NCBI GenBank assembly: GCA_036785375.1
Contig: JAWMAR010000102.1
Coordinates: 6,696,001-6,760,000 of the forward strand
DNA length: 64,000 nt
Source: Leucoraja ocellata
Lineage: Eukaryota
Direction: 5' to 3'
Below are positions 1-64,000 of the stretch, in pieces; position 1 is the stretch's first letter; the number at the start of each line of letters is the position of its first letter. Under the pieces are notes generated by a model that saw only the letters and a list, made by a program, of their open reading frames with translations, ran no database searches and had not been told where the DNA came from. A program made the position numbers and the translations under genes.

Positions 1-193
1 TACCATTGGTTTTTTTTTGGGGGGTTTTTTCCAAATTTTATTTGTTAGAAGTACAATACATTGGTACCTTTTTACAGGTTCCCAACGTTATATTAACATA
101 TTACATTCTCTGTACAACTTCCTTTTTTTAATAAAGAAAAAAGTAAGAAGAGAAAAAAGAAAAAGAGGTGGTAAAGAGTGAAGGATAGACTAG

Positions 194-277
194 TGTGTGT
201 GAGTGAGTGAGTGAGTGAGTGAGTGAGTGAGTGAGTGAGTGAGTGAGTGAGTGAGTGAGTGAGTGAGTGAGTGAGTG
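194..277. repeat. (GAGT)n microsatellite
   Basis: About 20 perfect tetranucleotide copies. Confidence 0.98.
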
Positions 278-440
278 AAAGGCGGAAAATGAAAATGGTG
301 AGGAAATGAAATAAGCGAGGGGGGAGAGCAGGAAGGAATTTATTCAATCGCCACAAGGAGATGATTTTTTATGTTCTAGATCGTCTTTCACCCATACCTG
401 AAACTTTTAATTTTCGCGATACTATACTGTTGCACCACAT

Positions 441-787
441 AATAATAATAATAATAATAATAATAAATTTTATTTATGGGCGCCTTTCAAGAGTCTCAAG
501 GACACCTTACAAAAATTTAGCAGGTAGAGGAAAAACATGTAAGGGGAATGAAATAAATAGTAGAGACATGACTAGTACACAAAGTAAAGACAGAATTCAA
601 TACAAAACACAATATGAGGCAATTAATGCACAGATGAAAAGGGAGGGGGACGTGGGGCTAAGGATAGGCAGAGGTGAAGAGATGGGTCTTGAGGCGGGAC
701 TGGAAGATGGTGAGGGACACGGAATTGCGGATCAGTTGGGGGAGGGAGTTCCAGAGCCTGGGAGCTGCCCTGGAGAAGGCTCTGTCC
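441..787 (-). mobile_element. L2-like LINE 3' end with (ATT)n tail
   Basis: Tail at 441-464; CCACAT duplicated at 435-440 and 788-793 (TSD). Confidence 0.7.
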
Positions 788-1931
788 CCACATGACTCCA
801 AGAAATCAATAAATGGGGACCAACTCATTAAGAATTGGTCTTGTTAGCCTATTAGGAGGAGTCTCATTCCTTCCAAATGTGCTGTGTCCAGCATATTACT
901 GATCCACATTTTAAATGTTGGTATATTAGCATTTTTCCAAAATTCAAGTATGAGTTTTTTTGCTATTATTAACCCATAATTAAAGAATGGGTTTTGTTGT
1001 TTATTTAATTTGTTCCCGTCTCCCCTCATTCCAAATATGATCATTTCTGTATTAGGTTCCATTTTTATCTTAAATAATTTTGTGAATATATCAAATTTAT
1101 CACACCAAAATTTATGAAGTTTTATAAAGAAACAGATGAGTGTGTAATATTGGCATTTTGAGAAAGACATTTATCACAGATGGGAGAGATATTTGGATAA
1201 AATGTATTCAACCTAGTTTTTGAATAATATAATCTATGTAATATTTTAAATTGAATTAAATTGTGTCTATCGTTAATTGAACATTTATGTATATATATCA
1301 AATATTTTTGGACTATGTTCAGAGGTCTGATGCTAAAGAAAAGCTGTTCTCATGACAACAAGGGGTTATCAGAAACTATAGGAGCGAGTGCATGCTATAT
1401 TGGAATGAAGTAAAGAATTTCATTGCTCTGCTTGGTACACATGACAATAAAACCCTCTTGAAACAAAATGGGTCAGTAGTATATAAGTGACGGCAGTCAG
1501 AATAACTCAGCATGGCAAAGTGAAGATGCGCCACGGTGGTTAAAGAGTTAACTGCAAATCTCCAGCTTCCCTCGCATTGAATAAAACACCTGGTTTGGGT
1601 GTGTTAAATTTAGAAAAAAAAACTGATGTTAACTCAAAACCACAGATCAACGGGCTTATTTTTCTCCGGTTCTGAGCAAGGTGGGGCCCGGCAAAAAAAG
1701 TGTCAAGATCTTCGTGATGGATTCATTGTTAGAAATTCTGACTGAGAGAAAAAAAAAAATGAGGTGGATTACTTGTTGTTGAACCTGTCTCAGGACACCT
1801 TTGTATTTATATACTGTAATGCTTTGCATTCTTAACTCTGCAAGGCAGATTTTTTTTTTTTTAAAGTTGGGCAGACCCTGTTTGCATACCTGCGAGTCCG
1901 TAAGACTTCAGGACTATACGCGAGGTTTATT

Positions 1932-2294
1932 CTTACAAAATTCTTAAGGGGTTGGACAGGCTAGATGCAGGAAGATTGTTCCAGATGTTTGGGACGTCCA
2001 GAACAAAGGTTCACAGTTTAAGGATAAGGGGGAAGTCTTTTAGGACCGAGATGAGAAAAACAATTTTCACACAGAGGGTGGTGAATCTGTGGAATTCTCT
2101 GCCACAGACGGTAGTTGAGGCCAGTTCATTGGCTATATTTAAGAAGTGTGGCCCTTGTGGCTAAAGGGATCAGGGGGTATGGAGAGAAGGCAGGTGCAGG
2201 ATACTGAGTTGGATGATCAGCCACGATCATATTGAATGGCGGTGCAGGCTTGAAGGGCCGAATGGCCTACTCCTGCACCTATTTTCTATGTTTC
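1932..2294 (+). mobile_element. CR1/HER1-like LINE 3' end
   Basis: RT C-terminus (FTQRVVNLWNSLP) and a 3'UTR ending in a CTATGTTT-type tail; many near-identical copies in the window. Confidence 0.9.
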
Positions 2295-2734
2295 ATTGAT
2301 GGTGTCATCATGAACTACTTCCCAGACAACACTTAACCCATCAATAAATCAGCTGATCTGGCAGGCGGTAGAGACAAGAAAGTTAGTTTGGACACCAGCT
2401 TAGTTCCCATGCAGTGCAGTGCAGAGCAATGGAGAGTTAATATCGGCCTCGGCATCAAGCTACGCTGGGGAACAGGTCACACATGCTTGACGCAGGTACG
2501 AACAATGAAGGTGCAACTGGTGGAAGCCAAAGAAACTGCAGGATCATCTAAAAATGTTGAAAAGGTTCAGCAAGTCAGGCAGCATCTCTGAGAAAGGCAG
2601 ACTGCGTTAATGCTTAAGGTCAAAGAGCTTTCGTTGGAACTGGGAAAGAATGAAAACAAGTTCGTAGAGTTGTAGTGAGGCAGGGGAAACAGGCCCTTTG
2701 GCCCACACTGTCTGTGCTGAACATAATACCAAGA

Positions 2735-3107
2735 TAGAAAAAAATTACTGGAGAAGCTCAGCGGGTGAGGCAGCATCTACGGAGTGAAGGGATAGGTGAC
2801 GTTTCGGGTCGAGACCCATAAGGGTCTCGTCCCGAAACGTCACCTATTCCTTCGGGATTTCGACCCGAAACGTCACCTATTCCTTCGGGATTTCGACCCG
2901 AAACGTCACCTATTCCATCGGGATTTCGACATGAAACGTCACCTATTCCATCGGGATTTCGACCCGAAACGTCACCTATTCCATCGGGATTTCGACCCGA
3001 AACGTCACCTATTCCTTCGCTCCATAGATGCTGCCTCACCCGCTGAGTTTCTCCAGCATTTCTTTCTACCTTCGATTTTTCCAGCATCTGCAGTTCTTTC
3101 TTGAACA
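2735..3107. mobile_element. palindromic Penelope-derived mini-element with 6 x 33-bp internal array
   Basis: Inverted arms; array at 2818-3015; flanking duplication GAACATAAT(A/G)CCAAGA. Confidence 0.85.
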
Positions 3108-3327
3108 TAATGCCAAGAGAAGCTAGTTTCTTCTGCCTATCCTCTTTTTAAGCAATGGGACCAAAACTGTGCGCAGGATTCCTGGTGAAGACTCACTAAC
3201 AACCCGTATAACTGGAACTAAACCTCCTTTTTGTAAACTCTAACCCCTTGCAACAAAAGCCAACATTGAATTTGCCTTCTCTGCTACTTGTTGGGACTGC
3301 CAGCCAACTTCTCGGTTTCATGCACCA

Positions 3328-3613
3328 GTGACACAGCGGTAGAGTTGCTGCATTACAGCACTCGCAGTGCCAGAGATCTGGGTTCGATCCCAACTACGGG
3401 TGCTGACTGCACGGAGTTTGCATGTTCGCCCTGTGACCTGCGTGGGTTTTCGCCAAGATCTGCAGTTTCCTCCCGCTCTCCAAGGCCGTACAGGTTTGTC
3501 GGTTCATTGTCCCTAGTGGGTGCAGGATAGTGTTAATGTGCGGGGATCGTTGGTCGGTGTGGATCCGATGGGCCAAAGCGCCCGTTTCCATGCTATATTT
3601 CTAAACTAAACTA
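3328..3613 (+). mobile_element. HE1-like tRNA-derived V-SINE
   Basis: A/B-box head (GGTTCGATCC), conserved core, CR1-like tail ending (CTAAA)n. Confidence 0.88.
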
Positions 3614-4800
3614 CTTAGTTCCCTCTGAACTCACTGATGAGCTAGTTAACGTGGAACTAACAATCAGTGCAGCAGGCACCAGCATAGCCCCCTGTAAATA
3701 GCCTGTCAGAGTTGGGATTAGGTGTATTATTGCCACATGTGCCAAGGTACAGTGCATGCCACCCAAACAGATAATACAGGAACACAATCAAGCCGAACTC
3801 TAGTGCAACAGGTAGAGCAAAGGGGAAAGGGGTGGAAGATTGCAACCTTCACGTGGTCCGCCCGGTTTCAACTAATGCAATCAACTCGACGTGCACAAAC
3901 GGAAGATCAAATAGAACAAGTTGTCCATCAACGTTAGGCTGTGCACATCACACGAAAGAAGAAGAAGCAAAGGGGAAGATACAGAGTGCAGAATACAGTT
4001 CTCAGATTTGCCCCCTTCTTGAAAATGGCCTCTTTCGCAAGTCCATGAAGTCACTTTGCAAGCTCCCCTTGTACATGTTCAACACAAGAGGGTATAGGTA
4101 AAAGGTGAGAGGGGAGAAAGTTTCATGGATATGTGCGGGGGAGGTTTTTTTACACAGTGGGTAATATGGGGGGGGGGGGGGGGGGTGTGCTGCTGGGGAT
4201 GGAGGTGTTTAAGAGGCTTTTAGATAGGCAGATGGAAGCACAAACATAGAGGGATCTGGATCATGTGCCGGCAGAGGAGATTAGACTGACTTGGCAGCAT
4301 GTACGGCACAAACATTACAGGCCAAAGGGCTCGTTTCTGTGCTGTACTGTTCTGTGTGAACAAGGAGGCTTGAATGCAAGCCAGAAGTTCTTGTCAGTCA
4401 AGTTTTGGAAATCATAGCCGTTACCCCTTTCTACAAACAGCCTCTATTGCCAATTAGCGAGCGCTGTGTGAATAATGACGGCTCGGGCAGTGAGATGGAC
4501 AACAAACAACACCCGCTGAACCAAAACCCAACGCTTCTTAATAATGTTTTGAAACCGCTGCCAAGCAATGCAAAACCACACATCACACAAAAATAATAAT
4601 GACTATAACTAGCAGCAGATAAAGTGAATGATGGCATTCCAATCATCTGTGAAACTATGAAGGCTGGATCGCATAAAGGCTACATCTTTGGCAATATTGA
4701 AACATAATACCTCCAATCCAGGGCCATGTAAATGCATGTCTTACAGATGCCTTACAGCAGTGTTGGTGTTTGCTGGAATGCTAAGAATTGACATTCTTAC

Positions 4801-4975
4801 CTACTGCCCACATCACCGTGTCAAAGGACTCTCGTTCTTCAATGTTAGACGCCAGATTTTTCCACACAACCTGCAGTTTGCCATTGTTCAGTTTTTCAAT
4901 TTTGATGGGAGTGCACTTCCAAAAGATGCGGGTGCCGTAAGATGTCATGTAGTCCGTCACCAAGTGAGCCATTTG
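4801..4975 (-). CDS. TXNRD2: TXNRD2 exon 11 (QMAHLVTDYMTSYGTRIFWKC...ESFDTVMWAVG)
   Basis: acgcag and gtaaga sites; 175 nt; matches human QMSSMVIEHMASHGTRF...FDTVLWAIG. I did not find exon 12 in 1-4800, so the gene continues off the left edge. Confidence 0.96.
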
Positions 4976-5120
4976 CTGCGTTAAATGAAGGGGGGAGAGC
5001 ACGTTGAGAAGCAGCAGCATTTATTAATATTGACATCAGGTCCCACATTTGCCACGTTTACCCAGAGACAACTGTGAAGCAACAATTAGAGTTGTTCGCA
5101 TCACCAGCACAGTGGCCGCA

Positions 5121-5526
5121 NNNNNNNNNNNNNNNNNNNNNNNNNNNNNNNNNNNNNNNNNNNNNNNNNNNNNNNNNNNNNNNNNNNNNNNNNNNNNNNN
5201 NNNNNNNNNNNNNNNNNNNNNNNNNNNNNNNNNNNNNNNNNNNNNNNNNNNNNNNNNNNNNNNNNNNNNNNNNNNNNNNNNNNNNNNNNNNNNNNNNNNN
5301 NNNNNNNNNNNNNNNNNNNNNNNNNNNNNNNNNNNNNNNNNNNNNNNNNNNNNNNNNNNNNNNNNNNNNNNNNNNNNNNNNNNNNNNNNNNNNNNNNNNN
5401 NNNNNNNNNNNNNNNNNNNNNNNNNNNNNNNNNNNNNNNNNNNNNNNNNNNNNNNNNNNNNNNNNNNNNNNNNNNNNNNNNNNNNNNNNNNNNNNNNNNN
5501 NNNNNNNNNNNNNNNNNNNNNNNNNN
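5121..5526. other. assembly gap (N run)
   Basis: Run of Ns. Confidence 1.
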
Positions 5527-5858
5527 TTTCACTTTCTCCCTGTAACTGCGAGGTTTACTCTGGGTGCTCCGGTTTCCTCCTACATCCCAAAGACGTGCGC
5601 GTTTGTCGCTTAAATTGGCCTCTGTTGATTGCGCATCGTGTATCGGGAGTGGGTGACAAAGTGGGATAACATAGAACCTGCGTGAATGAGCGTGGACTGA
5701 GTGGTCCATGGAGCCTGTTTCCATGCTATGTCTTTCAACCCATTGAACACATATAAAACTAACGTTATAGATCATAAACCAGTTCATTGTCATTTCAGGA
5801 TGTCTCAAACTACATCCCAATAACCAAAACACATTTTGACCTGTTACATTCTCTGACA

Positions 5859-5990
5859 GGGAGATATGCAACGATTCGGGTCGAAACGTTGCCTATTTCC
5901 TTCGCTCCATAGATGCTGCTGCACCCGCTGAGTTTCTCCAGCATTTTTGTGTACCTTCGATTTTCCAGCATCTGCAGTTCCTCCTTAAAC
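5859..5990 (+). mobile_element. PLE mini-element (single arm)
   Basis: Family arm sequence; TSD ACATTCTC(T/G)GACA at 5846-5858 and 5991-6003. Confidence 0.8.
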
Positions 5991-6657
5991 ACATTCTCGG
6001 ACAAACTGTTAAACCATTTCCTAACAAGCATATAACATCACAAAATAGACTAGTCTTGCCCAAACACTACGTTTTTTTCAGATTTCCATACCACTGTTTG
6101 TGGACGTTCTCTGTACTGTAGATGCTAGGCTGTATATATGTCAAGAAGATGTTATATCAATGCAAGTTTCTTTTTTCTAAATGGTCTGACTCACTTCTTT
6201 CAACACTCGATTAGGTTCTGCAGCCTTCAGAAAACACATGTAGCAGTAGCTGGAAATGGGCTTGGCCTCAGTGGGCATTAAGAGCCAAAACGTTTAGCCA
6301 CTGCCTAATCACACTCACTCTTCTATGAGGTTTATCCATGATGGTGCCAGCAATGCGGGACAAATGTTGACCTGCACCGACCAGCCCGGGTCCACCATTG
6401 TTGGATTGGAACAAGGTCTGGCTACTGCCAGCTCAGACAGCACCCACCCTCCTCAGAAGCAGTCACACAGGCAGATCTCCACAGAGAGACACACAAAGTG
6501 CCGGAGTACCTCAGCGGGTCAGGCAGCATCTCTGGAGGAAAAAGGACAGGTGACGTTGGTTGGACAGAACGAGTGTGCGGGTGATTCCTGTATTTCTAAA
6601 CCAAACTAATGGATTGTAATTCAAAATAATGGTTGCATTTATGCAAAATTCTTCTTA

Positions 6658-7529
<872 letters not shown>

Positions 7530-7549
7530 AGCTTGCACCAATAACTAAT
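7530..7549 (-). CDS. TXNRD2: TXNRD2 exon 9, 20-nt microexon (LVIGAS)
   Basis: gttacag acceptor; donor GTATCCTT (U12 type); supplies the NADPH-binding GASY motif in frame between exons 8 and 10. Confidence 0.93.
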
Positions 7550-7592
7550 CTGTAACGAAAGAAAAAGACAAAAGGGAAAAGTTATAACCCAA

Positions 7593-7905
7593 GTTTTAGT
7601 TTTGGAGAAGCAGCACGGAAACAGGCCCTTCGGCCCATCGAGTCCACGCCGACCATCGATCACTCAAGTTCTATGTTATCCCACTTTGGCATCCAATCCC
7701 TACAGACTAGGGGTGATTTATAGAGGCCAATTAACCTACAAACCTGTACGTCTTTGGAGTGTGGGAGGAAACCGGAGCACCCGGAGAAAACCCACGCAGG
7801 TCATGCGGGGAACGTGCAAACTCCATACAGACAGCGGTCCCGCAGTCAGGACCGAACCCGGGTCTCTGGCGCTGTGAGGCAGCGACTCTACCACTGCGCC
7901 ACCGT
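7593..7905 (-). mobile_element. HE1-like SINE
   Basis: Reverse complement of the SINE consensus seen elsewhere in the window. Confidence 0.88.
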
Positions 7906-8569
7906 GTTGTGCCGTGCCGCTTTGGGCCGGGGCCCTTCTTCAGACGGACTGTGGTGGTGGTGGGGAGAAAGCTGGAGGTGAGATGGGGGCAGGACAAAAC
8001 CTGGTGAGTGACAAGTCTGGTCATCGCGCGGAAGGAGATGGTCCGAGAGGAAGAACATAGACAGAGGAATAGAGGAGTTGCAAAATGAGGTGCGGGGAGA
8101 TGTCTGGCAGGGCAGGCTGGGCCGTTCCTCCACTTGCAATGGAACAATAGGGAAATAAAAAACAAGCTGACAACATAGATGGATGGCTGATACAGACAGA
8201 GAAATCCGAGACACTGTCATGCTGTAATTTAGAGCAAAAAATAAACCCATTCATTGAATAGGAATGAACATAGATGGTATGTGTATCATTTTACATTGGG
8301 CTGCACTACAATGCAAGTGCTTAGAAGCAAGCACTTCCTTTCCAGACAGACCCAGGGCCCTTGGGCACTAATCTGCAACAAAACGCTCAAGGTTTAATTT
8401 TATCCAAATATCTTAAGGGATGTTATATATCAAATGAACCACATGCAGACCAAACATCAGTCTGAAGAAGACTCTTTATTTGCATCTGCAGTTGCACCGT
8501 AGAAAGCTTCCTATCAGACTGAATCACAACTTGATTTGGCAACAGCTCTGCCCAAGCCACAGGTGATTG

Positions 8570-9190
8570 AGTCAAGATTCAAGAGAGTTTATTGTCATGT
8601 GTCCCTGATAGGACAATGAAATTCTTGCTTTGCTTCAGCACAACAGAACATAGTAGGCATTGACTACAGAACAGATCAGTGTGTCCATATACCATTTATA
8701 TAAATATATACACACATGGATAAATAAACTGATAAAGTGCAAATAATGGGCTATTAATGTTCAGAGTTTTGCAGCAGGAGACATGTTGGTGGAAGTTAGG
8801 GAGTGATTTCTTTAGGTTTGCCTGATTGAAGTCCCCAGCAATGGTGGTAAATGCCTCGGGGTAGGACGTCTGGTGTTTGTTGACCACGGCGTGCAGCTCC
8901 TCCAGTGCCAGACGGACGTCTGCCTGGGGTGGGATGTAGACCGCGGTCTGGATGATGGAGGTGAATTCCCTTGGGAGGTAGAAGGGACGGCATTTCACCG
9001 GCAGATGTTCGGGGTGTGGAAAGCAGGAGTTGGACAGGACTGCCACGTCTGAGCACCACGCAGAGTTGACCATGAGGCAGACGCCCCCTCCTCTCCCTTC
9101 AGAGCTTCGTGGAGGTAGCCCAGTCGATCGCACAGACCAGACTCCCCCACCACGTCTCCGTCTGCACCTCACGCTGCCTCGGGGAAGCTA
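8570..9190 (-). mobile_element. Rex/Babar-like LINE: endonuclease fragment fused to 3' tail
   Basis: APE motifs GGGVC, AVYIPP and IAGDFN joined directly to the 3'UTR also seen at 42715-42920. Confidence 0.8.
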
Positions 9191-9600
9191 CAGCATAACC
9201 CCGACATCCTCACTTCTCCCCTCGCCTATCGTGCAGAAGATGCTACCAGATTCAGAACAGCTTTTTTTCCCCGTCAGTTATCAGACTGCTGAATGGCTCT
9301 CCCATAGGATGGGGTGTAGCCTCGATCTTCCAACCTACCTCATCGTGGACTGTGGGCTCTTGTCTCTGCAACTTCTCATGGAGTCCACATCACAAGATTG
9401 GAAATTGTTCAGCCACAGCTGAACACACTTCTCGGCACGTGAAACACAATGGCGTCTTGCGCTTCTTGTGCTTCCTGTGCGTAGTGGTGGAAACGGGACT
9501 GTGACGTGACCCCTCTCTGCAACTATAACACTCTAATGTTTTAACATGATATTCTGCACTTTGGCTATTTTCTCTTTGTTACCACCTGTTATATTTGTGC

Positions 9601-9913
9601 GTAGACAAAAGTGCTGGAGAAACTCAGCGGGTGCAGCAGCGTCTATGGAGCGAAGGAAATAGGCAACGTTTCGGGACGAAACCCTTCCGGGTTTCGGCCC
9701 GAAACGTTGCCTATTTCCTTTTGGGTTTCGTCCCGAAACGTTGCCTATTTCCTTCCGGGTTTCGTCCCGAACGTTGCCTATTTCCTTTTGGGTTCCGTCC
9801 CGAAAAGTTGCCTATTTCCTTCCCTCCATAGATGCTGCTGCACCCGCTGAGTTTCTCCAGCACTTTTGTCTACCTTCGATTTCCCAGCATCTGCAGTTCC
9901 TTCTTAAACAACA
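9601..9913. mobile_element. palindromic PLE mini-element with about 4 x 34-bp array
   Basis: Inverted arms; TSD TGTTATA(T/C)TTGTGC at 9587-9600 and 9914-9927. Confidence 0.87.
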
Positions 9914-10424
9914 TGTTATACTTGTGCACTTGCTCGGTTGTACACTTCAGCACCTTGTGTGTCTATCTATGCTGCCGAAACCCGTTGAGTTACTCCAGCA
10001 CTTTGTGTCTTTTTTTCCCCCTAATGAACACTGTGATTGGGCCTGCGGAAATCTACGCTGCACATATTGAAAGAAAAAGCTTTTGCTATGTGTGTGGCCC
10101 ACACAAGACTGAACATCAAGACACTTGAAGGATGAGGTGATGGTGAAATGGATAATCCCTCTAGGCATTAACAATATAACGCCAAGTGAAAGTGTAATAC
10201 ATATTGTAGAGGAACACCAGCCCCAAGGGCTACATCAGTGATGTTAATTCATAATGAGACACGGTGAATATGCCTCCGGCTGATGTCCACAATCCCATCA
10301 TCCATTTATGCTCAACATTTGCACCTCACCAATGTTTCTTTAAGTGCAAATACCACCACCTTCAAGCCAGCTGAAATAAATCTGTTTCGTGCAGACACTG
10401 CAAGCCAGAATGTGCTGGAGTTTG

Positions 10425-10695
10425 TAGATAGGCAATAGACAATAGGTGCAGGAGTAGAGGCCATTCGGCCCTTCGAGCCAGCACCGCCATTCAATGTGAT
10501 CATGGCTGATCATCCCCAATCAGTACCCCGTTCCTGCCTTCTCCCCATATCCCCTGACTCCGCTATTTTTAAGAGCCCTATCCAGCTCTCCCTTGAAAGC
10601 ATCCAGAGAACCGGCCTCCACCGCCCTCTGAGGCAGAGAATTCCACACACTCACAACTCCTTGTGAGAAAAAGTGTTTCCTCGTCTCCGTTCTAA
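10425..10695 (-). mobile_element. CR1 LINE 3' end
   Basis: Same 3'UTR as 28743-29216 and 58206-58592. Confidence 0.88.
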
Positions 10696-11304
10696 AAAGA
10701 TAGATCTGCCGGCCAGCCCTGCCAGACTTCTACCCCAACTCAGAGTAACGCCACGGTCAGGAGGAGCCACAGGATAAGAAACGGCACATTTGACCTTGCA
10801 TTCCACTGCTGGCCACAGCATTGCGTTTCGGGGCAGAGTTCAGAGGTGTGAAATTGTGGGGGCCAGATGCACTTCACATCTCGACACAAAGTGTCGGGGG
10901 AACTCGGCGGGTCAGGCAGCAGATGTGGAGCGAGTGGACAGGTGATGTTTCAGGTCAGGACCCTTCTTCTACAGACCACAGCATCACTGTCCTAAACGTC
11001 ACCTATCCATTCCTTCCACAGATCCTGTCTGAGCCGCTGAGTTCCTCCAGCACTTTGTATTTTGTCAACATTCGAGCCTCTAGTCTAATCTGTTAGCCAA
11101 CGTGGCCAACAACATTCACTTGAACGGAGCCCTGGAGAATTGCAGATAACTGTTTTTCCCTGTTTTAATTCACTCTTTACATCAATTTGTATCATTTAGA
11201 TCTGTAAGTCAACTTAATTATTTTACTTTTATTAATTAAATAATTTTTGAACATTTGTAAATTAATCTCTTCATAAGAGACATTTAAAAGCGCTGGAGGG
11301 TGAG

Positions 11305-11595
11305 GGGGCACAGTGGTGCAGCAGGGTTGCTGCTTTACAGAGACCCGTGTTCAATCTGACTACAGGTGGTCTGGCACGTTCTCCCTGTGACCACGTGGGT
11401 TTTCTCCGGGTGCTCCGGTTTCCTCCCACACTCCGGAGACGTACAGGTTTGTAGGTTCATTGGCTTGGTTAAAAGAAAAAGTAAATAATCCCCGGTGTGT
11501 AGGATAGTGCTAGAGCACGGGGGTCGCTGGTCAGCGCGGACTCGATGGGCTGAAGGGCCTGTTTCCACACCGTATCTCTAAAGTCCAAAGTCTAA
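11305..11595 (+). mobile_element. HE1-like SINE
   Basis: SINE head, core and tail. Confidence 0.85.
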
Positions 11596-11847
11596 AGGGC
11601 CTGTCCCACTTGGAGTTTTTTTTTTCGGCGACTGCCGGCGTCATATCAGGGTCGCCAAAAGATTTTGAACATTCCAAAATCCGGCGGTGACGAAAACCAA
11701 CGTTGCGACACTCGGAAAAACACCGCGTGTCGACATGTCATCACGCCACGTGACGGCCGCATCACGCCGCGACTTTTCCGGCGAGCTGATACGTCAGTCA
11801 ACGATGCCGACAGTCGCCGGAAAACATCGCCAAGTGGGACAGGCCCT
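11596..11847. mobile_element. PIF/Harbinger-type MITE
   Basis: TIR AGGGCCTGTCCCACTTGG / CCAAGTGGGACAGGCCCT; TAA on both sides. Confidence 0.85.
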
Positions 11848-12003
11848 TAAAGCACTGCGAAGACCTTTTAGCAGCAGTGAGGTGACTAAAGGCCATCAGC
11901 AGTATGAGGTGAAGGCCAAGTTACTGTTGTGGATCACTCCACTGTTGTGGCCATCCACCAAAGGAAGGATCGCAGGGCACCTGCATTCACATGGGTGCAA
12001 ACT

Positions 12004-12448
12004 TAAGTCTTCTTAGTCTTAAGCCCCCTTCGGTCATGGCTGATCCATGGGTGTCTCCAGGGTGCTATTCCCCATGTGGAGGACGCCTGTGCGTGACTTT
12101 GTTTAACGTGGGGAGACTGGTGCACAGACAGCCACCCCACGGTCCTTGACAGATCTGGGTCAGGATCCAGTGGCATGGAGTCCAAGACGACCGGAGACCC
12201 TTTTCTGCTGCAACCTTCATCCGCCTTCCCAGCCGTTGTGACGTTAGCTCCACTAAGGTCAGCCATCGTCCTCCGCCTGTTCCACCGTTGAGGTCTTGGT
12301 TGGATTGGCTCTTTGTCAGAGGCCAGACCTCCCCCTCGACCTTACCGCCATGGGTGGCCCTACCAGGAGCGTAGCTCCAGACGGCATCGCTCTCAGGATC
12401 TCAGGTCCACACAAGCTTCTCCACCACAACAAGGTGACAATCCACGGA
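12004..12448 (-). mobile_element. RTE-related short non-autonomous retroelement
   Basis: 5' end TGGATTGTCACCTTGTTGTGGTGG...GTAGGGCCACCCA resembles Rex3/Bov-B 5'UTRs; AAGACT-type simple tail; no RT sequence. Confidence 0.55.
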
Positions 12449-12680
12449 AAGCTAAGTGCAGCATGTAACTTGCATAGGCAGTGACAGCAGGCATCGCTGG
12501 ATGAAGCAGGATCTTTCATGCAGTCAAGTTACAGCCCACAGTACAACTCTCTTCTTGGGAACACAATCTCAATTCAACGCATTTCAGTTGCAAACACAGA
12601 GAAATCAGCCTTCAAGGCAGCTTTTCAGCTTATTGTATTTAAAAAAAATAATAATAATTTTCTTTTGAGCAAGGCCATCA

Positions 12681-12985
12681 GGGCAGCACAGTGGCACAGC
12701 AGTAGAGTTACTGCCCTACAGTGCCAGAGACCCGGGTTTGATCCTGACTACGGGTGCTAACTGTACAGAGTTTGCACGTCCTCCCTATGACCGTGTAGGT
12801 TTTCTCCGGGTGCTCCAGTTTCCTCCCACATTCCAAAGGTGTGCAGGTTTGTAGGTTAATTGGCTTCTGTACAAAAGCGCCCAGTGTGTAGATTAGAATG
12901 AGTGTATGGGTGATCGGTGGCCAGTGCGGGCTCGGTGGGCCAAAGGGCCACAGTCTTCCACGCTGTATGACAGAACTGAACTAAA
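12681..12985 (+). mobile_element. HE1-like SINE
   Basis: SINE head, core and tail. Confidence 0.85.
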
Positions 12986-14009
12986 CGCTCAGGTAATAAC
13001 TTGGTTCCGAGTAATGAAATGAGTACACAGAAAGTGCTTTGAAACAGGTCGAACATAACGTTAACTGGTTGTATGACAGGATATTGCAGGCAAAGTGCAG
13101 TCATATTTGCTGACAAAGTGCAGAAAAGCTACTGTAACGCCCCGAGGTTTATTCCGACTATTACGGCAGGAATGTGGCAATGTAAACAGCGATACACCTC
13201 CCATACTCTGTTAAAACCTGTATCAACAGCCACCGGACAAAAGTAGAATTAGAAATAAGATCTACTGTGTATATAATCAAGATCACTGCTATTTGCAGCC
13301 CTCAACATGATTAATTTCACCCTGTCAATTAAAATCTGTAGCTAGCTTCAAGAATTACAAGGTATTTCCATATATTTTTTTTATGGAGCTTTTCTGCCCC
13401 ACAGGGCCTTAGAACATTAGCCCTTAATTTCACCCTGATGCAGAAATAAGTCATCGTGTCTATTGGTCCCCAAATGCTGGACATTTGCTGCTATCTAGTG
13501 GTAGAAAAGTGAAATAGCGACAATCAAAAATGGGGGGAAAAAAACTAATTTTATTGAAAATTCAAAGTAAAAAAAAACAACTAAAGAGACATGTTCAAAA
13601 CAATGTGCCAGAGTAACGAAGGTCAGGCAACATCTGTGGTGCCAATGGACATGTAATGTGTTGGGTTAAACTGGAAAAGAGTTCCAACCCGAATCGTCAC
13701 CTGCCTGTTCTCTTCACAAATGCTGCCTGATCCGCAGTTACTCCAGCTCTTTGTGCTCCGCTGAAGATTCCAGCAGTTCCTTGTCACTAAATGTTTCAAA
13801 GTTTCAATGGGCTTTGTGGAGATAACAGGTCATACAGTTATACAGTGTGGAAGCAGTCCCTATAGCCCACAACTTGCCCATGTTGGCCAAGCTGCGCCAT
13901 CTACACTAGTTCCACGTGCCTGTGTTTGGCCCATATCCTTCTAAACCTTTCCTATCCGTGTACTTGTCCAAATGCCTTTTAAATGTTGTTACGGTACCCG
14001 CCGTGACAT

Positions 14010-14500
14010 TAGGCAACGTTTCGGGACGAAACCCAAAAGGAAATAGGCAACGTTTCGGGCCGAAACCCGGAAGGGTTTCGTCCCGAAACGTTGCCTATTT
14101 CCTTCGCTCCATAGATGCTGCTGCATGAGAGACCCCTTCCACCCCTGCAACGGACTGTTCCAGCTGCTACGGTCAGGCAAACGCCTCCGTTGCCATGCGG
14201 TGAGAACGGAGAGGTTGAGAAGGAGTTTCTTCCCAGAGGCAATTCGGACTGTAAACGCCTATCTCACCAGGGACTAACTCTACAGAACGTTTTTCCTTCT
14301 ATTATTTATTATGTAAAAGAATATGTGTGGTATGATTGTGTTTATAATTTGTTTGGTTGTTTTGTTGTTTGTCTTTTGCACAAAAAATCCGCGAGCATTG
14401 CCACTTTCATTTCACTGCACATCTCGTATGTGTATGTGACAAATAAACTTGACTTGACTTGACTTGACGCGCTGAGTTTCTCCAGCATTTTTTGTCTACC
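14010..14500. mobile_element. PLE mini-element interrupted by a LINE 3' end with (GACTT)n tail (14126-14468)
   Basis: Arm sequence is broken at GCTGCA|...|CGCTGAG; the same LINE end recurs at 15714-15990 and, reversed, near 46122-46520. Confidence 0.8.
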
Positions 14501-14915
14501 TTTGAGGTTCCTATTAAATGTTTCCCTTCTCACCATAAACCTATATCCTCTGGTTATTGCTTCCCATAATCTGGGCAAAAGATTCTAAGGTCAGACATTA
14601 TTTTGGATGTAGATCTGAAACATTGGAACACCGACATCTTTCAATCATGGGTAGGAACGTTTTGGCGGGATAGGGGCCAGCGCAGACGAGTCAAGCATGG
14701 CTAGGCAACTTAGTTGGCATGGACCAGTTGGGCCAAAAGGCCTATTTTCATGTAGTACAGGTATATGATTTTAACCTCTCACTGTTTCAAAATAACTCTA
14801 ATTTAGTGTCTCATTCCAAAATTGTTCATGATAAATCCCTGAATTACAAAACGCTAGCGGGCAGCTCCGGCGAGCGGATAATGCGGCAACCAGCATTTTG
14901 GTTTTGTCCACATAA

Positions 14916-15328
14916 CATATAACCATATAACAATTACAGCATGGAAACAGGCCATCTCGACCCTTCTAGTCCGTGCCGAACACATAATCTCCCCTAGTCC
15001 CATATACCTGTGCTCAGACCATAACCCTCCATTCCCTTCCCATCCATATAACTATCCAATTTAATTTTAAATGATAAAAACGAACCTGCCTCCACCACCT
15101 TCACTGGAAGCTCATTCCACACAGCTACCACTCTCTGAGTAAAGAAGTTCCCCCTCATGTTACCCCTAAACTTCAGTCCCTTAATTCTCATGTCATGTCC
15201 CCTTGTTTGAATCTTCCCTACTCTCAGTGGGAAAAGCTTTCCCACGTCAACTCTGTCTATCCCTCTCATCATTTTAAAAACCTCTATCAAGTCCCCCCTT
15301 AACCTTCTGCGCTCCAAAGAATAAAGCC
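14916..15328 (-). mobile_element. CR1 LINE 3' end (second subfamily)
   Basis: LERRRLRGDLIEVFK...FFTQRVVAVWNELP; related copies at 36885-37170 and 60603-61320. Confidence 0.9.
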
Positions 15329-17716
15329 CATAACAGTTCAGTCATTATTTCAGGTTTAGATCTGAAACAATGGAGCACCAGCATATTTCAATCGTGGATG
15401 GGAAAGGTTTGGAGGAATATAGGCCAGGCAGCAGGCAGTCAGTCTGAAGAAGGGTCCCAATCCAAAATGTCTCCTATGTGCTCAAGAAGGAACTGCAGAT
15501 GCTGGAAAATCCACAATGTTTCAGGCCGAAACGTTACCTATTTCCTTCGCTCCATAGATGCTGCTGCACCCGCTGAGTTTCTCCAGCATTTTTGTGTACC
15601 TGTCTCCTATCTATGTTCTTCAGAGATTCTGCCTGACCCGCTGAGATGCCCCAGCACCTTGAGTCATTTTTGTAAGCAGCATCTGCAGTTCCTTGTTTCA
15701 GCAATTGCCTTTAGTCAGGCAAACGCCTCCGTTGCCATGCGGTGAGAATGGAGAGGTTGAGAGTTTCGGACTGTAAACGCCTATCTCACCAGGGACTAAC
15801 TCTACAGAACGTTTTTCCTTCCATTATTTACTATGTAAAAGAATATGTGTGTTATGATTGTGTTTATAATTTGTTTGGTTGTTTTGTTGTTTGTCTTTTG
15901 CACAAAAGTCCGCGAGCATTGCCACTTTCATTTCACTGCACATCTCGTATGTGTATGTGACAAATAAACTTGACTTGACTTGACTTGACTAGTTGCAAAA
16001 GTGTTTGTAGTTTAAGTATAGGTCACACTAGTGGATCATAGTGTATGCCTTCAATAAGATATACCAACAGCATCGTAATGGTGAAAGTATCTGATTAATT
16101 CTGTACTATATTTCATTTCAAATAGCACGCTTTCAGTCCTGGGTGTCTCTGTACTATGTGTACGAACCAATTCAAAGATTTTCTGACACGACAAATCTGA
16201 ATAAAGCTGTAGTCCAGACATCAATTTTTTTTTAAATCTAACAGCCAAATGTCGTCAGAAAAGATTTAGTTGATGACACGACTTTGTTTATTAAATTAAA
16301 TTCAGTACGGAGGGTTCAAGTTTCATTTAAAATTCCTGTGTTGAATTGAGCACAGCATCAAAGGGCAGCTTCCATTATTGGGCAAGTCCCTCTACGCTCC
16401 AGTTTGAAAAAATACATTTTGTTCAACTAAGCTGTCGACGGCGTTGGCTGCCATTATTCTAACTGCAATTTTTTAGTCCATTACGCTTGAATATACAAAA
16501 ATAAAAGAAAACTTGCAGAGATGCTGGAATGAAAACAGAAACTGCTTGAAATAGTCAGCAGGTCAGACAGCATCCGTGAAAAGAAAAACAGAGTCAATGT
16601 TACAGGTCAACTATGCTGTTCGACCTGTTCCTTGCTTCGTGTAGTTTCTGTTTTCATTGTGCTTGAATATACATTGTGGATCCTAATGCAAAATATCTTT
16701 CAATTTACAGCTACTTTCTCTGTACTATGACTGCAGCCACCGTCACTCCTTGCAGTTCAAGAATGATTCAATGAATCATCATTCATCCAAAATACACGCT
16801 AAATGTCAAAACCACAATTTCTAAGAGTGCATCCAGGGGAAAAACGACATTGCTTGTGCAATGAAACGAACATATTCACAATCCTGAGCATGCCTGCATT
16901 GACCTCAAAGTTTTGCATTTTTAGAATATGGAAGTAAAAGGAATATTTAATTATTTTTCAATTACCAATTTAATTATTTTTCTCGTGTCTTCAGCTACAA
17001 GTTAAAACTCCAGAGAACTTCGTAAAAAAAAGAAGACATCTTGAGACCAGGAATAAGCCTTCAGTGAGCTTGATGTGGGAAATTTGCTGATTGCTGAAGT
17101 AATTGCAACCTATAGCCATCCTAAGGCAAATAGCTAAATAGGACTAAAAACGCTTTGAAGTTCCCGTGACATATCCTTTGAAGGACGAGAACAGAAAACT
17201 ATGAAGTCCATCAAGACACACTGGTTAACTGGTGAATTATTAGCGTTCTGGTATGTTTTCAACATAACACTGGAAAACATTCTGAAGAGCAATTTCTGCA
17301 TTTTAATGATATGTCGCTAAAGATCATTCTCAAAATTCATATTTTTGACTGTACCCTCCTTTCCCCAGGTTGAAGCAGTTCAAATCAAATTCATTTGTCA
17401 CCTTCTTTACAAGGAGAGCATATCTGAGGCAGGGAAGCCGTCAGATCTGCAACTTTAAATATTGCTCAAACAGGTTCATTCAACCGTGACGCTATTCAGA
17501 AAATGTACTTTGAAGCAATCAGAATCAGATCTTGTAATGAACTCAGTAATCTGCTTTCTGGAGCATTAAGCAGCGAAGGATTCAAGTTTGTCAACATCAG
17601 GTACACAATGAGAGCTCAGTAGATAGGTGGGAAATGTATTTTAAAGATACAGGGTGACGAGGAATACCTTGTAATTCACAACAGGAAATAAATGCTTATT
17701 ATAAATCATTAGAATG

Positions 17717-18027
17717 GGCGTCACGGTGACGCAGCGGTAGAGTTGCTGCCTCACAGCGCCAGAGTCCCGGGTTCGATCCTGACTACGGGTGCTTGACTCT
17801 ACGGAGTTTGTACGTTCTCTCCATGACCTGCATGGGATTTCTCCGAGACCTTCGATTTCCTCCCACAATCTATGGTTTGTAGGCTAATTTTCTTGGTATA
17901 AATGTAAATTGTTCCTAGTGTGTGTGTGTGTGTGTGTAGGATGGAGTTAACGTGTGGGGATCGCTGGTCGGCGCAGACTCGGTGAGCCGAAGGGCCTGTT
18001 TCCGCGCTGTATCGCTAAACTAAACTC
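17717..18027 (+). mobile_element. HE1-like SINE
   Basis: Full length, with a (TG)n expansion and (CTAAA)n tail. Confidence 0.9.
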
Positions 18028-18140
18028 AATAATGCCAGGCATGTAATTAATCCAAATACGCGAGTGGATCTATCATTGAAACACAATCTCGGGGGGGGGG
18101 GATGGGAGATGAGAGGGCCAGCGGAATAGACTTTACTCAC

Positions 18141-18208
18141 GTTTTTCCCGGCGAATCTCGCAGCCAGAAAATGTCATCACTGGAAATGCAGAATTCAGCC
18201 CCTGGAAC
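18141..18208 (-). CDS. TXNRD2: TXNRD2 exon 8 (VPGAEFCISSDDIFWLRDSPGKT)
   Basis: gaaag and gtgagt sites; 68 nt; SDDIFWL..SPGKT motif. Confidence 0.96.
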
Positions 18209-19380
18209 CTTTCAAAAGTAAATGATCACTTCACAGCCAAAGCACAACTCTATATTCTCAAAAGGACACAAAGTGTAACTCAGCTGTTCAGGCACCATCT
18301 CTGGAGGACATAGATAAGCGATGCCTCAGGTCGGGACCCTACTTCAATGATTGAATGAATGAATGAATAAGTTTATTGGCCAAGTATTCACATACAAGGA
18401 ATTTGCCTTGGTGCTCTGTCCGCAAGTGACAACATGACATACAGCGACAGTTAGGATTGACACATAAAACATTAAACATTAATAATAAAACATGATTGAT
18501 TTAACATGTGAATTAAATAAAATAGCAGAGCATATGGAGGCTACAGATTTTTGGTTATTGAGTTGAGCTACTAATCATGGAAAAAAAGCTGTTTTGTTGA
18601 TTGTTATCCAAAGACTGATTGTTCTCTAGAGATGCTGCCTGACTGCTGAGTTACTCCAGCACGTTGGGTAAACCCGCCAAGACTAAGACTTTGCCTCCAT
18701 CACAGTGAGGATGTGCTTGGTGAACTCACTGTGGTGGATGTTTCATTTGTGTTTATTATATGTTTTGTTATTATTGATTCTGTGTATGACTGCAGGCAAC
18801 ATAATTCCGTTCAGACCGAAAGGTCTGAATGACAATAAAGGAATCTAATTCTAATCTAATTCTAATAATTCTAATCTGTAGTTCCTTGGTTCTACATTTT
18901 GAGTGCTCTATATTCTTGTCTGTTGCAAGAATATGAACAGCACATGGGGTGGAGAGAGCTGTGGCAGAAGAGATTTACTGCTGAAGCACTGTTCTGAATG
19001 AGTATAAAAGTTTAATTTAAAGGATTTCAATCGTTATATATATATATAGATATATAAACCAGCTACTGGGGGGCAGATGGGATGTCAGGCTTAAAACAGA
19101 AGCACAGAGCTCTTAAAATCACTAGTGGTTTCAACCGAAAATAATTCTAATGCCAACTTGATTCGTCTGAACTGCCGTGAATTAATAAGTAGAGAAAATT
19201 AAATTGTAGCTTCCCCCGTCTAATTGGGTGTTGATCATCACCAAGTATATCAGTCAGGTTCAACTGTGAGGTCTACTCCTCCAACATGAGGAGATCTAAT
19301 TTTGGTTTTAATATTCCATCATCATGACTGCAGAATAAATTGAAAGGGAAATGTCATAGATTCAAGGTAAAGATTCCAGG

Positions 19381-19700
19381 ACCTCTCTGTCCTGGGGCTC
19401 CTCCATGGCCAGAGTGAGCACCACCAGAAATTGGAGGAACAGCACCTCATATTCCGCTTGGGCAGTCTGCACCCTAGTGGCATATACATTGAATTCACCA
19501 ATTTCCAGTAGCCCTTGCTGTCCCTTCCCCTTCTCAGCTCCCCCTCAGCCCTCGGTCTCCTCCTCTTCCTTTCTTCTCCCCATCCCCGCCCACCCTGCAT
19601 CAGTCTGAAAAAGGGTTTCGGCCTGAAACGTTGCCTATTTCCTTCGCTCCATAGATGCTGCTGCACCCGCTGAGTTTCTCCAGCACTTTTGTCTGCCTTC
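19381..19700 (+). mobile_element. 5'-truncated Penelope-like element (end of GIY-YIG, 3'UTR, hammerhead-like motif)
   Basis: LSVLGLLHGQSEHHQKLEEQHLIFRLGSLHPSG; TSD AAAGATTC(C/A)AGG at 19369-19380 and 19701-19712. Confidence 0.88.
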
Positions 19701-21033
19701 AAAGATTCAAGGCATGGCTAAGGAGAGAGTGGCAAGGTTTAACGGTGATGTGTGGGGCAGGTGTTTTTTTTCCCCAGAGTGGCGGGTGCCTGGAATACAA
19801 TAGCGTTAGAGGCAAAAATGATAGTGGCATTCAGGAGGTTTTTAGATAGGCACAAGAATATGCAGGAAACAGGGGGATATTGATCACGTACAGGCAGAAG
19901 AGATTAGTTGAACAACATCATGTTCAGCATGGACATTGTGGGCTGAAGGGCCTATGATGTTATTATGTTGTTCCTGTGCTGTATCGTTCTATAAAAGGCA
20001 AAAGTAATATCATGTCAGCAGCCCTTGGCTTTAAAAAAACTGCATGAGAAACATGGCTGACAGGAAATTGAATCAAATGCATCTTTGAGAGCATGACTCT
20101 GGTGTCAACCATGAGGCAAACATAGTGAGATGTAGTAAAAGTCCATCACACAACCTCAGTCTCACTCACATCTCGATGCCAGCCTTTAGTCTTAAAGCTG
20201 AAAATGTCACTGAACTGAATAGCTAAGTTGGGCAGTAAACAAGCATCTAAATATGCAGTAAAATCACATGATGGTCCAATTGGATAACGGTTGCAGAATT
20301 AATTCATTGAGCGGCCGACGTGAGTTTGGCGAGTTCTGAAAATAACAGTTACATGGTCATCATTGTTGATAGTGTTTCTCTTTAAGTAAAGATTCATTGA
20401 TTTTTTAATTGCCCAACCTGCTGTTGTGGGAATTGAACTTCTATCAACAGCCCAGGTCTCCAAATAGCAAATCCACTCTATGAATTAAACATTAGTTAAA
20501 GAGCAGACACAAAAAGCTGGAGTAACTCAGCGGGGAGTGAAGGAATCGGTGATGTTTTAGGTCGAGACCCTTCCCAGCTGAATGACTTTATGAACTAACC
20601 AACTTGAAAGATTCAATTTGTCAACAAAGGTATTTTCCAATGTTCTTCCTTCTTTGGTTCTCTTGAGTTTGTGCATCTTGTAAAGATTTTGCATGTAACC
20701 CTTTGCCAAATCTCTTTTAAATTGCCTTCGAGTCTGGGAACCCAGACATACACAATAATTAAAGTCCAGCACCCTGACAAAATATCTTGGTATGTAAAAA
20801 AGTGTCCACTTTGATTTAATACGGTAGAATTATAGCCATTACCTTACGCCTGCTATAATGTTCTCTACACTAACAGCTGAACACAAGGATAGTCAAAACA
20901 TTATGATATGCTCTTTTGCTCAATACAAATTTATTTTTATGAATGGCCATATTTGACAGCCTAAACGTGAAATCATCTAGAAGTTCCCGAAAACTATGTA
21001 TTAAGGATTGGACAGGAAGCAATCAATACTTAC

Positions 21034-21096
21034 ATTTGATGGATACTTTGGTCTTCCCCCTGTTGCGAGAACAATGTTTTCAGCAGTCAGAAGGGT
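21034..21096 (-). CDS. TXNRD2: TXNRD2 exon 7 (TLLTAENIVLATGGRPKYPSN)
   Basis: ttccag and gtaagt sites; 63 nt; ATGGRP motif. Confidence 0.97.
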
Positions 21097-21222
21097 CTGG
21101 AAAAAGAATCCATATTTACCAGTCAGAATTATTGGCCCATTAGTCAGATAAAGCTGTAAAGCAGCACACTGCAGTTCACGAGAGTTATCAGAATTAAACC
21201 TCTTATAACAAATTGTAACTAA

Positions 21223-21688
21223 TGTCCCACTATACGAGTTTACCTAAGAGCTCTCCTAAGTTAAAAAAAAAATCAAACTCGTAATAAGTACGTAGCCGGT
21301 ACGTCGGAGCTTGGGACATCTCTTAAGTTCAAGTTCAAGTGAGTTTATTGTCATGTGTCCCTGATAGGACAATGAAATTCTTGCTTTGCTTCAGCACAAC
21401 AGAACATAGTAGCGGCTCGTAACGCTAGTGGCAAGTAGCTCTTTCTTCCTAATAACCCTTTCTGGCTTAAGCCCTCCCAACCACCTCCAGTTTAAATTGC
21501 ATTTGGAATATTTTGGAGGACCAAGAAACCAAGGTACTCGGGAAACATGGTAAGCTCGTGAAGTTTTATCAACAGTGTCCACGTGAGTCCCGAGTACCTA
21601 CGAGCGGCTAGTACCGTAATTCTCCGAGTTCGAATCAGGGGAAACTCGGGAGAACTCTTGAATTACCTCGTACAGTGGGACAGGCCCT
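21223..21688. mobile_element. Harbinger-type MITE with two nested insertions
   Basis: Homologous to 56250-56581; LINE tail at about 21325-21410 and an unrelated segment at about 21449-21533. Confidence 0.75.
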
Positions 21689-22230
21689 TTACAATGGTTG
21701 AATTAATAGTCGCCAAACCTAGGCTGGCATGCTAGAGCAGTGTGCAGTATAACTACATAATCGGGATCAATGACTGGCATAAACGCATCAGTGAAAGACA
21801 CAACACTGCGGAAACTCCTGATTTTATAAATGCCGCTTAAGATGCAGGCAGCATTTTGAATATTTTTACCAGCCAAAATCTCTCTACTCCTGAATATTGA
21901 CATTATCTCTTCTCAGTTACACTCTACCTCATCCGCAGGTTAAATTCCCAAATCAGAATTGAAAAGAACAACAAAAGCAGTTGTGGGATGAATTGCTCAA
22001 TCGGACTGGAGAAACTGGCCTTGCAGAAACTTGACTGGCATCCCCAAACCCAAAGGATTCAGTGATTTAAGGCTGTTGGATATATAGCAACACAAACATT
22101 TGGGGCTAACAGAAGCTTTCCGTGTTTTCACAAATGAAGAAAGATCACTGTTTGTTTCTCTCCTTACTACGTGTGATTGATCTGGAAGCTTCTCTTCCCG
22201 ATACGTCAAATTGCTTAAAACAAAAACTAA

Positions 22231-22433
22231 AGGGCCTGTCCCACTTCACGACCTAATTCACGACCTTTTTTACTCGTGGACATTTTTCATCAGGCTGGAA
22301 AAACGCCCCGACCTACTTGATGCCACGAGTACCTACGACCTCCTACGACCTCGTGACGACCATGCTGCGAGTATGAGTCAAGGGCAAACTCGGCAGAGGT
22401 TGTGAATTAGATCGTGAAAGTGTTACAGGCCCT
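22231..22433. mobile_element. Harbinger-type MITE
   Basis: AGGGCCTGTCCCACT TIR; TAA on both sides. Confidence 0.82.
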
Positions 22434-22467
22434 TAAGTTTGCACTGCAAAGATATAAATGCACTCAC

Positions 22468-22546
22468 CTTCTCACCTTTGCTGGACTCCCCTTGAATGGT
22501 ATGTTGGTCTACAAAAACCCCCTTGAGATTCAGATATTTCACCTTC
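22468..22546 (-). CDS. TXNRD2: TXNRD2 exon 6 (KVKYLNLKGVFVDQHTIQGESSKGEK)
   Basis: taacag and gtgagt sites; 79 nt; follows a 155-nt intron; frame continuous. Confidence 0.95.
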
Positions 22547-22700
22547 CTGTTAAAAATGAATGGGTGACGCTCCACTTCAGAAATTATTATATGCCATAAT
22601 AAATATGATTTCTGACATAAAAAACTTACATTTGTCTAAGAAATTGAAACAGTTCTCGTAAATTCCACATGGAAACGCTGGCAGAAGCGTCTGACACTCA

Positions 22701-22796
<96 letters not shown>

Positions 22797-22908
22797 TTAG
22801 TTAGGGTGAGTTAAAAGCACTATCTAAACGCAGACGGAAGTACTGGAATCAGGGAGAGGCACAGAATGATCCCCCCAATAATAGACCAGAACAAAGAGAT
22901 AGTCCCTC

Positions 22909-23249
22909 TTAGTTTAATTTAGCTTTGAGATACAGCGGGGAAACAGGCCCTTCGGCCCACCGAGTCCATGCTGACCATCGATCACCCATTCACACTAGTT
23001 CTATGTTATCCCACTTTCTCATCCATTCCCTAACTCTCTGGGCAATTTAGAGGCCAATTAAATCCGCACGTTTTGGGGATGTGGGAGGAAACCGGAGCAC
23101 CCAGAGGAAGCCCACGCAGTCACAGGGAGAATGTGCAAACTCCACATAGACTGCATCTGAAGTCAGGGTTGAACTCTGCCAACCCTAAGACGCCAGGCTC
23201 TGTGGCGCTGTGAGGCAGCAGCTCTACCAGCTGCGCCACTGTGCTGCCC
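22909..23249 (-). mobile_element. HE1-like SINE
   Basis: Reverse complement of the SINE. Confidence 0.85.
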
Positions 23250-23644
23250 TCGTTTAACATCATAACCAAATTATAACAACAGTGATGCTCCTTCAGTGCT
23301 TCTCTCAAGTAAACCTCTCATTCAGGAGCCAATTTCCACTTTTGCAGAATGACTGGGGAAACTCAGAGGCCAAAGTTGAGATTTGCATTTTGATCCAACG
23401 TTACTAACTTAGAATGTGAAGCTGCCACTGACAAGTTCTCTGTCGAGTATTTCAAAAACAAATATTCAATTCTGCATTCACTTCAAAGCATGGAGCTTGA
23501 AAAAATATATCATAAACTATGAAATAACAGCAATGGAGCTTGCATCAATATTTTGTGGCATAACTCAGGAGGTGAGAAACCCAAGACACAGTGAAAAACT
23601 TTTGTTGCGTGCTAACCAGTCAGCGGAAAGACTAGGACAATTCG

Positions 23645-24272
23645 TCACTTCCCACCCAATCCACCCCCTCCCCTAGTACTTTCCCTTGCAACCGCAGGAA
23701 AGGCTACACTTGTCGCTTTACCCCCCCCCCTTGACTCCAACCAAGGACCCAAGCAGTCGTTCCAGGTGCGGCAGAGGTTCACCTGCACCTCCTCCAACCT
23801 CATCTACTGCATCCGCTGTTCCAGGTGTCAGCTGCTCTACATCTGTGAGACCAATCGCAGGCTTGGCAATCGCTTTGCCCAACACCTCCGCTCAGTTTGC
23901 AATAACCAACCTGATCTCCCGGTGGCTCAACACCTCAACTCCCCCTCCCATTCCGAATCCGACCTTTCTATCCTGGGCCTCCTCCATGGCCAGAGTGAGT
24001 CCCACCGCAAATTGGAGGAGCAGCACCTCATACTTCGCTTGGGTAGTTTACACCCCAGCGATATGAACATTGACCTCCAATTTCAGGTAGTCCTTGTTTT
24101 CTCCCTCTTTCCCCTCCCCTTCCCAGCTCTCCCACAGCCCACTGTCTCCGCCTCTTCCTTTCTCCCCCCCCCCACCCCCGACATCAGTCTGAAGAAGGGT
24201 CTTGACGCAAAACCGTCGCCCATTCCATCGCTTCATAGATGCTGCCCGACTTTCTCCAGCATTTTTGTCTAA
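23645..24272 (+). mobile_element. Penelope-like element remnant (Zn-finger linker, GIY-YIG endonuclease, 3' repeat)
   Basis: FPCNRRKGYTCRF, then NLIYCIRCSRCQLLYICET-RRL..RF..H and LEEQHLILRLGSLHP; followed by the CTGAAGAAGGG... terminal repeat; degenerate. Confidence 0.9.
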
Positions 24273-24329
24273 CATGATTACAAATGAGCCGTACACAAGG
24301 GAATAACGATTAGTGCAAGATAAAATCCA

Positions 24330-24690
24330 GTAAAGTACAACTAAAGAGTCAGAGCGTCTCCATTGAGGTACTGTAGAGAGTAGCTCAGGACTGTTCTCTA
24401 GTTGATAGGATGATTCAGTTGCCTGCTAACAGCTGGGAAGAAACTGTCCCTGAATTTGGAGGTGTGTGTTTTCACACTTCTGTACCTCTTGCTTGATGGG
24501 AGAGGTGAGACTGGCCCTTGTTTATGCTGCTGGCCTTGCCGAGGCAAAGTGAAGTGTAAATGGAGTCAATGGAAGAGAGATCGGTTTGTGTGATGGGCTG
24601 AGCTGCTCCACAACTCCCTCGCAGTTTCTTGCAGTCTTGGATGGAGCTGTTCTCAAACCAGGATGTGAAACGTCCCAACAAAATGTACTA
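24330..24690 (-). mobile_element. old Rex/Babar-like LINE 3' fragment
   Basis: SWFENSSIQDCKKL...SIDSIYTSLCLGKASSI resembles the ORF at 42362-42724. Confidence 0.7.
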
Positions 24691-25886
24691 GAATGCATCT
24701 ACCACATGAAACATAGGACCAGGCACGCTACCCAATGGGCCAATCTGGCCTCTCACCAATGCTGCAATAATTCATTTTCAATTTCTGAAATGAAGGCAAA
24801 TTCCTTTTTTGACTAGCGTTTCATCTTCCATTAACTAGCCTTCAGTTAAAGCCTCCTGCAACCTATTTAATATCTCCACCTGCAATAGTAAATATGTACA
24901 CAGTCCATTAACTGACGACTGAAGTATACTACCTGCCTGAGGACAGAGAGCATGAATCAAACACCTGCTATTTTTGTTCCTTGATGGGAACGCCCCCACT
25001 AGGCAACGTGACAGCTGTGTGTTTATCATGCATCAGTTAACGAACAGACAGGTTAGAATGACTTCTTCATCACGTCAGAGGTGTGAGGCAACACACACAC
25101 ACTGCAGACTTGCCATTGGGTTAGAGAGAATTATCAGGCCAACAATTCTTTGTATTCCAGTCGCTTTCCAAAGCTGACTGGCGCCTGCCTGCCTCACTGC
25201 CCAAATATGCCTTTGGCTGACAGGCGAGATCATCAGACTGGTGCCACACAAATTCAAAACAGATTAACTCATTTCCAACCGACATCTTTAAGCAGAAACG
25301 CCTTAGAAAGTTCAAAACAGCAGTCTTATAACTCTGATTAGCCTTTATAGTGCACACAAAGCAAACAATCAATGTTAACTTGGAGACACAAGAAATTGCA
25401 GATGCTGGAATCTTGAACAAACCACAAAGTGCTGGAGGTTCCCAGCAGGTAAGGCAGCATCTGTGGAGGGAATGGATTGGTGACATTTTGGGTCAGGACA
25501 CAAACTTATTTCCTCTGCAGTCTTCTTTGAATAGTACGGGTGTCAGGTTATGGGGTAAAGGCAGGAGAATGGGGTTGAGACGGAAAGATAGATCAGCCAT
25601 GATCAAATGGCTGTGCTGATGGGCCGAATGGCCTAATTCTGCTCATAGAACTCATGAACCTATGTGCTTTGCAGCTCATAGTTTGTATTTTATTTTTTTA
25701 AACTAGCAATGTTTTTTAAGCTACTTCAAACATTGTGGAAATGTTGAATATTTATGAGTTTATTAATTCATAGTCGTACAGCATGGAAACAGGCCCTGCG
25801 GACCAACTTGCCTTAGCTGACCAAGATGCCCCATCTACAGTCGTCCCACCTGCCTGTGTTTGGTCCACATCCATACGCCTCTAAAG

Positions 25887-26326
25887 CAGGGGTGGGCATC
25901 CTTGTTCTGCCAAGGGGACAGGACATATGTCTGTGAGCGGACAGGCATCAAATCACGCGTTCACATGGATCCCGCCCCTTCGAGGATGCCACCCAGAGCA
26001 CTGGGCTCAAATATCACACTGTCTCATCCCCGGCCTACTGACAACCCCAATCCCGACAGTGAAGCCTAGACACAGAAGGTGCACGGGCGGCCGTGCTGGC
26101 AGCTTTGCGCAGGGTGCGGTACAGCCAAATCACTTCCCAGGTACCGGAGGTAGAAAAAATTGCTGGAGAAACTCACTCCAGCATTCTTTTCTACTGTCGA
26201 TTTTTCCAGCATCTGCAGTTCTTTCCTAAACATTCCAGGTTCCCGGAGATGACGGAAGTCTGTGGGCCAGATGATTTCGGGTTACGGTCCGGATTCGGCC
26301 CGGAGGCCGGAGGTTGCCGACCCCTG
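25887..26326. mobile_element. hAT/Charlie-type MITE with a nested PLE fragment (about 26149-26232)
   Basis: TIR CAGGGGTGGGCA / TGCCGACCCCTG; left flank CTCTAAAG. Confidence 0.7.
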
Positions 26327-26394
26327 CACCAAACCGTGCCATAAATAAAGGGAACTAGGTCACGGTCTAGTTATATCACTTAGGCTCAATCGAT

Positions 26395-27130
26395 GGAGTC
26401 AAGAGTGTTTAATTGTCCTCTGTACAAGCAATGTAACAATGTCATTCTTACTTGCTGCAGCTTTGCAGTCACATTAGTGCAAATCTCACAAATAAATATA
26501 CAATAAGGCAATAAATTAATAATCTGTAAGACAAGGTAACCAGACCATAACAGTGCAAAACCAAAGACCATGGTGCAACGGTGTTGTACCGTGTACAAGA
26601 TGGGTGCTGGGATGAAGCTGTTCTGGAATTTGAAGGTCACAGTCTTCAGGCTCCTATACTTTCTCCTCAGTGGCAGTAGGGAGATAGGAGATTGTGGCCA
26701 GGGTGGTGGGTGTTTGCTAAAGCAGCTTTATGAGGCAGCACCTCTTGTAGATCCCTTCGATGATGGGGAGGTGAGTACCCGTGATGGACTGGACGATGTC
26801 CAGCAGCTTCTGCAGCCTCCTTCATTCCTGGGCGATAGAGTCACTGAACCACACTGTGATGCAACCAGTCAGTCTGCTCTCTACAACATACGTATGATGA
26901 AGATTCCATGGCGTCTTCCATCAACATGAAACTGTTGACTCTCTCCACGGACAACCCGCTGAAGATGACAGGTTCGTGGATCCCCGACTTTCAGCTCCTT
27001 GGTCCGGTCAACACTGAGATTGTTGTCAACACTGGCATCATTCAATCAGATTAGCAATCTCCCTCCTGTACCCTGACTCATCAAATTAGCCGTTATTCAT
27101 CGAATAACTGTGGTTATTGTGGAATACAGT
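26395..27130 (-). mobile_element. degenerate Rex/Babar-like LINE 3' region
   Basis: FQNSFIPA...; 3' end ACAATTAAACACTCTTGACT on the - strand. Confidence 0.65.
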
Positions 27131-27549
27131 TCTCCAGCATTACTGCACAACAGTTTCAGAGACAAAGTCAATGTCTGCAGGGAGGTGGAGCAGTATCGGA
27201 CAAACTGTCGACAACTGGACCCAAGTCAGATTTATTGAGAAAAATTAAACATTTGTAGAACAAATGTTGAAGACAACAGCTAAATAATTCCATATTCCAT
27301 ACTTAGGGCACAGGATGCATTTTTAAATAGAGAAATATTTATTTTTCATATCTTTAGTGCATTGCAACATCTTAGCTACTGGTTTATTTACAGATACAGG
27401 CAGCATCTGATGCCCACCCTTAAATGCCCTTGAGAAGGCAACATGAAACTTCATTTAGAACAGCCATCATCGTTCTACTGTATACGCTCCAACTCTGTGC
27501 GTTGGGATAGGAATCCCAGGGTTATGGTGCAGCAACAAGGAAGGAATGG

Positions 27550-27651
27550 CAAGGTAGACAAAAGTGCTGGAGAAACTCAGCGGGTGCAGCAGCATCTATG
27601 GAGCAAAGGAAATAGGCAGCGTTTTGGGCCGAAACCCTTCTTCAGACATTC
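27550..27651 (-). mobile_element. PLE mini-element (single arm with hammerhead-like core)
   Basis: - strand reads GTCTGAAGAAGGGTTTCGGCCCAAAACG; AAGGAATGG on both flanks. Confidence 0.8.
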
Positions 27652-28742
27652 AAGGAATGGAAATATATTTCCCAATCAGGATGGTGTGCGACTTGGGAAG
27701 GGAAGTTGGAAGCTGGTATTCCCATGCGCTGATTGCCCTTGTTCATCTTGACAGAGCGGATGGGAGGTGCATTTTGTAGCTAGAGTGCCCGGTGGCCATG
27801 GTACGGTGCTGGTGCATGAAGGAACTATTAGAATGGTGGAGGAGATGCCAAATAAGCAGGTTGCTTTATCATCTATAGTGTCAGTTGTGCTGCATCTCAT
27901 TGGAACTTCATTCATATGCAAGGGGTGTATTTCATTACATTCCTGTCCTGCACCCATGGGGAAAATATGTGAAACTGAATAATACTCAAGATCCTCAATA
28001 AACAGATGTTTGCAGAAAAGCGTTTTAATGTCTCAGAAAATGGAGGTTCACCAAAGAATCCTTAAAGCATCATAAACAATAGATAAGCATCATCATCATA
28101 CAGACTGGAATCAAGGGAACACAAGGGCAGTCTAACCCATCACACAGTCAATCAAAAGTGAGCAGATATACTGAAACCAATGTCTGGTTATCGAACAAAA
28201 AAACACAAAGGTCTATCCAGGTTCATTGAAGAGCTCTGATACAATGCCAACCTTCCAGCATCTTGTGACTTATATTGTATGTACATCCGGTTTCAGGAGC
28301 AGATTCTTCCCTGCAACCATCAGGCTATTAAACGCACAACCTCCAAATAGGCTCTGAACTATATAGACCTGGCGAACATTATTTTTGACTTTGACTATTG
28401 TCTATTTATTTGTCTGTTTAGGTTTGTCTAGATATATACTGAATGGTTTTCTGTTGTATATTATGGATTTATTGTGCTTCCATTTTGTACCATATATAAA
28501 AACACACTTGAGATTTTCTCTCTCTTGTATTCATGTTGAAAATTACTTTAGTCTCCACCACTATATCCTTATGAATCAATATCAGACAATCATTGAGCAG
28601 AATTCTCTGATGATCGGGAAGCATTTAGGAGCCAAAAAGAGAGGTTTTCACATCTAAAACTATATATCACCATGAATAAATTTAAAAGCATGGAATCTAC
28701 TGTGTTTCCAACCAAGTTATTTCCCAATTTATTATGAGCAGT

Positions 28743-29216
28743 TAGACAATAGACAATAGGTGCAGGAGGAGGCCATTCGGCCCTTCGAGCCAGCACCGCC
28801 ATTCAATGTGATCATGGCTGATCATCCACAATCAGTACCCCGTTCCTGCCTTCTCCCAATATCCCCTGACTCCGCTATTTTTAAGGGCCCTATCTAGCTC
28901 TCTCTTGAAAGCATCCAGAGAACCGACCTCCACCGCCCTCTGAGGCAGAGAATTCCACAGACTTGCCACTCTCTTCGAGAAAAAGTGTTTCCTCGTCTCC
29001 GTTCTAAATGGCTTAGTCCTTATTCTTAAACTGTGGCCCCTGGTTCTGGTCTCCCCCAACATCGGGAACATGTTTCCTGTCTCTAGCGTGTCCAAGCCTT
29101 TAACAATCTTATATGTTTCAATGAGATCCACTCTCATCCTTCTAAACTCCAGAGTGTACAAGCCCAGCTGCTCCATTCTCTCAGCATATGACCGTCCCGC
29201 CATCCCGGGAATTAAC
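28743..29216 (-). mobile_element. CR1 LINE 3' end
   Basis: ORF 28832-29275 is a CR1 RT C-terminus. Confidence 0.92.
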
Positions 29217-30244
29217 CAGTTTAGTTTATTGTCATGTGTACCGAGGTATAGTGAAAAACTTTGAGAGCACCTCACAATGTTACTTCAGCTCCCTTGAATT
29301 GTCAGTTGAGGAAGTTATATGACTATTTCTTCCCACAAATTAATCAACAGATATAGAAGGAAAAGATGCTAAGTGTTGTCATTATTCGCTGTGACTAATG
29401 CTACTGTGTTTAATGGTGCTGCTGCTCGGGTACCTTCATAATACATGCCACGACTTGTAGTTTTATGCTAATCACAAAAGCTCCCATTTAGCCGTCAGTG
29501 CAAAGATTAATTGTGCTCTTCACATTGGATTTATTCTGCAGCAGATATAATCTACTGTATGGCAGCACTCCAAATGCTCCAGGTGCAGGGAAAGAAGAAA
29601 CTAGATCTTGCACAAAGGGAAAACATTATAGTTACAAAGTGTTGTCTAAATTGTTTACATAGATTGCAGTTGCCATGATAGTGTGCCAATAACACTGCGG
29701 ATTGGAATGTTGCAGACCCAAGGCACCGCGGTCAATGCTGATCTCCACAATTATAGCAGAGGTGCTACAATTCAGTGAACATTTCAGGACCAGGGAAAGA
29801 AAGAGTTAGAACAAAAGGACAGTACAGCATAGGAACAGGCCCTTCGGCCCACAATGACTCTGCCGAACATAATGGCAAGATAAACTAACCTCATTAGCTT
29901 ACACATGATCCATATCCCTCCATTCAAAGCATATCCATGTGCTTTTCTAAAATCTTCTTAAATGCTACTTTAGTATCTGCCTTAACCACCACAGCTGGCC
30001 GCTCATTCCAAGCATCCAACACCCTCCGTGTAAAACAAAAAGGTCTCGGTGCTTCTCCTTTGAATCTTGCTCTCTTTACCGTAAAGCTATGTATGCCCTC
30101 TAGTCTTTGACATTTACGACCTGGGGGAAAAAGGTTCTGGTCGTCTACTCTATCTAACTGTCCAGTTAAACAGACCTAGTCAATGACTTCCACAACAAAG
30201 CTCATCCCAACTCCGTATTTCCCTTCTCCCTCTCCACTCCCGTC

Positions 30245-30450
30245 TTCCCCCACCTCCCATCTCCCCTCCCCCCACCTCCCCCTCCCTTCCCCCCACCTCC
30301 ACCTCCCTTCCCCCCACCTCCCCCTCCCTTCCCCCCACCTCCACCTCCCTTCCCCCCACCTCCCCCTCCCTTCCCCCCACCTCCCCCTCCCTTCCCCCCA
30401 CCTCCCCCTTCCTTCCCCCCACCTCTCCCTCCCACCCCCCTCTCCCCAAC
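30245..30450. repeat. 21-bp C-rich minisatellite (CTCCCCCTCCCTTCCCCCCAC)n
   Basis: About 8 tandem copies; polypurine/polypyrimidine. Confidence 0.92.
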
Positions 30451-30994
30451 AAGAAATTGAGCAGATGGATGCAAGAGACAAAATTAACCTGGCTGCAATA
30501 CTCTGCATGATTAAACCAAGCTTGCACAGGAACACCTCCTTGGGTGAGCCGTTGCGGAGTGAACAAGTGCGTACTGTACAACATCGACAAAATGAAACAA
30601 AAGGACAACCATACATCTGCAACTCAAAAATCATTCAGCAAACAATAAATGATTTCAAGAAGTTTAAAGAAGGATTACTACTGTGTTGGCCCAGCAATTG
30701 TAAAAGTGTCTAAACAACTCTAGGAAAATCCAAGCACAGGAGAATACAAGTAAAGCAAACACTGTGGACAAGGCATTTATTTAGACTGCATTCACATCCA
30801 CATTGACATCAAAGCTCTTTGTAACCAATAGATTACTTCTGTATGCTCGTAAGTGCAACAATTAATTTATATGTTGTAAGGTTCAACAATAGCTGAATGA
30901 ACAATTAACAATATAGAAACAAGGAACCCCAGATGCTGATTTACAAAAGGCATAGAGTGCTGGAGTAACTCAGCGGATCAGGCAACATCTCAGA

Positions 30995-31302
30995 AGAACC
31001 AGGGGCCACAGTCTTAGAATAAAGGGGATGTAATTTAAGACTGAGGCGAGAAAAAACTTTTTCACCCGGTGAGTTGTGAATTTATAGAATTCCCTGCCAC
31101 AGAGGGCAGTGGAGGCCAAATCACTGGATGGATTTAAGAGAGAGCTAGATAGAGCTCTAGGTACTAGTGGAGTCAAGGGATACGGTGAGAAGGCAGGCAT
31201 GGGTTATTGATAGGGGACGATCAGCCATGATCACAATGAATGGCGGTGCTGGCTCGAAGGGCCGAATGGCCTCCTCCTGCACCCATTTTCTATGTTTCTA
31301 TG
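30995..31302 (+). mobile_element. CR1 3' end nested in a PLE palindrome (about 30915-31455)
   Basis: PLE arm sequence resumes after the CR1 tail. Confidence 0.8.
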
Positions 31303-32068
31303 TAACATGGACAAGGCAAGGTTTTGGGATCAGAACCCTTCTTCAGTCTGATTGGCAGACTAATTCAGGTCAGTCTGAAGAAGGATCCCGACCTTAAACA
31401 TCGCTGATCCATGTTCTCCTGAGATGCTGCCTGACTGCTGAGCTACTCCAACACCCGATGACCAAATCAAAATGTTTAAGGAAACACTTATAGAGAGAAC
31501 GATGTTAGTCATGGGACCAAAACTACCTGTTTATCCTTGATTAATGTCAAGCAATTCATTGCAACCCTGTCGGAACTACGGGCCATCTGATCGAAAGCTG
31601 GCATCTTAGGCAATTAAGCACTGCCTAAGCAGCGTACTGAAGTATTCAGCCAAATGATGTATTTAAATCTTAGAGTGCAAGATGAAGCCTCATTAACCTC
31701 AGACATTCCGGTATTTGGGAATGTTACATATAATGCAAGATAAGGAACAAAGCTCTGCCCATGTACGCCTCGACCAACATCATTCTCATTTAAACAAAAC
31801 TGTTAACAAGCTTTAGTTCATTGTTCAGATACATAGCTTGAAATTTACATAGGCCAATTAACCTGCAAACCCGCACGTCTTTGGGATGTGGGAGGAAACC
31901 CACACGGTCACAGGGAGAACGTGCAAACTCCACACAGACAGCACCCGAGGTCAGGATAGAACTCGGGTCTCGGGCACTGTGAGGCAGCAGCTCCACCAAA
32001 TGCTCGACTTACTTGCCCATTCATCTCCACTGGCAAGACATAGGCCAAATGCCTCGCCTTATCCCTCA

Positions 32069-32299
<231 letters not shown>

Positions 32300-32405
32300 T
32301 TAAACATGGCACACCCTACAACAATTGCCACAGCTGGTTTATTTTTACATATGAATTGCAGTTTGTTAGATTCCTCTGTTTAAACGAATAAACATTATTG
32401 GTTTA

Positions 32406-32500
32406 GTCTGAAGAAGGGTCTCGACCCGAAACATCACCCATTCCTTCTCTCCAGAGATGCTGCCTGTCCCGCTGAGTCACTCCAGCATTTTGTGTCTACC
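32406..32500 (+). mobile_element. PLE mini-element arm with hammerhead-like core
   Basis: AGTCTGAAGAAGGGTCTCGACCCGAAACATCACC... Confidence 0.8.
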
Positions 32501-32542
32501 AAACTTTATTGGTTATTATTTGGGGTCTTTCCCGAGGCACTG

Positions 32543-32848
32543 GCCAGGGACCACAGTCTTAGGATAAAGGGGAGGCCATTTAAGATTGAGTTGAGAAAAA
32601 ACTTTTTTACCCAGAGAGTTGTGAATTTGTAGAATTCCCTGCCACAGAGGGCAGTGGAGGCCAAATCACTGGATGGATTTAAGAGAGAGTTAGATAGAGC
32701 TCCAGGGGCTAGTGGAGTCAAGGGATATGGGGAGAAGGCAGGCACGGGTTATTGATTGGGGACGATCAGCCATGATCCCAATGAATGGCGGTGTTGGCTC
32801 GAAGGGGCAAATGGCCTCTTCCTGCACCTATTTTCTATGTTTCTATGT
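32543..32848 (+). mobile_element. CR1 LINE 3' end
   Basis: Same subfamily as 30995-31302 and 53920-54548. Confidence 0.88.
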
Positions 32849-33309
32849 TTTCTTTGGCATCTGTTTGCACCCTTCATCAAAAGTGCTGTCAGGTAATTTA
32901 GCAATTAAATAGTTAAGGTTACACAATGAATGCATTTCAATTACATTTGTTAGTATATCAGATTTTTCAAATAAACTGAGGTGTGGATACTGCAGGAAAG
33001 TTTCAACGGGAAGGTTTCTTGTTCAACAACTTTTGGGAGAGCAGAACAAAGGACATAAGAAATGGAATTGGATTCAGCTGGGAGGTGGGAAGGAGCACAA
33101 ATGTTGTGTTAGAAAAGACTACAGATTAGACGGGGAGCAAACACAAGAGACAGCGAAACAAAAGAGTTGAGTTTGTGGAGCCGACAGTTGTGTGCTCGGG
33201 AACAAAATTCTAACGATTCTATTAATAAAAGTATTTCAAAAGTCAACAAGTCACAACATTTTTTGCACATCATGGAAGGTGAGTAGCAAATATAGTTCAT
33301 TCAGCATTT

Positions 33310-33617
33310 GGGCGGCACAGCGGTAGAGTTGCTGCCTCCCAGTGCCAGAGACCCAGGTTCGATCCTGACTACGGGTGCTGTCTGTATGGAATTTGTACGT
33401 TCTTCCCGTGACCTGCGTGGGTTTTCTCCGGGATCTCCGGTTTCCTCCCACACTCCAAAGACGTACAGGTTTGTAGGTTAATTGGCTTGGTATAATTGTA
33501 AATTGTCCCCAGTGTGTACAGGATAGTGTTAGTGTGTGGGTTTCGCTGGTTGGCACGGGCTCAGTGGCCCTTAGGGTCTGTTTCCACGCTGTATCTCTAA
33601 ACTAAACTATACTAAAA
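33310..33617 (+). mobile_element. HE1-like SINE
   Basis: Full-length copy. Confidence 0.9.
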
Positions 33618-34940
33618 AGCAGAACAGGACACTAATCCTTCAGCCGTGGAGAGAAAGTTTTCTTGTCGTCATAGAATTACATTTGCAAAAAATATGCATT
33701 TAGTGTTGAAACAAGGAAATGCAGTTGCCAGTTTATGCCAAAGAAAGACGCAAAGTGCTGGAGTAACTCAGCAGGTCAGGCAGCATCTCTGGAGAAAAAG
33801 GATGGGTGATATTTCAGGCCAGGACCATTCTTCAGACATTTACTGTTACCAACATTAATGTGGATAAATTGCATTTGAGTCTTAAAGATAGAGATGAGAG
33901 AATTTAAAATGAGGAATCAGGAAATGGCAGAAAATTTAAACCATTTTGTGGTTTTCAAAGAAAAATCACAAAAATGCTGCCTGTAATATTAGAGAACCAA
34001 GGGTCTGACAAAAATGTGGAAAGTTGTTATTAATCATGAAATAGTACCCACTCCTGACAGTTAGGTGTGTTAAAAGGTGGCAGAGTAACACAGCTGCTAG
34101 TACACAGCCAGTACAGTGCCAGAGACACAGGTTCAATCCTGACCTCGGGTCCTGTCTGTTGAGTTGTGAGCCCACATTCTTTTTCCACATGCTCTGATTT
34201 CCTCTCACTCCCCAAATACAGGCAGATTGTGAAATTAATTGGCCGCTGTAAGATTGCCGTCTTGTGTGAGCGAGTGGTAGAATCTGGGGGGAGTTGATGG
34301 AAATGAGAGGGAAATGTTAAAAATTTGGATTAATATAGGACAGTGTAAAAGTGTGGCTGGTGATCTCAAGGGCTAAAGGCCTGTTTTTCTCCCTCTCTCT
34401 CGCCCTCCGTGATTCTATGGCAGTGCCAAAGAAGTAGATGGACTTGACAGCTAATAAATTCAACAACCAAACGATCTGCGCTCTACATCTTTGACAGAGG
34501 TGGATGCTCCAGTTACTAAATGTTGGAGTTGGATTGGAGCATAGCCAATAATAGTCTGTAATAGTCTGTTCGAACTCTTACCTTCCGGCAGACGTTACAA
34601 GCCCTTTTACGCCCTCACCTCCAGACTCAGGAACAGCTTCATCCCCAGAGCTATCGCTGCTCTGAACCGGCCCTGCTGTTGCCCCCCCCCTCCCAACCCC
34701 ATGAACTGTATTCACGCACATCGACCCGGCACAGACTGTTTTACTGTTCTTTTTTTTAATATAAATCATGTTTCTCGGGGTATGTAAATCTGATTAGTTG
34801 TTTAAGTTATCACTACTGGATGAAATATGCATAGCAAATCTCATTGCACCTATGTGCAATGTAAATAAAAGATATTATTATTATATTATTATATGATCCC
34901 ACTATTTAAGCAAGGAGGAAGAGAGAAATAATGCCCTTAC

Positions 34941-34997
34941 CTTTAGGTGAGGGATTTACGTAATCTAACACTGCAACCTTCCTTCCATATTGGGCTG
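34941..34997 (-). CDS. TXNRD2: TXNRD2 exon 3 (AAQYGRKVAVLDYVNPSPKG)
   Basis: cctacag acceptor and gtaagg donor; 57 nt, in frame with neighbours; matches human AAQLGRKVAVVDYVEPSPQG. Confidence 0.96.
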
Positions 34998-35379
34998 CTG
35001 TAGGAAATTGAATTCAAACAACAATCAGGTTATTAGTTTGTGTCAAGAAGATGTGTACATTAAATGCTTAAAATAAATAATTCATCACGCCCCCTCCCCA
35101 TACTGACCTCACAACCCACAGAGAGAAAGACATTTTAAAACTGTTCCTTCATCCGGGAAGCAGCTGTTCCACTACAAGTAGCAATTTGGAGATTTTGGGA
35201 TATGTTTAAACACTTTTTAAATGCAAGGGGGTCAAATAAATGATAATCATTTTCAGTGAGACAGTACACGAGAGACGATTACAATTCTCACTTCTTTAGA
35301 TTTAAGTTTTTTGCAACCAAAGATCTCCATCTAGTGGCTCAGTAAAGAACATTAGTTCTTCTTGTGGTTGAGATAATGA

Positions 35380-35637
35380 GATTTCTGTGCACCAAGTCCG
35401 TCCCAAACTGCTATCACATGGAACACTAGCTCTATCCTACACACTGGGGACACTTTACAGAAGCCAATTAACCTACAAATCTGCACGTCTTTGGAAAGTG
35501 GGAGGAAACCGGAGCACCTGGAGAAAACCTGAGCGGCCACAGGGAGAAGGTACAATCTCTGTACAGACAGCACCTGTATTCAGGATCGAACCTGGGTCTC
35601 TGGCACTGTAAGGCAGCAACTCTATCACTATGCCACC
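35380..35637 (-). mobile_element. HE1-like SINE
   Basis: Reverse complement of the SINE. Confidence 0.85.
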
Positions 35638-37519
35638 AGTTATCAGATGGTGCATGCAAGAATGAAAGTTAAAATACAGTAACTGGTGGAGAGGGGGATA
35701 AAGATTTTATACACCAGAAATTTTCCCTTGAATGCATCCTCAACTACTTATGGTTGGTACTGAGTGTCACATTATAGCCATTCTCTGGATAGAGTTTACG
35801 AGACAGAACTTGGCCGTAGGGCTGCGTGGTTTGCTCTTTCGGGCGTAAGTAAAGCCGCTGTGTTCACTTAATGCTGACCTTTGATGGAGCAAGCCAATCG
35901 CTCCAACTCCCAGGTCCTTTCCCATACACTTTAACCTGAGAATGGATAGAATGTGCAACTCAATACCATAGCCAGTGGAGGCAATTAGCATGGGTGCACT
36001 CAAGGGAATGCTGGAGGGAGAAAGAAATAAGTTATGCTGACGCAGATAAATAAGTAGGGATAGGAGGTATCTTGTAAAAGCTATTTTATTTCTTAAATGT
36101 GGGCACTGCTGGTGAGGCCAGTATTATGTACCAGTCCCTCCAGAGGACATGGCTCTATTGCTTACTCCCTCAAAGCTGTCTGGCAAGGAATTAGAACACA
36201 AAACAGTACAGCACAGGAACAGGCCCTTCGGCCCACGATATCCGTGCTGAACATGATGCCAAGTTAAATTCATCTCCTCTGCCTGAGTGTGATCCACATC
36301 AATCCATTTCCTGCACATCCGTCTGCTTAGTTAAAGGCCCCTTAGATACCCATATTGTGCCTGCCTCCACCCTAACTCTGGCAGTGCTTTGCAGGCATCC
36401 ACCACTGTTGAAAACATCTTCCTCTGCACATCTCCTGTAATGTTTTTCCTCTCTCACCTTGAAGCTCTGCTCTTTAGTGTTTAATGTTTCAACCTTGGGG
36501 TAAAAGTTAAAGAAGATGCCCTGGGATAAAGGTTAAAGGTACGAATTGGGAAGCCAGAGGAAAGAATCAATCCCACATGTTTTGTCTTTTGATCTCTGGT
36601 CTTTGTTGAAACATCTGCCTATCAAACACCGCCTCCCCCCACCCCCCTCACCTATCACTCATCGGGCTTTGTCCCGCCCCTCCTCTTTCCAACTTTCTTT
36701 GCCCCACCACAATCAGTCTGAAGGTCCCAACCGGAAACATCACCAATCTATGTTCTCCACAGATGCTGCCTGACCCACTGAGTTACTCCCAGTGCTTTGT
36801 GTCTTTTTTTTGTAAACCAGCATTTGCAGTTCCTTGCATCACCCAGAATAACACCCTTTCACTACAACCCTGTCTTATACAAGTAAGGACACGACTTCAG
36901 AATTAAGGGACAGAAGTTTAGGGGTAACATGAGGGGGAACTTCTTTACTCAGAGAGTGGTAGCGGTGTGGAATGAGCTTCCAGTGGAAGTGGTGGCGGCA
37001 GGTTCGTTGGTATCATTTAAAAATAAATTGGATAGGCATATGGATGAGAAGGGAATGGAGGGTTATGGTATGAGTGCAGGCAGGTGGGACTAAGGGAAAA
37101 AAGTTGTTCGGCACGGACTTGTAGGGCCGAGATGGCCTGTTTCCGTGCTGTAATTGTTATAGGGTTATATTGTTACAAGTAGGTCAGTTTTTAATCCAAA
37201 TGGGAGGATTTGATGAAGGAACAGCAATGTATTTCTACGCTAGAATGGCATGCAACTTGGAGTGGGATTTGCCACAGTGGTCTCTTCATAAGTCCTTCCT
37301 ACACCAAGGAAGTTATTGATGAAGTGGCTGAAAGTGATTAGCCCAATAATTAATTTTTGGTGAACTCCTTAAGATTTGTCCTGTGCAGATTGGTCTTAAC
37401 AACTCAACTATCTTCTTTCACTCACTACTTTTCCAGCCAGTGCAAGTTTGGTCTCACTACCATCGATTTTTTGCAACTTTGATTTTATCCTTAATGCCGC
37501 TGACATCTTGATAGCAAGG

Positions 37520-37663
37520 TGTTCAAGAAGGAACTGCGGGTGCTGGAAAATCGAAGGTAGACAAAAGTGTTGGAGAAACTCAACGGGTGCGGCAGCATCT
37601 ATGGAGCGAAGGAAATAGGCAACGTTCGGGCGGAAACCCTTCTTCAGACTCTACTTGTCTACC
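37520..37663 (-). mobile_element. PLE mini-element
   Basis: Perfect 14-bp TSD TCTTGATAGCAAGG at 37506-37519 and 37664-37677. Confidence 0.88.
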
Positions 37664-39160
37664 TCTTGATAGCAAGGGCTGTCACTCTCATCTTTGGAAC
37701 TCAGCTCTTTGGCCTACATTTGATGCTGTAGTCCTTGTGAAACTCAAACTGCTAAGGAGAGCTTTAACAAGTTACTTGAGAGCATTCCATCTTTGACTAC
37801 ATTAATGATGGAAGTAAACCGATAAGAGTGATAGCTCACTGTATTTTGTTTTCGTGGACTTGCTGCACCTCGGTATTTTTCCACACTGCCTGGTGCAAGC
37901 CAGCATTACACTTATAATAAGATCATTACAACACAGACGGGCATACAGTTCATCTAGTCTCATGCCATAGAGGAGCAGTATAAGTTGAGAGGCAGCTAAT
38001 TCTGGAGCACAACTCTTCAAAAACACAGGCAAGATATTGCCCTGGCCGTCTCTCATCTACTCAGCTTCTTCTTACTACCACATGCAAATAAATTGGCTCA
38101 TTTGGAATCTGCTATGTCCAATTCCTACTTCTAGCTTAAAATGATTCAAAATGCTTCGAAAAACACTGGAGTAACTCAGCGGGTCAGACAGCATCTCTGG
38201 AGAAGATGAATAGGCGATGTTTCAAGTCGGGACCCTTCTTCAGAATCTGGAAGGATCCTGACACGATACATTGCCCATCCATGTTCTCCAGTGATGCTGC
38301 CTAACCAGCGAAGTTACACCAGCACTTTGCGTCTTTTTCGTAGAAACCGGCATCTGTGGTTCCTTGTGTCTGCAAATGTTTCTACCTTGTCTTATCATTC
38401 ATGTGTGGAACTCTTGACTTGTTCAGGATGGGCATGTAATGTGATTTCATAAGTTCACAAGACATGGGAACTGAATTAGGCCATTTGGCCCACTGGGTCT
38501 GCTCTGCCATTCGATCATTGCTGATCTATTTTTAATCATCCTTTACCTTTAACATCCTTACTAATCAAGAACCTATCAATCTCTGCTTTAAAAATACCTA
38601 ATAACTTGACGATCCACAGCCATCTGTGGCAATTAATTCCAGATTCACTACCTTCTGACTAAAGAAATTCTTCCTCATCTCCATTCTAAAGGTATGTCCT
38701 TTTATTCTGACGCTGTGCCCTCTGCCACGACTGAAACACTCTCCACATCTACTTTAACTGATTTGAAAGTTATTTAAAGGATCTTTTTTGTCCTTTTCAT
38801 AGATAAATAATTCATTCACAAAATTATAAACAGAAAATACAATTAGGAGCTCTCTTTCTTGACAATCGCTGTACATCAAATCAATGCGTATATTCCTCTT
38901 ATAATGCATTAATGCCACTGTTGTTCATCAAATCATTCAGCTGTCCATATCATGAACTTACTACATAGCACAAATATCTGTTTAGCACATATATGAATCC
39001 TTGCCGTACCTTCATAGGTTTGCTACTTTGTTTTAAGTACGCTGCTGCTCCATCTACATTCCTCGCCAAACCAAGTTAGGCCCCCTAGTTAATGGTAACA
39101 GATCAACAAATGCACTCAAATGAACCATAAGAAGCATCCCTTTTAAAGCTGTTTTTGTAC

Positions 39161-39226
39161 CTTCTTTAGAACAAGCTAGGCCACCAGAACCTCCTCCGAT
39201 CACCAACAGATCATAGTCATGTTTTC
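39161..39226 (-). CDS. TXNRD2: TXNRD2 exon 2 (GKHDYDLLVIGGGSGGLACSKE, FAD-binding GxGxxG)
   Basis: ttttacag acceptor and gtacaa donor; 66 nt, phase 1/1; canonical dinucleotide-binding motif. Confidence 0.96.
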
Positions 39227-39959
39227 CTGTAAAATAAACCGCCAGCATGAAAAAAGAAAGTCAAATGAAGAAGTTCAAAACAAAACAGTATCATGGATTC
39301 TCTAACCCAGCATCACACAAGACCACAACTAGTCCCTGTACACTAATTCTCCCCTACGTTACAAATGCTGATGAAAACGTTGATAGTCGCTCCGCAGAGG
39401 AGCAGGTAAAAACTTGGAATTAAATTATAAATATTCACTGTCCAATCAGTTTGGGTCCTTCCTCAACATGGAATAATTTCGGAAATTCTGAGATCATCTC
39501 TTTGCACAACAGAGGATGTAAAATACAAAGGAATAAACTGGCTTCATAACACAATAGAATCAAAAGCCACATCTGGAACCATGTTTAATTTTAATTATAG
39601 ATTATAGAGTATGACATACAATGAAAATGGGCACTTTACGAGTCTCAGTGTAGTTACAATAGGATACATTTCTACTACCATTCTACAACTCCAAGTAAAA
39701 GACTGGAGAGACTGGGCAATGTAAAGAAGGCAAAGCGGAAGGAGTAAGGAGGCAGCAAAGGGGTTCACAGGAAAAGGGAAATGCAAGTGGGACAATTGAA
39801 GTGGTCAGAGATTGCAGAGACAAGAAGCTAATGGAGCAGGAGTGACTAAGAGTGACATGTGGATGGTGGGGGGGGGCGAGTGCAGAGAGGTGAGGAGTGC
39901 GAGGGGCACAGGACATCAGACAGGATGATGGGGCAAGGAATTAGGTGAGCTATTAGTGA

Positions 39960-40380
39960 AGGGCAGAGAGGGGGAGAGACAGGCATGGAGAAGACAGAGA
40001 TGGGCGGGGAGGGATGGGCAGAGACGGGGTGGGGGGCAGAGAGAGAGATGGGGGGCAGAGGGAGAGATGGGGGGGCAGAGAGAGATGGGGGGGGGGGCAG
40101 AGAGAGATGGGGGAAGAGAGAGATGGGGGGCAGAGGGAGAGATGGGGGGGCAGAGAGACAGATGGGGGGGGGCAGAGAGAGAGATGGGGGGGGGCAGAGA
40201 GAGATGGGGGGGCAGAGAGAGATGGGGGGGCAGAGAGAGAGATGGGGCAGAGAGAGATGAGGGGGCAGAGAGAGATGGGGGGGGGGTAGAGAGAGATGGG
40301 GCAGAGAGAGATGAGGGGGCAGAGAGAGAGATGGGCAGAGAGAGATGAGGGGGCAGAGAGAGAGATGGGGGAGGGGGCAA
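39960..40380. repeat. purine-rich tandem repeat (Gn-CAGAGAGAGAT)n in TXNRD2 intron 1
   Basis: About 20 units with variable G-runs. Confidence 0.92.
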
Positions 40381-40549
40381 AGAAAGAGGGTGGGACAAGG
40401 GGATGGGCAGTCAGGAACAAAGATCTTATAGCTATAGGATCTTTGGTCAGGAGTTAAATTGCCCAGTCTATGTTCAGCTGCATCAGGAGAGTTGCTGCCG
40501 CTGGGAAATAGTGGAGTGAAGTCAAAATCTGCCCGACAACTAAAGACAC

Positions 40550-40790
40550 CGAACCGACCGCTGTCCACCCCCTTCTCTCTCTACCCGCCCCCCCCCCCCC
40601 CCCCCCGGGAACCGGGCCCACCGCCTCTACCCCCCCCCCCCCCCTCTCTCTACCCCGTGCCGCCGCCACTATCCCGGTCCCGGTTCCGCTTCTCCGGCCC
40701 CACAGCCGCAGCGCCGCCATCTTGCCGAGCCCGAGGACCCCGGGCCTAGCCGCCCACCGCGCCGCCTGCGCCCCCGACACACAGTCTGAG
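40550..40790. promoter_or_regulatory. CpG/GC-rich patch over TXNRD2 exon 1, probable promoter
   Basis: Dense CpG and GC-box-like CCGCCC motifs around the start codon, in non-repeat sequence. Confidence 0.7.
40654..40720 (-). CDS. TXNRD2: TXNRD2 exon 1 (mitochondrial targeting peptide MAALRLWGRRSGTGTGIVAAARG)
   Basis: ATG in good context (AAGATGG) within a CpG-rich patch. Arg/Ala-rich, acid-free peptide ending AARG like the human presequence. Phase-1 donor G|GTAGAG joins exon 2 in frame, but this donor is weak, so the end is less certain. Confidence 0.75.
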
Positions 40791-40854
40791 CTCCAGATCT
40801 CACTCTACACGCCTCAACAACACACATCTTCTCCTTCATTCTTAATTCTTAATT

Positions 40855-41466
40855 TGGTGGGTGGGGGTGTGTGTGTGGGTGGGGGTGTGTGTGTGGGGGG
40901 GGGGTGTGGGTGGGGGTGTGTGTGGGGGGGGGGGGTGTGGGTGGGGGTGTGGTGGGGGGGTGNNNNNNNNNNNNNNNNNNNNNNNNNNNNNNNNNNNNNN
41001 NNNNNNNNNNNNNNNNNNNNNNNNNNNNNNNNNNNNNNNNNNNNNNNNNNNNNNNNNNNNNNNNNNNNNNNNNNNNNNNNNNNNNNNNNNNNNNNNNNNN
41101 NNNNNNNNNNNNNNNNNNNNNNNNNNNNNNNNNNNNNNNNNNNNNNNNNNNNNNNNNNNNNNNNNNNNNNNNNNNNNNNNNNNNNNNNNNNNNNNNNNNN
41201 NNNNNNNNNNNNNNNNNNNNNNNNNNNNNNNNNNNGGGGTGGGGGTGTGTGTGGGGGTGGGGGTGTGTGTGTGGGGGGTGGGGGTGTGGGGGTGTGTGTG
41301 GGGGGGTAGGGGTAGGTGTGTGGGGGTGGGGGTGTGNNNNNNNNNNNNNNNNNNNNNNNNNNNNNNNNNNNNNNNNNNNNNNNNNNNNNNNNNNNNNNNN
41401 NNNNNNNNNNNNNNNNNNNNNNNNNNNNNNNNNNNNNNNNNNNNNNNNNNNNNNNNNNNNNNNNNN
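40855..41466. repeat. G/T-rich low-complexity repeat with two N gaps (40963-41235, 41337-41466)
   Basis: GGGGGTGTGT-type runs on both sides of the first gap. Confidence 0.92.
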
Positions 41467-42000
41467 GCCGGTGGCAATCCTGGACTTTTCGATAAAGTTC
41501 CTCATGAAAGGCTCCAAGGAAAACTGGATTACTGTGGCATCAGAAACAGTCAACATAACTAGATTAGGGACTTTCTCACAAACCGGACGCAGAGGATGGC
41601 CTGTGAAGGAAACATTTCTTCAGGAGAACAAGTACCGTCAGGACCAAAGATCCTACAGCGACCAAGATAGATCACTCGATGAAAAAGACGTAGTACGGTC
41701 AACGCTGAGGCCCTGTACAAGAAGGGACAGAGCCGGCTGGACTTTCTGAGAAGGCTCCGCTCCTTCAACATCTGCAGTGAGATGCTGCAGATGTTCTACC
41801 AATCGCTGGGGCAGCAGGGAGAATGCACAGACACCAACAGGATGAACAAACTCATCAGGAAGGCTGGTTCCGTCCTAGGGATGGTTGGATTCACGGGAGG
41901 TGGTCTTGGAGGGGAGGATGCTCCTCAAACTGCAGAGCATCCTGGACAATACAGCTCACCCCCTCCATGACACAATGGTCAACCTGAGGAACACCTTCAG
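41467..42000 (+). mobile_element. degenerate LINE RT fragments
   Basis: FDKVPHERLQGKLDYCGI (RT motif), followed by FLRRLRSFNICSEMLQMFYQS. Confidence 0.7.
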
Positions 42001-42139
42001 CATTGGTTTGCTACTTTATTTTAAGTACGCTGCTGCTCCATCTACATCCCTCGACGAACCTGGACATACTCGGTTCTACCCTCGCCCTCCCGCACAGGGT
42101 GCCCCAAGATGAGGGTGGTGGGAGTGAAGTGCAGCCAGA

Positions 42140-42920
42140 TAAACACCAGCAAAACCAAGGAACTGATTGTGGACTTTGGAAGGGGCAGGATGGGGTACAC
42201 AGTCCCGTTTATATCAACGGGTCAATGGTGGAAAGGGTCCAGAGCTTCAAATTCCTGGGCGTGCACATCTATGAAGATCTCTCCTGGTCCGAGAACACTG
42301 ATGCAATCATAAAGAAAGCAAAACAGCGCCTCTACTTCCTGAGAAGATACGGAGAGTCGGTTTGTCAAGGAGGACTCTCTCGAACTTCTACAGGTGCACA
42401 GTAGAGAGCATGCTGACCGGTTGCATCGTGGCTTGGTTCGGCAATTTGAGTGCCCTGGAGCAGAAAAGACTACAAAAAGTAGTAAACATTGCCCAGTCCA
42501 TCATTGGCTCTGACCTTCCTTCCATCGAGGGGATCTATCGCAGTCGCTGCCTCAAAAATGCTGGCAGTATCATCAAAGACCCACACCATCCTGGCCTTGC
42601 ACTCATCTCCCCGTTACCTTCAGGTAGAAGGTACAGGAGCCTGAGGACTGCAACGACCAGGTTCAGGAATAGTTACTTCCCCACAGCCATCAGGCTATTA
42701 AACTCAGCTCGGACAAAACTCTGAACATTAATAGCCCATTATCTGTTTATTTGCACTTTATCAGTTTATTTATTCATGTGTGTATATATTTATATAATGG
42801 TATATGGACACACTGATCTGTTCTGTATTCGTGCCGTCTATGTTCTGTTGTGCTGAAGCAAAGCAAGAATTTCATTGTCCTATCTGGAACACATGACAAT
42901 AAAACTCTCTTGAATCTTAT
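42140..42920 (+). mobile_element. Rex/Babar-like LINE 3' region
   Basis: KTKELIVDF, FKFLGVHI, QRLYFLR, TLSNFYRCTVESMLTGCIVAWFGN; GAATCTT-type tail. Confidence 0.88.
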
Positions 42921-43215
42921 AGAATCTTATAGGATCTTCTAGAAACTTACAAGAAACTTACAAAATTCTTAAGGGGTTGGACAGGACAGGTTTATAACAA
43001 TACACTCTCTTGAACTCTTGAATTGAAGGAGTAGGCCTTTCAGATATTGAAACAGAGTCTGCAACCTCAGGAAGGGTGTTAATGGAGCTGGTGGGCGAGA
43101 CTCCATACCAGACACACTAGGGATCGCGAAATAGACTGAGCAGGCGGGCGGGCGGGGGGGCGGGACTTTGGACGTGGAAATGGTGCCAAAACATGACGCC
43201 ACCTGCATGTGTAAA

Positions 43216-43541
43216 TAGAAACATAGAAACATAGAAATTAGGTGCAGGAGTAGAGGCCATTCGGCCCTTCGAGCCTGCACCGCCATTCAATATGATCATG
43301 GCTGATCATCCAACTCAGTATCCCGTACCAGCCTTCTCTCCATACCCCCTGATCCCCTTAGCCACAAGGGCCACATCTAACTCCCTCTTAAATATAGCCA
43401 ATGAACTGTGGCCTCGACTACCCTCTGCGGCAGAGAGTTCCAGAGATTCACCACTCTCTGTGTGAAAAAGTTCTTCTCATCTCGGTTTTAAAGGATTTCC
43501 CCCTTATCCTTAAGCTGTGACCCCTTGTCCTGGACTTCCCT
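43216..43541 (-). mobile_element. CR1 LINE 3' end
   Basis: (ATAGAAAC)n tail and conserved 3'UTR. Confidence 0.9.
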
Positions 43542-43909
43542 ATGCAAAACAAATCTCACTATGAAGTTGCACATGTGACAAGGGAACGAAACGAAAATGT
43601 CACGATCTGAATATTTGCGAATCGTGACAATAGAAAGTGAGTCACATTATATTTCTTTTATTGCTGACAGTTCCTATGGTGTTAATTCGTTTCTCTGTGT
43701 GTGTGCTCTCATTCTTCCTCTCCCCACCCACTCTTACATGCAGCTGGGAAAGCAGATAAGTCACCTGTATACATCTACTAGACGATAGGATTAGTGCCCA
43801 CATTTGCCCCGAGGCCAGATGGCTTATTTCTGTTTCTCAGAACTGCCAAGAATCATCAGGCATGCAGTGGATGGATCTAAAGGCCAAGGAACAAGGGAGT
43901 TCAAGCAAC

Positions 43910-44256
43910 TGCTGCTTTGGCTAACTGGAATATCTGTCTCTTCAACATGACTCTTACCAAGGTAGACAAAAGTGCTGGAGAAACTCAGCGGGTGCAGCAG
44001 CATCTATGGAGCGAAGGAAATACGCACCGTTTCGGGACGAAGCCTGAAAGGAAATAGGCAACGTTTCGGGCCGAAACCCAAAAGGGTTTCGGCCCGAAAT
44101 GTTGCCTATTTCCTTCGCTCCATAGATGCTGCTGCACCCGCTGAGTTTCTCCAGCACTTTGTCGACCTTCAATTTTTCCAGCATCTGCAGTTCCTTCTTA
44201 AAAAACGAAATGACTCTTTTACCAATTTCTGCAGATGTGCCTTAGAGAGCATTTGA
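43910..44256 (+). repeat. inverted duplication, copy A (PLE palindrome plus flanks)
   Basis: Reverse complement of 45414-45756; the PLE is bounded by TSD ATGACTCTTACCAA. Confidence 0.92.
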
Positions 44257-45413
44257 TTTGTTTGGCAGGCAGCTTTGGTTGGGAACAGCTTTACCCCGGA
44301 TCGCAAGAAATTACAGAGCTATAGATGTAGCCCAGTCCATCACAACAAGTCTCCGTCTACATTTCACGCTGCCTTGGGGAAAACAGCCAATATAATCAAG
44401 GACTTTTTTCAGCCCCAATTCTTCTCTCTCCTCCGTGACGGGTCACGTGCCACCAGATTCGGGAACAGGTTCTTCTCTACAGTTATCAGACTACTCACCA
44501 GTCCCCCCATCAAGACTTTAATACTCATATATACCGAAATGGAACAATGGAATTCTTACCTGTAAGCTAGTTTAGTCCCGATCTCCCTCACTGTGGACAT
44601 TGACTCTCTAACTGTAACACAAAAACACTATATTTTGCTCCCTAGTATTTGATTTGACTAGATAGCACACCAAGTTTTTTTGCTACACCTTGCAACACAT
44701 GACGACAATAAACCCATTCCAAATTACTTTGAGTACGATCGCTGTTATAGAAACAAACAGTAGCCACTTCACACAAGATTTCAAACAGTAAATAACCTTC
44801 ACAAGTGGCCCATGCTATTTGATGGCAGTGGGAACATTGGCCAGGATTCTCTGTTTTACGTCAGTCTAAACAGACGACAGGAGTAGAATGAAGCATCTTA
44901 TCTTAAGGGCATCAGAGGGCGGTGGAAGCAGGTTCTCTGGATGCTTTCAAGAGAGAGCTAGACACGGCTCTTAAAGATAGCGGAGTCAGGGGATATGGGG
45001 AGAAGGCAGGAACGGGGTACTGATTGGGGATGATCAGCCATGATCACATTGAATGGCGGTGCTGGCTCGAAGGGCCGAATGGCCTACTCCTGCACCTATT
45101 GTTTATTGTCTATTGGCAGCCCTCTTGAAATCCTGTTGATTCCTCAGCCAAATACAAAGACATTGACCTAGATTTTTGCCCCTCAAGCATGTGCCTCAAG
45201 TTTGAACGATAATGACTTGGTAATGTTCTCCAATTCCTTCATTTCTTACACTTAAAGCTGCTATCTATCAAGAATCAATGAATTGCTCTATCATGGAGGA
45301 GCAGAACAGCAGAGCACAGCAACAGGCCCTTTGGTCCACAACGTCCATGTTCACATGATGCCAAGTTAAACTCATCTCTGTACATGTGATCCACACCCCC
45401 ATTCATTCCCTGC

Positions 45414-45756
45414 TCAAATGCTCTCTAAGGCACATCTGCAGGAATTGGTAAGAGTCATTTCGTTTTTAAGAAGGAACTGCAGATGCTGGAAAATTGAAGG
45501 TCGACAAAGTGCTGGAGAAACTCAGCGGGTGCAGCAGCATCTATGGAGCGAAGGAAATAGCCAACGTTTCGGGACGAAGCCCGAAAGGAAATAGGCAACG
45601 TTTTGGGCCGAAACCCGAAAGGGTTTCGGCCCGAAACGTTGCCTATTTCCTTCGCTCCATAGATGCTGCTGCACCCGCTGAGTTTCTCCAGCACTTTTGT
45701 CTACCTTGGTAAGAGTCATGTTGAAGAGACAGATATTCCAGTTAGCCAAAGCAGCA
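45414..45756 (-). repeat. inverted duplication, copy B, inserted in an old CR1 remnant
   Basis: Flanks are the reverse complement of copy A; TSD TTGGTAAGAGTCAT at 45445-45458 and 45706-45719. Confidence 0.92.
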
Positions 45757-47117
45757 ATATCCATAAGCCTCCTAAATGCCACTATCATATATTTCATCCA
45801 CCACCTCTGGCAGCGCGTTCCAGGGATAAATGGCTTCCTTCTGAGCTTACTCATCCTGTGAATGCATGGAGTACAATTTCCCACAATATCAGGAAATTTC
45901 ACTTGCCAAGCTCAGTGAACGGAGTCAGATTCCAAATCCCTGGTGTGGATGTCAATCCGACAAACCTGGTAAGCTGCCATCATGCCCGCCTAACGAAGGG
46001 CAGCAGCTATTCTCACTGACCCGGGGAGTGGGGTTACCAACTGTATCTGACCCATAACCAGCAAACAAACACCATCTCCCAACAGTCACCTGCCGATGTC
46101 AGAGCAACCAAGGACATACCTCAAGTCATACGAGATGTGCAGTGAAATGAAAAGTGGCAATGCTCGCGGACTTTGTGCAAAAAACAAACAAACAAACAAA
46201 CTACAAAACAGAATGGAACAGAATCCCATATTCACATATTACATATTTGTGGTAAAAAGAAAAAAACAGCAATTTAAAAAAGACACCACACAACAGTAAA
46301 TTGGTTCAGTAAAGTTAGTCCCTGGTGAGATCGGAGTTTACAGTCCTACTGGCCTCTGGGAAGAAACTCCTTCTCAACCTCTCCGTTTTCACAGCGTGGC
46401 AACGGAGGCGTTTGCCTGACCGTAGCAGCTGGAACAGTCCGTTGCTGGGGCGGAAGGGGTCATTGATGGTCTTGTTGGCCCTGAAGTTGCACCTTCTGAT
46501 GTATAGTTCCTGCAGGGGGGGGCGAGTGTCACGTTTTAAAAAAAAACCCAGAATATGCTGGAAACAATCAGCAGGTAAAGCAGTGAGTGTAGAAAGAGCA
46601 ATTACAGGTCAAAGATACTTTGTCAGAACTGGGAAGGAGAGAAGACAAATTAGTGGCAAGCAGTGGGGAAGGAAGAATAGGCTTTCTGTGAGCTAGGCCA
46701 GGATTGCTCTAAAAACAAGGTCAACGGGTTAATGGGAGCAATTAGGGAAAGAGAGCATGGTGCCTTTGTCGGAAAAGCTATGAAACGAGGGCATTGAGAG
46801 CAAAGGATGTTCAGAATTGCCTGTCAAGCGGGTCACGCCGTGCTGATGGAGTGATAAATTGGAGTGGGGAGGGAACACTGGAACTAGTTTTGGCGCAGAG
46901 TCTCTGGGAAGAATATTCAATACGAGCATTCAGATCGGGAGCAATCGGACTGGGTGTCAGGCTGTTCTTTGTCAGAGGAATCCTAATTGGTTCTTCTCAT
47001 CCTAACTCAGGATAACTGTACCAATCCCATTGTCCCGTTGAGGTTATCCAACACGGCAGACCCATGAATTAACCTAGAATCCTACACTACTGCACAAAGT
47101 ACTCAGCAGCCTGAGTG

Positions 47118-47470
47118 AAAGACCTGGATAGAGTGGATGTGAAGAGGATGTTGCCACTAGTGGGAGATTCTAGGACTAGTCATAACCTCATAATTAAAGG
47201 ACGCTCCTTTAGGAAGGAGATGAGGGGGAATTTCTTTAGTCAGAGGGTGATGAATCTGTGGAATACTTTGCCACAGACGGCTGTGGAGGCCAAGTCAATC
47301 GATATTTTTAAGGCAGAGATAGATGCTTGATTAGTGCGGGTGTCAGGGGTTATGGGGAGAAGGCAGGAGAATGGGTGAGGAGGGAGAGATAGATCAGCCA
47401 AGATTGAATGGTGGGGTGGAGTAGACTGGATGGGCTGAATGGCATAATTCTCCTCCTATCTCTTATGACC
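47118..47470 (+). mobile_element. CR1 LINE 3' end
   Basis: FFSQRVMNLWNTLP. Confidence 0.85.
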
Positions 47471-47550
47471 AACCTGACAGATACGTTGAGATTTACCCAG
47501 TCAATCAACTCCAGGCATTGATATGTGGTGACTTTTTAAGTATTTTTTAC

Positions 47551-47822
47551 ACGGTAGAGTTGCTGCCTTACAGCGAATGCAGCGCCGGAGGCCCAGGTTC
47601 GGTCCTGACTACGGGTGCTGTCTGTACGGAGTTTGCACGTTCCCCCGTGAGTTTTCTCCGAGATATTCGGTTTACTCCCAACTCCAAAAACGAACAGGTT
47701 TGTAGGTAAGTGTAAAAATAGTCTCGAGTGGGTATAGGATAGTGTTAATGTGCGGGGATCGCTGGTCGGCGCGGAACTGGTGGGCTGGAAGGGCCTGTTT
47801 CTGCACTGTATATCTAAACTAA
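47551..47822 (+). mobile_element. HE1-like SINE
   Basis: SINE head, core and tail. Confidence 0.85.
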
Positions 47823-48376
47823 AAAAATGAAAAATCATTGAGTTCAAATAAAGAATATGTGGATAACAGGCTTGGTTGGAAGTCCATCAATCACTGATCA
47901 CTGTCAGAGCTCGGATGTACAAATTGTCCCGTGGCAAGTACTACAGGATTCCTGTCAACCTGGAAACACTGACAGAACGTATCATGGATGCTGCCAACCT
48001 TACACTGTTACATCAAATCTTCATCAAACTGACCCAGCAGCTCAGAGGCATTGTAAAATATTCAAGACGTATTCCTCCCAGTGGCCAGCTCCAACCACCA
48101 CCAACAACACAGATTACCAAATTATTGAGCTCATAATTATTTGCAAGATCTTCATTTGATAAAACGATAAATTATATTGCTCAGTGCTGTTCAGCCATAA
48201 CCAGAGATGGCACATAGAACGGTACAGCACAGCACGAGGCCCTTCGGCCCACAATGTTAGTGTTAAACATGATGCCAAGTTAAACTAATCTCCACTGCCC
48301 GCATGTGATCCATATCCATCAATTTCCTGCATCTACATTTGCCTATCTAAAAGCCTTTTAAATCGCCTATTTAAGA

Positions 48377-49440
48377 ATATGGAGAGTCGGTTTGTCAGGG
48401 AGGACTCTCTCGAACTTCTACAGGTGCACAGTAGAGAGCATGCTGACCGGTTGCATCGTGGCTTGGTTCGGCAATTTGTGCGCCCAGGAGCGGAAAAGAC
48501 TACAAAAAGTAGTAACCACTGCCCAGTCCATCATCGGCTCTGACCTCCCTTCCATCAAGGGGATCTATCGCAGTTGCTGCCTCAAATAGGCTGACAGCAT
48601 CATCAAGGACCCACACCATCCTGGCCACACGCTGCCTTCAGGTAGAAGGTACAGGAGCCTGAAGACTGCAAACGTCCAGGTTCAGGAATAGTTACTTCTC
48701 CACAGCCATCAGGCTATTAAACCCGTCTGAAGAAGGGTTTCGGCCCGAAACGTTGCCTATTTCCTTCGCTCCATAGATGCTGCTGCACCCGCTGAGTTTC
48801 TCCAGCTTTTTTGTGTACCAGGCTATTAAACTCAACTGAAACAAAACTCTGAACATTAATAACCCATTATCTGTTTATTTGCACTTTATCTGTTTATTTA
48901 TTCATGTGTGTATATATTTATATAATGGTATATGGACACACTGATCTGTTCTGTAGTCATGCCTGGTATGTTCTGTTGTGCTGAAGCAAAGCAAGAATTT
49001 CATTGTCCTATCTGGAACACATGACAATAAACTCTCTTGAATCTTATAGAATCTTACAAGAAACTTACAAAATTCTTAAGGGGTTGGACAGGCTAGATGC
49101 AGGAAGATTGTTCCCGATGTTGGGGAAGTCCAGAACAAGGGGTCACAGTTTAAGGATAAGGGGGAAATCTTTTAGTGCCGAGATGAGAAAAAACATTTTT
49201 CACACAGAGAGTGGTGAATCTGTGGAATTCTCTGCCAGAGAAGGTAGTTGAGGCCACAGTTCATTGGCTATATTTAAGAGGGAGTTAGATGTGGCCCTTG
49301 TGGCTAAAGGGATCAGGGGGTATGGAGAGAAGGCAGGTACGGGATACTGAGTTGGATGATCAGCCATGATCATATTGAATGGCGGTGCAGGCTCGAAGGG
49401 CCGAATGGCCTACTCCTGCACCTATTGTCTATGTTTCTAT
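48377..49440 (+). mobile_element. Rex/Babar-like LINE 3' end with nested PLE arm and CR1 3' end (49062-49440)
   Basis: Near-copy of 42347-42985. Confidence 0.85.
48725..48756 (+). ncRNA. putative minimal type-I hammerhead ribozyme motif (PLE terminal repeat)
   Basis: gt-CTGAAGA-A-GGGT-TTCG-GCCC-GAAA-CGTT-gc; core boxes and stem II are present, stems I and III are minimal; activity untested. Confidence 0.55.
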
Positions 49441-50497
49441 GAATCTTGAATCTACGGCATTTACCTCCATCACCTTTATAATCACGTTACCAAGGTACAG
49501 TGAAATTCTTTGTTTGCATACAGAGCAGTAAGATTATAGTCGTACAATCCCCAGTTAAGTACACAATGCATTGAAACAGCCCACCGAGCCTATGTACAAG
49601 AGTTGCCAAGTTTTGACACCATTTCACAGCCCTATCCCTGGCAGTGCGTTGCAGGCACTCACCAGCATGTGTGTGAAAACAAATCTGCCCTGCATATCTC
49701 CTTTCAACTTTGGCCTTCTCACCTTAAAGCTATATCCTCTAGTCTTTGACATTCCACCGAGAGATTGTGTTGTCAACTCTCATAATGTATGTCAGGTCTC
49801 CCCTCAGTGTCCGACCCTCCAGAGAAAAACAATCTCCTTACAGTTAATACCCACCAATCCAGACAGCACTCTGGTAAACCTCTCCAAAGCCACAACGGTA
49901 CACAATACTCCCGACGGGCCTAACCAAAGGCCTATGAAGCTGCAACATGAGATATTTCTGGTCTAAGAATAATGGGTTTTCAGAACTTGTGGAAGCGTTA
50001 GCTTTTGGAATCAATGATTTTGGGAAGCTACTGAAGAATACAAATAACTTTAAAGTGATAAGCAACAGAGGGCAGTTCAATAACATCAAGCCAGTGCTTC
50101 AAAACTGTCCAAACCATTTTGATTCACAGCTGATCTATTTTTCATGAAAGATGCCACCGATTTTCCAGCAACCTCGGTTCCAAAACCTTTTAGATTATCT
50201 GTTTTGCTGGATCAACAGAGGTCACGGCCTCCGAGAAGAGTCGAAAGGAACCAGAGAGATCCACCCAGGCCCCTGAGGGGCTGAGATAATGGCCTGCAAA
50301 TTCAGCCTTGGAAGTCGGCAATGGGAACGGATCTGCTGGCTCTGGTTGGGCCCGAGTTGCAGGGGTCAAAGTCGACCCCGCCCATCGACCGTGGAAGTCC
50401 TGATGAGGTCGACATCGACCTAGGCACCACCTTCTCAGGGGGACTTTGGGCTTTTAAATGCATTCTCGTAATTCTGTCCAGAGTAAAGGAGGTACTG

Positions 50498-50955
50498 TTC
50501 AATAAAGACTGGATAGACTTGGTTTATACTCTCTAGAATTTAGGAGATTGAGGGGGGATCTTATAGAAACATACAAAATTCTTAAGGGGTTGGACAGACT
50601 AGATGCAGGAAGATTGTTCCCGATGTTGGGGAAGTCCAGAACAAGGGGTCACACAGTTTAAGGATAAGGGGGAAATCCTTTAAAACCGAGATGAGAAGAA
50701 CTTTTTTCACACAGAGAGTGGTGAATCTCTGGAACTCTCTGCCACAGAGGGAAGTTGAGGCCAGTTAATTGGCTATATTTAAGAGGGAGTTAGATGTGGC
50801 CCTTGTGGCCAAGGGGATCAGAGGGTATGGAGAGAAGGCAGGTACGGGATACTGAGTTGGATGATCAGCCATGATCATATTGAATGGCGGTGCAGGCTCG
50901 AAGGGCCGAATGGCCTCTACTCCTGCACCTAATTTCTATGTTTCTATGTCTATGT
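50498..50955 (+). mobile_element. CR1 LINE 3' end
   Basis: Young copy, close to 49062-49440 and 62597-62965. Confidence 0.9.
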
Positions 50956-51622
50956 TACTGGAACACCAGTTGCTAGAAAATAATTGTACTGCAGTTATTT
51001 CTTATAAAAAATGAAATTAAATGCTGAGAATCATTCTGCACAGGAGGCTATAAATCCCATAGTGTCTGACCTGACGCTATGAACGAGCCATCAGGTGATC
51101 CCATACCCACTGCAAAATCCACCGAAAAACCTATATATTTTCTTTCAAAGTCAGTTTCTAATTCTACCTTCAAATTTACGAATGAACCTGCTTCACCGCC
51201 TCTTCTGGCAATTCTTAACGTCAATAATTCACAATGTAAATAGATCTTTTTTTCTTCCTCAACATCTACTGCCCAGTATTCTGAAATAAATCAATTTTAA
51301 AACAGCCAAATGTGTGTGCATCAATGCAGGGAGAGTAAAGCAATGAGCTCAGATGAATAGCTCTTTCAATAGATGGAATTTAAAAAAAAAAGAAAATGAC
51401 AAACATTCGGCAGGTCGGGCAGCATCTGCGTAAAAGAGAAACAGATTTACAGGTACAGCAGCTCCATAGATGCTGCTGCACCCGCTGAGTTTCTCCAGCA
51501 TTTGTGTGTACCAACAGATTTACAATTTCAGGTCAAAGATCTTTCGGCATAACTGAAAAATAAAGCTAAATAAAGTGGTTTTAAGCTGTGAACCAGGTGA
51601 TGAGAGAATTGGATAAAACTAA

Positions 51623-51948
51623 AGGGCCTGTCCCACTTACATGACCTTTACAGGCGACAGCCAGCACCCGCCATAGGTCGCCGAAACTTTCAACATGTTG
51701 GAAATTCAGTGATGACCAGAAAGACGCTATGACTTTTTAGAGACCTCTCACGACCACATGGTTGAGATAGGTCACCCGCGACGTGTCGCCTGTATGGCCG
51801 TGAGAGGTCTTCTATGGTTGTGAGAGGTCTCCAACGAGTCGTAACGTCTTTCTGGTCGCTGCTGAATTTTCAACATGTTGAAAATGTTGGCGACCTATCA
51901 CGGGTGCCAGCAGTCGCCTGTAAAGGTTGTGTAAGTGGGACAGGCCCT
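51623..51948. mobile_element. Harbinger-type MITE, almost fully palindromic
   Basis: AGGGCCTGTCCCACTTAC / GTAAGTGGGACAGGCCCT; TAA and TTA flanks. Confidence 0.85.
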
Positions 51949-52064
51949 TTAAGGGAATACAGTAACAATGATAGAGTGATCCCCGGTTACATGGGGTAAT
52001 GGGGCGTGTTAGAGGGTAATTACACTATTGTATTATGTATTGCTCGTAGCAAAGGTGTGCAGTA

Positions 52065-52300
52065 CACACTTGGTCAGGCAACATCATTGGAGAGAGAAAG
52101 ATCAAAACGATATCGAAACGGATGACTTACAACATTAGAGGCCAGTTCCAATATTCCAACAGTTATCTAATAAATTGGAGATTTCAATATTGAGTCAAGA
52201 TGGCTGCAATGTGGCTCGGCCAAAGACGAGGTGCTGTCCGTCAAGCTTGCCTTGGATCTCATATTAACGGCCAGGAGGCCACGGAAGAACTGGTCTCCCT
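52065..52300 (-). mobile_element. old Penelope-like remnant
   Basis: - strand reads KLDGQHLVFGRATLQPS*LNIE, homologous to the GIY-YIG C-terminus near 24010-24070. Confidence 0.55.
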
Positions 52301-52720
52301 GTGACAAAATAAACTTCACGCGACATTTCCTCTCGTTCTGTCCTTCTGCACAGACCGGGTGAAAATGAGACTAATTCCAATGGTTTTGGCAGCCCTCGCC
52401 ACATTGCAGTGGAGTGGACACCAAGGCCAGGTTGTGACACCGGGAGTCGGGCCAAGCTGCAGGGTTTCAGGCCGTTGCAATGACACTCCAGCCACCGCCA
52501 TGGGTGGGAACTCGAGGAGCCAAATAAAGTTCTCCACTCTGGGGGGAAAAAAGGCAGAAAAAATAAGTCAAAAAGACAATAAAACAAAACGACATCTGCC
52601 TGAGGACAAGCACCAGAGAAGGTCAAATATTGCCTGTTTTTTAAAGAATGCTCTTTCAAAGCAGATGTCAGTTGTGATATATGGAGAATGATGATGTAAC
52701 GGTTTTTGATTGACATTCAG

Positions 52721-52801
52721 GAGTGCAACCCAAACCAGATCTTGTACAAGCCAGCTCGTCTGAAGAGGGTGAGTGGGGCTGAAGAACTGTCCTTCCACAA
52801 G
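52721..52801 (+). other. candidate non-coding 5'UTR exon of COMT
   Basis: tgacattcag acceptor; donors AAG|GTAAAT (after 52801) and AGG|GTGAGT (after 52768); unique sequence about 1.85 kb upstream of a coding exon that needs an upstream exon. Confidence 0.35.
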
Positions 52802-53655
52802 GTAAATATTAATATTTCTCAATGTACCTTCCTGTAATATGTATAATTGGATGAACTGCAATTGTATTTTTAATATGGAACTAATATCATCTCCATCCAT
52901 TATTATTACCATGTGAAACTAATGATAAATGTATTACTGGTCAATCCTGCTTGGTACAGATGTATACATTGATACACAAGATGCTACATAGAACAGTGAG
53001 TGGCTTCATTGATTGCTCACAGAGTTTGAAGTGGTTCTCTCCAACTTGGAATTAATGCCATTGCAATTTTGGGAGAGTGCTTCTCGGAAAATGTTCTTCA
53101 GTATTTTTGTGAAGGTGCATTGTAAATCCCAGAGGGACTTCAGGGTGTTACCGTGACAACGGGGCAGATTTTGAAATCAGCTCCTTCACTGAAAAGGATT
53201 TTCAAAGCAAAGGGATGTTTTTGTTTCATCCAAGAAGCAACATGAGAAAAAACTCAAGGACAGACCCTCTGCTGGGGAAAATGTTGCCAGAGCTGGTGAT
53301 ACCAATGTCTGCAACCCTCCCTCCATTGACGAACTGTACACACTGCAAGGGCCAGGAAGCGAGCGGGCAAGATCATCTCTGACCCCTCTCACCCTGGCCA
53401 CAAACTCTTTGAATCACTTCCCTCTGGAAGGCGACTCCGGACTGTCAAAGCTGCCACAGCCAGACGTAAAAACAGTTTTTATCCACGAGTAGTTGCTCTA
53501 CTCAATAACCAAAAATCTGTAGCCTCCCTTTGATCTGGTATTTTGTTGGTTCACCTGCTTGATCAATGGTGTTTTATCATGAATGTTTTATTATTATTAA
53601 TTTGGACTGTTTTCTAAGTCATTCGTAACTGTCACTGTATATCATAGTGTTACTT

Positions 53656-54548
53656 AGAAACGTAGAAAATAGGTGCAGGAGTAGGCCATTCGGCCCTTCG
53701 AGCCTGCGCCGCCATTCAATATGATGATGGCTGATCATCCAACTCAGTATCCTGTACCTGCCTTCTCTCCATACCCCCTGATCCCTTTTGCCACAAGTGC
53801 CACATCTAACTTCCTCTTAAGTATAGCCAATGAACTGGCCTCAACTACCTTCTGTGGCAGAGAATTCCACAGATTCACCACTCTCTGTGTGAAAAATGTT
53901 TTTCTCATCTCGGTCCTAAGGGGGGGGGGGGGGTCTTATAGAAACATATACAATTCTAAAAGGACTGGACAAGCTAGATGCAGGAAAGATTTTCCCAATG
54001 TTGGGCGAGTCCAGAACCAGGGGCCACAGTCTTAGAATAAAGGGGAGGCCATTTAAGACTGGGGTGAGAAAAGACTTTTTCACCCAGAGAGTTGTGAATT
54101 TGTGGAATTCCCTGCCACAGAGGGCTGTGGAGGCCAAAATCACTGGATGGATTTAAGAGAGAGTAATGTCCCTGTCCCACTTAGGAAACCTGAATGGAAA
54201 CCTCTGGAGACTTTGCACTGCACCCAAGGTTTCCGTTCGGTTCCCGGAGGTTGCAGGTGGTTGCCGGAGGTTGCAGATAGTGGAAGCGGGTAGGGAGACT
54301 GACAAAAACCTCCGGGAACCGCACGGAAACCTTGGGCGGGGCGCAAAGTCTCCAGAGGTTTCCGTTCAGGTTTCCTAAGTGGGACAGGGACTTTAGATAG
54401 AGCTCTAGGGGCTAATGGAATCAAGAGATATGGGGAGAAGGCAGGCACGGGTTATTGATTGGGGACGATCAGCCACGATCACAATGAATGGCGGTGCTGG
54501 CTCGTAGGGCTGAATGGCCTCCTCCTGCACCTATTTTCTATGTTTCTA
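53656..54548. mobile_element. back-to-back CR1 3' ends (- at 53656-53918, + at 53920-54548) with nested Harbinger MITE (54167-54392)
   Basis: Tails point outward; the MITE sits at the TTA of GAGAG-TTA-GATAG. Confidence 0.88.
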
Positions 54549-54648
54549 AGTGTGTAAGATTGGAGTTGTGGCCATGATCAGTGCAGCCATGCCCCTCATT
54601 GAATGGCAGAGCTGGCTTTTATTCCTATTTATTACCTGCTTTTACCAG

Positions 54649-54931
54649 ATGGAAGAGTATCTCACTAACCTCGGCATCCTGGTGGCCAGTCTCCTCCTGC
54701 TTTTCTTCCTGCTCCCTGTCCTCTGTAAAAACAACAGTACAGCAGCAATATTCTGGCACACAGTCCTCGAGGAGAAGCTGGCAATGCTGATGACAGGCAC
54801 CAGCAGAGAGAACAGGATTCTACAGTATGTGATGCAGAATGCTGTGCAAGGTGATGCAGGGAGCGTAGTGGAGAATATCGACAAATACTGCCGGGACAAG
54901 GAGTGGGCGATGAATGTGGGCGATGAGAAAG
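54649..54931 (+). CDS. COMT: COMT first coding exon (membrane anchor plus N-terminal domain, ...EWAMNVGDEKG)
   Basis: ATG immediately after the ttttaccag acceptor; hydrophobic LGILVASLLLLFFLLPVL; EWAMNVGDEKG motif; donor G|gtaggc; 283 nt, phase 1; head-to-head with TXNRD2. Confidence 0.95.
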
Positions 54932-55257
54932 GTAGGCTTGTTTTATATTTAAAGACATCTCAATCACGATGTAACCACAACACATTATATTAACATTATG
55001 TTATTTGGCATAAGATAAATCTCTCCAATTACTTACAAGCTCAATATAGAATTCAATCATTTCAGGCAACTCACCTTTCCTGTTGTGTGCCTGAATTGGT
55101 CATTTTTACACTAAGTCCATTCTGAGGGAAGTAGGAGTTAGAGGGCAGACACAAAGGAGGGCAATAAAATAACTTGCCAATGCTGCCGAATGGAGCAGTC
55201 ACTGGCTGTGGCTGAAGAGGAAAGATGGTGTCTGGGCTGCCACGTGACCATCTAGAC

Positions 55258-55703
55258 CAGTGGTTCCCAACGTGGGGTGTATGCCCCACAGGGGGGCAAT
55301 TTGATTTTTAAGGGGGGCAATTGAGTGCGACTGAGGAGGTCTGGGTCCAAATTTTCGATTTTTATTTTTTTGGATTTTCCATCAGGTAAACATATGTAGT
55401 TTATGTTTCAGATGTTATTTTGAGTAAATAATTTTTTGGGGGTAAAAAAGGTCTTTATTGTGTAGTTATTACATAATCACCGCGCCATCGCTCTTCATGC
55501 ACGTCGCACGAAGCGCGCGAGGTCATGGGAGAACCTTATTTATTGAATTGGATTTAGAAATGCGATTCAAAGAGCTTTTGCTAAGTTACCCTTATAATAT
55601 AATATCTATTTCCTCAGTTTTCTCTCAAGGGAAAGCAAGGGGGGGCATCAGGATTTTAGAGGTGATTAGGTGGAGCATGGCCAAAAAAAGTTGGGAACCA
55701 CAG
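55258..55703. mobile_element. hAT/Charlie-type MITE
   Basis: TIR CAGTGGTTCCCAAC / GTTGGGAACCACAG; 8-bp TSD ATCTAGAC/ATCTAGAG, the NTCTAGAN target typical of Charlie. Confidence 0.9.
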
Positions 55704-56249
55704 ATCTAGAGGCTAACCATAAGACACACACCCAGGTCGGATCACCCTGCAGTGGGCCTGCCTCGACTGAGGGTGTCTTGTGACTAAAGGCCGGAACACC
55801 CAGTGACGTTGAGGTACACAACTGAAGCTGTGTCTGATTGTTAGCAAATTCACCTAGTGGTCACCCCCAAGAATGTCAATTGTAGTGTAAAATCTTAGGG
55901 ATTGTAACACCCAGTCCTAACACCCAGTCCTACTAATCAATCTGATTACTTGGGCACAGCTGGTAAAGCTGCTGCTTCTCAATGCCAGCGATCCAGGTTT
56001 GATGCTGACAGTGGGTGCTATCTGTGTGGAGTTTGCATGTTTTCCCTCGGTGCTCCGGTTTCCTCCCACATCCCAAAGACTTGTGGCGTCTGTAAATTGC
56101 CCCTCATGTGCAGGGAGTTGGGATAACACAGCACAAGTGTGAACAGGTCGCACAGATGGTCAGCGTGAACACATTGGGCCAGAGGGCCGGCTCCAAGTTG
56201 TATCTTTCAGTCCAAATCTCCACATAATCCATGGACATATTGTAACTAA

Positions 56250-56581
56250 TGGCCCTGTCCCACGGTACGAGTTCATTCCAAGAGCTCTCACGGGTTAAAA
56301 AAAAATCAAACTCGGGGTAAGCACGGAGAATGAACGTAGCGGGTACGTCGGAGCTCGGGGACGTCTCTTAGCGGCTCGTAGCGCTAACGGCAGGTACTCG
56401 GGAAGACTCGCTAACGGCAGGTAAGCACAGGAAGACTGGTGAAGATTTTTCAACATGCTGATAAATGTCCACGAGAGCCCCAAGTCCTCACGAGCGGCCA
56501 TTAGCGTAAATCTCCGAGTTGGAATCAGGGCAAACTCGAGGAGAGCTCTTGGAATGAACTCGTACCATGGGACAAGGGTTT
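56250..56581. mobile_element. Harbinger-type MITE
   Basis: CCCTGTCCCACGGTACGAGTTCATTCC TIR; TAA flanks; near-identical to 57445-57774. Confidence 0.85.
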
Positions 56582-57444
56582 TAAAACAGTGACATTTCAA
56601 TAAGAAGGAAAAGTGCTGTAAACACACACAGCAAGTCAGGCAGCATCTGTGGTGCGAGATACTGAGCCAATGTTTCACGTTAGGATACTGCTCAGAGTCG
56701 GTTGCCAAAGATTTAAAAAAACTTGGATCATATTGAATGACGGGCGAAAATGTTAGATTGTGATTCGTAGATTCCGACTGCTACGAGGATGTTCCTTTAA
56801 TCCCGGGCAAAAGTGTTTCTTTATTATGTGTCAGAGGGACCTTTTTTGGTCAAAGTAGTTTAGATTTGCAGTGAGCATCAATAAGCTCCCAGGTTGGTCT
56901 GGTTTCACGGATAAGATCTGTACAGGGTTCACGCCTTCAATAACAACTGTCACCCATGATTAATGAACCCACACCACAAGACAATGTACCACGGCAGATA
57001 CGTGGAGCTGACTACTGTTACCATGGTAACTATCTACAGGCTGGGCTGAGGCAAAGGACTTTGCAGATTACCTGCCAAATTCAATATAAAATAAGCTGAT
57101 ATGATCACAGAATAATTTATCCTTTGATGGCAAAATGCCGTGAGAAATTGTTTTCAACAAAAGGGTATAAATATTGATCAGGGGGCATTACACTAGACCA
57201 AGTTTGTAAATAGGATTAAAATTGTCAAATTAAATGTGTTAGTGGATCGGGATTCCATTTTTTTCCCCATTTAAGTCGACGGATAGAAACAAAGAACTGC
57301 AGATGCTGGTTAATACACAAAAATAAAACACAATGTGCTGGAGTAACTCAGCAGGTCAGACAGCATCTCTGGAGAACATGGATAAGTGACTCGAATCGTC
57401 ACCTATCCATGTTTTCCAGGGATGCTGCCTGACCTGTTGAGTTA

Positions 57445-57774
57445 AAGCCCTGTCCCACGGTACGAGTTCATTCAAGTGCTCTCCCGAGTTTAAAAAAAAA
57501 TCAAACTTGTGGTAAGCACGGAGAATGAACGTAGCGGGTACGTCGGAGCTCGGGGACGTCTCTTAGCGGCTCGTAACGTTAACGGCAGGTACTCGGGAAG
57601 ACTCGCTAACGGCAGGTAAGCACGGGAAGACTGGTGAAGATTTTTCAACGTGATGGAAAATGTCCACGAGAGCCCCGAGTACCGACGAGCGGCCATTACC
57701 GTAAATGTCCGAGTTCAAATCAGGGCAAACTCGGGAGAGGTCTTGGAATGAACTCGTACAGTGGGACAGGGGTT
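57445..57774. mobile_element. Harbinger-type MITE nested in a PLE palindrome (about 57287-57800)
   Basis: Inserted at the TTA of GAG-TTA-CTCCAGCAC. Confidence 0.85.
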
Positions 57775-58205
57775 TGACTCCAGCACTTGGTGTCCTTTTG
57801 GTAGTTGTTCATCTACCCAGCAAAGGCTCCTCTCGTTAGTCCACAATGGTTAGTTCTCGAGTTTCACAAGAAGGGCTAAACCCCCCGGGACACACTCCAG
57901 TCTTGATCTCAAACCACTCGCGCCGGGGAGGATCCTGAACTGTGCACAATGAGCGGGTCTCTCTCAAAATGCTTGCTTGCGTTTACTCTCAACCTTCCAA
58001 GGCCGGGCAGCAGAGGAAAGAAAGCAGTCAAAGTGGAAAACCAACAATGATATTGATGCTGGAACATAAAATGGAACCAGGAATGCTGGAAGATCTCAGC
58101 GAATCGAACAGCATTTGTTCCAATGGAGGGTCATTGACCTGAAACATTGGTTTCTCCTTCCACTGATGCAACTCGACTGACTGAGTTCTTCCAGCATTTA
58201 TTTTG

Positions 58206-58592
58206 GATGAGAGGGGATCTCATTGAAACATATAAGATTGTTAAGGGCTTGGACACACTAGAGGCAGGAAACATGTTCCCGATGTTGGGGGAGTCCAGAA
58301 CCAGGGGCCACAGTTGAAGAATAAGGGGTAAGCCATTTAGAACGGAGACGAGGAAACTCTCACAGAGAGTGGTGAGTCTGTGGAATTCTCTGCCTCAGGT
58401 GGAGGCTGGTTCTCTGGACGCTTTCAAGAGAGAGCTAGTTAGGGCTCTTAAAAATAGCGGAGTCAGGGGATATGGGGAGAAGGCAGGAACGGCGTACTGA
58501 TTGTGGATGATCAGCCATGATGACATTGAATGGCGGTGCTGGTTCGAAGGGCCGAATGGCCTCTACTCCTGCACCTATTGTCTATTGTCTAT
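58206..58592 (+). mobile_element. CR1 LINE 3' end
   Basis: (CTATTGT)n tail. Confidence 0.88.
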
Positions 58593-60602
58593 TTTGGAGT
58601 TTTTGTTTAAAAAGTCACTCAAGATTCCTGCTTGGAGATGTTGTCACCAAAGGAAGGGCCGCCCCTGAAGAATTGTCAGCACAACACACTACAGAGGCTG
58701 CAAGCAAAAACCAAAAGTGCTGGAGGAACTCTGCGGGTCAGGCAGCATCTGTGGAGGAAATGGACAGACAACATTCAAGTCGGGACTCTTCTTCAGTCTG
58801 AAGACGTGCGATCAGCACTTTGTCATCTGATCAATCGTATTGCCTTCGACAACCAAATAGTTTGTTGAAACTCATACGAGACCAAGTCAACATGACCCCA
58901 GGTGTCTGACCCCTGCTCAAGTCACAGTTTGTAGCAAAGACGATGCAAACCGGGGAGGAGAGGTACGAGAAGGTGGAGATGTTGGAATCTGGAGCAAAAA
59001 TCAAACTGCTGGAAGAAATCAGCGGGTCAAGCAGCATCTGTTGGTGGTGGAAGGGTTGGGGGGAAGCAATTATCGATATTTCACATCAAGACGGTGCATT
59101 GAAATTGGGAACATTTCTAGCAGAGTAGAATTCTCACCCCAACATAGCTTCTGATGAAATTCCATTCCACACAATGTCAGTGTTTGGTTGGGTGGAGTTG
59201 CGAGAAAGATTAGATTAAAACGGTGACATTTTTGGATTGCTTTCACCAAGTCTGCGGGCACAGACAACCCAACCCTCTGTGTTTCATGATGAGTAATAGT
59301 GAACACACTTCCGAGAACGCCATGAGCTAAACTGAAAGGATTCTCAGAACCATTCAAAATGTCACAATTGTCCACAAAGAATTGTTTCAACCCATTGGAA
59401 GAGTGAGAGTGGATTGGCGCCAGTCTGGAGTTACTGTAGAATTTATTTTAAGAAACATTGTGTTCTGCTCCAATGACTCATTGACTTACTTGTACACATC
59501 TGCAAATCCAGTGAACGGTGACATAGCTAAGGCAAGTCTTAATGGCTCACAGTTTAATAGACCCAGTCCCCAGACCCTTCGGTCCACAATGCCAAATTCA
59601 ACAAAACACATCAGCCTGCCTATGATCTGTATACCTTAACTCCCTGCATGTTTATATTCCCTTTGATCTGGCATTTTGTTGGTTCACATGCTTGATCAAT
59701 GGTGTTTTATCATTAATGTTTTATTATTATTAATGTGTAGTGTTTTCAGAGTCATTCGTAACTGTCACTGTATGTCATGTTGTTACTTGTGGGCGGAGCA
59801 CCAAGGCAAATTCCTTGTATGTGAATACTTGGCCAATAAACTTACTTACTTACTTTCCTCGATGTCTCTCGAAACCACTGTGTGTTTCCATCACCTCCCC
59901 GCCAGCTATTTCCAGACACCCAGCAAAAAACAAACCTGCCCCCGCACATCGCCATTAAGCTTTCTGACCTGACAGCTTTGGCCTCCAGTATTTGGCCTCC
60001 AGTATTTCCACGCTGGGAAAAAGACTGTCTCCCGTATCAATGCCTCTCTCTCCATTTTATATTCTTCTATCAGGTCTCCTCTCAGTCTCCATCACTCCAA
60101 TAGAAACGTTTCCAAGTTTGCTCAACCTCTCCTTCAAACTAATACTTTATAATCCAGGCAACATTGTGGTAAACCTCTTCTGAACTTTCTCCAAAGTCTC
60201 CACCTCAATCATGTTATGGGTGACCCGATCCACAGCTTTTTGTGAAAGATAGTGTACATTTGAGGATGATGGTATGAAAATTGTGATACAAATATCGGCT
60301 TCAAACATTCTTCTTCTTGCGTATGGCTTGCACAGCCTAAAGTTGGAGGACAACTTGTTCTATTTCATCTTATTTGATGGTGCACGCCGGGTTTAATGCA
60401 TTAGTTGAAGGTTGCAATCTCCCGCCCCGCTTCAAACATTAACAAGACATCGCACTAGTTCAAGAAATTAAGTATGTTTGGAATAAGAATGGTAATGGTG
60501 ACCATGAACTAGATTGTCATCGCCCTTCAACCCCCCGAGTCCACACAGACCATCGATCACCCATTCACACTAGTTCCATGTTATCCCACATTCTCATCCA
60601 TT

Positions 60603-61320
60603 ACTAGAATGTTGCCTGGGTTTCAACAACTAAGTTACAGAGATAGGTTGAATGAGTTAGGTCTTTATTCTCTGGAGCGCAGAAGGTTAAGGGGGGACTT
60701 GATAGAGGTCTTTACAGCGCCAGAGCCCCTGGTTCAATCCTGGCTACGGGCGCTGTCTGTACGGAGTTTGTACGTTCTCCCTGTGACCTGCGTGGGGTTT
60801 TTTTCCGGGATCTCCGGCTTCCCCCCACATTCCAGAGACTTACAGGTTTGTAGGTTAATTGGCTTGGTATAATTGTAAATTTTCCCGGGTTGAATAAGTT
60901 AGGTCTTTATTCTCTGGAGCACAGAAGGTTAAGGGGGGACTTGATAGAGGTCTTTAAAATGATGAGAGGGATAGACAGAGTTGATGTGGACCAGCTTTTC
61001 CCTTTGAGAGTAGGGAAGATTCAAACAAGAGGACATGACTTCAGAATTAAGGGACAGAAGTTTAGGGGTAACATGAGGGGGAACTTCTTTACGCAGAGAG
61101 TGGTGGCGGTGTGGAATGAGCTTCCAGTGGAAGTGGTGGAGGCAGGTTCGTTGGTAACATTTAAAAATAAATTGGATAGGCATATGGATGAGAAGGGAAT
61201 GGAGGGTTATGGTATGAGTGCAGGCAGGTGGGACTAAGGGGAAAAAAAGTTGTTCGGCACAGACTAGAAGGGCCGAGATGGCCTGTTTCCGTGCTGTAAT
61301 TGTTATATGGCTATATGGTA
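60603..61320 (+). mobile_element. CR1 LINE 3' end with internal 69-bp duplication bracketing a SINE fragment
   Basis: 60646-60714 is repeated at 60888-60956. Confidence 0.88.
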
Positions 61321-61548
61321 TTCCATACACATCCAGAGGAATTCTACAGAGGCAAATCAACCTACATTCACGCAGGTTGTTGGGATGTTGCAGGAAACCC
61401 ATGTGGTCACAGGAAGAAGGTGCAAACTCCACACAGACAGCAACTGAGGTCAGGATTGAACCCGGGTCTCGGACGGCGTGAGGTGGTGGCTCCACCAGCC
61501 GTGCCACTGTGCTTTTCTCTGCTGTAACTGCTGTGCTTCTCTTGACAG

Positions 61549-61742
61549 GTGCAATTTTGGACAGGGTGTTGGAGGAGGCCAATCCTTTGACGGTGCTGGA
61601 GCTGGGCACATACTGCGGTTACTCTGCTCTCCGCATGGTCCGCGTGCTTCAACCTGGCGCTCGCCTGATGACAGTCGAGTTGAATCCCACCCACGCAGAC
61701 ATTGCCAGGCAGATCTTCCACTTTGCCGGAGTTGGGGGGAAG
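61549..61742 (+). CDS. COMT: COMT second coding exon (SAM-binding VLELGTYCGYS)
   Basis: tgacag and gtaaag sites; 194 nt; GAILDRVLEEANPLTVLELGTYCGYSALRM...FAGVGGK. Confidence 0.97.
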
Positions 61743-61809
61743 GTAAAGCTTACGGAGAGTACAAGCAATTCAGCCCTTCATTAAAAAATAACCGAGTCAT
61801 TTACTGTTC

Positions 61810-62150
61810 AGTCAGGTCAAGTCACTTTTATTTCTATAGCACATTTAAAAAACAACTCTCGTTGACCAAAGTGCTTTACATTGCTGGAGGTACTAACGTT
61901 ATACAACACTGGTTCATAGATTAAGTACAAACATAAATACACACATATAGCCCTCCCTCAGAGGACGTCAAGAAAGGCTTGAGAGTAAAGGTGAGTTTTA
62001 AGTCTCGACTTAAAGGAGTCGATGGAGGGGGCAGTTCTGATGGGAAGTGGGATGCTGTTCCACAGTCTAGGAGCTGCAACCGCAAAGGCCCCATCGCCCC
62101 AGAGCTTATGCCTAGATGTTCAGTAGCCCCAAGTCGGCTGATCTGTTGAC
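61810..62150 (-). mobile_element. L2-like LINE 3' end
   Basis: - strand TGTAAAGCACTTTG...GTGCTATAGAAATAAAAGTGACTTGAC, a typical L2 terminus. Confidence 0.7.
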
Positions 62151-62596
62151 CAGTTTCAATGCAAAGGTATTTAAATTTGATATTTCTGGATCGGAGAGGT
62201 AAATATATTTTCATAAAGTCTTTCATGATCTTATGCCAAAGTACTTCTAAGCCAATGGCTTCCAGCAGTGGGTCGCCACGGTGTAATAGATGGCTATTAC
62301 TGGGCCTCACGTCCAAATGTTCTCAGGATTAAGCCAAGGTGAGGCACAACTCGTTCTGTGTGGCCCTTTCTTGCCTGAAACTGGGTTTGTTATTAATCAT
62401 AGAGAATGGGTGAAAACTGTTGGGACGAGTCGCTTCACTCGCAATATTCCCGCGTGGAACACAAAGTCACTGGACTCCACTTGGTTTGCAATGTGAAGAG
62501 AAAGAAAGGCACAGGGGCAATAGTCGCAGGCTCGGTTGTTGAAAAGATGTTTCAATTCACGGGCACACCATTTGACATCAATTAACCAGACGTTCT

Positions 62597-63320
62597 CAAG
62601 GGGTTGGACAGGCTAGATGCAGGAAGATTGTTCCCGATGTTGGAGAAGTCCAGGACAAGGGGTCACACAGTTTAAGGATAAGGGGGACATTTTTTAGGAC
62701 CGAGATGAGAAAATTATTTTTCACACAGAGAATGGTGAATCTGTGGAATTCTCTGCCACAGAAGGTAGTTGAGGCCACAGTTCATTGGCTATATTTAAGA
62801 GGGAGTTAGATGTGGCCCTTGTGGCTAAAGGGATCGGGGGGTATGGAGAGAAGGCAGGTACAGGATACTGAGTTGGATGATCAGCCATGATCATATTGAA
62901 TGGCGGTGCTGGCTCAAAGGGCTGAATGGCCTCCTCCTGCACCTATTGTCTATGTTTCTATGTTTCACCAGAATGCTGCCTGGAATAAATGGTATTAGCT
63001 ATAAGGAGAGTTTGATCCGACTCGGATTGTTTTCTCCAGAAGGCCAGAGGTTGAGAGAAGACTTGATCCAAGTATCTAAAATTATAAGAGGTGTAGATCG
63101 GGGCGACGGAGCCTGCTTCCCCCTGGGTGGAAATACCCCCCCCCGAAGGCTAGTGGATGGTAGTGGAGGCAGAAATGACAATGGTGTTTAAGAGGCTTTG
63201 AGATAAGGACATGGACATGCAGGGAATGGAAGGATAAGGCTCACATGCAGGCAAAAATGATTAGTTCAACTCAGTATTGACATTATGGGCCGAAGGGCCT
63301 GTTCCCGTGCTGTACTGTTC
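62597..63320 (+). mobile_element. two tandem CR1 3' fragments
   Basis: Young copy at 62597-62965 followed by an older copy. Confidence 0.85.
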
Positions 63321-63514
63321 TGCGCTCACACAGAGCAAAGCACAGTCTCTGCTGACAGGTGAAGCCTGACAATGAAGTGTTATTTCAGTGGCAGGCCGTA
63401 CAGTGGAAGCCAGGACACAAACCTTTCCTGCAGCCCACATTCTAATATACTCTTTGTCTTTGTTGGAATCTTCTCCCCCTCTCTCTTTATTACCTCTTGC
63501 TGCATTGCTTGTAG

Positions 63515-63646
63515 GTGGAAATTCTGGAAGGTGCCTCTGAAGACATTATTCCTCTATTGAAGAAGCAACACAAAGTGGACACGGTGGATTTTGTATTCCT
63601 CGATCACTGGAAGGACCGTTATCGGCCTGATACCCAACTCCTGGAG
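63515..63646 (+). CDS. COMT: COMT third coding exon (Mg-binding/catalytic FLDHWKDRY)
   Basis: ttgtag and gtaaga sites; 132 nt; [44 protein letters not shown]. The final exon is outside the window. Confidence 0.97.
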
Positions 63647-63818
63647 GTAAGATGGTGGTGGGCACTCGTGGGAAACTGTCAATGGAGGCCATTCAGCCCG
63701 TCTTCCCAATGCCAAGGAAAAGCAGTAATTGGGGAAAGACCCACATCCTGCCACAAGTGGGTTCCTCATCGCCGTGTCTGAGACCCACTGGTGTCCCTAC
63801 TAGAACAGTGGGTGGTGG

Positions 63819-64000
63819 GAGAGTTGCTGCCTTACAGCGCCAGAGCCCCTGGTTCAATCCTGGCTACGGGCGCTGTCTGTACGGAGTTTGTACGTTCTCC
63901 CTGTGACCTGCGTGGGGTTTTTTCCGGGGTCTCCAGTTTCCCCCCACACTCCAGACGTACAGGTTTGTAGGTTAATTGGCTTGGTATAATTGTAAATTTT
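63819..64000 (+). mobile_element. HE1-like SINE (runs off the window)
   Basis: SINE head and core. Confidence 0.85.

Follow-up and report, generated by a model that had tools for sequence, protein, structure and literature searches.

The 64-kb stretch of DNA analysed here (the window) carries many short insertions, some of them palindromic, that recall the 3' end of a GIY-YIG retroelement, and it raises the question of how such hairpins are made and what is inherited from one to the next. BLAST with 19381-19700 gave 39 matches at about 30 places, nearly all restricted to the element's final 50-130 nt. Some 30 short fragments in the window represent the 3' end of a Penelope-like element (PLE) of Neptune type, which confirms the first observation of the first-pass annotation, and all eight pairs of target site duplications (TSDs) that it had named are present where it placed them; a ninth pair (2718/3102, 17 nt) overlaps the tail in part. 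The arm end lies near +95 and the tail end near +129, and the class dominating the window has a fixed CCC-N4-GGG junction directly 5' of hammerhead stem II. The individual features are as follows, with the strand where one applies.

2718-3118: fixed-junction palindrome with subfamily B arms, five 33-nt tandem units and the tail at right; TSD as long as 17 bp (1 mismatch).
5846-6003 (+): direct arm with tail and a short inverted stub at the 5' end; TSD 5846/5991 of 13 bp (1 mismatch), 8 nt exact.
9587-9927: fixed-junction palindrome, its core of the local C102 variant, with 33-34-nt tandem units and the tail at right; TSD 9587/9914 of 14 bp (1 mismatch), 7 nt exact.
14010-14125: core-only patch, the 62-nt core of 9587 in reverse orientation; rejected as a full insert, PLE ends and TSD both being absent.
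15468-15612: palindrome nested in an older PLE end, about 69 nt of the inverted arm lost after insertion; TSD 15468/15601 of 12 bp (1 mismatch), 10 nt exact.
19369-19712 (+): 5'-truncated PLE with the end of the GIY-YIG ORF, a pyrimidine tract, a damaged hammerhead and a tailless arm; TSD 19369/19701 of 12 bp (1 mismatch), 8 nt exact.
23645-24272 (+): longer 5'-truncated PLE of an older subfamily, with the linker end and the GIY-YIG domain.
27551-27647 (-): single arm, beginning at the front edge of the hammerhead.
33053-33066: empty target site, occupied in the paralog by a 200-bp palindrome between two copies of the 14-mer (14-bp TSD).
37506-37677 (-): arm with tail and an inverted tip of about 10 nt; perfect 14-bp TSD 37506/37664, no longer when one mismatch is allowed.
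43947-44225: fixed-junction palindrome with one additional 34-nt unit; TSD 43947/44210 of 9 nt, exact or with one mismatch, and about 14 bp by eye when a 2-nt indel is admitted.
45414-45756 (-): 43910-44256 copied as DNA in inverted orientation, together with both TSDs and some 40 nt of flanking sequence per side, its centre flipped relative to the flanks; own TSD absent, and rejected as a separate TSD-flanked insertion.
48710-48833 (+): tailless single arm with the hammerhead core boxes intact; TSD 48710/48819 of 13 bp exact, 15 nt with one mismatch.
51440-51524 (+): shortest copy, an arm end of about 50 nt and a few inverted bases; TSD 51440/51513 of 12 bp, exact and with one mismatch.
57344-57444: older-subfamily palindrome with 47-nt arms and a 7-nt loop.

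The long inverted repeats at 51620-51951, 54164-54395, 56253-56577 and 57439-57780 were rejected as PLE inserts, being unrelated elements with CCCTGTCCCAC-type ends. In sampled DNA, 47 of 117 young copies have a TSD, compared with 0-2 after flank shuffling, so the TSDs are not due to chance; their lengths are 9-18 nt with a mode of 13-14, and a TSD is detectable in 11 of 27 fixed-junction copies. TSD divergence used as a clock did not separate the models (mismatches 5/152, 8/216 and 7/261 in three classes). The fragments number about one million genome-wide (0.95-1.22 million, extrapolated from 250 copies in 799 kb).

The PLE origin proposed for the inserts is supported by the RT/GIY-YIG frame of a long copy and by relatives with RVT_1 and GIY-YIG. 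The long copy L242 has a 526-aa open frame with YIDD and GIY-YIG; its top relatives, at 46-48% identity, contain RVT_1 and GIY-YIG, and the Pfam GIY-YIG match (E=0.0017) is below the curated cut-off. Between the IY and YIG boxes there is a CxxC, with His residues further downstream, in agreement with the CCHH motif, two Cys between GIY and YIG, by which the relevant part of PMC8557442 defines EN+ PLEs. Furthermore, L037 and L242 have CX4CX2C, which fits the CX2-5CxxC linker of Neptune, a motif also found in Nematis. By these motifs, the predicted driver is an EN+ PLE of Neptune type. Each of the six long copies examined is truncated or broken, and the idea that non-coding copies are made in trans is upheld.

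Among 250 random copies, 47 palindromes are head-to-head and 3 tail-to-tail, and exactly one tail is found in 31 of 35 simple palindromes. Head-to-head arms with a one-sided tail are PLE anatomy already described in the sections of PMC3846280 and PMC8557442 drawn on here, and TSDs of 12-16 bp likewise belong to what is known of PLEs. Fold-back priming at the ribozyme motif had also been suggested, and fold-back at self-complementary spots inside and just before the hammerhead is supported, with 29 of the 47 random palindromes having both 5' ends at -6..+20 relative to the core. These 47 have 43 different breakpoints, so most palindromes were made afresh. The minimal type I hammerhead consists of CUGANGA, stem II, GAAA, UH and a self-complementary helix III. 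All five elements occur in 25 of 65 core-spanning copies, a sample in which the search pattern pre-selects core-like copies, and helix I generally falls short of 4-5 bp (at most 2 bp in 57 of the 65 sampled copies, at least 4 bp in 4). An Rfam search gave no hammerhead match, and its miRNA hairpin matches, all below threshold, were rejected as generic hairpins.

The symmetry axis had been placed at stem II; it does lie near it, but not inside it, the five sharpest palindromes being centred on a 4-nt loop just 5'. The fixed-junction axis deletes the CUGANGA box from both arms, and the 33-34-nt tandem units hold only stem II and GAAA. Because the catalytic box is lost, a working ribozyme is not part of this class. 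At least 3,965 fixed junctions are present genome-wide, and all among the matches listed (50 of 3,965) lie in C1:20.1-21.8 Mb, whereas a control fold-back junction is dispersed (567 matches; 40 contigs among the 100 matches listed); deterministic re-formation of the fixed junction each time is therefore rejected. The set of 31 fixed-junction copies takes in core-only fragments and counts 43947 and its copy twice. The first-pass annotation had named the independent origin of every palindrome as an outcome against its own idea. This is true of most palindromes, but thousands have one common junction, and private core variants recur at independent sites.

Four private core variants lie each mainly within one region of 1.6-4.7 Mb (C102, C1, C23), at different TSD-flanked sites. 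Of the 34 matches of the window's 23-nt variant, 23 lie in C102:5.45-7.02 Mb, the first 5.45 Mb containing none; in this home region, 20 of the 23 were inspected by their flanks and comprise 14 separate sites and 6 duplicates. A second variant is found in C1:20.1-22.0 Mb with 28 of its 52 matches, a third, chosen from C220 and C1 loci, has 54 in C23:8.05-11.77 Mb among the matches listed (100 of 204), and a 2-nt arm insertion has 96 in C23:7.9-12.6 Mb among the matches listed (100 of 144). The three home regions are mutually exclusive (chi2 198), on contigs that are unplaced, so that distant matches may or may not share a chromosome. A control arm-tip type is dispersed (5,144 matches, 54 along the whole of C1). 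The ratio of palindromes to single arms is 37:20 in cluster blocks, which were selected for their markers, vs 15:27 elsewhere (p=0.005), a net gain, and ordinary palindromes are not depleted there (p=0.58). Beyond the window, the 44032 and 2843 core variants were found only in its paralog and in one small contig and thus say little about spread. Regions of C48, C49 and C1 receive several variants.

The arm tips behave differently from the centre. Of the C102 fixed-junction copies, 8 of 10 have two identical tips, vs 10 of 90 pairs of different copies (p=0.0004), and over all regions the figures are 11 of 16 vs 29 of 240, the typing covering 25 of 44 candidates (an earlier version gave 10/13 vs 20/156). 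The C23 subset (n=3), with tips matched in 1 of 3, gives no signal. In ordinary palindromes, tips match in 5 of 9 within and 6 of 72 between copies; matching between C102 copies is no higher than this, and ends and centre are not inherited together. Shared-core copies bear at least five different arm-tip types, each dispersed genome-wide. That whole hairpins propagate as units, as had been proposed, is not supported, since tips matched within a copy and not between copies with the same core. Given local cores and global tip types, it is likely the centre, not the whole element, that is inherited from neighbours, the middle being copied from a nearby copy.

A 38-kb inverted duplicate of the window is located 200 kb away. 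This paralog has three tandem units at the 2718 site vs five in the window, identical ends and TSD at 9587 without the TTTT variant, and at 15468 a TSD longer than the window's 12 bp. The empty site of a fixed-junction copy was sought in it and none was found, all window copies up to 38.3 kb being shared; the duplication stops before 43947. A haplotype-like contig also differs from the assembly in the core at shared sites, and such core differences would be expected from conversion after insertion. Flips, unit slippage and deletions continue to alter cores once they are inserted. Contigs from four sequencing runs over 8900-11200 were swamped by repeats; two reach across the left junction of 9587, and the core is resolved in none.

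In our reading, which we hold with about even confidence, each insert is the 3' end of a Neptune-type PLE between TSDs, and the fixed-junction class likely has two sources, a local centre and genome-wide tips. An insert ends at one of two fixed sites, the end of the arm or that of the tail, and the cuts are staggered by 12-16 bp. In part of a study of another PLE (PMC11167929), both strands are nicked and are extended from two sites internal to the RNA; by analogy, the enzyme may prime cDNA from the two cut strands, with RNA of the currently active element as template, which would give two matching tips and one tail. Both cDNAs would be antisense and halt near the hammerhead, so that they could not anneal. 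They might be joined by fold-back at short self-complementary spots, resulting in dispersed, one-off junctions, or by a switch to a palindrome already present nearby, in the form of DNA or of nascent RNA, the centre of which would bridge them; the bridged product would be a new donor, and core variants would thus spread across the neighbourhood. Local DNA repair may additionally move cores by themselves. Centre inheritance is likely to occur by template switching during the joining of cDNA ends, with later remodelling. One apparent TSD-bounded unit (L206), which contains the flank of a copy 690 kb away and its own target flank inverted (by eye), suggests template switching at the target. More tentatively, the palindromic centre could be a replicator without ends of its own, an existing hairpin bridging a nearby two-ended PLE insertion; centres would then form neighbourhood-bound lineages, raise the local insertion rate, seed minisatellites and record germ-line chromatin proximity.

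Alternatively, all palindromes could be made afresh, their fragile centres breaking later and being repaired from a nearby palindrome by local non-allelic gene conversion, with the spread of core variants unlinked to the insertion step. We consider this possible though rather unlikely. Cores do differ between the two versions of the site at 2735, 9587 and 15468 and between C3945 and C102, the core-only patch 14010-14125 and the TSD-less, flank-bearing 45414-45756 show DNA-templated local copying, and tip matching equals that of ordinary palindromes. However, cluster blocks hold 63-183 fixed-junction copies per Mb against 5-33 ordinary palindromes per Mb anywhere; recipients seem too few, unless the excess consists of core-only fragments, and ordinary palindromes are undepleted in clusters.

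The reading closest to the earlier idea, that whole hairpins are a non-autonomous family propagated by transcription of a local copy within host nascent RNA, internal PLE initiation on it and nearby insertion (local retrotransposition), appears improbable. Sister copies bear at least five linked tip types dispersed genome-wide, cores occur in arms of other subfamilies too (L207, L214, C1 loci), and the tail occurs on one side of the core or the other, although the clustering, the net gain of palindromes and nested sub-lineages (L126, L127, L130, L132, L141) that share extra junctions and differ in 5' truncation speak for it, as does the internal initiation on unprocessed RNA reported in part of PMC11167929. 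Segmental duplication, assembly artefacts or a regional preference for insertion are very improbable sources of the clusters, and flank comparisons have for the most part refuted this already. The 38-kb inverted duplicate, the matches that are tandem duplicates or haplotype-like contigs and the several variants received by regions of C48, C49 and C1 are in its favour, but for the most part the copies lie in both orientations between unrelated flanks and have TSDs of their own, each variant has a separate home region, and control motifs are dispersed.

Dispersal is the expectation for retroelements, and under both leading mechanisms, whether centres are bridged in at insertion or converted later, it is unusual for part of one to be inherited within a few megabases. 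About a million fragments with markers separating tips from centre make PLE end-joining testable by sequence alone; the joining of two ends and the formation of inverted structures are stated as open questions in passages of PMC8557442 and PMC11167929. Caution is needed with consensus libraries and trees of such repeats, which blend two histories.

The EN+ PLE insertion unit (Craig et al., 2021, PMC8557442; Arkhipova et al., 2013, PMC3846280), as portrayed in the parts of these reports used here, shares the head-to-head arms, the junction palindromes, which were attributed to self-priming, a 30-40 bp tail at one end, an inverted 5'-truncated copy and mobilisation in trans by pLTRs. Its TSDs are about 8-10 bp vs 12-16 bp here, and unlike here, those parts describe neither a fixed junction common to thousands of copies nor regional inheritance of the centre. 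The PAc element in vitro (Frangieh et al., 2024, PMC11167929), so far as the portion compared goes, is similar in that both strands are cut and extended, the tail is bounded by two internal start sites and hammerhead cleavage is unnecessary, but it belongs to the Poseidon clade, different from the Neptune-type element here. Minimal PLE hammerheads, in the relevant part of Cervera and de la Pena (2014, PMC4209133), also have an extra base before helix II, a palindromic region at helix III, numerous solo motifs derived from truncated PLEs and opposite-strand pairs, whereas the fixed-junction class lacks the CUGANGA box. Microhomology fold-back inversions, fragile-site capture, two-ended priming and local spread have precedent in a further known system, but without a retroelement centre handed on through many rounds in one region, and no report of regional inheritance of Penelope hairpin centres was found in the literature searched. 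The non-LTR retrozymes, in the parts of PMC7229834 and bioRxiv 10.64898/2026.07.22.740005 considered, resemble the present copies as non-coding derivatives of PLE ends with tandem units and multimers enriched in few regions; they are head-to-tail with the complete hammerhead in every tandem unit that characterizes them, whereas here the arms are head-to-head and the 33-34-nt units are box-less.

Matches to the terminal 50-130 nt of the 19381-19700 element lie at about 30 sites of the window, and all eight TSD pairs named in the first-pass annotation were found there. A random sample of eighty 10-kb stretches (799 kb total) from the source genome (3.44 Gb, 5,847 contigs, presumably of a cartilaginous fish) held 250 copies of Penelope-like elements (PLEs), which extrapolates to ~1.08 million copies genome-wide. 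TSDs were detected in 47 of 117 young copies of the sampled DNA, a set containing a few duplicated sites, versus 0-2 with shuffled flanks, and their modal length is 13-14 nt. The GIY-YIG region gave 149,819 first-look candidates genome-wide, 150 of which were scored. Relatives of the parent element bear RVT_1 and GIY-YIG, and the parent would be of Neptune type, judging its sequence by features in the available part of PMC8557442; no intact full-length parent PLE was found. In the window (24084-24185) and at loci L016-L045, the stretch between ORF end and hammerhead is intron-like, with a CAG/GTAGT start, a pyrimidine tract and a CAG directly before the core, and the majority of short copies start immediately past this putative intron.

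The window also contains exons of an O-methyltransferase gene (54550-54990 and 61482-61781; Methyltransf_3, E=5e-11 for the latter), which we take to be COMT-like, and LINE-like sequence arranged as inverted arms (53836-54136), perhaps another retroelement inverted by twin priming. Also present, and not related to the PLE, are at least three MITE-like families whose terminal inverted repeats are of the CCCTGTCCCAC type, as follows.

MITE-like elements in the window
51620-51951, MITE-like element
54164-54395, MITE-like element
56253-56577, MITE-like element
57439-57780, MITE-like element
near 21300-21690, MITE-like element
near 22230-22440, MITE-like element

Positions in the PLE are counted from the C of the hammerhead CUGA box, with the natural copy L026 as reference. 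The arm ends near +95, or near +129 where a tail is present, and exactly one tail occurs in 31 of 35 simple palindromes. Among random copies, head-to-head outnumber tail-to-tail arrangements by 47:3, and 91 of 161 single arms begin at -12 to +5. The random palindromes have 43 distinct breakpoint pairs among 47, the majority one-offs, and in 29 of the 47 both ends lie at -6 to +20. All hammerhead boxes are present in 25 of the 65 copies spanning them and helix I is weak; Rfam found no hammerhead.

Five palindromes of the window belong to a separate, fixed-junction class, in which exactly 4 nt lie between CCC and GGG directly 5' of stem II, removing the catalytic box from both arms. The symmetry axis had earlier been placed at the hammerhead-like stem II; it does lie near it, but in these five the 4-nt gap sits just 5' of the stem. 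A strict-pattern search retrieved 3,965 fixed-junction places in the genome. They are scarce in random DNA (3 in 799 kb), none occurred in 159 kb sampled over C102:0.2-5.3 Mb of the window's contig, and they are dense at C102:6.05-6.25 Mb, where 199 kb gave 18 matches, as well as in the window (5 in 63 kb). At L001-L015 (C1:20.1-20.5 Mb) and at C102:6.06 and 6.14 Mb, fixed-junction cores are embedded in tandem arrays whose ~66-nt unit comes from the arm of an older PLE; these arrays are a satellite of PLE origin that spreads with the core. Single insertions at L251-L254 (C23:10.44-10.47 Mb) carry 11-15 copies of a 33-34-nt stem II unit, which is minisatellite birth from the core.

It is highly probable that the cores are inherited locally. 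The 62-nt core common to the copies at 9587 and 14010 has 16 matches, 11 of them in C102:5.54-6.71 Mb; the flanks differ, bar four flank-sharing pairs, and several copies have clear 12-17 bp TSDs. Three markers taken from their own cluster regions behaved likewise: a 23-nt part of this core (23 of 34 matches in C102:5.45-7.02 Mb), a C1 variant (28 of 52 in C1:20.1-22.0 Mb) and a 2-nt arm insertion (96 among the first 100 matches listed, 144 in total, in C23:7.9-12.6 Mb, where some matches are the paired arms of a single copy). A further variant, picked from C220 and C1 and not from its own cluster, has 54 among the first 100 matches listed (204 in total) in C23:8.05-11.77 Mb. Control motifs, unlike the core variants, are dispersed. 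Outside its home, the 23-nt marker occurs twice each on C49 and C281 and on three small contigs, of which two have flanks in common with C102; minor secondary clusters of the variants indicate that long jumps occur too. C48:9.2-9.8 Mb, C49:2.6-3.8 Mb and C1:20.9-21.9 Mb each received several different variants and may lie close to one another, either in the nucleus or along a single chromosome.

The final 11-12 nt of the arm, the tip, falls into several types, which are also seen repeatedly in ordinary copies spread over many contigs, one type having 5,144 dispersed matches. Tips could be typed in 25 of 44 candidates. Among fixed-junction copies of C102, 8 of 10 have two identical tips, against 10 of 90 identical pairs when tips of different copies are compared (p=0.0004); the values are 11/16 and 29/240 for fixed-junction copies of all regions and 5/9 and 6/72 for ordinary palindromes, and the three C23 copies show no effect. 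Cores were found also in arms of other subfamilies, and the tail on either side of the core. It is thus the centre that is inherited locally, extending to ~+46 in C23.

As to when the centre is acquired, joining at insertion has about an even chance of being the main route. Palindromes and single arms number 37:20 in cluster blocks versus 15:27 elsewhere (p=0.005), in a table that leaves out the C220 block and four C102 tiles, uses blocks chosen for their markers, and includes among its 31 fixed-junction copies core-only fragments and 43947 twice. Ordinary palindromes are not depleted in clusters (6:20 versus 12:27, p=0.58), and L206 appears, by eye, to hold between its TSDs both flank from a copy lying 690 kb off and its own target flank in inverted form; all three observations were counted for acquisition at insertion. 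That whole hairpins hop locally as units seems rather improbable, and that the clusters are an artefact very improbable indeed.

Conversion after insertion is unlikely to supply the local centres alone. Several observations speak for later change of the centres. Window 1-38,298 has a paralog in inverted orientation ~200 kb off (G000:C102:6456877-6496884; 96-99% identity), a duplicate spanning at least 38 kb with several insertion differences; at one site that is empty in the window it bears an additional palindrome flanked by a 14-bp TSD. Whether the paralog is a genuine duplication or a haplotype placed wrongly, it provides two versions of the same sites for comparison. The paralog has three units at 2735 versus five in the window, lacks the TTTT variant of 9587 and keeps the 15468 arm lost in the window. 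In a C3945/C102 pair the difference is a core that has been flipped and has lost part of its sequence, and the patch 14010-14125 and the copy 45414-45756 are without TSDs, pointing to DNA-templated copying. Joining at insertion and later change probably both act.

The published work considered comprises PMC11167929, PMC4209133, PMC3846280, PMC8557442, PMC7229834, PMC11724301 and bioRxiv 10.64898/2026.07.22.740005, the last of which describes multimers of retrozymes that are concentrated in a few regions and may itself list the present family in its supplements. Among the articles listed by full-text searches of the open literature, none was found to deal with PLE centres inherited by region. 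What appears to be new is the ordinary PLE ends with locally inherited, ribozyme-dead palindromic centres; the overall anatomy of the inserts is already known. The present copies agree with PLE insertions carrying an inverted copy and a one-sided tail (PMC8557442), with the palindromes at PLE junctions (PMC3846280), and with an element for which two internal start sites are used, one and the other of the cut strands being involved (PMC11167929).
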